This document shows, in pieces, positions 1 to 64,000 of a stretch of 64,000 nucleotides of DNA; positions within the stretch are counted from its first letter, which is position 1; each line of letters starts with the position of its first letter. The stretch is from Euprymna scolopes (lineage: Eukaryota): NCBI GenBank assembly GCA_053919585.1, contig CM132787.1. One strand, given 5' to 3'. The notes below the pieces were generated by a model that saw nothing but the letters and a program-made list of their open reading frames with translations, did no database searches and had not been told where the DNA came from. The translations under genes and the position numbers were made by a program.

Positions 1-1990
1 ACGTAATAGATGTACTGAGACTAAAGCTGCTTTCAGGATTGCTAGCAACCACTATAAAAGAGTAATAAAAAATGCAAGAGAGCTATATGCTCAGTCCGTT
101 AAATCCAAAGTAGCTAAGCAGCGGCTTGGTTCCCACCAGTTTTGGCAAATAGCAAACGGGATCCTGAACAGAAACGTGTGTTCCATCCCAACAATCAGCA
201 ATGGAACTGAGGTCATCTCGTCAGCATCAGACAAGGCCAAACTATTTGCCAAGAACTTTGCAGCTAATTCTACGCTATGCGACAAAGGCCATCAACTCCC
301 TGTATTTCCTCCTATAACAGACAACACACTATGCAACATACAAATATCTGTGTGTGAGGTCGCCAAGCTAATCAAGAACCTTGATTCCAGTAAACTACTG
401 GCCCTAACGGCATTCCAGTTATAGTGCTGAAAAAGCTCCAACCAGAACTTGCCTCTATACTTACAAAACTGTTTAAGCGTTGCCTTAAGGAGAAGTGCTT
501 TTCAACCCCCTGGAAAACCTCATCAGTATGCCCTGTATTTAAGAATTCAGGTGAAAAGTTACTTCCCTCTCAGTACAGACCAATAAGTCTCCTGTGTGTC
601 ATGAGTAAGTTGCTGGAATTCATATTAAATAGAGAAGTAGTCAACCAGCTCAGCAGAAATAACCTTCTTAGTGACATGCAATATGGTTTCCGCTCCGCAA
701 GATCTACAGCAGATGTGCTAACGGTTACATCTCATAGGATTAGTGAATCTCTTGACAAAAGCTTCCTTTCCAGGGCAATTGCTCTTGACATATCGAAGGC
801 TTTCGATAAGGTATGGCATAAGGACCTACTTCACAAGATTTCCAGCTACGGTATCACTGGTAATGTTTTCTCAATCATTAAATCATTTCTCTCCGATAGG
901 TTCATAAGAGTAGTGGTTAATAGGCAGAAATCAGAGGCCCACAGTATTAATGCTGAAGTCCCTAAGGGGTCCATCCTGGGCCTAACTCTCTTCCCTATCT
1001 ACATCAATGATCTCCCAAAACACATACTTAAATCATTCGTTGACATCTATGCTGATGACATGACCATCTATGGCAACACATCAAAGGCCGTAAATGACAA
1101 AGTTCTCTCTAATTCTCTCTCTTCTGATCTTGAGCGCGTGGTACAGTGGGGGAAGAGGTGGCTGGTTACTTTTAATGCATCTAAAACCAAGCTTCTATCT
1201 TTACATCATCAATGCTCTGATCCCCATCTGGCATCAATTGAAATGGATGGCTCTTGTATTGGGGAGGCTCCATGTTTTGACAAGCTTTTGGGCTTGACCT
1301 TTACTCCTGATCTGAAATGAAACATGTACATCAGGTCTGTTGCCAAGGACGCTAGGAAAATGGTAGGATCCTACTACCGCTCTAGAAGATATCTCACTAC
1401 TGATGCAATTCTCTATCTGTATAAAAGCCAAGTACGTCCAAGGATGGAGTACTGCTGCCACATCTGGGCAGGAGCTGCTAAAAACAGCCTATCCTGCCTT
1501 GGCAGTGTACAAAATAGACTTTGTAGCTTAGTGGGTGATGCCCTTTTCTCTTCCCTGCAGCCTCTCTCCCACAGAAAAGACGTTGCGAGCCTGTTTTTGT
1601 TTTATCGTTATTTTCATGGCAAGTGCTCGTCTGAGCTCAAATCTCCCGTCCCCCCTCGCCAATCTTTCACAAGAAACACCTGTCTGGCTGAAACTACTGA
1701 CAATAATTTTTTCCACTCTTTATCTGTGCCTAAATAGATTCCATGAGAAGAGCTTCCTTCTCAGAAATGTGCGACTGTGGAACTCTCTTCCATTTGCCTG
1801 TTTCCCACCTGACTGCAACTTGGATGTCTTCAAATCCAACATAAACAAATTTCTGACAAACCGCCCTATTAAGTAAGACACTCTATCAAATCTCCAATAC
1901 TAATGATTACTACAATACTATCTCATTGATTACTGTACACGCAATAACCCTTATTCCTGAGTGACCTCCATGTAAAAAAAAAAAAAAAAA
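1..1990 (+). mobile_element. CR1-group LINE, family A, decayed ORF2 (RT) with 3' poly(A)
   Basis: QYRPISLL, QYGFR, ALDISKAFDKVWH, YADD, YKSQVRPRMEYCCHIW; frameshifts and stops; A-tail 1974-1990. Confidence 0.9.
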
Positions 1991-2059
1991 ACAACGCCTA
2001 GCAATCAAAATTACAATAGGATAATGGAAAGAAAACTCACAAAAAAGCCAAAACTAAGT

Positions 2060-2285
2060 CGTAATATCCAGATTTTGCATAAGTCACACAAGGATTATGC
2101 ATTCCTACTTGCTTGAAAACAAACATCAACCAATGTGCCATGCATGTCAAACTATATACACAATCAAATATATTCTTACTGAATTTATTGATCCAGCATC
2201 TACGAGTAAAACGTTTTACAGAGCAAGTGTAATGAAAGTAGAAACTATAATTAACATTTTTACAAAAAATATGAAGATCTAAAAA
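2060..2285 (+). mobile_element. 3' fragment of an I/Nimb-like LINE ORF2
   Basis: HSYLLENKHQPMCHACQTIYTIKYIL is homologous to HSYILNGESAPECIPCQETLTVKHIL in the element at 31.5 kb. Confidence 0.65.
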
Positions 2286-2499
2286 TATACGGTTGAACCC
2301 CTGGATACGTTTTGTTTTGTTTTTCAGGTTAAGATGTAGAATACAATGTTTTTTCAGACCCTGGTTAAGGTATTTTCCCCGCCTTACAGTGTTATTTATA
2401 ATATTTGATTATATACATGTGTATTGTATACTGTACTGTATTTTGTTACTAATTTTTAATATGTACTACGTAAAATTTTGCTTAACCACATACGACAAT

Positions 2500-3000
2500 A
2501 GGCTCCTCAGTACTCTTTCCTGACTTAACAGGATAAAAGCCTGTTTTGAAATCTAATGATTGATGTTCCTTTTCTCTTCCCTACTGCCTCTCTCTCACAG
2601 AGAATCTATCTGCTCTATCATTATTTTCATGACAAGTACTCGACTGAGCTTCAATCTGTGGTTTCTTTCTGTAAAACATTCACAACAACCACTCATCTAG
2701 CTACAACCATGATCAACAGTTTCCCCGATTTTCTATCTGTGCCTAAAACTAAATGAAAATTCTATGAGCAGAGTTTCTTTCATAGGACTGCCCACTTGTA
2801 ACTGACCATAGTCGTTTTTCAAGTCTAGTCCAAGCAAATTCATTTAGCTGTCCTCTTAAATAATCAATTTCTGCCAAATTTCCACCATTACTGATCATCA
2901 CGAGGTTGTCTCACCAGCTACCTGACACTCTTTAACCCTTATCCTCAAGTGGCCTTTGGGCCTTGAAGTGGTTACTCCCTAATAAAAAATAAAATAAAAT
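2500..3000 (+). mobile_element. CR1-group family A 3' fragment
   Basis: Similar to 1500-1970; ends taacccttatcctcaagtggcc...A-rich tail. Confidence 0.75.
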
Positions 3001-3061
3001 TATTACTTCAGTTATGATTAATTTTCATTCCTCACAATATAACAATAAGGATTTTGCCTCC

Positions 3062-3476
3062 TAGTGTTGGGACAATTAATTGGGAATCGGAAAAGTTAGA
3101 ACTTTGTGGGGTGTCGAAATTGAATTGGAAAAATTGTGCGTATTTTTCAATGTCTAAAACAATTTTTTTTTTTTTTAATTTTGTTTTCCATTGCTGGCAC
3201 TAATGATAAATATTTATTGATTTAAAACTACCAGAAAAACTAAACTCTATAGATTAATCCCAACAAAGAAATTTTTATGTTTGCAAAAATATATAGGTTT
3301 TTACAGTAAATATATAGGTTTTTACAGTAATCCAAAAAACAAAACCAGCTCTTTTGTTAAAGGTTTAGAGATTTTAAAATAATCAGTATCATTAATTGTA
3401 TCTGAATCGAGAATTTAGAACAGAATTGGTAATTTTATCAGAATCGGGGGAAAATTTGGGAATCGTCCTATCATTG
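3062..3476. mobile_element. MITE, hAT-like
   Basis: Imperfect TIR tagtgttgggacaatt / aatcgtcctatcattg, with internal gaatcg motifs. Confidence 0.45.
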
Positions 3477-3629
3477 ATGCTTACATTAAAACTTTGTTTA
3501 GATATAATGAAAATAAAATTTTGGTTTAGATACTTATTATAATAATTAATATCTTGAAAAATTTGTTATCTACTTTTTCTCTTTCTCTTCAGAAGCTGTT
3601 GGTTGTGCAGTTGCCTCTACAAAATAAAA

Positions 3630-3738
3630 ATGTTTTTTTACCGTTGGATTAGTAATTCATGTAGAGTCTACACTCGTCCAATCATTTTCCTGCTAATTTT
3701 TGCTTTGATTGCCAACTTTACTACATTAATCTATAATT
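3630..3738 (+). CDS. First coding exon of HtrL/YibB-like gene: MFFYRWISNSCRVYTRPIIFLLIFALIANFTTLIYN (type II signal anchor)
   Basis: Polypyrimidine acceptor tttttctctttctcttcAG ending at 3592, ATG at 3630, 36 open codons with a basic tail then a hydrophobic stretch, phase-1 donor GTAAGT at 3739. Missing from the ORF track because it is short. Confidence 0.65.
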
Positions 3739-6311
3739 GTAAGTTGTCTATTTTTTTTTTTTAACTTTTATTTTTCTTCTCTGCTTTTTTCTTTTTTAAT
3801 CTATCATATATTGGCTTAGCAATTCAGTTCCGACAGCTTTTAAATTTAAAATCTTTCATAATTTAAAATAAACTAATTTAGCAATAACATACTCTCCATT
3901 GTTTACAAATTCTTACAAACGTTCAACAAGCTTTGCAGTACCTCATTGATGCAACAAAAAAAAAGCAAAATGGTGTTTAAAAAAATTCATTTTTATTAAT
4001 TATTTGACATTTAATTTTAAGGATCTGAAATTAAAAATTAAATTAAATCTAAAAGAAAGATTACAAAATGAATCTAAAATAGAATTTTCAAAAAAAGAGA
4101 AAACAGACTCGGAAGTTAAAAAAGAAAAACAGGAACTTAGTTGCAAACCCAATAAAAGTCGTGCATGTTTCTCGCTACTGCTACTGAAAATTCTTACAAA
4201 CCTTACATCAATGGATTTTATACAACCCTGAGCTGTTTATGATTAAAAAAGTCTATACTGTAACGTCCATTATATTAGTGTACTAGGGAGGAGGGTCAGA
4301 AAAATACTTTTTGTTAATGCATGTAGTTGTTCAAAAACATTAAAACTAGATCAATTGAAATTCTAGAGAAAATTGTAATGATTGCAAAACTTGCCTCACA
4401 AATGTCCATGTGTCAGTACATCTTGTAAACTGCTTAAAAATAGAAAAAGATAAACAAAATTGCAACTCCCAGTTAAACTTGCAAACTAACACAAATTCTT
4501 GCCGATAATATTCAGATGAGATGCTGCCATTTTGAATAAAAAGCCTGTTTTTCAGAGATTGAGTCCATTTGGATTTTGAAGAAGTAAGCTGTGACAGCAG
4601 TGTGTTGGATTGAATCCTGGACATTTAGTTGAAAGTGCAGAATAAATAACAATCTGTTTAAAAAAGAACAGAATAGTTAACAATTAATAATTTAACTACA
4701 TCAAACATTCAGCTGCTGATGACTTTTCTTTTTTCCTCATATTGAATAAGTTGAGAGAAAATGAGGCAGTGGGTGATGTTAAAACGTATTGTGACCGAAG
4801 ATGTTGAGAAAGAGAGATGGGAGGACTAAAAGGTGTTACATATACTTTTATCTTTTCAATGGCAATGCCAGTTATTCTTGCTATTATTCAAGAAATTTTT
4901 TTCAGACATGTTTTTCTATACAATAATCGAATTCTAGAAATTGAGGAATATGGTCTATGGTGATGCTACATATATGAAATAGAACTGCATACAATATGGA
5001 TGATGTTAACAGCCTGAAACTTTTACTTTAGTAAGAACTTCTATGCAGTCACTAAATAAACATCAACAGTGCTAACTTCCTCTTTGATATAAGTTATGAT
5101 AAGTAAAGCCATTCAAAATTTATTTTCAGTTAAAATTGATAAGAAATATGCATATAGATAATGTTCTATGCTGGTTTTTGTTGCTGTGAGGCTGTTTTAC
5201 TATTTAACTTTTACTTTCTAAAACTTATTTCAAGATAGATGTATATAAATTTAAATAGTCTCCCCAACTTCATCTCACATACTGAAACTAGTTGCTTACC
5301 CCAGTAGGATATTTCTAAACGGTCGTAAAAAAGGACTTAACTTGAAATAAACACACCGAAGAAAACAAGAATCTTTTATCATTTTTGGTTTAGAGGAATT
5401 TCATGGTATTTGCATGAATAGCCATTATAGAAAAAAAATGGAATCATTACTTGCATCATTTTTTTTCCTCCCCGTATTAGTGCACATATGAAAAATTCCA
5501 AAATCTGATAAAATCACAATGAAGACTTCATTTCTGAGCAAATCTGGTGTCATTTTTGGTTTCTTTTGGGTAAAAAAAAATTACTAGAGTGAATTTTCAG
5601 AAAATATTCAAGAAAATATAATTATTAAAATGTCGCCTGGGTGAATTTGTGTGCAATTTATGCAAAACGAAAATGCTTAAAATCTGAAACTGGTTAGTTA
5701 CATGCTCAGATATTCAGAATTTCTTGGTCTTGAAGATGTCCATCGGTGGTGCAAGTTAGAACAAAATCTGGGATATGAGTGTCAAACCTCGGATAATGAC
5801 ATGGAATTACCCAATAGCAATATACCATAATCTCCAAGGAAAATTATCTTAATGATAGGTTAAACAAAATTCTAGGTATATAATCCTTTAAATATGAAAG
5901 TTTGATTTTCTAAATAGATACTGTCATGGATTACATGTTGAATTGCACAGAAAGATGTGAAGCCACAAATTCACTCCAGCTATAAGTAAAATGGCAATTT
6001 ATTACATGCAATGAATTGTTTGTGTTATTTTGGAATTAAATTATCCAAAAAGGATATACCATAAAATACATTAACCAAAAATGCTCTAAAATACAATCTG
6101 TCTTTAAAAAATTACAATAGGATAGTATGTCATCAGCTGTGTCTGCTGATGAGTTTTCTTTTCTTCAGGTTTTTGACGTTATTAGTGGTAGGGTTCATCA
6201 GCTGAAGAATGTATACTTGTATAAAATGAACAAACGGAAACTTTTTTTTATATAAAAATAGAATTCTTTTATTTTAGTACTTAAGGAGCATTTTAAGAAC
6301 TCTAGAGTTGA

Positions 6312-8315
6312 ATGGCACACAAATGGTTTACTTTTACTTGTGCAGCTGCCATTGCTCAAAGGCAGCATGCGTACTGCAGATTCAACCGACATACAAAGAG
6401 ACAGAAGTATAGAGAAGTTAGATGTAATTGTAAAAGAGAAATAGCGACAGCTAAGACAGAATACACTGAAACCACCAGAAAACGTATCGAAGTACAGAAA
6501 TTAGCGACCTATGATTTTTGGAAAATCTACAATAGTGTAGTAAATAATGGACAGTCAACGATTCCCCTACTATCAGACAATCATGAAGTTGCTTGCACGG
6601 CAACTGAGAAGGCTAACCTACTTGCCAGTCGGTTTGCCTCAAACTCCACATTGGACCCGGCACACCACTCCCTCCCCAACTTTCCTTTGTGGACAGACAC
6701 CACACTAGATGATTTGAATATCACCCCTTCTCAAGTACATGGTATCATAAAATACCTAGACACCTCAAAAGCATGTGGACCCGGTTTCATCCTGGCTGTG
6801 CTATTTAAAAAATGCTCCACTGAGGTTGCTCCAGTTCTCTCCAAACTTTTAAACAAATGCCTTAACGAATCTTGTTTTCCTGACTGCTGGAAAACCGCTT
6901 TGTTTTCAAGAATTCTGGTGAAAGTACTGACCCATTAAATTATCACCCCATTAGCCTTCTCTCGCTATTCACCAAATTAGTTGAGTCCTTAACTAATCAA
7001 ACTCTAGTCCATCACCTTACAGCTGCTAAACTCCTGACTAACAATCAATATGGATTTAGGCAAGCCCGTTCTACAGCAGATATCCTAACTGTTATCTCTG
7101 AACGTATATACCATTTACTAGACAAAACAGGTGAGGGTAGAACGATAACCCTCAATATATCTAAGGCTTTTGACAGGGTATGGCACGATGGTCTTCTAAG
7201 GAAAATTAGATCATATGTTATCACTGGAAGAATACATAATGTAATTAAATCCTTAAGTAAGAGAAAAATCCAGGTTGTTTTCGACAGTTGTACATCTAAA
7301 CAATATGATATAAATGCAGGAGTATCTAAGGAGTCTATCCTTGGCTCTTTATTATTCCTGATATTCATAAATGACCTCCCTGATAAAATTGTTTCGGAGA
7401 TGGGTATATTTGCTGATGACATCACTCTCTATAACATGCACGAGAGGAAAACAAATTAACACATATCTAAAGAAATGGCAGAAACACTAGAGGATGACTT
7501 TAAATCTGTAGTAGAATAGGGACAAAAATGGATGGTCACATTCAATGCTGCCAAGACTAAGCTTGTTTCCTTCAATAATTACAAGAAACCTTCTCTGCCA
7601 CAAATAGCAATGGCCAAAAACACATTACCCGAAAGTACTTCCTTTAAACTCCTTGGCCCAATGTTTACAGGGAACATGAACTGGAATATACATTTAGAGC
7701 ATTGCCAAGGCTGCTGCGAAGAAGGTGGGCTCTCTCTCTTCTACCATGCTAGAAAACTACTTACGCCTGAAAGTATCCTGTACCTCTATAAGGCCACCAT
7801 TCGCCCATTTATGGAGTACTATTGTCACATTTCGGCTGGTGCATCTGCTACTTGTATCTCACTCCTGGAGAGGGTTCAAAAAATAGTCGCCAACCTGATA
7901 GGTCCTGAAATGTCATCTAGGCTTCACCATTGACGAAATGTTGCATCCTTCTGCAACATTTCTACAAGTATTTTAATGGTGAATGCTCTGACGAACCACA
8001 AGTACTTGTATGCCCTCAACATGAATACCCCAGATAAGCAGCTAAATCCCACCCCTTCACAGTAGAGTTCCCTAGGTGTAAAAAGGCCTTCTACTCCAAT
8101 AGTTTCTTCCCCAGAACTGCTAGACTTTGGAACTCCCTTCTAGGATTCTGCTTTCCCAACTGTACTGATATGCAAGAGTTCAAGTGTAATGTGAACAAAC
8201 ATGTTGCTACTCATCTCCCTTCATAATACCCCTGTAACTTATGTCCCCAATAGTAGCTCCCTGTTTGAAAGTGGCACTGTCTTGTTTGGGGTGAAAACTG
8301 AACAAAAAAAAAAAA
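6312..8315 (+). mobile_element. CR1-group LINE, family B, 5'-truncated decayed ORF2
   Basis: RT motifs QYGFR, FADD, LYKATIRPFMEY; 3' tail gtggcactgtcttgtttggggtgaaaa plus poly(A), shared with the copies at 54-56 kb and 58.6-61.5 kb. Confidence 0.9.
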
Positions 8316-9269
8316 TTTATAAAAGAACACAGCTATTCATGGTGAGTCACATTTCCAAAACTGAATTATAATTTTTCCCTTGTGGCAAAACACAAAAGAA
8401 AGAGAGATGCATATTAAAACCAAAGAGACTGAAATGTTTATTTTTCGAATCCTGTTGTCGGCCAAGTAGGTTTGACCTTTTGCACCTGTGTACTTTAATC
8501 ACTTTGACATGACTGAGATTTTATAAACATTTGCCAAGCTGAGCTGATGTGTGCTGATATGAAAACAGCATTGACTTAACTTTATTTATCTCCCTCTAAG
8601 GACAATGAAATACCAATAGAGGGTTTTTAAATGTGGGGAGGTTGAGCAAAAGAATGCTTATATTTGTAACTAATTAACTAATCATTATTATACTAACTTT
8701 TAAAACTATTTATTTGATCAGGCTGGAATATTGTATAGTAGTTACTGTCATCAAAGAACACCAGATCTATACATCAAATCAGAAGTTGAAATTCAGTTAA
8801 AATTCCAATCTTAAATGAACTTTTCAATATTAAGATCTTATAAGATGCAGGACCTCACTGGCTACAATATGGGCTAAGTAGTTGTTCTCTACAAAGAACA
8901 GCACTAAAATTCACACTAAAAGTGTAACATTCACCTTTTCCATAATTTTGACTTTGACCTTCATAGTCCAAAATTAAGTGGGTTCTAAGTTAGAACATGA
9001 TCTATATTTTGACCAAGTTTGGCGATTATTAGTCAAGTGATGTGGACACTGGGCTGTATACAAACTTGACCGAAAACATGATCTCCTTAGCATAAATAAT
9101 TATAAAAATGGAAGAAGGTAACTGGCATGAATAATTAAAAGGAAGAGATGAGTTATAACACTGAACTAATTTTTTACCTGATGAGTTAACAGTATATACT
9201 TTTTGTGTTTCTTTGCTTTAAGTTTATTCGTTTCCAAGGGTTAGCAGTACACAAGACACAAAAGAAATC

Positions 9270-9602
9270 CGTTACAATATTTGTTGTATAATGGAGTATG
9301 ATTCCGCACAGTCGGGAGATTCTATTTATAAACGATGTTGCTAGGAACCAACAAATCGAATTAATTCACGTTCTGCTACGAACCAATCAGAAACCAGAAT
9401 TGCTCCATAAATATTAAACCTTTCTGTGGAGTCCAATTCGAGAACTGTCTACTGCAAACTAGTCAACTGCTGGAACTTGTGGAGAACAACGAACCATCGG
9501 AAACTGTTCTGTCTACTGCAAACCAGTCACCTCTCAGGACTTGTATTGAACTACGAACCATCGGAAACTGTTCTGAAACTAAACATGGCTTACACTTCTA
9601 GA
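9270..9602 (+). mobile_element. Solo LTR of the copia family found at 36.3-41.5 kb
   Basis: Aligns to the reverse complement of 36349-36640 and 41150-41452; flanked by GAAATC at 9264-9269 and 9603-9608. Confidence 0.85.
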
Positions 9603-11450
9603 GAAATCCATGCAAATGTTTATCCTTGGCCTTTGTTAGTTTTTCATTGATATACAAAACAAAAACAGAATGCACTTCTATCATTAATCCAATACTATCT
9701 TGGAATTTCTAAATATTTAATATGTAATAAATACTAAACCAATAGATTATCTAGCTTGCCCATGTTGTTGTGTGTTTGGTTTTTGCAATTCATTCTGATG
9801 TAATGTTATTGACGTTCCTCCATCCCTGGGCGTTAGGAAGTGGGTAAAAATGGAGAAAAAATATTAAAAAAAAGAGGTAGTTTATCAGCAAAACAGTAGA
9901 TAGAACATTGTTTATAAAGGAACACAAAAGAAAGCTAAAGTGGTTGTTGATCAGGGTGTGGTGGTAAGAGAAACAAGAGATCAGTCAGTATATTTTAGAG
10001 TTGATTTTAGGAGTAGCGATGGGTTTGATGACAGTTTTACAACAGTTATAGACAATCTTGAATTTGCGATAATTGACAAGTTAGTTAAGAACCTTATCCA
10101 GTTGGACACAGTTGAAGGCAAATGTCTTTGAAGGAATGCCGAATACCAAGTTCATTTTATATAAACTTTATTCGCAACTTCCCATCGGAGCTACAAGTGC
10201 GTCATAAGTTCTACATCATGCTATGGTTGTATCTCTCTCGGCTTCTAAATGCAGAGACGATATCTTCTGTGCTAACTTATCTAACTCTCCTACTCTGACT
10301 CTCCTACTCTGACTAAACTGTACATGTCTCAAAATCTATCTTCCTTTCATTACATCATTAATAAACGTAGCATTAAGATCACCTGATGTTTTTACATAAT
10401 TTATAATGTTTATCTAGAAATTCATAAATTTGATAATTTCCAAAGTTATCGTAAATAAACACTTCATCCTAAAACACCTATTTTAGCTGACATAACATTT
10501 AAACTAACGAAACACAATAATAATAATCAACTAGTTTACTCTCTGGCGTTGCCCCAGAACCAACAAAAAAAACAGCAGATTGCAGCTTGTACCAGATCAA
10601 GAGAACTTTAGGAGATTGAAATGAGCTGACACAACTGACAACCACAACCTCAGTGGAACGTAAATGTGGACCTTAGCATTCAGAGGGTTGATAGTGTCAA
10701 CTAGTATTTATGTTTTTGTTTTATTTTGATTTTATACTTGTGAGCTAATGTGTGATAGACAACAACATGACCAGAACAGGAAGAGAACATGAAGGAGAAG
10801 ACCAGACACAACGTGGGGGTCAGCATTTGTTGTCGAACAGGAGAGTGCACTCATACAAGCTTTTTCTTACCCTTCACTGTTTTGATTCTTTTTAACTCTA
10901 ATGATTTCTTTCTCCACATATCAATCTACTTCACATTCTTAATTTATAACTGCATTTTTTTTTTAAACAAAAACTACTTTTATGACCTACAATTTTGAAA
11001 CAAATATAAAGCTAATCTTGGCTTATATCTCTAATGGTTTCTTTTAACATTCCTTAATTATAATTTTCCCCATTCTCAGTTGGCAAATATTGGGTAACTT
11101 ACACCACAAATTTCCCTAGATTTTATTTTCCAAATTTGTAATTTCAAGTTTTATTTTCATCATCACTATCACATAGTTATTTGTCAACCCTGCTAGAAAG
11201 GAAAAATTAATAAAAAAAAAATGTTTTAAGTGGATCGTTATTTAAAAAAATATATATTTACTTATTGCTTGGAATGTCTAAAAATTTAATAATCTATGTA
11301 CTAAATACTGATCCAACAGGTTATCTGATTGGTTATAAAAAAAACAACTGAAAAAATAATAATCCTTTCTATGGACAAAAGATGCTGTCTTTATTTGGCT
11401 TGGTTTTGGAATTCATATCCGAAGAACTATTTTTTAGAAACTAAATTCTG

Positions 11451-11521
<71 letters not shown>

Positions 11522-13319
11522 TCCACATACAGTACTGTTTTGCTCTTTCACATATCATATAATATATATATATATATATATAAAATTTAGTTTCTAAAAA
11601 ATAGTTCTTTGGATATGATTTCCAAAATTAAGCCGAATAACGGCAGCATCTTTTGTCCATATATATATGTAATCATCCACATAGAGTACTGTTTCGCTGT
11701 TTCACATATCATATAATATACATATATATATGTATGTATATATATATATATATATATATCTTAATGTAAAAGGAAAAGAGAAAGTTCAATTCCACAAAGA
11801 AGACTTATCCGGATAATGCCAAGCTCAACAATAATTATTAGAACTTTAGCTTATTGAGCTTCCTCGCCATCCATAAAATGCAACAATATCCATCACTAAC
11901 CGTTTTCCCTAGTATTGGACTATTGGACAACATCCCAAACCAAATTTTTTTTTTAACCACCCATAAGCACTCGCGATCTGAAAAAAATCACCATAAAAAA
12001 CTTCAACTCTTTAATATAAAATATTAGCACACCCTCTGAACACCCAACCATTACATAACTTTAAATAAATTACCAACCTAGAATCGCCTGCATCTTGGCA
12101 ATACCTAATTAACAATATATCTGCTTTAAACATAAGCCCACAAACAACTTTGCCTAACAAACCCTATCCCCGTAAATATGTACACTAAACACCACCTGTT
12201 AAATTGCAACCAAACCACCAACTAGCACACGATGCAACGAGAATATAACCTAAACAATATAAAACCTAGGCCCAATTGAAAATATAGCTTAGAAACCACT
12301 TTCCAGAGCTAAAGACTTAAAACCTAAATTTACAACCATCTAACTACCACCCCTAAACCCCACTGACGAGCCCCCCCCCAATAAGAAATTATTTAAAAAT
12401 CAGTGCATTTGGTCTCCACTATTAGATTTACACTAAGCCCTCCACCAGTAGTATTTACCTTAAAACTTTTAAATGTACCGAAAATATAACCTAAGAAAAG
12501 CTCCCTTGATTCAACCCAACCCACCTCCGTCACTCATACAGACATATCCCAATCCCTATCCTACCCCCTCCGACTACCAGCTAAGCACGTTCCCAACCGC
12601 TTACAAGCAAACACGTGTATTTTTCAATTTCCTTCTAGATGCTACTTCCTACTGATAACTTAGATTTGAACACAGTCCAGTTTCGGGTAATTTCCATCAC
12701 AAGAGTCTCCGTTGAAAAAATAGTTTTTTTTGCCATCCAGATTAGGAGGAATAAGATTTCACCAGACCAACACATCTACGAAAGACCACCCTAACAAAAC
12801 ATTTAGAGAAATATGGAGCTTTAAAGGACAGCTATAAACTATGCTTCTTGTATCTCTTGGAGATTAGAACTACTACATTAAGTAGTTATGCCGATTCAAT
12901 GGACCTATCCCTCGTGTTCATAAACGAGAAAGTATGTATTCAATTTTCTAGGCCTGGCTTGTTCATAAAACATAAATGTTATGGCCTTTATAATCGAACT
13001 TCAAGAAATTTAAAGTTTTAAGGTGGAATCTTGAAACTACTGTTCCCAGTGAAGCAATCTTTTAATTTAATTTAAACCAAAGGTTCACCGAACTCTTACG
13101 CTTTCCCAGCTTATTCTAGATCTATATATATATATATATATATATATAATCTGTGTTTTTTATCTGTGTTTGTATATATGTATATATATATATTCTCTTT
13201 ATTTTTCTTTATTTTGTACAGGACCACTTACCCCTCACGCCTCAACCTCATTTCCTGCTATTCTGACCCCCCCGCCACTTGTCTGTATCCCTTTCTTTTA
13301 CGCACCCCTTTGTTGGAGG

Positions 13320-13740
13320 TAGTAGTGGAAGTATTGTTACTACTATCTTTATTATTATCATTATTATTACTGCATTGTTTTTTAGCGCTATTACTATTGT
13401 TATTATTATTGTTTTTATCATTATTATTATAATCATCATTATAATTGATGTTATTATTATTATCCCCGTTATTGTCCCCGTCATTGCTACCATAACCGCC
13501 ACCATTTTCTCCATTTTCACTGTTATTAACAGTAATTTTGAATTTACTTCTATCACAACTATTGGTAATATTATCTTTAATGTTTATTTTTAATGCTTAC
13601 CTTTAATTTTGTCTTTATTTCATCTTTATTTTTATCTTCAATTTTACTTCTATTTTATTTTCAGCTTTATTATGACTACTATTATTATAATTTTCATTAC
13701 TATTATCTTTCATATTATTATAATTACCCTACTATTATTT
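13320..13740. repeat. (ATT)n-rich low-complexity tract
   Basis: Degenerate ATT/TAT repeats that produce the poly-Ile and poly-Leu pseudo-ORFs. Confidence 0.85.
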
Positions 13741-14287
13741 GGTATATTTTACCACTCTCATAAGTAGTAATGGTTTCCTTACTCCTCCACTTTGACATTA
13801 ATATGTATACTTAACCTTTTACATCAAGTTAAACGCACTCATAGTCATTGCCACACTAATCTCCAACCGCCCCCTTATGATCATACTCCCTATATCATAA
13901 CAGTAGAAACTTATAAATATATTGCTGCATATTACCTTTCAGTTTTACACACACACCCTCCCAAATTATAAGCGAATTTATAGCTGCCATTTGCTGTTTA
14001 GGTGGCACCAATCAAAATTACCCACTCCATAGAAAATAGACACCCCACAAACTGTTAAAATAAATTACCACGCAGCAACAATACACCCCCTATTTAACCA
14101 TAATACATATACCCCTGAATCTCAATACTATGTTAAAGATCATATATAATCTTATATATCATACTATATATAACAAGCTTCTGCTTGTTTATTTAGAATT
14201 CAATAAAGCTTCCTCTTAATCTCTTTTGTCCCTAATGAACCTTATGCTAGACGCCGCATCTTCCCCATGCTACCTAACACCTTCTCT

Positions 14288-14337
14288 ACTCTTCTGATGA
14301 GAAGCATTAGGCTTCAAAATGCCCTGGTATAAAGAGT
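14288..14337 (+). ncRNA. Type I hammerhead ribozyme fold with G12A change
   Basis: actctt-CTGATGA-gaagc(attag)gcttc-aAAA-tgcc(ct)ggta-TA-aagagt; stems I, II and III all pair. Confidence 0.75.
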
Positions 14338-14535
14338 CCCTTCTATCCCCCAAATTTTGCCTGTATTCCATTATTAAATAAATGATCCATTCTATATGTA
14401 CCAATATATAGTTTTGTGTCCTCATTTCATACTCTTGTTGTCCTATTATATATATAACATAAAATTTAGTTTCTAAAAAATAGTTCTTCGGATATGAATT
14501 CCAAAACTAAGCTGAGTAAAGACAACATCATTTCT

Positions 14536-14578
<43 letters not shown>

Positions 14579-14607
14579 CATAAATATATATATGTATATA
14601 TATATTA

Positions 14608-14732
14608 GTCATCCACATACAGTACTGTTTCGCTGTTTCACAGCTCATCAATGTGGCTAGACAAGCAACTACCTCAAGCCAGGATCGAAATCCGATCGCC
14701 TAAACGACAGAGTTCTAACCATTGTGATATAC
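14608..14732 (-). mobile_element. Short element made of a tRNA-like head plus a hammerhead, lying in (TA)n
   Basis: Minus strand atatcacaatggttagaac...ggatttcgatcctgg (A-box and B-box like) directly upstream of the hammerhead. Confidence 0.55.
14613..14656 (-). ncRNA. Minimal type I hammerhead ribozyme fold with C3U change
   Basis: Minus strand: ccaca-tTGATGA-gctgt(gaa)acagc-GAAA-cagtactg-TA-tgtgg; stem III is the palindrome acagtactgt; GUA cleavage triplet. Confidence 0.8.
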
Positions 14733-14750
14733 ATATATATATATAAGGCA

Positions 14751-15425
14751 CTAGTAGTGAGATCCGACGTGACATTGCACATGATTGAATGATGATCAAT
14801 GAGTGTTTCACACTCCCATAGTTTTTATTGTCATCGAAATCGGTGAAATTGCCCATTTTTCAATCAAATCGATTGTCGGCTCTAGTTGGGGACCTATGGT
14901 GATGCACCAGGAGGAAACTTTGCATGCTTTTTTGCAGTGACTGACAACAGATTGTTTTTGTAGTCTACATTGCATTGCAGAGAATTTACTGTTTATTTTA
15001 TAAAATTATTTTTTTATATATAATGGCTTGAATTAAAGTTTAAAGTGCAAAAGTCAAGTATCATGCTTTAATTGTGCTCTTAATAGAAACATTTATTTTG
15101 AACATACCACTGTCATATCAAAGAACCTATCGAGGTTATATATTGGGTCTTTTGGCTTGTGTAGTAATAAAATTTCTTAAATGCACTTGTGATGTTAGGC
15201 TGTGTAAGACGTTAACTTTGGTCAAAATCGCCTGCTCCTTCTTTTATCGAATTATTTCGATTATCGATACTTATCAAAGACATTCCCTTACAAAACCTAT
15301 CTAACAACACTGCCAGGCACATGAAGTACCTTTGTGGCAAATTTCATAAAAATCAACCAAGCCGTTTGTTAGTCCATAGGAAACACTCACACATAGACAC
15401 AAAGTTTCTTTTATATAATAGTAGA
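14751..15425 (-). mobile_element. Non-autonomous Helitron-like element
   Basis: Minus strand starts a|TCtactattatataaaag with a (TG)-rich tract and ends with a hairpin remnant and CTAG|t; 5' part homologous to 36273-36345 plus 41453-41530. Confidence 0.6.
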
Positions 15426-15682
15426 TATAAAAAAGCAAAGTTGTCTGCAAGTGCATCGCAGCATCACAATTGAATGGTCCATTTAAAAGCTCATTTAGCT
15501 GCGATGTCAGATGTTCTTAGATCTCTTTAAAGACTTGTGATTAAAAATCAAAAGTATGTAAAAATAACATTAGAAACAAAATATTACACATTTTAACCAA
15601 TTAATATTTTCTATTTTTAACCAATTAATATTTTCTATTATTAACCAATTGATATTATATAATATATAATTAATAGTTTATA

Positions 15683-16429
15683 TCTATAATATAAAGGTGT
15701 GTGTGTGTGTGTGGTCACGAGTAGGCTCCTATATGGTTGACTATTTTTAAAAACTGATTACATATAATGATAGATGATGTATCGAGACACAGGAATGGGT
15801 ATGTTTGATCTGGCAGAACAGTGGTTCATTAAAATTGTGGGGTCTGCGTTCATGCCTGGTTCACAAAGTATGGAAATAAAAAATTAAAAAAAAAAAAACG
15901 TTTACAAGTGTTTTTTGATATAGATGTACATAATAATACTTTGATAAGTACGTTTTAACTTAAATAATGATGGTATAATAAAATTGTGGGGTCTACATTC
16001 GCGCCTGGCCTCCATAGAATGGAAATAGCCACAAACTTTAATAAAGACTTTTCATATCTATCTTCGTAAGTATACTCTGATAATTATGTTTCAGTTTGAA
16101 GAAATGGTATAATAAAATGATGAGGTGTTCGTTCGCACATGACCTCCATAGAATGGAAATATGTCACAAAGTTTAACACGTATTTTTAATATAGATCCAC
16201 AGAATAGTGTGTGATAAGTGTTTCACTGTGAACAGGTATGGTATAATAAATTATGGGGTTTATCGATTTTATTTTTACTTTCATCATATTTTGCTTTGAT
16301 TTTGATAGCCCCAAATTCAACCCAAATTTACAACCCTTCCTTTTCATAACCTATCATACTTTCATAAATCAGAGTCCATTTTCTGTAGGCTGTTTTTGAA
16401 CCCAGGTCAATGACGGATACTTTTGCTAG
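15683..16429 (+). mobile_element. Non-autonomous Helitron-like element with ~120-bp internal repeats
   Basis: a|TCtataatataaag(gt)n start, CTAG|t end with a decayed subterminal hairpin; repeated ggtataataaaattgtgggg motifs. Confidence 0.65.
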
Positions 16430-16454
16430 TAATAATATAATTGATATTAATATT

Positions 16455-17757
16455 TTTTTATTATTAACCAATTAATGTCTTCTAATATTAACCAATTGAT
16501 AAAATTTTCTAATATTAACCAATTGATAAAATATTTTATTATTAACCAATTGATAAAATATTTTATTATTAACCAATTGATAAAAATTTTTTTATTATTA
16601 ACCAATTGATAATATTTTTATTATTAACCAATTGATAATATTTTTATTATCAACCAATTGATAATATTTTTATTATCAACCAATTGATAATATTTTTATT
16701 ATTAACCAATTGATAATATTTTTATTATTAACCAATTGATAATATTTTTTATTATCAACCAATTGATAATATTTTTATTATTAACCAATTGATAATATTT
16801 TTATTACCAATCAATTGATAATATTTTTAATGTTAACCAATTGATAATATTTTTATTATTAACCAATTGATAATATTTTTATTATTAACCAATTGATAAT
16901 ATTTTTATTATCAACCAATTGATAATATTTTTATTATCAACCAATTGATAATATTTTTATTATCAACCAATTGATAATATTTTTATTATTAACCAATTGA
17001 TAATATTTTTATTATCAACCAATTGATAATATTTGTATTATTAACCAATTGATAATATTTTTATTATTAACCAATTGATAATATTTTTATTATTAACCAA
17101 TTGATAATATTTTTATTATTAACCAATTGATAATATTTTTATTATCAACCAATTGATAATATTTTTATTATTAACCAATTGGTAATATTTTTATTATTAA
17201 CCAATTGATAATATTTTTATTATTAACCAATTGATAATATTTTTATTATCAACCAATTGATAATATTTTTATTATCAACCAATTGATAATATTTTTATTA
17301 TCAACCAATTGATAATATTTTTATTATTAACCAATTGATAATATTTTTATTATCAACCAATTGATAATATTTTTATTATCAACCAATTGATAATATTTTT
17401 ATTATCAACCAATTGATAATATTTTTATTATTTACCAATTGATAATATTTTTATTATTAACCAATTGATAATATATCAACCAATTGATAATATTTTTATT
17501 ATTAACCAATTGATAATATTGTTGTTATTATTAACCAATTGATAATATTGTTGTTATTATTAACCAATTGATAATATTGTTATTATTACCCAATTGATAA
17601 AAGGTTTTATTATTAACCAATTGATAATTTTTTTTTTATTATTATTAACCAATTGATAAATTTTTTTATTAATCACCAATTGATAATATTTTTTATTATC
17701 AACCAATTGATAATATTTTTTATTATCAACCAATTGATATTTTCTATTATTAACCAA
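16455..17757. repeat. 26-bp AT-rich tandem array, about 50 copies (aaccaattgataatatttttattatt)
   Basis: Direct periodicity with a homogeneous centre and degenerate edges; further degenerate units at 15590-15655. Confidence 0.95.
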
Positions 17758-18169
17758 CCGAACAACATTCTCCAAATTAAATCATTTCACTAAAAAAATA
17801 AATCAACACAAAAATAAGTAAATGTTTTTTGGGGTTTTTTTTCAAGTCAAATCCTTGTTTTACATCATTTTGTCATTAAAAATAATTTTCTTTTATTTAT
17901 TTTAGACAACCAAACTATTTTTAATGTGGGGATCAAAACAATACTTTTAATTCTGTATTCCATTGCTAAACTTATAATTTTAAGGAGATTAAAAAGACAA
18001 ACAATTGGGTTTCATTAGGGCATATTAGTTCCATTCTCAATCATATTTTAAGTATCATCCACACTAAGGATTGAATCTTCAATCTTCAGAAAAATGTAAC
18101 TTACAGCTGAATTTTACCAAGTACTTTATCCATTATGCTATGAATCAACCTTAGAGTTAGTGACACTCA

Positions 18170-18410
18170 AAATACAATTGCAAATTACTTAAGACTTCTA
18201 CCCAGTCATAGTTGATGGAACGGGAACATGCTACCTCCGTGGATTAAATAAAGGATTCCATTTGAAATTCTATGCAGATTCCCAAGTTTGACAAAGATTT
18301 CCAAATTCAACAAGATACACTTGGAGAAGGTTGGAGGCTACATTGACTGAAATGTTATGAAAATAACACAAGATGAGTCTGAATAATTCAAAAAGCTCAG
18401 AAAAATAAAT
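18170..18410 (+). repeat. Decayed copy of a Penelope-pLTR-like dispersed repeat
   Basis: aatacaattgcaaattactta...acacttggagaagg...gaaatgttatg is homologous to 33805-34025. Confidence 0.6.
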
Positions 18411-18752
18411 TAAACTTAATATTTTTAAATAAATGAAACAAAATTTTAATTTATTAAATTTTTTACAATTAGATGGTGTAAAATTATATGAAACAAAAAT
18501 AATGAAAAAAATGGTTTTAAAACTGCTTAAGTTGACGAGATGATGTTATCTTTGATTTTGAAACAGTTTATTTTAAAATTATTAAAGTCTAAATTTTTTA
18601 CACGGCGGCATCAGATTTATTGTATTTCATCCTTGTGGATCAATTTGTTTTTTAATTTTGATTTATCATTTTTTTTTTTTTTTGATGGGTTTTGAAGGCA
18701 TTAATCTGCATACAAATGAAAGATTACATGCATTATAATTTTTATGTTGCAG

Positions 18753-18862
18753 ATATTTTTTCTGAATATTGTTGGCAGATGGACGTTGATGTTGATTCCA
18801 ATCTGTTACATCTACAACGAATGCCATTTCAGAAGCCACCAAAACCAATCAATTATAAAGTG
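18753..18862 (+). CDS. Second coding exon (stem region, YIFSEYCWQMDVDVDSNLLHLQRMPFQKPPKPINYKV)
   Basis: Acceptor tttttatgttgcAG ending at 18752 and donor GTGAGT at 18863. 110 nt, entering in phase 1 and leaving in phase 0, which links exons 1 and 3 in frame. Confidence 0.65.
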
Positions 18863-19074
18863 GTGAGTACGAATAATATTGACAAAATGTCCAATATATA
18901 AATGTTAAATTCATTTGACTAAACAAGACGAAATCCTCAACTGTGATATTTTAAAATATACAGAAAATCGAATATGCATATCAGTGACATTTTTATCATA
19001 TTCTATGTTTTTGTTTTGTTTGATTTTTCCTTAGTTTAAGTCAAATAATATCTGGCTGATATTTATCTCTCTCC

Positions 19075-19815
19075 CACAGCGAGCGGGAAGTAAGATTGAA
19101 AAGCCAGCGCCACAGAGGAGAATCACTCTGGCCTGTAAAAAAAGCCTGGACAGCCCCATCTGCATTCTCTGGTAGGGGCACTTCAGGCAATTAGCAATAA
19201 ACTAAATTTTTCTCAGAGAGAGCAGGCAAAGCATATGAGAGTAAACCTCCTAAAAATGCATAGGACCAACAATACGCTGCAGTCAAAAAGGAAGACTATT
19301 TAAAAAATGGCGTAGATTTTGTTGGCTGTTGGGAATGAGGTAAAAAATCCCCTGGCTTATTGATATTTGTTTTTGTTCTGTACCTAATGAAACATTAATC
19401 ATCTCATTTTCATATTTCTCCCCATGTAATGCATGTCTTCCACCCTCATTGGCCAGGTTTTACTTCCATACATTATAACACTGTATTAACATTGGTAATA
19501 CTCTGTGATTCGTAATGTCCAGAATACATTTTACTATTTAAGCCTGGAACCTGACAAAGTTGGCCTGAGAGTAATGACAACTAAAGATTAACTCTGTTCA
19601 TGTTCCTCCAGCAGCGAGAAGATGTGACACAAGGTCAAGAAAGTAGAATTTGAAAAGCTAGTGCTCTAAAAAGCAAACACTCTGACCTGAAAAAAATACG
19701 TGGACAGCCCCATCGGCATTTCTTGGTAGGGGCGCCTTAAGTAATTAACAATAAGCTAAACCCTTCTCAAAGGCAAGGTCTGGGAGAGTGGGCCTCCTAA
19801 AACTGTACAAGACAA
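19075..19815 (+). repeat. Two diverged direct copies of a ~200-bp SINE-like repeat (19075-19270, 19606-19815) around an RTE fragment (19390-19490, minus)
   Basis: Shared tggacagccccatc.gcatt...ggtagggg...cctcctaaaa; the middle piece matches 44590-44660 (YGSETW-like). Confidence 0.55.
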
Positions 19816-20529
19816 GCTCATACAACTTGAAAAGGTCATTTTAATGATGACCTATACTAGTCTTTGGGGCCAAGGGAAACCCCTCACTGAACTCAAACTA
19901 AGGAGTGACACTACACTCCTCAAATCTCCCAAATCTGATTAACATTTTGCATATGCTTTAGTATTTACCTCCTTTGATCATAGTTGCTAAAGAAAGGAAA
20001 TAATCATAGTGAAATAGACATCCTAGTCATCTGATCTTGCTCTTGATTTTTTTTTCTTTTCAAAGGTTCATTAAGCAGATCCTGGAAGGAAGTAAAAAAG
20101 AGCCATACTGAATCACACACACATACTTTATGAATATATTATGAAACTGATTAATATAGCCTAATTATTATTAAGCTTATTCTTAACTGCATTATAGTAT
20201 TAAGTAGATTATGTGAGATCTGAACGTTGTGTAAAACAAACATCATACATGTTTCCATGCCAAAAACTCTCATAAATTACTCAAAATGAATCTCTATTGT
20301 CCCAACACATACATGTATGCATCATCAACTCTCTGACTCCATGAAATAAAAAAAATTAATAGTGCCCTTGATATTGCTATTAATTTCTTTTGTAAAAATA
20401 CACTTTGTCATAAAAAATTGATGATAATCACTACTCCTGACAGATATTCATGAAAATCAACAAATGTTCAATAAGGCAACCAATATTTAACCAACACCAA
20501 AAGAATATATATATGTAAAAAGTCACTTT

Positions 20530-21050
20530 CTCTTTCTGCTCATGAATATCTCTCTAATCTTGTTATCTTCTTTCAATGTCTTCAGTCTAGCTTTCTTTTG
20601 TTTTTTTCAATGACTGACCTAAGGTATCCATTATTGGATAAAGTATCAGTAATCATTCTCAGCTCTTCATCCAATTTTGTTTTTGAACAGATCATAAGGG
20701 CACGATGTGTTAGGGTCCAAATTAAATTAACCTTGCTTTTGTTAGAGCAAAACAAATCCAAGCATATATACAATCCTGTAAATGTGAGTCTGCGGTATAT
20801 TGATTGATTTAAGGAAACTGGAAGTTTTTGTTACCAGTATATAAAGGAGAGCGCGTTATGCTCTCCTTCATTTGTTTTAACGCAGGATGCATGATATTAA
20901 GAAGTATTTATCTCTGTTTGATCATTAAAGAAGCAAAATGTGTCATCTACATATCAAAAGAAAACTAAAGGTTTTATGGGTCCAGAAAAATGTTCACCAT
21001 TATTGGTCCCAAACTGAGCTCATGGATACCCCATCCATTATATCTACATT
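20530..21050 (-). mobile_element. Penelope-like RT fragment
   Basis: Minus strand encodes DGVSMSS (GVAMGS-like), RYVDDTFCF, YRRLTFTGLY and LTHRALMICS...LSNNGY. Confidence 0.75.
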
Positions 21051-21601
21051 TTTTTTGCAAGCTATACACTGAGGGCAGCTCTTATAACCTTGTTCATAGA
21101 GTATTGTTGTGACTTTTGGGTTAGTGCATCCAACATTATCCTCTCCCTCGTGCACAATGTACATAAAACAATTTCTAACTTAATTATTCCCTAACATAAG
21201 CACCCACGATCCGCCTGACTAGCAATAAAATTTTCTATTCTGATAGCTTCTTTCCTCAAACAACTTCTCTATGAAATTCCTTCCCTGCTTCTCTGAATTT
21301 AAATGTAATGTGAACAAACATCTTTCAACTCAGCTCCTTACCAAGGTTACCTCCCCTAAAAAAAAATGACTGACTCCTATTACAGTAGCCTGTTATGTTT
21401 TCAGTGGCATATGCCTTGTTTCAAGTTAAGAGGTTTTCCAATAGAAACAAAAATAATTTTTTGCAAACACACAAATTCATTTTTAATTATGTAGATGTTA
21501 GAAATTATTTTTTTATGCATTCACATTGTAAACCTCCATTTTTAAAATGATAATTTTTTTTTTTTGTGAATATTTTTTTGTGAATATATGATTAATATAA
21601 G

Positions 21602-22128
21602 GTTTTATGAATACTCAGTAGCAAAGATTATTCACAAAAATATTTCAATATCAATTCTCGTTGGATCACCAGTTACGCAATGTTTAGCATCATCAGTACT
21701 TAGACAGGTAATTATTCATGCTTGATACTCTGAGAGTTCTCCCTGCCACTGGATTTTTCAGCAATGCTGGGTTAAGAGATTGGTTGGTTGTTTTTGTTTT
21801 ATGGCATATCAACCCTTTTCAGCTTATTTAATGCCGAATCCGTCATTTTGAAGAAAATCTTTTTAATAGAATATATTTGTTTTTTTGCAAGTCTGTTTCT
21901 ATTAAACCCATTGTTGGGACCCAAACAGATACTACCACTCCGGGTCAGAGTGGACCTGGGAGCAATGGCAATTAAAGGGTGGCTCCACACTCCCCAGAGC
22001 CCGTAAGCTGGGGCCTCACCATTGGATATAGTTTAAGGTCATATCCAAGACCTGGGTTAAGAGAGTGCAGTTGGTAATTGTGCAACCCTTAACTCCACTA
22101 TAAGTGGCCTAACTTTAAAAGTGATTGT
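21602..22128 (+). mobile_element. 5S rRNA-derived SINE interrupted by a second SINE
   Basis: Colinear with the reverse complement of 34203-34432 once 21780-22064 is removed; head resembles 5S (ttctcg..gatcaccagtta.gcaa...cagtactt). Confidence 0.6.
21780..22051 (-). mobile_element. SINE or non-autonomous element with the I/Nimb LINE 3' tail
   Basis: 13-bp TSD ctgggttaagaga at 21767-21779 and 22052-22064; tail ggcattaaat...ggttgatatgccataaaa...(ccaa)n matches LINE 31845-31900; body matches 25921-26142. Confidence 0.85.
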
Positions 22129-22169
22129 AAAAAGTCAGTTTTTTTTTTTTTGGGGGGGGGGGGATTCAT

Positions 22170-22665
22170 TTACATAGGAGTCACCACTTATTAAGGCCCA
22201 GAGACCACTCGAGCGTAAGGGATAATGGGTGTACAGTAGTCAATGGGACAATATCATAGTAATTGTTAGTAGTGGAAATTTAGTAAATTGGATTACTTAA
22301 GGGGAATGGTTCATCAAGAACTTGCTTACGTTGGACTTGAAGATGACCAAATTGTAGTCAGCTGGGAGAGAGTTATACAGGTGTGCAAATCTAAAAAAGA
22401 AGCTTTGTTCATGGAATCTACATTTAGGTTTAGGCACAGATAAAGAGTGAGGGAAATTATTGATAGTGTTTTCAGCTAGACGAGTGTTTTTCATGAAAGT
22501 TTGGCAAGGAGATAGCCATAGATCAGGGATCAGACGAGTGCTTGCCATGAAAATATCAATAAAGCAGAGACTGGCTTGCAACGTCTCTTCTGTGGGAAAG
22601 AAAAGGGCATCCTCCACTAGGCTACGAAGTCTATTTTGAGCTCTGTCAAGGCAGGATAAGACATT
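22170..22665 (-). mobile_element. CR1-group family A 3' fragment
   Basis: FPHSLSVPKPKCRFHEQSFF and the family A tail. Confidence 0.8.
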
Positions 22666-22859
22666 TCTAGTATAAGGATAAGGTCTTTTTCTAATAAAGC
22701 TCTATTTTGCTCCCCTACCTATATGTAAAAATAAGATCAAGTCTTGTATAAAAAACTTATTCAAAGTTAGACACAAGTCTTTAAGACTGAGGGTGTATCT
22801 CTCACTGTGGATTAATTACACCTCCAAATATCAACCTGGAAATTTCTACGATCCAGCAT

Positions 22860-22972
22860 GGTACATGCAATGCCTGACATTTCCAAATGGTCACCCATGT
22901 GATACTAGCTAGGCTCATTGTTGCTTAACTGATCTGGCAAGAACTGGTGTTTTAACATGATTATGCTACAGT
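22860..22972 (-). pseudogene. 5S rRNA-derived sequence (pseudogene or SINE head)
   Basis: Minus strand cataatcatgttaaaacaccagttctt...agttaagcaac...atgggtgacc. Confidence 0.65.
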
Positions 22973-23187
22973 TCATTATTGGGATAGTTTTTGGTCAAGG
23001 TCATTTCTTCCCAGGACTGACAATCTGGATACACTGATAGGTCTATTCACCACTGATTCACATGTCCAAATTAACTGTCTGTTTATTTTGAAGTTTAGCT
23101 TCTCCTGATCTCTCTGCAGATTAAAGTGTTATAAATTAAGTTTATTATAAAACATTAGAAGTATTTTAAGTAAGGTAATCCATAGAT

Positions 23188-23430
23188 TATATGACATAAT
23201 CACGTTGATACATCATTTCCTTTTAAATCACAGAAGTTAAGCAACATTGAGCCTGGTCAGTACTAAATGGGTGACTATTTCAGAATACCAGGTGCTGTAT
23301 ATGGTTACCGCTTATCTCAGCATTCAGTTGTCCTGAACTTCTTGTCACTGGAATCAAATGGTGCCGATTCAGGAGAAGAGTGATTGGGGATTCCACAACC
23401 CTTACTTCACAATTACATGTGCAGCCACCC
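23188..23430 (+). mobile_element. 5S rRNA-derived SINE (5S-like head 23188-23300)
   Basis: cacgttga...gaagttaagcaac...gcctggtcagtact.aatgggtgac...gaataccaggtgctgta matches metazoan 5S rRNA; body weakly similar to the other 5S-SINE copies. Confidence 0.75.
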
Positions 23431-23641
23431 TTACAAAGTGTATCCATTGTCTTTCAAGACTGACAAGAGGCTATGAGATCATAGAGTAAATGTGGTATTG
23501 TTTTGATTGTGAAAGTACCGGACAAATAGTGAAAGAATTAAAGGAACACTGTGTGTACAAAATGGGTCAATATGCTTCTAGCTAAGAATAGGATAAACAA
23601 AGAATGACCACAGACCTCACCTTTTGATTGCCCTGTGCCAT

Positions 23642-23955
23642 ATTTGTTTGGTTTGGTTGTTTTATTTTATGGCATATCCACCCTTTTTGGGTTATTTAAT
23701 GCAAAAGTCAGTCATTTTGATAAAAGTTTTTATGTTTCACGTTGTTTGTAGCTTCAAATATTTATTCATGGTGTTTGATTTGGTTGTTTTGTAGAGGAAA
23801 TTTGTTTTTATTTTCAGCTTTGCAGAACATAAGTTTTGCAAAAGGAAGTAAAAAAAATAACTTCATTGTTTGGTGCATTTTATATCAGGAAGCCAATATC
23901 CTGCATTTGTAAAAATTGTTTGCATCTTTTTTCAAATACATCTTTCAAATTGTAG
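23642..23955 (-). mobile_element. I/Nimb-like LINE 3' end fragment
   Basis: Tail gcattaaataacc...ggtggatatgccataaaa followed by (aacca)-type repeats. Confidence 0.55.
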
Positions 23956-25920
23956 TATCTGCTTTGTCTTCAAGCAAAAAATGAGAAATACTTCTCAGCT
24001 AATATAATTCCCCCCCCCCTCCATCCAAAATTTGTCCTGGTTTTATTTGTCATGCATTAATTATTGGAGGCTAAATTTTTTGTACCTAAATGTACCACAA
24101 CAACAAAGAACTATCAGAAGTTGTCATCTTTTATCGTAAATTAACCATGCTTTAATTTGTTATATATAAATCATAAAAACCGTACTGACATTCCATGTTG
24201 TGACAATTCTTGTCCACGGTTGTAAGATTGGATTTTTTAAAACAAAATTTTGAAATTTGTCCGTTTTTTAGGCAGTTTTTCCTTCAAAAATTGTGTTTGG
24301 CTTTTTTCAAAGTGCAACGTACTGACTAACTTGTGAAGTAACAAGCAGAATATTATATTAATAAATTAGTGTCATACCAAGTCATAAAATATTAATTTTT
24401 CAAGCATATGAATATAAATAGGAACATTGATTATGGAGGAGATGAAAGTGTGTCAATAAAAGTATTCAACTCTTAAATTCAAATTAAAAAAAAAACAACT
24501 TCAAAGTGTTTTCTTAATTATTCAAAAGAACATAATTTGCTCAATTCAAGTCATGAAACTAATATAATATTGAGAAACATTTCCGTCTTTTTACTCCTCC
24601 ACATAAAAACCCTTGTGTCTAACTTTGCTCTTGTGGGATGCCATTAAAGAGAAGGAACACTCTCATGTAAAACCTAAGATCTACTGTCTGCTCGGTCTTG
24701 TGGCAGCCATTGCACTGATTGATATTAGCGGTTGTACCAAAAAGTATGGTTGGTTCTGCACAAAGCCTCCACCACTATAAACAAATCCTCTGTAAGAATT
24801 TCTGAACAACTTAGTTGTTGTGTTGGACCTCATATATCGAAATCAACAGTAGTATCATCAATGAACTCTGTGGAGAGGCTGTCTAAGAAGTTGAAAAAAC
24901 GTCCAATACTCCTAAAAATGATGATGCAGAACACATTCTCCACTTATGCCAGCATTACTTTTGGTAATAGTTTTCCCTACAACTGGATTTTAAGCAGTGC
25001 TGAGTAAAGAGAAGTTAAGTTCATGATTATGCAATCCTTTACTTCACTATAAAATATTTTTTGCATGGGCACCCTTTCAAGGAGTATTTATTGTGCCCGG
25101 AGACAAAGTTAGTCAGTCATTAGTTTGTTTTTTTTTTGTTTTTTTTGTTTTTTTTCTTAGATCACGCTCCTTTAAAATGTCACCATGTCTAAAGCTGAAA
25201 AAAGAAACAAATGATACATCTCGTTTAAAATATAACCTTCAACTCTTAACTAAAATCAACCCGCACTTATAGGAATGCTACATGACAGGACAGATTGTGT
25301 TTTAGAAAGAAGAAAGAACAAACAGCATTTGTAGCATGACATTTATTTCAACAATTGAGGATACCTTTACTACAACTACTGTTCCTGTTTTTTTTTTGTT
25401 TTTTTTTTACCAAATTAACCGAATTGGAAAAATGGACTTTAAATTTGGGTTATCAATTTTAATATGTGGTTTTTGTGAGAAAGAATCCCAGCAAAATGCT
25501 CAATTATAAAGAAGAAAATTCTATATTGTAAGAGCATAATATTTTAAAATTTTACAGAAGGTTAGAAACACATTGGTACCGTCAGTTTCAAATCTGATAT
25601 AAGGGGACTAGTTTATTGCTAAAAAAAATATCAGATTCTCTTCATCCACTGTTTATATCTGTTTCTTATTGGAAACAGTGATCGCACATTGTTTAATAAT
25701 AATAAAAAAAATAAATAAATTACAATCTAAAAAACTGGTGCTACCAGATCAGGCTGCCCTGTGGCTTCCTGAGACGAAATGCACCTACATTGACGTTTTT
25801 TTTTTTTTTGTTTTCTGATCTTTTTTGTAAAACTTAATTATGTTCTGCAAAACCAAAAACAAAAACAACAGCCTATTTCCCCCCCCCCCTTTTTATTTTA
25901 TTTTTTCCTACCTTACTCCC

Positions 25921-26142
25921 GGTCCTGGATATGACCTTAAACTACATCTGATGGTGAGGTCCGGCTTACGGGCTTGGGGAGTGTGGAGCCACCTTTTAAT
26001 TGCCATTGCTCCCAGGTCCACCCTGACCCGGAGTGGTAGTACCTGTTAGGGTCCCAACTATGGGTTAAATAGAAACAGATTTTAAAAAGGAAAAGAAACA
26101 ACAAAAAAAGAAAGAAAAAGAAAACAAATATATTCTATTAAA
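25921..26142 (+). mobile_element. Second copy of the Nimb-tail SINE, lacking its own tail
   Basis: Starts at the same gtc(c/t)tggatatgaccttaaac as the 21780-22051 copy; similarity stops after tattctattaaa. Confidence 0.8.
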
Positions 26143-26758
26143 TTATCTATTTATTTATTTATTTTTTTTGCCCTGTCGGTAGGGCATGAGAACAAACCGA
26201 CTGCCCCCCTGCAGAGGGTAAAAATCCCTCAATGGGGTAACCAGTTAGCCGTGGGTTGCTACCCGTAAAGTCTTAGGACGTGATCCTGGTGATTGAGCGA
26301 ACCTAAACCAGGATACATAGAAGTTTAGGCACCGCAACACATTACTTTGGCCCTTACTTCGATTAGACGGGCGGTCGGAGAGGCCCGATCCGACCAATCG
26401 GCCAGTCACGCCAAGCCCCACCATATATTGCCCATTCCAAAAACTCACTACTAATAAAACACATCCCCCCTCTCCCACAAATAACCCTACTCCCTAATAT
26501 ATGATGGAAAGCGGTGGCTGAGGGTCAATCGATTAGGTGTGAATATCGATGACGAGGCTGTAAACCCCTCAGGATTGCTACAGATCCCATAGCAATATCA
26601 AGAGAGAACAGATAATCATTATGATACCACCAAAGTCGGTTATATCATCATTGTATCCCTGTAGAGGCTGGGCGAATGGGTTTACCCCCCAGGCTCTTCC
26701 CAAATAGGATTCCGAGGTGGGTGGGGAACAAAGATGACGAAAAAAGAAAACAAAATAT

Positions 26759-27994
26759 ATGGCTTATTCCTCCCAAAAACCACTCAACCACCCAAAGAGA
26801 ACCCACTCTGATGTCTCTGACATCAGTAGCTCTGACGAAGAGACGATAAAACCAAGGAACTCAACATTCGTAGTAATAGAATCAATGGAGGAAACTCCTT
26901 TGAGCAAACTATCACCTTTTAAAATTGAAAAAAATCTTAAAACTCTAAAACCAAAGTCTATTAAAAAACAATTTAACGGCAGCCTACTAATAGAAACCCA
27001 TAACGAAGAACAAACTAAAGAAATATTGAAACTAAAATTATTTGAAAACATCAAAGTCAAATGCTACAGACATCCAACCCTAAATACCTGCAAAGGAGTA
27101 GTGAAAAGTCACGAACTTGCACTTTGTCCCTTGGAGGAAATCAGGACAAACTTACAGAAACAGAATGTGTTAGATGTTCGCAGAGTTCAAATTAAAAAAA
27201 ACAGTGAGAAAATCGATACCAATACATATATACTAACTTTCGATTCCCTCACCATACCCAAAGAAGTGAAAGTCGGATATATGAAAATAAATGTAGAAAT
27301 TTATATTCCAAACCCCCTCCAATGCTTCAAGTGCCAGAAGTTTGGACACCATCAAGATCGGTGCACACGATTACCAGTGTGTGGAAGATGTGGAGAAAGT
27401 GGCCCACACATTGACTGCAGAAAAGATTTCAAGTGTGCCAACTGCCTGGGAAACCATGGCGCTGGCTCTAGATATTGCGAAATATGGAAAAGAGAAAAAG
27501 AAGTGACCAAACTAAAACATATAAAGAATATATCCTACCCAGAGGCCAGGAAAATCATCGAAACTAAAACATATGCAGATGCAACAAAAAAAACTAATCC
27601 AATCAACAATCAAAATGGTCATATACATGTAACGGATACAACTGACAAGAAAATTGATGTCCTAAGCAAACTAATAAAGGAAATGAAAGAACTATTAGAA
27701 GAAATGAGGAAAATGAATAGTGCAATGTCTGCAACCAATCCAAGGATAATATTAAGTAAAGACACTACTGAACCACAAAAAGAAACAAAACCACAAACCA
27801 TTTCTACAAAAACAACCGAACAACCATCAAACACATCACAAGCCAGAAAAGAATCAAAAATCCCCCCAGACAAAAAAAAAAAACAAACAAAAACAGGAAA
27901 AGAAAGATCCCGATCTATATCTCGAACAGGGACTCCGACAGAAAATAGATTTGAGGGATTGGAGACGATGGAAGTTGAACACAATTCCAAATGA
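26759..27994 (+). CDS. LINE ORF1, gag-like nucleic-acid-binding protein with three zinc knuckles
   Basis: Intact 411 aa; PNPLQCFKCQKFGHHQDRC, CGRCGESGPHIDC, CANCLGNHGAGSRYC. Confidence 0.9.
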   Translation: MAYSSQKPLNHPKRTHSDVSDISSSDEETIKPRNSTFVVIESMEETPLSKLSPFKIEKNLKTLKPKSIKKQFNGSLLIETHNEEQTKEILKLKLFENIKVKCYRHPTLNTCKGVVKSHELALCPLEEIRTNLQKQNVLDVRRVQIKKNSEKIDTNTYILTFDSLTIPKEVKVGYMKINVEIYIPNPLQCFKCQKFGHHQDRCTRLPVCGRCGESGPHIDCRKDFKCANCLGNHGAGSRYCEIWKREKEVTKLKHIKNISYPEARKIIETKTYADATKKTNPINNQNGHIHVTDTTDKKIDVLSKLIKEMKELLEEMRKMNSAMSATNPRIILSKDTTEPQKETKPQTISTKTTEQPSNTSQARKESKIPPDKKKKQTKTGKERSRSISRTGTPTENRFEGLETMEVEHNSK

Positions 27995-30900
27995 TGAACA
28001 AAATATTACAATGGAATATCAGAGGGATAAAAGCAAACCAAAATGAACTCACATTATTAATAACAAATATGAGCCCAGCACTTGTCTGTCTACAGGAGAC
28101 CTTTCTGAAAGAAAATAATACCATCAACATAAAACACTACACATCTTACAACTACATAAATAAAGATACGGACAGAGCTTCTGGAGGCACATCAATACTT
28201 GTGAAGAATGAAGTCCGTCAAAGACAAATAAATATAAACACAAACTTGCAAGCAATTGCAGTTTCAGTGACTCTACATAGAACTATAACACTTTGCTCAA
28301 TATACATCCCTCCAAAAGATACAATCAACGAAACTGAGATAACTCAATTAATAAAACAACTCCCTAAACCCTTTTTTCTACTAGGAGATCTCAACAGTCA
28401 CAATGTAATATGGGGAAGTAAAGAAACAAATAAAAAAGGAAAAGAAATAGAAAACATAATAAATAAAAATAATCTATGCCTCCTTAATAATCAAAACTAC
28501 ACCTATATGTACCCAGCAACAGGTACTTTCACCGCCATTGACCTTACCTTATGTGATCCTTCCATATATATGGACTATGACTGGAAAGTACACAATGACA
28601 CCTGTGGGAGTGATCATTTCCCAATCATCCTGGAAAGTCTAAGTACTAGCACTGAACAAAAAACACCCAAATGGAACCTACATAAAGCGGATTGGGAAGA
28701 CTTCCAGGAACAGTGCAAAAACCAATTAATTATCGAAAAGAATGATGAAGATGACCATTTGAATTACTTCATTAAAACACTCACAAACATAGCAAATAAT
28801 ACCATACCGAAAACAACCAAAACCAACAATCACAACAAACCTTGGTTCACAAAAGAATGCAGAAAAGCCATCAGAGCTCGACGAGCTGCCTTGAGAAAAT
28901 TCGAAAAGTATCCAACAAGCGAAAATCTGGATTTCTTCAAAAACAACAGAGCAAAAGCCAGACGAATCATAAAGGAATCCAAAAGAACAACTTGGAGAAA
29001 TTATATATCCAAAATTAATGTGAATACCAAGGCGAAAACAGTTTGGAACATGATGAGGAAAATAGAAGGAAAGTGTAGTAGTACACCAATATCCCACATC
29101 TCTAAAGGCAACAAAATATACACCGATCAAAAAGACATTTCCAATAACCTGGCAGATAATTTATCAAAAATTTCATCATGTGACAGACAAACAGAGAAAT
29201 TCAAAAAGATTAGAGAAAAGGAAGAGAAAAAGAAAATTCTATTTAAATCACAAAATACTGAAAAATACAACCAACCTCTTACCTTGCCTGAATTAAAAGA
29301 ATCGCTAACCAAATCCCATGACACAGCTACAGGGCCCGATGAAATTCCATATGAAATCCTCAAATAACTTCCAGAAACCTCAATGAAATACCTACTTGAA
29401 ATTTTCAACATTATATGGTCCAGTGGAAACGTACCCGAGACCTGGAAAGAGGCCACAATAATACCAATCCCCAAATCTGAAAACTCAAACATCCAATCCC
29501 AATCAAGTAACGTCTCAGATCCATTGAATTTCAGGCCAATAGCTCTAACAAGCTGCATTTGTAAGACCATGGAAAGGATTATAAACAAAAGACTAATCTG
29601 GTTCCTGGAAACAGAGAATCTTATTACAGAATTTCAAACAGGATTCAGGAAAAACCGAAGTTCAATAGACCACATAGTCAGACTTGAAACCTTCATCAGA
29701 GAAGCCTTTGTAAGGAAGGAACATTTAACAGCAGTGTTTTTTGACATGGAAAAAGCCTACGATACTGTGTGGAAGTACGGTGTTACAAGGGATCTGAAGG
29801 CACTTGGACTAAAAGGCAGAATGCCAATTTTTATTGAAAATTTTTTAAAAAATAGACGGTTCAGAATAAAGGTTGGCACAGCTCTCTCGGACTTGAAAAA
29901 ACAAGAGAATGGAGTACCTCAAGGGAGTATACTGTCAGTGACCCTGTTCAGTATCCGAATTAACAACATTGTAAAAAACCTTAACCCTGGGGTAGATTGC
30001 TCCCTATATGTGGATGACTTCCTAATATGCTGTAGATCTAGATATATATCTATAATAGAAAGGAAGCTTCAATTGTGCTTAAACAAAGTAATGAGATGGA
30101 CGGAAGAGAATGGATTTAGATTCTCCAAAAGAAAAACGAAATGCATGCATTTCTGCAAACTAAAGAACATGCATAATGATCCTGTCCTAACGATGGAAGG
30201 AATGCCCATACCCGTTACTGACCAGTACAAATTCTTAGGGATTTTATTTGACAAAAAGTTAACATTCATCCCACACATAAACTATCTGAAAAAAAAATGT
30301 AACAAAGCTGTAAATCTTTTGAGAGTGGTAGCACATACCGATTGGGGTGCAGACAGGGAAACACTCCTTAAACTTTACAGAGCACTAGTCCGCTCAAAGC
30401 TAGACTACGGTTGTTTCATATATGGATCAACCCGAACATCATATATAAAAAGCCTAGACCCTATTCACCATACTGGCCTAAGATTGGCCCTAGGAGCATA
30501 CAGAACTTCCCCCGTGAACAGTCTATACACGGAAGCACACGAACCCCCACTAGATCTAAGGCGAGAAAAGTTAGCCCTTCAATATTTACTGAAACTGAAG
30601 TCTTGCCCAAACAACCCTGCATACCAATGTACCTTCTATCCTAAATATGAAGAACTCTTTAACATGAGAAGAAAAACTATCAAAACGTTCGGGCTCCAAA
30701 TGAAGGAAAGCATTGAAGAATCGAAAATTCCAATCTCCAGCATTCACAACTTCATACTGCCTAAAACACCCCCATGGACCATGAAACAAGTTGAAATAAA
30801 ACTCAACCTAAACAAAAAGTTCAAATCTACCACAAATCCTATTGAATACCACGACGAACTTCAACATTTAAAATTACAATATTCAGACTACACCTTTATC

Positions 30901-31690
30901 TACACAGACGGGTCTAAAAGCAACAATCACACTGGATGTGCAGCAACGTACCATAAAACCACAATGAAGAGAAATCTTCAAAATAAAGCATCTATATTCA
31001 CTGCAGAGACTATAGCTATCGATCTAGCACTCAACATAATTTCAGAGGAAACCACCAAAAACTTCATCATTCTCACAGATTCTCTATCAGTCCTATTATC
31101 TATACAAAATCAAAAACAAGAAAATCCACTAACAACAAAATTAATAGAAAAAAATCAATATCCTTTCAACTACTAAAAACATTATTCTTGTCTGGATCCC
31201 CAGCCATGTGGGGATCAAAGGCAATGACAGGGCAGATATAGCTGCAAAAAGATCTTCTCACCTTCCAACTGACAATTTTAAGATTCCACATACTGATCTT
31301 AGACCCCAGATAAAAGCATACATACAGGAAAAATGGCAACTGCGGTGGAGTCAGCAAGAGGGCAACAAATTATACTCAATCAAACCTGAACTTAAGGAAC
31401 GATGTCCGGACATCAAGAGATCACGCCGAGAAGATGTGATACTGACTCGGCTGCGCATAGGGCACACCAACTTTACTCATTCTTATATACTAAATGGAGA
31501 ATCGGCGCCAGAGTGCATCCCATGCCAGGAGACACTCACAGTAAAACATATCCTAGTTGGGTGTGATGACCTTGCCCCAACTAGAAAATTATAGTATACA
31601 GAAAGCAATATGGAAGACCTTTTTGAAAAGGTCAACTCAGCAAATATTCTAGCATACCTAAGGAAAATAAATTTATATAAGAAAATTTAA
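27991..31690 (+). pseudogene. LINE ORF2 (AP endonuclease, RT, RNase H, C-terminal CCHC) with three lesions
   Basis: WNIRG, CLQET, GDLNSH, SDHFP; QGSILS, YVDD; YTDGSK, TDSLS, WIPSHVGIKGNDRAD. Stop at 29365-29367, frameshift in the A-run near 31150, stop at 31592-31594; natural end ...INLYKKI* at 31690. Confidence 0.9.
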
Positions 31691-33394
31691 GGAAATTTAA
31701 AGTCACCCAAATATACACATCCATGTATAAATACAACATTTAATTTCCTAGTTCCATTTTATAAAAAAAAGGGAGGAAAGGCTGAAAAAGTCATTCCCCC
31801 CCTCCCAATAAAAAAAGTTAAAAAAAAAAAAAAAAAAAGGACTCCGGCATTAAATGACCACATAGGTTGATATGCCGTAAAACCAATCAATCAATCAATC
31901 AAACAATCTAAAAAAAAAAAACCTGCCATCACGTTTCCGATAAGAAACATAAGCAGAGGCTGAAGAGAATTCAGTATTTTTCAACCATAAACTGGTCTCC
32001 TTATATTGGATTCAAGACTGATGGTACCAATGTTTTTCTGACCTTCTGTAAAATTTTTGCATAAATAAATAATATATATATATATGTTTCAATTACCACA
32101 TGCATTCCAACTGGTTGATCTGTTTGACACCTGCACTTGTTGTATGTTGAAGGGAAAAGTTCCCGGTAATTAGAGAAATGAAGTAATTATGATTAAAGGT
32201 AATTATCAAAGCAGAAGCTGGAATTGAACTCTGTGATCAAAAGTTAAAAATAAATATATATTGTCATTAGATGCGATTCCAGGAATGTAGTGAATTGTCC
32301 ATTATAGTAGAAATAACTATACAACAAAGTTAGGTCAGAACAGGTAGAATGGGGCAATGGAAATTAAGGAATGTTTTTTGTGTTGCTAGAACATGTGTTG
32401 GAAGCATATGCAATAATCCACGTGCAAAAACATTCACATGCTTTGCCATGTTCTGATGTCACAAAGAAATATAAATTCAATATATAAAGTTAGTCGAGAA
32501 AGTGGGAGTTAAGAAGAAAGTAAGCCAGTGTTCAGTTCCGGTTGAGTTAGACTAAGCCCTTTCGAAAGTGAGGCAGAAAGGGGAAGACAAAATGTGGAAA
32601 TCTAACGCGGCATCGGATTTTCATCATATCAATCACCAGCTGGAAATAAGTTTCATGTTTGTAAGCCTTTGTCTTCATCGTCATTTCAATAAGGTAATGT
32701 GTTGTCTTCTAGTGTGTGAGTTCCATATAGAAACGTTTATTTAATTTGAATAAAATAAAATATGCATCAAGTGTAAATCAACGTAATATTAGGAAAATAA
32801 ACAAATATTTTACTTGTTTGAAATTTATAACATAAATATATTTCGGAGCTATACTCCATCCTCAGTATGTTGTTTTTTCTTTTCTTCCTTGCCATGTTGT
32901 AAAGTTGGAGAAAGAAAAGTCTGTAAGGAGCCGCGCGTTGTATCTCAGCAGTCATATTTTGAAATGTTGGAACAGTGCGTAGACAACGCGAGAATAGCAT
33001 CAAGGGTGTGAGTTCCATATAGAAATGTTGATTTAATTTTTCTATTATATAACATCACGCTGTTCCATCATCTTGAATATTGAACTTTTATATAAAACCC
33101 CTTTCAAAGTGTTAACTGCATCCCCCTCATCAATAATGTATTTCTTCTCTGCGTTTTAAAAAGAACTATTATTCATCTCTTCACCTATACCAGCTGTTCT
33201 ATTATAAATGTGAATCCCTCCAAGTAATTGTCTCATTGTCGTTGCTGTGTAACCACGTAATATTATAAATGTCTTCTCATCCCCATTATGCATCCCTCCA
33301 CTAGGAACCCCTCACTACACAACACACTGTGCTTAAAAATAACTTTGGTGTTGATGCATCAAAATCAAACTCACAAAACTAATTTGGATTCATC

Positions 33395-33588
33395 GGACTA
33401 CTGTTCTCATCTTGAGTGGTTTTCACAACGTTTTAGTCAATGTAACCTCTGGCGTACCTCAGGTGTATCTTGTTGAACTCGGGAATTTGGACAAAATTTC
33501 AAGTAGAATCCTTAATTTACTTCACGTAGGTATATATGTATTGTATTATAAACAATAGATAATATATACAAGTAATAAGTAAAAAACA

Positions 33589-33648
<60 letters not shown>

Positions 33649-34025
33649 GTGATATTTACAACTAGAAGTAAAATAGGTTTCAGGCTCCTAAAATTTATAC
33701 CAGAATTGTCCGCAGTGGTTAGAGTATTTAGAAAAATCAATTGTAAAAAGCGACCTTTTTCTGAAGGTTAACAGTTCAATCCTCAGTGTGCAGGTGACTG
33801 AAAAAAAAATACAATTGCAAATTACTTAGGATCTCTATCCAGTCAGGGCTGACAGAAGAAGAGCATGCTACTCCTGTGAAATAAATAAAGGGTTCCAATC
33901 GAAATTCCATCCAAATTCCCGAGTTCGACAGAAACATTCCCGAGTTCAACAAGATAATACACCTGAAGAAGATCGGAGGTTACATCGACCGAAACGTGGA
34001 AATCCCACTCAAGATGAGAACTCTT
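33395..34025. repeat. Penelope-pLTR-like repeat pair: inverted partial copy (33395-33530) and forward copy (33690-34025) around (TA)n
   Basis: Forward copy carries cac-CTGAAGAa-gatcgg...tcgacc-GAAAcgt (33959-33997), a minimal hammerhead-like core. Confidence 0.65.
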
Positions 34026-34202
34026 GCTTCCCTTATTTTGTCTTTTATTCCTTTTTTCCTTCTCCATATTAAAAACCAACCTTTTGTCTAACTTTCCTCT
34101 TGTAGAATGGCAAGTAAATAAGAGAGCCTATTTTTACATATAGTTAGGGGAGGGAAATAGTTATACCTTTCTCAAGAGTATTAGAAAATCTGACTTTTTT
34201 AG

Positions 34203-34432
34203 AATCACTTCTAAACTTAGGCCACTAATAGTGGATTCAAGGTTGCACAATCATCAACTGTACTTGTCTTTACCTAGCATTGCTGAAAAGTTCAATGACA
34301 GGGAGGAAAACTCCCAGAATACTAGACGTAAATGATCATCCATCCAAGTACTGACCAAACGAAGTATTGCTTAACTAATGATCTGCCGAGAATTGATGTT
34401 TAAATATTTTTGCTACTGAGTATTCATAAAAC
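34203..34432 (-). mobile_element. 5S rRNA-derived SINE
   Basis: Minus strand ttctcggcagatcattagttaagcaa...ggtcagtacttggatgg, followed by a body shared with 21602-22128. Confidence 0.7.
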
Positions 34433-34481
34433 ATTTCATTAATTACATATTTGAAAAAATAAAAATAAACAAAAGATAGAT

Positions 34482-34516
<35 letters not shown>

Positions 34517-35424
34517 TTGATTTTAACAGTGTAAGTTCCAGTTCAGAACTATTTGGCAAATATACCTGTTGAAGAAAATGAAAATAATTGCACTTAAAGG
34601 GGCAGTTAGAATCTTAAAAAGATCTCTTTGTTGGAGTGTCTGAAATAGCGGGTCAATGTCTGGCATTCGGTAAAAGCAAAGAAAATTGAAAACCAGAGGA
34701 CAAGAAATGCTAAATCCTCCCTTGATTTTCACTAAAGCACTGTAAGCCAGGCAGCTGTAAGATTACCACGTTTCCACCTAGCATGATGAGGAAGGCTTGG
34801 GCTTGGCAATCTTGGCAACAGATTGTTATGCAGCTTAATGTGTGTCAGTAATCATGCTCGAGAACTGAATGAATGCATATGAGTTGCAATCTGTTACATT
34901 GTGTCTGACTCTGCTTGAAAAGTTGTTCTATGTAAGGTTGGGATTAACTCCTGTCGATAATACACCTTTTCTTAAAATTTATTTTCTCCTTGTATTAGTT
35001 GGAAGATATATGGTCTCTCTAATCAGAAATTTAAATGTAATGTGAATAACCATCTGCTCAAGTCCCCACTCTGGTTGCCTCTTCCCCTCTTTGAAACTGC
35101 CCCTTACATTTTAGTTAGAAAATTGTTTATTGTTTTGTTTTTGTTTTTTTACAGTTTTTTTTTACATTTGTGGGGGGGGGGGCAAATAAAAGTACAAAAT
35201 TAATGAAAAGTAAAAAAAATCTTAAATAAGTATTTTGATTAAAATGTTAAAATACTGAACTGACTTTTGCACAGAAAATTATCTCTGAATTAAGTAAATA
35301 CATTCTTTTGATATTAGGTTTCACAAACTTGCCACTTATGCAAGCAGAAATAGGTTAACTCACCCATTCTTAATTTCAACTTGATAACTTTTTCTTTTGG
35401 CTTTTAGGTTAATCTTTTGCATTA

Positions 35425-35925
35425 CTTGGATTATTCAGATTACTGTTCTCATCTTGAGTATCATTTTCACAGCATCAATGTAACCTTCGACCTTCCTTAG
35501 GCGTATCTTGTCGAACTCAGAAATGTTTCTGTCAAACTCAGGAATGTGGATGAAATTTCCACCGGAACCTTTTATTTACGTCACGGGAGTAGCATGCTCT
35601 TGTTCCGTCAGCCATGACTGGATAGAGTTCCTAAGTAATTTGCAATTGTATTTTTCAGTCGCCTACACTGAAAATTGAACCTTAAAAAGAATATCACTTT
35701 TTCAATTGATTTTTCCAAGTACTCTAACCACTGCGCCATGGATCTTTGCGGACAAATTCCATCCAAATTCCCAAGTTCGGCAGAAACATTCTAGAGTTCG
35801 ACAAGATACACCTGAAGAATGTTGGATGTTATATCAACCAAAGCATTGTGAAAATAATACTGAAGATGAGAACAGTAGTCCGAATAATGCGAATAATCAA
35901 TCCTCATCTCAAAAATTTAGAAAGT
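35425..35925. repeat. Foldback pair of the same Penelope-pLTR-like repeat (reverse long copy then forward 3' copy)
   Basis: 35430-35560 is the inverted repeat of 35755-35890; 35560-35750 is the reverse complement of 33700-33900. Confidence 0.7.
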
Positions 35926-36341
35926 AATATTTAATTTTTTCTCTTTGTGAATGTGCACTTCTTTTTCTTGCGTCATTTTGTTTTGTTGTTTTTATTGTTA
36001 TTTCTAGTGACGGGTGATTTATTGTTTAATATTGATGTTTTTTAACTTATAGCAAACGTTTATCTTTATATGCGTAAAACAGCCCAATCTTAAATAAAAA
36101 AAAATGTCCACTTGTTAATATGATGAACTAATAAGGTTTTAAGTTGTCTTAAAATAAATCAAATTTAGAAACTTTAGTGAAAGAAATTTTTGCTTTATTA
36201 TCCAATTGTTTCTGTCTGTTTTTACATTGTTCACATCTGAGTTTTTTTGGGGTTTTTTGTTTTTGTTAGTCATCTCTACTATTATATAAAAGCCACTTTG
36301 TATGTATGTGTGTGTGTGTGCTCACGTGTGAGTTTTTTTCT

Positions 36342-39300
36342 TATAGGTTATAAGCCATGTTTAGTTTCAGAACAGTTCTACACAAGTCTTGGAGGTGACT
36401 GGTTCTCAGTAGACAGTGAGTTGGAAGCCACAAAAGATTCTTCCTGTGTTGACACGAAGAAAACATATGCAAAATTATTACAGAAAAGGTTTAATTTTTA
36501 TGGAACAACTCTGGTTTCTGATTAGTTGGTAGCAGAACGTGAATTAATTTGATTTGTCAGTTCCTTGCAGCATCGTTTATAAATAGAATCTCCCGACTGT
36601 GCGGGATCATACCCCATTATCACCCAAAAGTATTACAACACCCCTCCCTATTTTTGATAATGGGGAAGTCCTTTTGGTTCATTCTGCTCAAAAATAAATA
36701 TATATTTTATATTCAATTATACATAATTAAATTAGAAATCATTTGGATCTTAAAATGTAAGCATGTAAAAAGAAGCCATTTTTAATTCTGTTCAAACGTC
36801 AAACCTACATATATATGTGTACAGAAAAGAGAAATAAAAGAAATCGATTTTTATGTTTACCTTAAAAAGGGGTAGACATGTGAAAAAGGGAGCCATTTCT
36901 TAAATTTGATTATGCAGTTTTGTCCCAAAACGCATACATATATACATATAAATAAATATAATGCAATATGTATCTGTTAAAAAGAGTTGTTTTTTTTTTT
37001 TTTGTTAATTAAAGCAATACAAAACAGTAGGACATTTTTGATAAATAAGAAAGAAAACTAATGTACGTAAAAAGTAAAAGTCAATTGTAATTTATGCGCG
37101 CCTTAAAATAAGCTTGCAAAATGTATTTGTCAAAAAGAAAATGTACAAAGAAAATGTTTTCAAAAAAGTGATTTTTTTTTTACGTTTTTTTTTTATTATG
37201 CATTAGTAGCTTAAAGTGTTAATACAAACAAAATGGATGCAGTTTAATGTCTTGCTCAGGACACTTTTTTTTTTCAATTTATAGAAATTTATATATACAC
37301 ATACATACACATAGGCCCGTGAAAAGTCAAATCCCCCAACAAGTTTTGAGACAAAATGCTTTAAATTTATTCTTGTTGCGGGTTTCATGAATACATCAGC
37401 GATATTTTGTTCTGATTGTAATTCAAAATAATGGATTCCTTTTTTACCTTGTTTTTTATGAATATGCTTAGATCTTTGGTGGATTATTGTGTTCTGTGCT
37501 AAGACTATACTGGCTTGATTATCACAATTAATTACTATGGAGCTTTTAATTAATTCTGGCTCTAAAATAGTCTTCAGGATATTTTTAAGGTAGAGTGCTT
37601 CTTGGGTCATGTGTGTGATCGCGATAAATTCTGCTTCACACATAGCGAGAGATACCATCTGTTGCTTTTTAGATTTCCATGAAATAATAGACTCATTTTC
37701 TAATAGTCTGAAACAATATCCAGATATACTTTTTCGATCTTTGTCGTTTCCACAATCTTAATCTGAAAATCCTTCTAATTTTAGAGGATTTTTTGATTTT
37801 TTAAATACTAAATTCTGTTCCTTAGTTCCTTTTAAATTACAAAGGACTTGTTTAGCTCTGTTTAAATCCTTCATTGTCAGTCTTGATAATTTTTGTGATA
37901 GTTTTGTTACTGTATGATATATAGTCTCGTCGCAGTCATTAAATATGTAAGACTTCCTATGATTTCTCGGTATAATTCATCGTCTATTATTTCAGATTCT
38001 GTGTATATATTTTTATTAATATCATTTTCGACCGATGTAGAGCATTTCTTGCACTCTCCCATTCCAAATTTTAATAGTATTTTCTCAATGTATCTTGATT
38101 GATTCATCGTAATAAGTCCTTTCCTTTGAGTAAATTCTATTCCCAAAAACCAAGATATTTTGCCAAAATCAGTCATTTTGAATCTTTTATTTAATCTGTC
38201 TTTAACATCGGTTAACATTATGTCACAATTTGATGCAATTAAAATATCATTGACACATAAAACCAAAATCAGTAGTTTGTCTTTGTGTTGGGTATATAAG
38301 CATGGGCATTGTTTAAATTGTTGTTTAATCATATAATCATGAAATACTGTATTAAAACACTGAGCATTCTGCTTCAGACCGTACAATGATTTGTGAAGTC
38401 ACCGCATGCTATTTTTATTTTTCATTATTAATCTCTCTGGAGGGGTAATATAAACTTTACAGTCTATTGAGGCCTTCAAATAAGCATTTTTTATGTTCAT
38501 TTGATGAATGTTTAGGTCATATTGCAATGCGATTTACAATAAAATTCTGATTGTCATTAGGTTTGTGTTCGGTGAAAACGTAGAAAAATATTCTATACCG
38601 TAAATCTGAGAGTATCCTTTAGCTACAAATCTGGTTTTGTACTGTTCAACACCTGATGCTGTAGTCTTTTTTGTAAAGACCCATCTTGTAGAAATAACAT
38701 GTTTATCTTTTGGGAGAGATACCACCGTATAGGTATCATTTTCGGTCGAAGCATCTATTTTATTTTTCATAGCTAATTTCCATTGATCACAATTTTCTGA
38801 ATTGCTTCATTAAAGCTTTTTGCCATATGATCCATGGAATAGCAGTAGTCAAGTTGATAATCTTTCATAATCAACTACAAAAAAATCGAGCTGTCTTCTA
38901 TTTCTTTTTGGGGTATCTTTCGACTCTAACATCATCATCATGATCATCTTGTCCCCGTCATTTTTATTGTTTTCATTTGTTTTAATAATTTGAGGAAATA
39001 TAATTACATCCTCTTCATATGACGGGGTTTCGTCTTTAAAATTAAACGTGTCTCTGAATTTTACACATCGGATTCTTTTTATTTTATTTTTCTCTGGAAA
39101 AAATACTAAATTGGCTGGACTGTTTTTATCATATCCAAGAAATATACCTCTATTGATTTTAATATTTAATTCACTCTTTTTATCTATATATGCGAAGCAA
39201 GTTGAACCAAATACATGCATTCTGCTTAAATTTGGTTTTCTACCACAGAAAACTTCATATGGGGTTTTAGATAGTGTTTTGTTAAAGCACCTGTTGCATA

Positions 39301-41452
39301 TATATGGGCAGCCGCCATAAGTGCATATGCCCAGAGGTTTTTGGGGGGTTTTGATTCAACGAGTAGACATCTTGCCATTTCAGAAAGTGTCCGCCATGCT
39401 CTTTCCACAGTCCCGTTTTGGTGTGGCAATTTAGGGGCCAATTTTTCATGCTTGATACGATGGTTAATTAGTAAAACTTCAAAGTCTTTATTAGTGAAGT
39501 CTGTACTGTTGTCAGAGCAAATACACTTTACTTCATCGTAGGAAGCCATGTCGGCTAAATATTTTTTAGTTGCTAGCAGGGTATCAGTTTTTTTCTTTAA
39601 AAACATAAACCATTATTAAACCTGAATTGTCATCTACGAAATTCAACACATATCTATAATGTTCTCTAGCCATCGGTTCCACAGGACCGTTCAAGTCACA
39701 ATGCACCAAGTGATAGGATTTTCGTGGCCTTCTTGTCTGGTATCTTATTTTGATAGTTTGTGATTTTTCCCTGCGTACAAACGTTGCAGTTAAAGTTTTT
39801 TGATGTTTGTATTTTCATTCCATCAACTACAGTCGGCAACTTTTTGATATCAGGAATATTTCAGTGCCCAAGAATTTTATGCCATGTCTGTAAATCATGG
39901 CAGGCAGTTTTTGATGGGACTACACTATTTAAATACTATAGTATTCCATTTTCTTTAACGTTGAATACAGTTCCATTCGGGTACACCAGTTTTGATTTAT
40001 TGGGGCTAAAGTTTATATTTGCACTTTGTGTAATGGCAGCTTGTACAGAAAATATATTTTGTTTAAATTTCGGGATTAGAAGAGCGTTTTCTAGAATACA
40101 GAAACATAGTTCATCTTTATCGTTCCTTAGCGAGATTTTAGCAATGCCTCTTTTCAAAACGATATCATTTACTTGACTGTCGTCGGCGAATTCTACAAAA
40201 TGATTCTGAAGCTTAAAGTTGGGATCAAAATTGATAAAATCAGATTCGTTCAAAATCACATTTGCTATTGCACCACAATCGACAAGAAAATTGTTACTTT
40301 TTGTTGAAGCGTCAAACGTACATGAAAACAAAACTGTATATTCACTAATGGAACTTTCCACATTTTTAATGGTGTCTCCTTTAAAAGTCCTGTACCTACA
40401 TTGGAAACTCTTGTGATTAGGTAGGCCACAATTATAGCAAAAAAATGTTGTACTTTTCTTAGGAGAAAAATTGTTTTTGGCAAAGTTGCGGTTTTTATTC
40501 CATGCATGGGTATAATTTAATTTTGGTGTCTTTATGTGTGCATTTTAAAATTTCATGATATTGGTAGATTCGTTTTTTTTTTCTGTGATCATTTTCTCAT
40601 TTTCCTCGTAACTTCTGAGTGCCACCTTGAATTGACTAAAAGTCATGGGTTTTTCTTTCTGGGTTATCACAGTGGTAAATGGCTTGAAATCCCTCTGTAA
40701 TCCCTTGAGGACCATAGAAATTAACAGACTGTTGCTGATAACTTCAGCAGACATTTTGAAAGAATTTGCAGTCGTTTCAGCTCTTATAATATAATCTGTA
40801 ATTGTTTCCACTTCCATTCATTTTAGAGATGTCAGTTCAGTATATAAAGAAATAATTTTGGGTTTTCCTTTTGATAAATAATACTCTCTCAATATGTTCA
40901 ATGCTTTGCAGCCATCATCCAGGGCTTCTCTAATTACCAGTGATAGACTTCAGTCATCTAAGCACTGTATTAATTCCATAAAGATAGTTGCGTTCTTTTC
41001 AATGAAGTCGGGGTCGTTTCTGTTTTCAAATCGTGTCTGAAGTAATTTGTGTAGCTTTGGACTCGTAGATATCCTAGAAATTTCACTTGCTACAATTTGA
41101 ATTTTGATTCGGATCCATTGAAATAAAGATGCACCCTGGGCCCATAACCTCTAGAGTTGTAAGCCATGTTTAGTTTCAGAACAGTTTCCGATGGTTAGTT
41201 GTTCTACATAAGTAGACAGTTCTTGAGTTGGAAGCCACAAAGAAAAAGATTCTTCCCGTGTTGATACAAAGAAAACATATGCGAGGTTGTTACAGAAAAG
41301 GTTTAATTTTTATGGAGCAACTCTGGTTTCTGATTGGTTGGTAGCAGAACGTGAATTAATTTGATTCGTCAGTTCCTAGCAGCATTGTTTATAAATAGAC
41401 TCTCCTGACTGTGCGGGATCATACCCCATTATCACCCAAAAATATTGCAACA
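36342..41452 (-). mobile_element. Decayed full-length Ty1/copia LTR retrotransposon (5' LTR 41150-41452, 3' LTR ~36342-36640)
   Basis: Domain order gag (CYNCGLPNHKSFQC), protease (LVDCGA), integrase (WHKILGH, HCDLNGP, HQNGTVER), RT (YGLKQ), RNase H (CEAEF, CDNQAS, ADVF); PPT agggagggg at 36641-36649; many frameshifts. Confidence 0.93.
41136..41149 (-). promoter_or_regulatory. Primer-binding site complementary to the anticodon arm of initiator tRNA-Met
   Basis: ggttatgggcccag, the half-tRNA PBS known from Drosophila copia. Confidence 0.85.
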
Positions 41453-41697
41453 GGTTCCAAAACGGCTGAGCCTATCTTTTGCAAATTTCACACAAAGGTA
41501 ATTTATATGCCTGGCAGTGTTCTTAGATATGTTTTATACAGAAATTTGTCCAATAAGTATCAAAAATTTTAAAAATATCTGATCCTAAAAATAGTCTTTC
41601 TTTCTTATAGATAAAAAAGAATTCTTACCGTTGCACCAGCAAGGGAGATAATATCTCAACAAATAATTTCTTAGGATAAACAGATTTGTAGACATCT

Positions 41698-41768
41698 GGA
41701 AGCATAGCTTGGTGGTAGAGCATTCGACTACAGATTGAATGATTCCATGTTTAAGCCCAGGTGTATTT
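41698..41768 (+). pseudogene. Degenerate tRNA-Cys-like sequence
   Basis: gcatagcttggtggtagagcattcgactacagat resembles tRNA-Cys(GCA); anticodon, T-arm and acceptor stem are mutated. Confidence 0.6.
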
Positions 41769-42505
41769 TATTTTAATTTTTTTTTTAATTATGAATTCAA
41801 TTTACGATAAAAGAAGAGGTACCATTTAAAATCGCTGCAAATCATTTCTTTGTTTGCATCTTTTAAAATTAAACATTAATCAGAAGTGAGCTTCCAGGGC
41901 ATTCATCATCAAGCCCAAATATCAGCTGATGCAATATTGTAAACAAACACAGACAGAATTTGAACTACATTATCATTATTATTTACTTTATGTTTTTTTG
42001 GGGGGTTTTTTTGCGAATTAGTCCACTGGGCAAATTATTCCTCATGATATATAATAATCAATAAAGGATTGATTCTATAATAATACATACGCAATCTGCA
42101 TAAATTAAAATGTTGTTTAAGTGTATAGTATGACCAAGCAACATTGGGCGTCCAGCTAATTTACTATAAAAAGAAAAATCCAGTTTGATGTCTACTTGCT
42201 CTGAATCATTAAAAAGATTCAACGTGTTAGCTTTTAAAAATAATCTTATATAAACAAAGTTGCATGAAAAGTAATGAGGTTTTTGCACAATGTTTAGGCT
42301 GACTTGATCTAATAATTATTGATTACATTATGATTAATTTTCATTTACCACGAGATTACATTTTTTTTTTTTTTTTTTTTTTACTTATTCAAAGCCTGCA
42401 TTTTTAATTATACATTTTGAAAATTGGTTTCTAAACAAAACATTTTCTCATTTCCGATAAACTTTGAAAGTTCATAACTTGATGCCTAATTGTGCTACCA
42501 ATCTA

Positions 42506-43396
42506 CAAGGTGGAACGATAAAATTGTCGCCCTAAAGAAAACAATACTACAGCTTTATTTTAAAACTTTTATTGAAAAAAATCAATTCAGATAACTTGAT
42601 TATATAGTAGAGCTGACATCCATTCAATTAGCCGCCTTCAGCCTCAATCACCGCCTCGATACAGGTTCGGAACTGGGAGCATGCCTTTTCCACAAATGCC
42701 AGTGAGAGCTCAACGAATACTTGGCAATCAGGTTGGCTTTAGTGTTGTGGGAGGTCATGTTGGTGATGTTCCCAATCAATGACCAAACAAATTAATCCAT
42801 TGGATACAGGTCAGAGGAGGAAGGAGGGAGCCAGTGAGAGAAGAGTACAAAATCGTAGCACTTCTTTCTGAAGTCAAGCCTAAGTCTCTTTGGACTTGTG
42901 GGCTAGCGTCGGGTCCTGCTGCCACACCCAGAGTCTGTCAGCGGCCACCTGATTGCACCAGGGGATCATTACACTCTTCAACACGTCCAGGTACACTTTG
43001 GTGTTGACTTTCAAGCCGACTTTAAAGATGTGAGGTGGCATGATGTGGCCTTCACTTGAAACCACACCAAAAACCATAATCGTGGCTGGAAACTTTGTTG
43101 AGCTGTGCCCTCAAGCGTTGAACCATCCAGATTTGCATTTTGAAGGTGTTGGCTGGCAATGGTTCTGTTTTCATAACTTGGATTGGTAGAGAGTATGAGT
43201 TGTATAGCGGTGCATCTATGATCTCATTGAACATTGTGCCACTTTCAGACATGATAGAAGGCTTCTATTGCTCTTGGGATTTGTACACAACTGGTCAACT
43301 AGTAGATGATCTGCAGCAAAAAATGAAAATTAGTTTTCATCAAATGGAAATGGAATCATGTGGTCTTATTTAGGATAACAATTTTATCATTGTCTG
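42506..43396 (-). mobile_element. Internally deleted mariner-like (DD37D/maT-like) transposon
   Basis: MVFGVVSSEG...WQQD...PPSSSDLYPMD with about 37-38 residues between the last two Asp; TIR remnants ta|caaggtggaacgataaaattgtcgccctaaa and tttaggataacaattttatcattgtctg|ta. Confidence 0.8.
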
Positions 43397-44019
43397 TAAA
43401 TTTTGCTTTCATTGTTTTGCAAAAATGAATGTGACCACATTAAAAGTTTTTAGATATAATGAAAATAAATTTAGGTTTGGGATAGCTACTAATGAAAGTG
43501 AATTTTTGGTCTCAAGACATCAACAAACCAAGCTTTTCCAGCAACAAGGGTTTTGGACAAATGATCTTCTGTAAAAGAAGAATCCACTAGCAATAACCAG
43601 GGATCAAACTATTTGTCTAGATGTCTTATAAAGCAAAGGTACTATTTTTAGTACTTCAAAAAACTCATTGATGTGGAAATTGTGTTGCCACACGAACTTA
43701 GGGCCTACACGTTTTTGTGCACCTTTGAGATAAATCTTATGGTATATGCATGGTTTCAGCATCTAGTGAATGCCAGAATACAATTAAAGGATTCAAGACC
43801 AGACGATGTTACATTCATGATCTTGCAGTTGAGGATCACATTTAACTTTTAATCCACTGTGACTGTGGGCAATAGTTCATGAGAGAGTAGAGGTTATACT
43901 GGCATTTGTTGGTTTGTACAAATTATCAACCAACTTATCTCTGGCCAAGTACTTATTTATCCCTCTTTCTCTAAAATCCATCTGTATCATTTCCTCCCAC
44001 ACATTCTCTAGCCACACTT

Positions 44020-44700
44020 AATTATCATCATCATCATAATAATCATCATCATCATCTTCATAATAATAATTATAATCTATTTAACATTCATTTTGCATGC
44101 TGGCATTTGTTGGACGGTTTATAAAAATTCCAAACCAATTTGGCTCGGTATTTATTTGTCCATCTTTCTCTCAAATATGACCTTATCATTTCATCTCCAG
44201 CTTTCCTTGATCTTCCACTGTCAAATGCCCTTCTATCCCAACAGTTTACATTTACATAACTATAATAATTATTATCTATGCTTTCAACATGGCCATACCA
44301 TTAATGTTTTCCATTCTGCATACATCTCCCTATATTTTTGTTTATTTATTTATGTTTTTTTGAAAATTCCGTTTTCACCTAAAAAAAAGGCACAGTGCCA
44401 CTTTGATGTAGGGGGCTACAATCGGGGACATAAGTTAGTAGCAAGATGTCTGTTCACATTACACTTGAACTTCTGCATGTCAGTAAAGTTGGGAAAGCAG
44501 AATCCCAGGAGGGAGTCCAAAGTCTAGCAGTTCTGGAGAAGAAACTACCCAAATTTAATCAGGTTTAACCTTTCTTTAAGATTTATGATTATTTCTCTCC
44601 ATGCAACGCATGTCTTCAATTCTCACTGTTCAGGTTTCACTTCCATATATCATCACACTGTGTACACATGTCTGGTTGGTCAACAGTGGTAATGTTCTGC
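44020..44700 (-). mobile_element. RTE-like LINE 3' fragment interrupted by a CR1 family B 3' end (44330-44550)
   Basis: VMIYGSET*TVRIEDMRCMERN at 44590-44668, (GAT)n tail at 44020-44060, family B tail gtggcactgtgcc at ~44390. Confidence 0.55.
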
Positions 44701-45298
44701 TAGATAGTTTGGCAATGTTGCGCATTCCAGATGAATTGCATATCCCGGGTGAAGTCAGATGACCTTACTGGTAAAATTCTTACGAATAATTATGACTAGA
44801 AAACAAGTGACAGAAAGAAAAGCTGAAAAAATATCGGCCCTCAAAGTTGTTAGGTACAGGTCAAATACAGCTGTTGACAAACAAAAGACAAGATATTCTT
44901 GCAGTGAAATTATTCTGGAAAGGCGTTTTTTGATTTGAAAAAGACAAAAAAGAAGAAAAGAGTTGTGAAATAGAGTAAGAAGAGCAGGGAAAATTGGGTT
45001 GTTGTACACTTTCTATGTCAAAAAAAAAAAGAAAGAAAGAAAAAGTTTTTAAAAAGATAGATTAAGAAGCAACGAGAAAGTGAACAAAATGAGACTCAAT
45101 AAAAAGTAAAGATTTGGAGGCAAAAGAGAGACCCCCCCCTCCCCACCCACCCACCCCCAGAGATACTGAGAAGTCCACTACAATTATGGTGGCAAACTTA
45201 TCACGCCTGCAAACTAACCAATTGGCCCAAGTAACTTGAAAGTAAATTTAAACTGAAAAAAACTCTAGCCATCCGTAATCAGAAAGAAATATAAGCGA

Positions 45299-45353
<55 letters not shown>

Positions 45354-46664
45354 TATTTGAATATTTAACCGAATAAGAAAACGATTCTGAGTGACTTTGT
45401 TGTTATTCCTTCTTTGTCATTGTTTTGAAGTTTTTTGCAGACAGTTCCAGACTAAACTTTTCCAGTGATGAGTGCTTCCAGACAATTAGTGACCTTTGGT
45501 GAAAGAACAGATCACCAATACTGCTAGTGACCAGATAATTAAATTCAGACATCCCAGATAGTGGAAGTACCATTGGAGTGAAAATCGTGTTGCCATACGA
45601 ACTTAGGGTTTGCACATAACTGGGCATCTCTGAGTTAAATTCATTGAGATATGTGTAGTTCCAATGAATTGCCTTAATACTTTTAAAGGATCTGAGACTA
45701 GATAAAGTTATATTTGTAGCCCATAGCTACTGTGGATAATAACCCGTGAGGTCCTTTGGTCATTACTGTGAGACATATGTTACATTTATTGTCACCTGAT
45801 GTAAAATACATCTGCCATGTGTCATTTATAGTGTACACCTGTAATTACTCCAGCTTAATCTTTAGCAATCACACTAACACCAGTCCATCATTGTGCTTCA
45901 ATGATATCACTTCGGTAACAAAACTCTCACAACTTCAATATACTTTCTCCACATCTGAGTTGTCATCCATCCTCATTGTCTTACACTTCTTGCACAGAGA
46001 CTCTCTATCATTTCATTTTTGAAATTGCATTTATTTTATCTGTAAAATAGCATTTCCATACGTATTCACAAATCTCTTTGAAAATGCGCTCTCCGTCTGT
46101 TGGTTGGTCATATTTAATAAAAATATCTGTCTACTTACTTTAACGTAGATGTCAGGTTGTTTTTATCATTTACATTTATTGATATGTCCTTATTGTGTTC
46201 CATGTCTTAATCCTTCATTGAATCCTCATATGACACAAGCACGTTATGGCCCTTGGTTGATTCCAGAAAGGTTAGAAAGAATTGGCAGGCCAGTTACGCC
46301 AGATGTGAGTAGCTTAATTTTTATCAAAATGGAGAATATCGATATTATCCAGATATAAATATCCTACTCCAACTCTCTCATTGGATTATGTTTTACATAT
46401 GTTATGAACAAGGGTGCATTACGCTTTCATTTTAAAATGGTAAATTTAATTGGCAACTATGAAAGTATCATATAAAACCTTTCTTTTTTTCTTTGTTTGA
46501 AAAGAACTTTTCATGTAGACGTTTTAAAAATGATCACATTTTGAATCACATATGTTGGGTCATATTTTTAGCAAACAGCTCTACTTTGTAGCACTCCTAA
46601 CCCAACATATAAGAAATACTGTGATGCGAAAAGTAATGCTAAATACAATTTATTCAATATTTTC

Positions 46665-46995
46665 CTTTGCAAACAGCAAATCACTTATATGGGATGAGAT
46701 GAGTGTCGACAATTTTGCACCCTCATCACTTACAGAATTGGTAGCAAACCCTGGACATGCAGCTGTGGCAGCAGAAAATTACAAAACAATTAAACTATGA
46801 AACTTTTCTTTGACAGATTTGTGTTTCAACCAATGAATGTAGTGTGATCGGCCTTGCCACATGCAACTTCCTCAACAGACTGGATCTGTTAATTATACAG
46901 CACACTGGAAACAAACGTGAATTGACTTTATACACGCATTTCCATTGCGACTACTTGTGAAAACACTTTGAGTCATCTCTCAGCCTGCTAAACAA
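46665..46995 (+). mobile_element. C-terminal fragment of an RLE-type non-LTR element (CRE-like)
   Basis: KSLIWD...VDNFAPS...AAVAAENYK, then FVFQP and RISIA in shifted frames. Confidence 0.55.
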
Positions 46996-48049
46996 CAAGA
47001 ACATTTGATGAAACTTCCTGATATTTGCATGTTGGTTTCGATGATCATTTTATTAATTATTTGCCCCCCCCCCCATTTTTCTTCTCAAACTTTTTTTAGT
47101 TTACTATTATTCAATGCTTGTCATTACATTCCTCAAATTTTGTTGGACATTTTCCCATTTGGATTAGTAGTTCTCTCCCTTGTTTTTTTGTTTTTTTTTA
47201 CTTTTCAAGTGTGTATACTTTTTACTATAATCAAAAGTTTAACATGTTGAATAAATCTTTCTACATTAGTATTCATAAATTTATGATGAACATATACAAA
47301 AACCCTAAACACAACATTATGCATAACATGCATAAAGCGTAGTCAATATTCATAGATAATGGCCGATCTCGACCTTAGAATATGGCGTAACAGTCACATA
47401 TTTTGATGTATTATTTTCTCTTGATGTAAATAGACAGGATCTATTCCTAAGTGATTGACCAATCTATCACTCAATTGGTTTGGCATATGAATACAATTTA
47501 TTGAACTAGTTTTTCAAAGTGCCCATGCAAGTGTTTTACCACCAACAGTTAAAGAGTTGTACAAATCAGATGTGTTAAGGCTGGTCCCTTCCAAATCGTC
47601 AGCCTAGAATGGTATCTCCTTTTTGTAAAGATTACTATTAGTTTTAAATTCCTTTTCAGTGTTGCCAAAAAGAAAGATATTTTCTCTTAATTAACAATAG
47701 CATCATCTACTTTTTCATCTCTGAATTGGAGAGAGATTTTTTTTTCCGAACATGGAACCAATATGGTGCTGGCTGCTGCCTTTCTGAGACAGGCTTTCAA
47801 GGATAGTTGCTTTCTTTCACACATGATGCTTGTCTGTTTGATATGCGACCTAATGTTTGCAAGAGTGAGTAATCGTGATAACAAACTGGCTGACTATGCT
47901 TGAAAAGTTATTTTATATAAGGTTTCAATTAGATCCTGGCAGCAATGTAATTTTTTTTTTTTCAAGTCATTTTTCCTTGTATTAAATGGGAGAAATCTTG
48001 GCTTTTCTAATAAAAAAAATTAAATGTAATGTGAATAAACATCTTGCTC

Positions 48050-48400
48050 AGGTTTTGTAAATGCTCACCAGCCGTGAAATCAACGGATCTGATGTAGATC
48101 TATAATTTCAGGTCAGGGGTGAAGTGAAGATCCATTCCAGAAGTTTGTCAAAGGAGAGTGCATCCTCAAGATGAGTCAGTCATTTAAACTGGGGTCAAGT
48201 GGGGAGTTGAGCATTGGTGGTGAAAGGATAGAAGTTTGGTTTTGGATGCATTAAATATAACTTGATACTTTTTTAACCAATTGTACTTCAGGTCAAAGGA
48301 GAGAAAATCAGAAAGATTTTGGTTATTGTTGATCTTTGAAGTGTTGCCATAGATGGTAGTATCGTCAGCATAGATGTCGACAAATGATCATAGAACATAA
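48050..48400 (-). mobile_element. CR1-group family A RT fragment
   Basis: FVDIYADDTTIYGNTSK on the minus strand, homologous to 1030-1340. Confidence 0.75.
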
Positions 48401-48667
48401 TCTTATTGTCAGTCACTGTTCAGATTGCCCTCCTATACTAAAACTTTTCTAATGTTTATGAATATCTAATTACCCTTCATGATATTTGTATGTGAATAAT
48501 ACTGATATTCTTCATTTTACTAGATGTTAAGCAACTGACGTCCTAATTCTGTCTAATCTTTTTTGAGTCAACGGTCATAAGTTGCCTGTGTCATGTGATC
48601 GTTGCCTCATCTCCATACTTATATACACTTATATATATACATATATATACATATTTTTATGTTTCAG

Positions 48668-49134
48668 GCAAAACCTTCTTGGTCTTGGTTAAATGGTACC
48701 ACCTTGTCAGATAACATCACCCTTGTAACGGCCTACTTTGATTTAGGCAGTTTTCAAAAAGGTCGCTACAGTGTTAACACGCGTACAAAGTATAAGAAAT
48801 GGATGTCGGTCTACGCCCGCATCCTTAACCCAGTCGTAATATTCACCGATTCCAAAGATGTATACGACGAGTTTGCAAAACTCCGAGCCCAGCATTCCAC
48901 TCAGCACATCACAAAAATGTTTCTTGTCAAGAGGGAAGACTTGTGGGCTTTCCAGATTAAATCTAAAATCAACAAAATTTTCCAACAGGACGGTTATCCA
49001 GTACATCATCCAAATACAGTCATCGCTGATTATTCATGCGCAATGCATGCCAAGATTGAATTCTTGCAAAAATCTGTTGATAATAACTTTTTTCTTACCA
49101 AATACTTCATGTGGATTGACATTGGTTATTTCAG
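48668..49134 (+). CDS. Third coding exon: HtrL/YibB (WlaTC/HtrL-type putative glycosyltransferase) domain
   Basis: Acceptor tttttatgtttcAG ending at 48667, donor AG|GTAAGT at 49135. Motifs ITLVTAYFDLG, VVIFTD, YSCAMHAKIEFL and NNFFLTKYFMWIDIGYFR resemble the HtrL_YibB family (recognised by eye, no search run). Confidence 0.8.
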
Positions 49135-49150
49135 GTAAGTTTTAGAGTGA

Positions 49151-49424
49151 TCATGTAGCATGCATTTTGAAAGAGTTATCATGTAGCATGCGTTTTGAAA
49201 GAGTTGTCATGTAGCACGCGTTTGGAAAGAGTTGTCATGTAGCACGCGTTTGAAAAGAGTTGTCATGTAGCACGCGTTTGGAAAGAGTTGTCATGTAGCA
49301 CGCGTTTGGAAAGAGTTGTCATGTAGCACGCGTTTGGAAAGAGTTGTCATGTAGCACGCGTTTGGAAAGAGTTGTCATGTAGCACGCGTTTGGAAAGAGT
49401 TGTCATGTAGCATGCGTTTTGAAA
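49151..49424. repeat. 28-bp minisatellite, about 10 copies (tcatgtagcacgcgtttggaaagagttg)
   Basis: Exact 28-bp period starting 16 nt after the exon 3 donor. Confidence 0.95.
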
Positions 49425-50511
49425 GTAGTATTTTAATAAAGGATTAAATTTTATTATTCAGAGTCCACAAACTACAAACGACAAGACCGTGTCATTTTCA
49501 TATTAGAAAAAAGGAAGATAATCTCTGACAAGCTTAGCATGACACAAATTCCATTCCGAGTTTGTGAACTACAAATAGTAAATTACTTTTTTTTCCTATT
49601 TTATTTTGTACTGCCATATTTCAATAAAAATAAGCACCTAATGTCTTTTTTCAATTACAAATTTGCAATAATTCTATTTCTACTGAATGAATTAAGCTCA
49701 AAATTGTTTTATTTTAAAAGCCTATATAAAATCTATATTTAAAAATATTTCACTAAACTTTTTGTAATATATTTTTATTTTTCTTATTTTATATCAAGTT
49801 AAAAAAGAAAAATGCATTGGTATAAAACATATATACAAATATATGCATCCTAAAAATAGTTGTCCAGCATCTTTGGGAAATCTGTGTCATAGAGTAGTTG
49901 TGGTTTTAATTACAGATAATTGTATAAACATTTATAAACTTGTATTATTGTTTGACCCAGATTTCCACTTGTCTATGGATACAAAACCACTTGGATATGA
50001 ATGTTTACTTTTTAATAAAGTTTATTACTATTATGACTGGGAATGTTGGCATATCATTGCTATTAATGCTTTGCAGAAGATTATACTCAAATGTGTAACA
50101 CATGAATGATAGAAAGTAGTGGGAGAAATGATGATACTCATAGTTGACTTGCCATGGAGTTTTTATTTTAAAAGAAAGCATCACATAGAATGATACAAAT
50201 TACATATATCAGTCTTAGTCTGATATTAGTTGAGTTTGTGTGTAACAACTATGATGGACAGAAGTAATATATCTCATTTATCCGGGTTCAAAATCATCCA
50301 TCTCTTGGCGTCTGTCTCATCCTGTTCTCACATCGCCATGCAAGAACTCGCATAACAAATGGAGGAGCCAATTCTGCCTAAAACAGAAAAGGGGAGTTAG
50401 CTCCCCTTGATCATAGTTTTATCATCATATCAGTTAAAAAGAGAACAGTCACAAAAAAATTCAGAATAACAAGTTACTTTCATACGTGTGAATGAGAGTA
50501 TGAAACAAAGA

Positions 50512-51628
50512 TGGATAACTCACTTTGTTACATCCAGTTATGTTGCATACGTTTACACCCTCATTGGATAACTCACTTTGTTACATCCAGTTATGCTGCA
50601 TACGTTTACACCCTCATTGGATAACTCACTTTGTTACATCCAGTTATGCTGCATACGTTTACACCCTCATTGGATAACTCACTTTGTTACATCCAGTTAT
50701 GTTGCATACGTTTACACCCTCATTGGATAACTCACTTTGTTACATCCAGTTATGCTGCATACGTTTACACCCTCATTGGATAACTCACTTTGTTACATCC
50801 AGTTATGCTGCATACGTTTACACCCTCATTGGATAACTCACTTTGTTACATCCAGTTATGCTGCATACGTTTACACCCTCATTGGATAACTCACTTTGTT
50901 ACATCCAGTTATGCTGCATACGTTTACACCCTCATTGGATAACTCACTTTGTTACATCCAGAGATGCTGCATACGTTTACACCCTCATTGGATAACTCAC
51001 TTTGTTACATCCAGTTATGCTGCATACGTTTACACCCTCATTGGATAACTCACTTTGTTACATCCAGTTATGCTGCATACGTTTACACCCTCATTGGATA
51101 ACTCACTTTGTTACATCCAGTTATGCTGCATACGTTTACACCCTCATTGGATAACTCACTTTGTTACATCCAGTTATGCTGCATACGTTTACACCCTCAT
51201 TGGATAACTCACTTTGTTACATCCAGTTATGCTGCATACGTTTACACCCTCATTGGATAACTCACTTTGTTACATCCAGTTATGCTGCATACGTTTACAC
51301 CCTCATTGGATAACTCACTTTGTTACATCCAGTTATGCTGCATACGTTTACACCCTCATTGGATAACTCACTTTGTTACATCCAGTTATGCTGCATACGT
51401 TTACACCCTCATTGGATAACTCACTTTGTTACATCCAGTTATGCTGCATACGTTTACACCCTCATTGGATAACTCACTTTGTTACATCCAGAGATGCTGC
51501 ATACGTTTACACCCTCATTGGATAACTCACTTTGTTACATCCAGTTATGCTGCATACGTTTACACCCTCATTGGATAACTCACTTTGTTACATCCAGTTA
51601 TGCTGCATACGTTTACACCCTCATTGGA
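50512..51628. repeat. 53-bp minisatellite, about 21 near-identical copies
   Basis: Unit tggataactcactttgttacatccagttatgctgcatacgtttacaccctcat. Confidence 0.97.
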
Positions 51629-52629
51629 GATGCCATTGTTTCTTGTTTGACCTCTCAGCAGAAAATTTCCCCTTCCACATGGTTTCTTGACTTTCGTTAT
51701 TTCTGACCGTCAAAAAATGTTGCTCAAACTCTTTCTTTCAAACATAGTCCTTGTTATGTAACAGTTAAAACAGTTGACAGTACAGATTGTGCATGTAGCA
51801 ACAGAAGCCTCAATATAATGCCAGGTGAAATGAATTTTCATAAGCTATATTGCCTTTTTTATTCATAGTATTATATGTTAAAATAAGTTGCTCTTAGCCT
51901 TCGTTATTCTAGTATAAATAGGTTCAGCAATAGAAGCATCTACTCATAAATAAGTGATTAAGTATTGTATGCATTTGAGGTAAAGAATGCAGTACAGATC
52001 AAAGATATATAGAAGGAGAAATATATTGCTGAACAGATTGAGGACGGATCTATGGACATGGAAAAGAATTCTTAGACTTTTATTTTTAGCATCAGAATAT
52101 TAGATTGATTGTATAAAAGGAGTCAGCCATCACACCCAAATCCCTTGTAAATGATACCATCCTCAGGGGCTGGCTGGCTGGCTGGTAGAGCAATTGAGAA
52201 AAGGAGTATCAAAAAGAATACCGATTGGCAAATGAATGTACTCTGAAGTATTGAAAAAATTTGGTCCCAGTACAACAGTCAAGGCCAAACTAATAAAAGA
52301 CAAATGTTGCTATGATAAATTGAACCAAAGTTAAAAGCAAGTGTGATTTTTACTTTTTTTGTTGCCTTGAACTTTGACATAGATATTCTAAAATTAAATT
52401 TGTTCAAAGTTAGTTGATATTTTTTTTACAAAGCTTGGTGACAATAAGCAAAGTAATCTGCACACTGATTTGCATATGAACACTAAATTGTCAACTGGAA
52501 CTAGCTCCTATACTTAAAAAGTTGTTTAAATGTTGTCTTAAGGAGAGAAGCTTTTCAACACCTTGGAAAACATTGGCAGTCTGAGCAGTATTTAAAAATA
52601 CAGATCAGTCTTCTGCATCACAGTACAGA

Positions 52630-54040
52630 CCAATCGACTTCCTGTGAGTCAGGAGTAAGTTGATTCAGTCTGTTATAAAGAAGTTGTCAACCATCTCAGC
52701 AAAAATAACCTATTTGGTGACAAGCAACATGGTTTCCATTCTGAAAGATTAACAGCTAATGTGCTGATAGTAATATCATACAGGATCAGTGAATTTATTG
52801 ACAATGGTTCCATTTCTAGAGCAATAATTCTTGAACTATCAAGGCATTTGATAAAGTTTGGCATAAAGATCTAGTTCACAAGATTTCCAACTACAGAATT
52901 GCTGGAAACGTTCTCTCGACCAACAATTTGTTCTCTCTGATAGGTTTATTAAAGTAGTTGCTGATGGGTAGAAATCCAAAGCTCATAGTATTAATACAGG
53001 CATGCCTCGGATCCCAATCCTGGGCTGAACTCTCTTAATCTTCATTAATCTCCCAAATCATATTCTATGATCATTTGGCAACATCTATGCAGACGATTCT
53101 ACCATTTATGCCAACAAATCAAAGGCTGATAAAAACCAGGATCTTTCTGATTTTTTTTCCTGGAGCATGTGGTACAACGGGGTGAAAAAAATAGCTAGCT
53201 ATCTTAATGCATCCAAAATCAAATTTTTATTTTTACCATTAATGCTTATATTCCCACTTTGTCTCAGTTGATATAAATGGCTATTGTCTTGGGGAAGCAC
53301 TAAGCTTTAACAAACCTACATCAGAAAATTGGTAGGATCAAAGTTTCTATTTTTAAAAAAGTATACGAATTTAAAAGTCAACCAATGGACAACCTTTTAA
53401 GCTAATAAAAGTCATCCTCGTTGTTTTTGTTTGTTTTTTTTTTTTGTCTTAGTACATATGTTGCATTTTTTTACTGTTAAATATAATCTCATATTTCTAG
53501 AAGAGACCTTGATCATCAGTGAGTCGGCCAATTTTTTTTTTTTTTCATTGCTAAACATGCAGATTTAATGAGCATGTGTGAGGAGTACTGATGCCACATA
53601 TGAGGAGGTGCTGCTCTGAGCATTCTTACCTGCCTTCACAGAGTACAAAACTGATTTCAAAATCTAATGGAGATATCTTCTGTTCCCTACAATCACTTTC
53701 TCGCAGAAGGGACGTTGCTCGTCTTTCTCTACTCTATTGTTATTTTCATGGTAGATGCTCGACTGAGCTTCAACCCCACCCTCCTGTTAAAAGATCCACA
53801 ACAAAACCTTGTATAGCTACAACCAAAATAATTTCTTTCTCCCTCTCTCCCTACCTAAAACTAAACAAAACTTCCACAAGCAAAGTTTCTTTTCTAACTT
53901 CCTGTCTGTGGAATATAATACCACAGAGCTGTTTCCAGCTGGCTACAACATGGCTGTTTTCAAGTCCAAATTCTTGTTAAGTCGCCCTCTTAAATAACCA
54001 TTTAATGCTTGTCCAGGAGTCACCCTACATTAAAATACAA
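52630..54040 (+). mobile_element. Old CR1-group family A fragments (52630-53320, 53575-54040)
   Basis: QHGF, IYADDSTIY, RRRDVARLSLLYCYFHGRCSTEL. Confidence 0.75.
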
Positions 54041-54084
54041 AATAAAGAAAAATATGTTTTATGTACATACCTATGACAAACCAA

Positions 54085-56045
54085 AAATATATCATATCAG
54101 CATAGATATAGCACTCTCCCTCGATACTAGCACACAAGTACATGTATTTGGTGACTTCAATGTCCACCATAGTAACTGGCTTGGATTCTCTACTTACACA
54201 GACGTAGCTGGTAATACAACACATAGCTTCTCTATATCTCATTCCCTATCTCAGACAGTTACATTTCAGACATGTTTCCCAGACCAGCAAGATCAATATG
54301 CCTCACTTCTATTTCTGACAACAGTTCCCGATGATTTTACAATAAATGCCCACAACCCACTCTGGAATGCTGGTCACGCTGTGATAATGGTAGAAATCAC
54401 CCTAAATTCTCGCCCTAAAACTGAAGACACACTAATCAAAACAATGAGGTATTACAAAAAGGGTGACTGGGAAGCCATCAGGGAGCTCATCAGAGATGTC
54501 CCATGGCAAAATATCTTTTCTCTTCCAGCGGAACAGTGTGCAAATGAGACCCCTGAATCGTTCAAAACTGCAATTGAAGCACATGTTCCCACACGGAAAT
54601 TCTATAGCAAGCCCCACTCTTCCCAATGGTTTACTTCTGCTTGTGTAGCTTCCATTGCTCAAAGGCAGCATGCGTTCCACAGATTCAACCAACATAAGTC
54701 CAGTTCAAACAGACAAAAGTATATAGAAGCCAGAAGAAATTGTAAGAGAGTAATAGCGACAGCTAAGACAGATTACACTGAAACTACCAGAAAATGCATC
54801 AAAGCACAGAAATTAGGAATCCGTGATTTTTGGAAAATCTACAACAGCGTAGTAAATAATGGGCAGTCAACGATTCCCCCACTATCAAACAATCATGAGA
54901 TTGCTTGCACGGCAACCGACAAGGCTAATCTGCTTGCCAGTCGGTTTGTCTCAAACTCCACACTGGACCCAGCACACCACTCCCTCCTTGACTTTCCTTT
55001 GCGGATAGACGTCACATTAGACAATTTGAAAATCACCCCTTCTTAGATAATGGTATCATAAAAAACCTAAACACCTCAAAAGCATGTGGACCCGATCTCA
55101 TCCCGGCTGTGCTATTAAAAAAAATGCTCTGCTGAGGTTGCTCCAGTTCTCTCCAAACTTTACAATAAATGGCTTAACGAATATCTTGCTTTCCCGACTG
55201 CTGGAAAACCGCTTCTGTGGTACCAGTCTTCAAGTATTCTGGTGAAAGAACTGACCCATTAAATTATCGTCCCATTAGCGTCCTCCCGCTTTTCGCCAAA
55301 ATATTTGAGTCCTTAATTAATCAAGCCCTAGTCCAACACCTAACTGCTGCTAAACTCCTGATTGACAAACAATATGGATTTAGGTAAGTCCGTTCAACAG
55401 CAGATATCTTAACTGTAATCTTTGAATGTATATACCGTTCACTGGACAAAACAGGGGAGGGTAGAGCGGTAGCCCTCGATATATTTGTACCTTTATATGG
55501 CCACCATTCGCCCATATATGGAGTGCTGTTGTCACATTTGGGCTGGTACATCTGCTGCTTGTCTCTCACTCCTGGACAGGGTTCAAAAGAGAGTCACCAA
55601 CCTGATAGGTCCTGAACTGTCATTTAGGCTTCAGCCTCTGTCCCACCAATGAAATTTGGGATCCCTCTGCCTGTTCTACAAATACTTTAATGGTGAATGC
55701 TCTGACGAACTACAAGCACTTATACCTCCCCGGCGTGACTACCCCCGACAAACCCAACAAGCAACTAAGTCCCACCCTTTTACAGTAGAGATCCCTAGGT
55801 GTAAGAAAGCCTTTTCCTCCAATAGTTTCTTCCCCAGAACTGCAAAACTTTGGAACTTCCTTCCGGGATTCTGTTTTCCCAACTGTACTGATATGCAGAA
55901 GTTCAAGTGTAATGTGAACAAACATCTTCCTACTCATCTCCCTCCCTTCATAATGCTCCTGCAACTTATGTCCCCGATAGTAGCCCCCTACTTCAAAGTG
56001 GCACTGTGCCTTGTTTGGGGTGAAAATTGAATTTAAAAAAATAAA
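54085..56045 (+). mobile_element. CR1-group family B LINE (APE to 3' tail) with an internal RT deletion near 55485
   Basis: VFGDFNVHH, QYGFR; jumps from ALDI straight to LYLY; family B tail. Confidence 0.9.
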
Positions 56046-56485
56046 AAATATTCCAAAATCAAATAAATTGATCAAGTAAATTTATTTTTATAACGAAAAT
56101 CATTTTTAAGCGAATTTTAGTTTTTCCAATGTCTCCCATGTTAAGAATGGCTTTCTAAAATTTTGCAAGTTAGAATTATTTGGAGTTCTCTTCCTTGGTC
56201 CTTCAGTCTGTTTTTTATGATGGCATCGTGATATCATTGATGTTCGTTTGAACAATTTACCTGACTTTTGGTGTACAATATTTTCTTTCTATCATGGATA
56301 CGTACATCGTACAGATTTTTCTTTATTTTGTTGTATTTTAATATGGGGGGATTTTGGACAAGCACCCACAATTCTGCTCAATCACCATCGTCATTACCAA
56401 TCATCAGTATTGTCTCACCATTCATTTGACACTCAGTTAACTCTCATTGTCAAGTGACATTTTAGTAAAATAAATAAATAAATAA

Positions 56486-57022
56486 CAGGGCTCTACATTT
56501 CAAGTGAAACAGTCGCATTCGTGAGTGATTTTTCAAAGTGGTGACTAGAAATAATGAAACACTTATCTTTTAGCAATTGTATTTCTTTCCCTGACAATCT
56601 TTCAAAGCTCACTACTGAGTGAAAAATATGTTTTCAACCTTTTTTTTTTAATAAAACGAACAAAGTTAAATTATTTAAATAATAAAAGTTTAATAGAACA
56701 ATATACTATATTATATATCTATTATTTATCCTTTTTTTTCTTTTTATTTTTTTAACGAAGTCTGTTTAAAAAGAAATATCTGAAGAAATTCGAATGTTTA
56801 TACCTTCAAGTATCAACATAAAATTTGTTGTCTATTTAGAATTACACTTATTAAAAAAAAATACAGAAAAATCTTTATGATGTTCATACTCGTCACAGAA
56901 CAAAGATGTCATATTCTAAAAATCATATCGGTTTGGCTTGTAACTTTTCTATTTGGCTAGTAAATGAAAATATTTAGTTGTCAAAGGTGTCAACTAAAGA
57001 TAAATTTGTCCGTAGAGGCCTG
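56486..57022. mobile_element. hAT-like MITE in (AATA)n
   Basis: TIR cagggctctac / gtagaggcctg. Confidence 0.5.
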
Positions 57023-57199
57023 AATGAATAAATAAATATTGTCCAAGCTTTTCTGTATGGCAGTCATATTTTATGCTGAAGTTAGGAATAACCTTTTCAT
57101 CACAAAAAGCTTAAATTTAATGCACATATCTTTAGAATATTTGCTTCTATTTTATGATCTAGTATCGCCCTGGGCCATAAAAGCTAAATAGAAAATGCT

Positions 57200-57231
<32 letters not shown>

Positions 57232-57685
57232 TGTGATGAGTGAAAAAAACCTTTAGAGGCCCTATAAGCACTACTGGAAGTACAAAATAAAATTAAAGAT
57301 GCCTCCAGAGCACAACTTCTCTCTACCTTTCTTTGTAGAAAAATGACAATAGTTAAGAAATGATAAATTAAATCCGAAGTTAGGATCTTCAATTTGAAAA
57401 AATTCTGGCTCATTTTCTGGACTCTATTAATGCATGATAACATTAACGCTCCTGTTTAATCTATATAATTATAAAACTCTGTGAACCGTTCAACTGCCCT
57501 TGAATGCATTTTGTCTATTAAAAATATTGTTGTCATGGAAACCAGTTTGTATTTAATAAAATCCACACTCCTTTCCGCAGTCAAACCATAATAAGTACAA
57601 ATAAACTTCAGTTTTTGCTTAACTCATAGACATGAATGTTTTGGTTTCAGTTTTGATTCTAGCTGATCGCACTCAAATTATTATT

Positions 57686-57719
<34 letters not shown>

Positions 57720-58619
57720 GAAATTGTGACTATATATTGTGTACAATATAATATGAAATTAGCAGTACCCTCTAACCGGTGTTGCCCGATGGAAGCGTGC
57801 TCCACCCCAAATTAAAGTATGGTTGTTGTTGCTGCTGCCCAACCCCCAACCTTCTCATGTTACGAATGGTTTTCACAATAGACACCCCCTACTCCTCATG
57901 GTACGAACAGCTATTGGAAGTGATACCCCCACCTCCCCTTGTCAAGAACTGGTGGAGAGACGTGGTATAAGATTATTGAGCAACCCCCAGCCGTAAAAAA
58001 AAGAAGAAAATAGCAGCAAGAAGGGGAAGGGGTTAGACGCACTAGGCAGCCCAGTTGAGAAAAAGGTGACAACAAAAAGTAGCAGGCAGGGATGCAGACA
58101 GGCTCAAACTTTTTAAGCAAAGGAAGAAAAGAAGGTGGAAAAAAAAAGCCATCCATTTAGCCGTCATGGCCACGGTGTCTTACGACATCGTGGGCAGGCG
58201 AAATAAGATTACTCATCACAAGGCATATGATGACTTTGGAGAGGGATCGAGCAAGAGAGAGAGAAGAGAGTCTGTAAGTTTGACAGACTAAATTCGTTGT
58301 TTTCAAAAAAGAATAAAAGAAAATACTTTATTAGACAGTTTTAAATATGAAATTAAAAAAAGAAAATGTAACTCATATTTTTGTTGTTACATAGTTTTTA
58401 ATGCTTTTTAGTTGATCCAAAAAAAAATAAATAAATAAATAAAGTTATCACGAGCGGTTCACAGAAACATTTTTATGTTTTCCTTCTCATTTGTTTGGTT
58501 GTTAGGGGTGGGTGGTAGAGGTTAATCAACTCTAGAACGTGCATAGTTTAATAGGTTCCTTTGCTGTTTAATTAACCGTTGTTCCATAGGTAACACACTG
58601 ACATTTACCGGGGGGGGGG

Positions 58620-61495
58620 TATTACATTTTCACACCAAACAAGGCACATTGCCACTTTGGTGTAGGGGGCTACTATCAGGGGCAACAACTATTGGGGCAC
58701 TATGTAGGGATTTGGGCAGCAAGATGTCGGTTACCGTTACGCTTGAACTTCTGCACGTCAGTACAGTTATGGAAGAAGGGACCTGGAATGGCTTTCCAAA
58801 TTCTAGCGGTTCTGAGAAACAAACTATTGGAGTAGAAAGATCTTTTACATCTAGGGATCTCTACTGTGTGAGGATGGGATTTAGCTTCCTGTCGGGTTTG
58901 TCGAGGGTGTTTACGTCGTGGGGGCACAAGTGCTTGCAGTTCGTCAGAGCATTCACCATTAAAATACTTGTAGAACAGGCAGAGGGATGCAACATTTTGT
59001 CGATGGGACAGAGGCTGAAGCTTAGATGCCAGTTCAGGGCCTATCAGATTGGCGGCTCTCTTTTGAACCTTGTCTAGGAGCGAGAGACTAGTAGATGCAC
59101 CAGCCCAAATACGACAGCAATACTCCATACACAGGCGAATGGTGGCCTTATAGAGGTATAGGATACTTTCGGGTGTTAGTAGTTTTCTAGCACGGTAGAG
59201 AGAGCCTACCTTCTTTGCAGCGGTCCTGGCAATGCTTTCAATGTAATTGTTCCAACTCATGTTTCCTGTGAACATTAGGCCAAGGAGCTTGAAAGATGTA
59301 CTCTCAGATAAAGAGTTGTTGGCCATTGCTATAGGTTATAGAGGAAGTTTCTTGTAGTTATTGAAGGAAACTAGTTTAGTCTTGGCGGCATTGAATGTGA
59401 CCATCCATTTTTGTCCCCATTCCACTACAGATTGGAGGTCATCCTATAGTATTTCTGCCATTTCTTTTGATATGTGTTCCTGTCATGCCTGTTATAGAGT
59501 GTGGTGTCATCAGCATATATACCCATCTCAGAGGCAGTTTTGTCAGGAAGATCTTTTATGAATATTAGGAACAATAGAGGTCCAAGAATAGATCCTTGGG
59601 GCACTCCCGCATTTATATCATATTGTTTAAATGTACGACTGTCGAGGACAATCTGGATTTTTCTCTTATCTAAGAAGGATTTAATTATGTTAAGTATTCT
59701 ACCAGTGATACCATATGATCTAATTTTCCTGAGGAGACCCTCATGCCATACCCTGTCAAAAGCCTTAGATATATCTAGAGCTACTGATCTGCCCTCCCCT
59801 TGTCCAGTGAATATTATATACGTTCAGAGATTACAGTTTGGATGTCTGCTGTGGAACGGGCTTGTCTAAATCCATACTGTTGGTCAGTCAGAAGTTTAGC
59901 ATCTGTAAAGTGATGGACTAGAGCATGGTTATTTAAGAATTATTGAATACTGGTACCACAGAAGCAGTTTTCAATCAGCCCGGAAAGCAAGATTCATTAA
60001 GTCATTTGTTGTAGAGTTTGGAGAGAACTGAAGCTACTTTGGCTGAGCACTTTTTTAATAGCACAGCTGGGATGAGATCGGGCCCCCATGCTTTTGAAGT
60101 ATCAAGGTTTTTTATGATAGCATGCACCTGAGTAGGGGTGATTTTCAGATCGTCTAGCGTGGCGTCTGTCTGCATAGGAAAGTCAGGTAGGGGATGGTTG
60201 GAAGGGTCCAGTGTGGACTTTGAGGCAAACCGACTGGCAAGCATGTTAGCCTTCTCAGTTGCTGAGCAAACAACCTCAGGATTGTTGGTTAGTGGGGGGA
60301 ATTGTTGATTGCCCATTATTTACTACACTGTTGTAGATTTTCCAGAAGTCACGAGTGCCTAATTTTTGTGCTTCGATGCATTTTTTAGTGGTTTCCGTAA
60401 ATTCTCTCTTAGCTGTCGCTATTTCTTTCTTAACGTTACTACTAGCTTCTATATGGTTCTGTTTGAACTGGACTTATGTCGGTTAAATCTGCGGTATGCA
60501 TGCTGCCTTTGAGCAATGGCAGTTGCACAAGTCGAAGTAAACCATTGGGGAGAGTGGGGTTTGCTATAAAATTTCCGCATGGAAACGTGCTTCAATTGCA
60601 GTTTTGAACCATTCAGTGGTCTCATTTGCACACTGTTCAGCAGGAAGAGAAAAAATATTTCCCCATGGGACATCTCAAATAAGATCTCTGATGGCTTCCC
60701 AGTCAGCCTTTTTATAATATCTCGTTGTTTTGAGCACTGGCTCTTCAGTTTTGGCTCTAGAGTTTAGGGCGATTTCAACCATTACCACTGCATGATCGGC
60801 GTTCCCAAGTGGGCTGTCGGCATTCGTTATACAATCATTGGGAGCTGTGGTCAGAAACAGATCTAGAAGTGATGCATGTTGTTCTTGCTGGTCAGGGAAA
60901 CGGGTTGGAAATGTAACCATTTGTGATAGGGAGTGAGATATAGAGAAGCTATGTGTTCTGCTGCCCGCTGCGTCTGTGTGAGTAGAGAATCCAAGCCAGT
61001 TTTTGTGGTGAACATTAAAGTCACCAAATACATGTACTTGTGCGCTAGTGTTGAGGGAGAGTGCTGTGTCTATGCTGTCAGAGACTTTGTTTATTATGGT
61101 GCAGTCCTGGGTCGAGGGAGAGCAGTAGAGAAAATAAAAGTAGCTAATGTTGTGTTGCATGTGAAGTCTAAAGCACATAAAGGCTTGATTGTCCGATTCT
61201 AGGTTTGTTTCTCTAGTCAAGGGAAGGGTATTACGAATGTGAACTCCAAGTCCGTACATATGTCTGTCAGTCCTTACGGTAGAGTGGGAGATATCCAGGC
61301 ATGTTAAAGTAGTTAGAGGGGATGGAGGAGTGTAGGTTAGTCTCACTTAGTGCTAAGATATCCAGGGTATTTTTTAGGAAAAATGCTTCAACATCAGCTA
61401 AATTAATTCTAAGCCCACCGATGTTCGTGAATGCAAGCCTCAAGGGAGGAGGCAAGTTGGATTTGTTTGACCCTAACATATAAAAAAAATTCCGT
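58620..61495 (-). mobile_element. CR1-group family B LINE covering nearly the whole decayed APE-RT ORF
   Basis: AFTNIGGLR, LALSET, GDFNVHH, GNADH, GVPQGSILGP, then the 3' tail; possible degenerate TSD atttacnngggg at ~58603 and ~61496. Confidence 0.9.
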
Positions 61496-63988
61496 ATTTA
61501 CATGGGGAGGGGGGCAGCGTGGATAAAAAAGAAAAACAATTGAAGCTGTGGTAATGTTGATTGATTACTTACCGGCGTCCACAACTAAAAATAGTTTTCT
61601 CAAAGTTGTATTAAGAAACAGAAATTTATTTAAGAACGAAAACATGAAATCCTATCCTGAGGAAATGAAACGAAACTTCTTGTTTTTTTTGTTTTTTTAA
61701 TTACTGCAATAGTCAGTGTCAATTATTTCACTTTTCACCACAACAAAAAAATATAGTAGAAAAATAATTTGTCAAAAAAAAAAAATTAGGTGCATGCAAA
61801 ATAACGAAAAATAACAAATCACCGTTTTGGTTAGTTCTGTCAAGAGAAGCCAACAAAAAAAAAAAAAAGTGAAAAAGGCAAGATAAGTTACTCTTCTACC
61901 TACCTGGATAATTTTTGTGTTTTAATGTATTTTAAAGCTTTTATTTGGTACAACAATGGCCACCACATATAACATTTATAACAGAAAATTTAAATGCGAT
62001 ATTCGTTTTCAGCAATGGCAAAAATCTTTAAAAGTCATCATATTAAAGGAAAATGTTAAGGTGGAAACCAAGTAAGATTTTATAACTATCATCAACTATT
62101 CTTGTCTGTTGGTTGGTTTTGTGTTGGCCTACTACAATTACCAAATACCCCCCTTCATCAAAATTACCAGTCCCCCCTCAAAAAATGTGGCCATAAATTG
62201 GGGGCTCATTTTACATTAAATTAATATAGAAAAGTGTTTCACCACATTTTGTAACAATAAATTTATTATAAAAACAATTTTAAATAAATTTTAAATAAAT
62301 TTATCATATCTTAGAAACTATTTGTTTCTTGTAGTTTTAAATGTTGTTGTTTTCAGCACTCCTGTAAACCTAAAATAGTAATTTCAAAGACTGCACCTTT
62401 ACCTAAAAAAATGAAACAAAAATAAACAAATGAAAATAAACCTAAAAAAAAAACAAATAAAAAGGAAACACAAAACAAACCAAGTTTCTTCATTTCATTT
62501 TGATAATAACAAAAACAAATAAAACTGAAAAAAAGAAAAGAAAAATTGTTTCGTTTCATTTTGACAATAAAAAAATGAGAAAAATGTGGAAAAAAAATAC
62601 AAAATGGTATCCGTATTTATTGCAAGGCGTATGATGACTTTAGAGAGAGAGAGATAGGGAGAGAGAGAAAGAGAGGGAGTATGTGAGTTGTGACAGTCTA
62701 AATTTGTTGTTTTCAATAAAGAAAAAAAGGAAACGTGTAATCGGACATTTATAAATATGGGAGTTTCCCCAAAAGTAAAGAAATGTGGATCATAGTTTTT
62801 TGTGTTGTTGCGTAATATTTAAGCCTTTTGAGTAAAGTTGAGTAAAAAAGAAAGTTTTCATGAGCGGTTCACAGAAACATTTCTGTTTTCTTTTTATTTT
62901 TGTTGGGGGGAAGTAGGGCTTCAACATTTCACATAAATTCTATGTTTACATTTTAGTTGGGATACATGATCTGTATAAAAATCTAGATTTGTGGATGCTT
63001 CTCTATCAGTAAGTGAAGACAATAATTTATAGTTTTTGAAGTGTTCGTTTAACACCGGGATTACTTTCATTCTGGAATAGGAGAATGGCACATATCAGCC
63101 AATCAGAAGCCACAGAACATATCTGGGGAGACCTTCAAGGAATGGAAGCTGAATGCTGTCTGAGTTTACGCATCAGTTATGAAGTGTGGGGTCTCAATAC
63201 AAGTAGTCTGTGTATAAATTCACGCGGTGTAGAATGGAAATATGGGACTCCTTCCTCTGTAGGTTATTTTGATGATGATGACGTCACTCCTAGGATTTAA
63301 TCTAAGATTTTATTATAACAAATAAATGTATCTAAAATGTTGTTTTACAGTTACATAAGATAGTGACTGATACTGTAGACATAATAAATTTTTATGTGGC
63401 TTCTGTTGTTGTAAACCTACGGTATTTTGGTTCAGAAGGGAATTTCTCAATGAAATTATTATATATAGGATAATTCACTCTATAATAATAAATATGAAAT
63501 CTGCATAAATTAAAATATATTTAAGCGTATTTTACAGCCAAGCCACCAGACACCCCTGCTTGTTCTTGATAAAATTCTTTTGTGTTTGTAAGAATCATAT
63601 TGTTGATTATAAGAATTAGCAAGAATACTTTGTATAAGCATGAAACTATTAACAATAGAAAAATTGAAAACTTTACAAGAACAATATTTTTGTTAATGTT
63701 GCTTCCATCTTGCTGCATTCTGTCCGTTCAGTTCAGGGGAGACAATTTTTTTAGTTATTTTTCTTTATTTCCGCTTATAACACATTCAATGAAAAAAAAA
63801 GTCATTTGACCTTCGAAGAATTTTTTTTTCTAAATTTTAGATATTTTACTGGTGTTGCACTGATTAAAAGTATGCCGACTTTGTCGGGTTTGTTGTGTAT
63901 CTTAGAAGTTTTAGCTGGTTATGCAAACATACAAACACACAGACAACTGCATTTTATATAATGACTTTGTTTTATTTTCTTTTTGCAG

Positions 63989-64000
63989 ATACGAAATTGA
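63989..64000 (+). CDS. Start of the putative fourth coding exon (R-YEI...), continuing beyond the window
   Basis: Strong acceptor tttgttttattttctttttgcAG ending at 63988. The phase-2 junction AG|A gives Arg and the frame stays open, but only 12 nt are visible. Confidence 0.5.
   Translation: MRN

What the first reader, a model, noticed from the sequence alone, without database searches (positions are those of the whole stretch)
3593..64000. Hidden spliced gene spanning the window: a bacterial HtrL/YibB-type domain with Golgi-enzyme-like type II topology
Seen: four exons with canonical splice sites join in frame (intron phases 1, 0, 2). They give a short basic tail, a hydrophobic anchor, a Pro-rich stem, N-glycosylation sequons (NGT, NIT) and the domain TLVTAYFD...WIDIGYFR. 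Known: HtrL/YibB is mainly a bacterial protein linked to surface-polysaccharide loci, with poorly characterised homologues in some invertebrates. Inference: an animal secretory-pathway glycosyltransferase-like enzyme of unknown activity, possibly from an ancient horizontal transfer that later gained introns and a signal anchor.
Basis: partly seen in the sequence, partly recalled or inferred. Interest (0 to 1): 0.8.

Follow-up and report, generated by a model that had tools for sequence, protein, structure and literature searches.

The report
Spliced cephalopod HtrL-like glycosyltransferase gene
The window holds most of a real, expressed, intron-rich animal gene for a membrane-anchored enzyme-like protein related to the bacterial HtrL/YibB family; it belongs to a large but unstudied invertebrate family, and its proposed bacterial origin is not shown.

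Summary
Exons 3593-3738 (ATG at 3630), 18753-18862, 48668-49134 and 63989-64000+ join in frame, with intron phases 1, 0 and 2. All three junctions occur as exact 40-mers in assembled transcripts from independent public runs.

The full protein has 357 aa. It has a basic tail, one membrane segment (residues 17-35), a Pro-rich stem and an HtrL_YibB domain (Pfam E 2.6e-17). The confident model (pLDDT 91) matches E. coli HtrL best, then retaining GT-A glycosyltransferases (GT8, GT24, GT6, GT34; Z 10-12). dN/dS against a related species is 0.12.

The gene is the orthologue of Octopus sinensis LOC115220341. It belongs to a family seen in molluscs, annelids, nemerteans, cnidarians and a nematode. Databases list this family but nobody has characterised it.

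Most likely it is a type II secretory-pathway glycosyltransferase of unknown specificity. That activity is inferred, not shown.

The horizontal-transfer idea is unresolved:
- All 27 sampled animal proteins form one clade on a long branch. They are not nested among the 36 bacterial and 3 phage proteins.
- The best bacterial identity is 22-26%.
- Any transfer would predate the cnidarian-bilaterian split.

This is a new member of a known kind, of modest interest.

The parts
3593..3738 (+). Exon 1 of the window, the second exon of the transcript. 5'UTR 3593-3629; CDS 3630-3738 encodes residues 1-36 plus one base of codon 37. The donor GT follows 3738 (phase 1).
   Evidence: L001 and L002 align from 3593 and carry the exact 3738/18753 junction. 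There is an in-frame TGA 29 codons upstream of Met1 with no ATG between.
3678..3734 (+). Codes for the single membrane segment, residues 17-35 (signal anchor).
   Evidence: Kyte-Doolittle 19-residue mean is 2.2. The next best value elsewhere in the protein is 1.03. The N-terminal flank has 3 K/R and no D/E. The model shows a helix over residues 2-39.
3739..18752 (+). Intron 1 (15.0 kb, GT..AG). It contains a 26-bp x 50 tandem array at 16455-17757.
18753..18862 (+). Exon 2 (110 nt), residues 37-73. It covers the end of the anchor and the Pro-rich stem, and includes Met46.
18863..48667 (+). Intron 2 (29.8 kb, phase 0). It holds a LINE (26759-31176), a Copia-type RT piece (37907-38386, minus strand), a 5S rRNA-like element and a tRNA-like element.
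48668..49134 (+). Exon 3 (467 nt), residues 74-228 plus two bases of codon 229. This is the N-terminal half of the HtrL_YibB domain.
   Evidence: Pfam PF09612, E 8.7e-16, profile positions 2-150 of 267. RNA-run contigs cover exactly this span.
48692..48721 (+). Two N-glycosylation sequons: N82-G-T (48692-48700) and N89-I-T (48713-48721), just before and at the first strand of the domain.
49112..49120 (+). W222-I223-D224. D224 is invariant in 100 animal homologues and also in the bacterial and phage members. It sits at the end of a central strand, where GT-A enzymes carry DXD.
   Evidence: Strand 217-223 is seen in the model. The match to the DXD position is inferred, not aligned residue by residue.
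49135..63988 (+). Intron 3 (14.9 kb, phase 2, inside the codon of R229). It contains a 28-bp x 10 array directly after the donor, a 53-bp x 21 array and LINE fragments.
   Evidence: The same position and phase occur in the Octopus vulgaris homologue.
63989..64000 (+). First 12 nt of the next exon (residues 229-232). The remaining 385 coding nt lie beyond the window, probably in this same exon.
   Evidence: Junction 40-mer in L001-L003. The loose ends behind 49134 in three runs read the exon 4 letters. The octopus homologue has a 367-nt last exon from the same intron.

Best explanation
The window carries four of at least five exons of an expressed cephalopod gene, spread over more than 60 kb with retroelement-filled introns. 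It encodes a 357-residue type II membrane protein with these parts:
- a 16-residue basic cytoplasmic tail;
- one signal-anchor helix (residues 17-35);
- a flexible Pro-rich stem of about 50 residues;
- a 270-residue luminal domain of the HtrL/YibB family with a GT-A nucleotide-sugar-transferase fold.

The most likely function is a Golgi or secretory-pathway glycosyltransferase. It would add a sugar from a nucleotide sugar to a glycan acceptor. It would use the invariant K202, the W222-x-D224-x-G226 loop (in the place of DXD) and the D310-Q311 pair. These residues are shared with the bacterial enzymes of LPS and capsule loci.

Shown here: gene structure, splicing, expression, purifying selection, family membership, fold and topology signals.

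Inferred: enzymatic activity, the retaining mechanism, Golgi location, and the donor and acceptor.
For: Gene model and expression:
- Exact junctions are present in transcripts.
- Stranded polyA reads fall on exon 3 only, in the direction expected for a + strand RNA.
- dN/dS is 0.116 overall and 0.085 in the domain, against the orthologue of a related species at 73% identity.

Family and fold:
- Pfam HtrL_YibB scores 63.8 bits against a cut-off of 24.1 over residues 89-318.
- The AlphaFold model has pLDDT 91.3 and pTM 0.87.
- The best Swiss-Prot fold match is E. coli HtrL (E 6.6e-17, TM 0.60/0.74). Next come GT6, GT8 and GT34 enzymes.
- VIA-align gives Z 10-12 over about 200 residues to LARGE1, UGGT, ABO/alpha3GalT and XXT1.
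- The motif residues are invariant from E. coli and phage to animals.

Topology:
- There is a single hydrophobic segment with a positive N-terminal flank.
- 44 of 72 homologues with at least 40 residues upstream of the domain have the same kind of segment.

Link to glycan synthesis:
- Bacterial homologues from several phyla lie beside GT1/4, GT2, Wzx, Caps_synth and deacetylase genes. E. coli htrL lies beside the waa cluster.
- Viral homologues are fused to GT2, methyltransferase and sulfotransferase domains.
Against: - No member of the HtrL/YibB family has a demonstrated activity in the literature I could search.
- The canonical DXD is absent: the motif is W-I-D, with one acidic residue.
- No sequence-level link to GT8 was found (hhalign probability 1.6%), and there is no solved relative.
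- Fold TM-scores to solved GT-A enzymes are only 0.35-0.5.
- Cysteines are not conserved in pairs, so there is no disulfide signature of a luminal domain.
- The only named animal relative, C. elegans HTRL-1, was discussed as a secreted defence-type protein, not as an enzyme (PMC8989417).
- One transcript contig (L003) skips the exon with Met1 and the anchor.
Confidence: 0.75

Rival explanations
1. Origin rival A. The animal family descends from a bacterial or viral HtrL gene transferred into an early animal. It later gained the exons for the anchor and stem, and then introns.
For: - The Pfam family is dominated by bacteria and viruses.
- Bacterial and phage proteins are domain-only, 262-312 aa, without the N-terminal 85 residues.
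- The whole catalytic domain is one exon in Gigantopelta, and the Lineus gene is intronless.
- The cephalopod, Gigantopelta and Helobdella introns mostly differ in position. The anchor and stem sit on separate small exons.
- No vertebrate or arthropod appeared among the named hits.
Against: - The animals are not nested in any sampled bacterial or phage clade. They form one side of a branch of about 2.8 substitutions per site.
- The best bacterial identity is 22-26%. A scan of 185,579 prokaryotic species genomes with the animal motif found nothing.
- The family occurs in Cnidaria, Nematoda and Lophotrochozoa, so any transfer is older than their split.
- Fold relatives occur in entries I recognise only from memory of the accessions as fungal, protist, nematode and tardigrade.
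- The tree has no root, so the direction cannot be read.
Confidence: 0.3
2. Origin rival B. The family is old in eukaryotes, or at least in animals. It was inherited vertically with lineage-specific duplications and lost in several lineages, including vertebrates and insects.
For: - There is a single animal clade (SH-aLRT 100).
- The internal groups follow taxonomy: cephalopods 96, cnidarians 97, Soboliphyme 98.
- There are two cephalopod paralogue clades. This window's gene is sister to the octopod orthologues, and all three of its introns are shared with them.
- HtrL-like folds occur in entries that look like other eukaryotes. C. elegans HTRL-1 carries PF09612 (PMC8989417).
Against: - The non-animal eukaryotic members were seen only as fold matches with hidden organism names. 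They were not placed in a tree.
- Many independent losses are needed.
- The Soboliphyme assembly could carry contaminant sequence (not checked).
Confidence: 0.5
3. Function rival. The protein is not a glycosyltransferase. It is either a secreted or membrane-bound binding or defence protein that has kept the fold, or a transferase of another group such as a phosphosugar or a non-sugar substituent.
For: - HtrL/YibB has no known activity.
- C. elegans HTRL-1 was grouped with antimicrobial-type genes of the pharynx (PMC8989417).
- A peptide matching a Candidula HtrL_YibB protein was reported in snail mucus (PMC11206429). This hints that some members are secreted.
- The DXD motif is incomplete.
Against: - K202 and D224 are invariant, and D310/Q311 nearly so, across bacteria, phages and 100 animal proteins.
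- dN/dS in the domain is 0.085. This fits a conserved active site better than a mere scaffold.
- The fusions and gene neighbourhoods are all glycan-building.
Confidence: 0.2
4. Artefact rival. The HtrL-like exon is bacterial or viral contamination, a pseudogene, or exons of different genes joined by chance.
For: None found. The only oddity is contig L003, which lacks exon 1.
Against: - Spliced transcripts from several runs join all the exons.
- The introns hold animal LINE and Copia elements.
- The ORF is intact and under purifying selection.
- Octopod orthologues share the three intron positions.
Confidence: 0.01

Closest known systems
Octopus sinensis LOC115220341 and Argonauta hians LOC106879582 (uncharacterised proteins, P0001 and P0152)
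   Same: They are orthologues by tree: sister clade with support 99-100. They are 55-60% identical across the domain. They have the same architecture of tail, anchor, stem and HtrL domain. The O. vulgaris copy has the same three intron positions and phases.
   Different: The stem region is not alignable. This window's species has no public protein record for the gene in the collections searched, only Logan transcript ORFs. None of these proteins has been studied.
E. coli HtrL/YibB (P25666; Pfam PF09612, TIGR02192)
   Same: It has the same Pfam family and the same predicted fold (TM 0.60/0.74). It shares the invariant residues: the VTAYFD-G start, K, W-x-D-x-G, D-Q and W-F.
   Different: It is only 23-24% identical. 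The window protein scores 74 bits against the 265-bit equivalog cut-off, so it is not a YibB orthologue. The bacterial protein has no anchor or stem and is cytoplasmic. The animal clade has characteristic deletions after DIG and before P-N-T, and has S/N-T-D-Q-Q in place of D-D-D-Q.
Retaining GT-A glycosyltransferases with type II topology (GT8 LARGE1/GXYLT/XXYLT1, GT6 ABO/alpha3GalT, GT34 XXT1/MNN10, GT24 UGGT)
   Same: The overall GT-A fold matches (Z 10-12, about 200 aligned residues). The architecture is that of a Golgi enzyme. There is an acidic residue after the central strand. There is a D-Q pair late in the domain, and E. coli GT8 enzymes WaaJ/WaaO also have an invariant P-D-Q-D; whether the two D-Q pairs are equivalent is not tested.
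   Different: There is no detectable sequence relationship (hhalign probability 1.6%; no PDB sequence hit). The motif is W-I-D instead of D-x-D. TM-scores are below 0.5.
C. elegans HTRL-1 (T11F9.12), PMC8989417
   Same: It is an animal protein annotated with PF09612 and is predicted to be secreted or on the secretory pathway.
   Different: It has 736 aa and was described as nematode-specific and saposin-related. It was not compared here by sequence. The paper's statement that the domain occurs outside nematodes only in bacteria is contradicted.

Membership tests
Pfam HtrL_YibB (PF09612) | Profile score above the curated gathering threshold over most of the domain | tested here: met
   63.8 bits against 24.1, residues 89-318 on profile positions 2-245 of 267. 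Exon 3 alone scores 58.7 bits.
Pfam HtrL_YibB (PF09612) | Family-wide invariant residues shared with the bacterial founders | tested here: met
   The A-x-F..G start, Y, N, R, P, K202, W222-x-D224-x-G226, G, D310-Q311 and W-F are invariant in a 15-sequence alignment of E. coli, phage and animal proteins. They are 92-100% conserved in 100 animal proteins.
Pfam HtrL_YibB (PF09612) | Same fold as E. coli HtrL | tested here: met
   Foldseek against Swiss-Prot models: P25666 ranks first, E 6.6e-17, TM 0.60/0.74. Both structures are predictions.
YibB equivalog (TIGR02192 / NF008462) | Score above the NCBIfam equivalog cut-off | tested here: not met
   74.2 bits against 264.9, and 49.8 against 342. 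It is a distant family member, not a YibB orthologue.
GT-A fold glycosyltransferases | Single Rossmann-like alpha/beta/alpha domain superposable on solved GT-A enzymes | tested here: met
   Z 10.3-11.9 with 182-206 aligned residues to LARGE1, UGGT, ABO, alpha3GalT, BoGT6a and XXT1. Foldseek gives E 1e-6 to 1e-5.
GT-A fold glycosyltransferases | DXD (or variant) metal/nucleotide-binding motif after the central strand | tested here: inconclusive
   The motif is W-I-D, and only D224 is invariant. It follows strand 217-223. No residue-level superposition was available.
GT-A fold glycosyltransferases | Nucleotide-sugar-dependent transfer activity | not testable with these tools
   No biochemical data for any HtrL/YibB member were found in the library.
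CAZy GT8 / GT6 (sequence families) | Detectable sequence homology to family members | tested here: not met
   hhalign of the 100-sequence profile against E. coli WaaJ/WaaO gave probability 1.6%. A profile search of all PDB sequences gave no hit at E up to 10. GT6 was tested only through this PDB search.
Type II (signal-anchor) Golgi enzyme architecture | Short basic N-terminal tail, one N-terminal membrane helix, no other membrane segment | tested here: met
   The tail has 16 residues with 3 K/R and no D/E. The hydropathy mean is 2.2 for residues 17-35 and at most 1.03 elsewhere. The model has a helix over residues 2-39.
Type II (signal-anchor) Golgi enzyme architecture | Flexible stem between the anchor and the catalytic domain, and sequons on the luminal side | tested here: met
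   pLDDT is 60-83 for residues 41-80 and 94-99 in the domain. The stem is Pro-rich. Sequons lie at N82, N89 and N354.
Type II (signal-anchor) Golgi enzyme architecture | Golgi localisation | not testable with these tools
   This needs a tagged protein in cells.
Horizontally acquired gene of bacterial or viral origin | Recipient sequences nested within a donor clade in a supported tree | tested here: not met
   27 animal proteins form one side of one branch (SH-aLRT 100). The 36 bacterial and 3 phage proteins lie on the other side. The tree is unrooted, and other eukaryotes and giant viruses were not sampled.
Horizontally acquired gene of bacterial or viral origin | Patchy distribution in the recipient group and an intron-poor ancestral state | tested here: inconclusive
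   The family is present in Mollusca, Annelida, Nemertea, Cnidaria and Nematoda. No vertebrate or arthropod was among the named hits. The domain is a single exon in Gigantopelta and Lineus. Absence elsewhere was not tested directly.

The most novel reading that the evidence does not exclude
The animal HtrL-like clade may be a still unclassified family of Golgi glycosyltransferases. It has about a thousand catalogued members, mostly molluscan, and has been present since before the cnidarian-bilaterian split. It would share one origin with bacterial LPS/capsule enzymes and with the glycan machinery of phages and giant viruses. It would make a glycan linkage typical of marine invertebrates and missing in vertebrates. 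This window's gene would be one cephalopod member, with an alternative transcript that drops the membrane anchor.
Probability: 0.45. Interest if true: 0.55.

Novelty: new member of a known kind. Interest (0 to 1): 0.35.

Why it matters
The gene itself is an ordinary orthologue of proteins that genome annotations already list as 'uncharacterized, HtrL_YibB domain'.

Its value lies in what the family shows:
- A GT-A fold family with no known activity in any organism is conserved under strong purifying selection in many invertebrate phyla.
- In animals it carries the full signal-anchor and stem architecture of Golgi enzymes.
- It shares its invariant residues with enzymes of bacterial surface-polysaccharide loci and viral glycan modules.

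Finding its donor and acceptor would fill a gap both in invertebrate glycobiology and in the function of E. coli HtrL.

The work also corrects a published statement that the domain occurs outside nematodes only in bacteria (PMC8989417).

Tried and rejected
1. Profile search of all PDB sequences with the 100-sequence alignment found no hit at E up to 10.
2. hhalign of the family profile against E. coli GT8 enzymes WaaJ/WaaO gave probability 1.6%, so no sequence link was found.
3. The search for related loci on prokaryotic genomes failed twice. The 100-sequence alignment gave no usable pattern. The animal motif L-M-S-T-D-Q-Q-I-I-Y gave 26 pattern matches, none a relative.
4. tblastn against plasmids found no match. 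Against phages it found only 7 weak matches at 21-29% identity.
5. Looking up Octopus sinensis P0001 for its genomic locus failed; it is not on record. O. vulgaris P0151 was used instead. Its annotated model looks partly wrong: it has an extra N-terminal 98 residues and lacks part of the domain.
6. The search for conserved cysteine pairs as a luminal signature found only C197 widely conserved.
7. The literature search found no paper on activity or on transfer into animals. The HGT compendium's supplements are not held.
8. Contamination and pseudogene readings were rejected.
9. The 5' UTR exon was searched for in the window and is not there.

Full report
OBSERVATION

- Exon 1 runs 3593-3738, with an AG before it, an ATG at 3630 and a GT after it.
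- Exon 2 runs 18753-18862.
- Exon 3 runs 48668-49134.
- A fourth exon starts at 63989 and runs off the window.

Joined, they give an open frame with intron phases 1, 0 and 2. The window has no N runs.

SPLICING AND EXPRESSION

A search with exon 3 against 1.8 billion representative proteins gave 483 hits. One follow-up hit, P0153, is 100% identical to the model from residue 46 onward.

P0153 is encoded on three short Logan transcript contigs from different runs, L001-L003.
- L001 and L002 align to the window in three blocks that end exactly at the proposed splice sites.
- They contain exact 40-mers across 3738/18753, 18862/48668 and 49134/63989. L003 contains the last two.
- Compared with the spliced model, L001 differs at two bases and L002 at one.

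The single read-laying run gave independent support.
- Contigs of three further runs cover 48667-49134 and nothing of the flanking intron apart from short repeat pieces.
- Their loose ends behind 49134 read the first letters of exon 4.
- The few raw polyA reads on exon 3 all have the first mate on the minus strand, as expected for a + strand RNA in a stranded library.

The transcripts add two things.
- A 5' non-coding exon of at least 112 nt is not in the window.
- Met1 is preceded by an in-frame TGA with no ATG between.

The full protein has 357 residues (reference L002:136-1206:+).

L003 joins the 5' exon directly to exon 2 and skips exon 1. In that form the first usable in-frame ATG is Met46, and the anchor is missing. 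This is one contig from one run, so I treat it as a lead only.

THE PROTEIN

Family and structure:
- Pfam places residues 89-318 in HtrL_YibB at 63.8 bits, against a cut-off of 24.1.
- NCBIfam's YibB equivalog models match far below their cut-offs. It is therefore a distant family member, not a YibB orthologue.
- With a 100-sequence alignment, AlphaFold gives a confident model: pLDDT 91.3, pTM 0.87. It has a long N-terminal helix (2-39), a low-confidence stretch (residues 41-80) and a compact alpha/beta domain.

Topology:
- Hydropathy shows one membrane-class segment at residues 17-35 (mean 2.2) and nothing above 1.03 elsewhere.
- The N-terminal flank has three basic residues and no acidic ones. 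This is the charge pattern of a type II signal anchor.
- Sequons lie at N82, N89 and N354 on the predicted luminal side.
- Of 72 homologues that start with Met and have at least 40 residues before the domain, 44 have such a segment. Many of the others come from bacterial-style gene calls on transcript contigs and may be truncated.

Fold comparison:
- The best match among reviewed proteins is E. coli HtrL (E 6.6e-17, TM 0.60/0.74). After it come GT6, GT8 and GT34 enzymes, many of which also align over their own N-terminal anchors.
- Among solved structures the matches are retaining GT-A enzymes: LARGE1, UGGT, ABO, alpha3GalT, BoGT6a and XXT1. Z is 10-12 over about 200 residues.
- There is no sequence-level link to solved structures or to E. 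coli GT8 enzymes.

Conserved residues:
- An alignment of E. coli HtrL, phage proteins and animal proteins shows a shared invariant set. It includes K202, W222-x-D224-x-G226 and D310-Q311.
- In 100 animal proteins K202 and D224 are 100% conserved, and D310/Q311 are 92-94% conserved.
- D224 follows the central strand 217-223, where GT-A enzymes carry DXD. Here only one acidic residue is present.

Selection: against the orthologue of a related species (P0154, 73% identity), dN/dS is 0.116. It is 0.085 in the domain and 0.25 in the N-terminal part. dS is about 1.3 and so near saturation.

WHAT THE FAMILY DOES ELSEWHERE

- E. coli htrL sits next to rfaD-waaFCL.
- In five bacterial loci from different phyla, the genes next to the homologue encode GT1/4, GT2, a Wzx-type flippase, a capsule synthesis protein and a polysaccharide deacetylase.
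- Viral members are fused to GT2, methyltransferase, sulfotransferase and capsule-synthesis domains.
- I found no biochemical characterisation of any member.

Glycan synthesis is therefore the best-supported role. It rests on fold, context and conservation, not on an assay.

RELATIVES AND ORIGIN

Named animal homologues:
- Cephalopods: several Octopus species (two paralogue groups) and Argonauta.
- Other molluscs: Haliotis (many copies), Gigantopelta, Patella, Candidula, Magallana, Ostrea, Argopecten, Mytilus and Mercenaria.
- Annelids: Helobdella, Capitella and Owenia.
- Nemerteans: Lineus and Tubulanus.
- Cnidarians: Nematostella and Exaiptasia.
- A nematode: Soboliphyme.

The ESM Atlas cluster nearest to the protein has 994 members, all eukaryotic and mostly molluscan. 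A coral genome paper lists the domain among lineage-distinguishing domains (PMC6214176). A C. elegans protein with PF09612 was named HTRL-1 (PMC8989417).

Trees:
- In a 33-row tree, the window's protein and P0154 are sister to Octopus sinensis LOC115220341 plus Argonauta (support 100/99).
- A second cephalopod paralogue clade lies next to them.
- This placement suggests that the window comes from a non-octopod cephalopod. That is an inference.

Introns:
- All three introns of the window gene recur at the same or adjacent alignment columns, with the same phases, in the O. vulgaris homologue.
- Gigantopelta has a phase 1 intron at the end of the anchor and a phase 0 intron in the stem, and then one 927-nt exon for the whole domain.
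- Lineus is intronless.
- Helobdella has three introns at other positions.

Test of the transfer idea:
- I added 36 bacterial representatives from a scan of prokaryotic species genomes and three phage proteins.
- In the 66-row tree the 27 animal proteins form one side of a single branch (SH-aLRT 100, about 2.8 substitutions per site). Taxonomically sensible subgroups lie inside. The phage proteins fall among the bacteria.
- The best bacterial identity to the window protein is 22-26%, and the best viral identity is 31%.
- Fold clusters of AlphaFold DB also hold look-alikes. Their accessions I recognise, from memory only, as nematode, tardigrade, fungal, protist and giant-virus entries. The organism column was blank.

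The tree is unrooted and lacks these other eukaryotes. The data therefore show a single, old origin of the animal family, before the cnidarian-bilaterian split. They do not show where it came from. They fit an old eukaryotic gene with later intron gain equally well.

VERDICT

- The structural and functional reading (a type II, GT-A-like, HtrL-family protein) is well supported, but the activity is untested.
- The transfer hypothesis remains open and is, if anything, less likely than vertical descent with losses.
- The gene is a new member of a known but unstudied family, so interest is modest.
- The scan's earlier notes on this window concern other elements in the introns and do not bear on this gene.

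Noticed in passing
L003:1-207 (transcript contig); window exon 1 at 3593-3738 is skipped: One Logan contig joins the upstream 5' UTR exon directly to exon 2 and leaves out the exon with Met1 and the membrane anchor. The ORF then starts at Met46, after three upstream ATGs. It could be a minor anchor-less isoform or an assembly path artefact.
   Followed up: partly
window 26759-31176 (+): A nearly full-length LINE lies in intron 2. It has a 411-aa ORF without a Pfam match, then an endonuclease ORF (27991-29367) and an RT/RNase H ORF (29383-31176) in separate frames. Further RT/EN fragments lie at 424-1320 (+), 54009-55046 (+) and 60675-61346 (-). A Copia-type RVT_2 piece lies at 37907-38386 (-).
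   Followed up: partly
window 16455-17757: An AT-rich tandem array of a 26-bp unit, about 50 copies at 91% match, lies in intron 1. GC is 0.19 in that 2-kb bin.
   Followed up: no
window 49144-49425 and 50512-51628: Two tandem arrays lie in intron 3. A 28-bp unit x 10 starts ten bases after the exon 3 donor site. A 53-bp unit x 21 at 98% match follows further on.
   Followed up: no
window 23187-23303 (+) and 41698-41769 (+): Rfam finds a full-length 5S rRNA match (48.7 bits, gathering 38) and a borderline tRNA match (29.1 bits, gathering 29). Both lie inside intron 2 and may be pseudogenes or SINE heads.
   Followed up: no
window 48020-48050 and 48224-48255: Two short stretches of about 30 nt in intron 2 are matched by very abundant contigs and reads in the RNA runs (word depth up to about 1150). 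These run on into unrelated sequence on both sides, so they are probably pieces of a highly expressed repeat or of another transcript family.
   Followed up: no
The Rfam scan of the whole window at gathering thresholds reported no family there.
   Followed up: partly
L090 (Octopus vulgaris OX597828.1, gene of P0151): The annotated O. vulgaris protein seems mis-modelled. Its first 98 residues do not align with any homologue, and about 65 residues of the domain are missing between two small exons. The O. sinensis orthologue is complete.
   Followed up: partly
PMC8989417 (C. elegans HTRL-1): The paper states that the PF09612 domain is found outside nematodes only in the bacterial protein HtrL. 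The searches here show hundreds of members in molluscs, annelids, nemerteans and cnidarians.
   Followed up: yes
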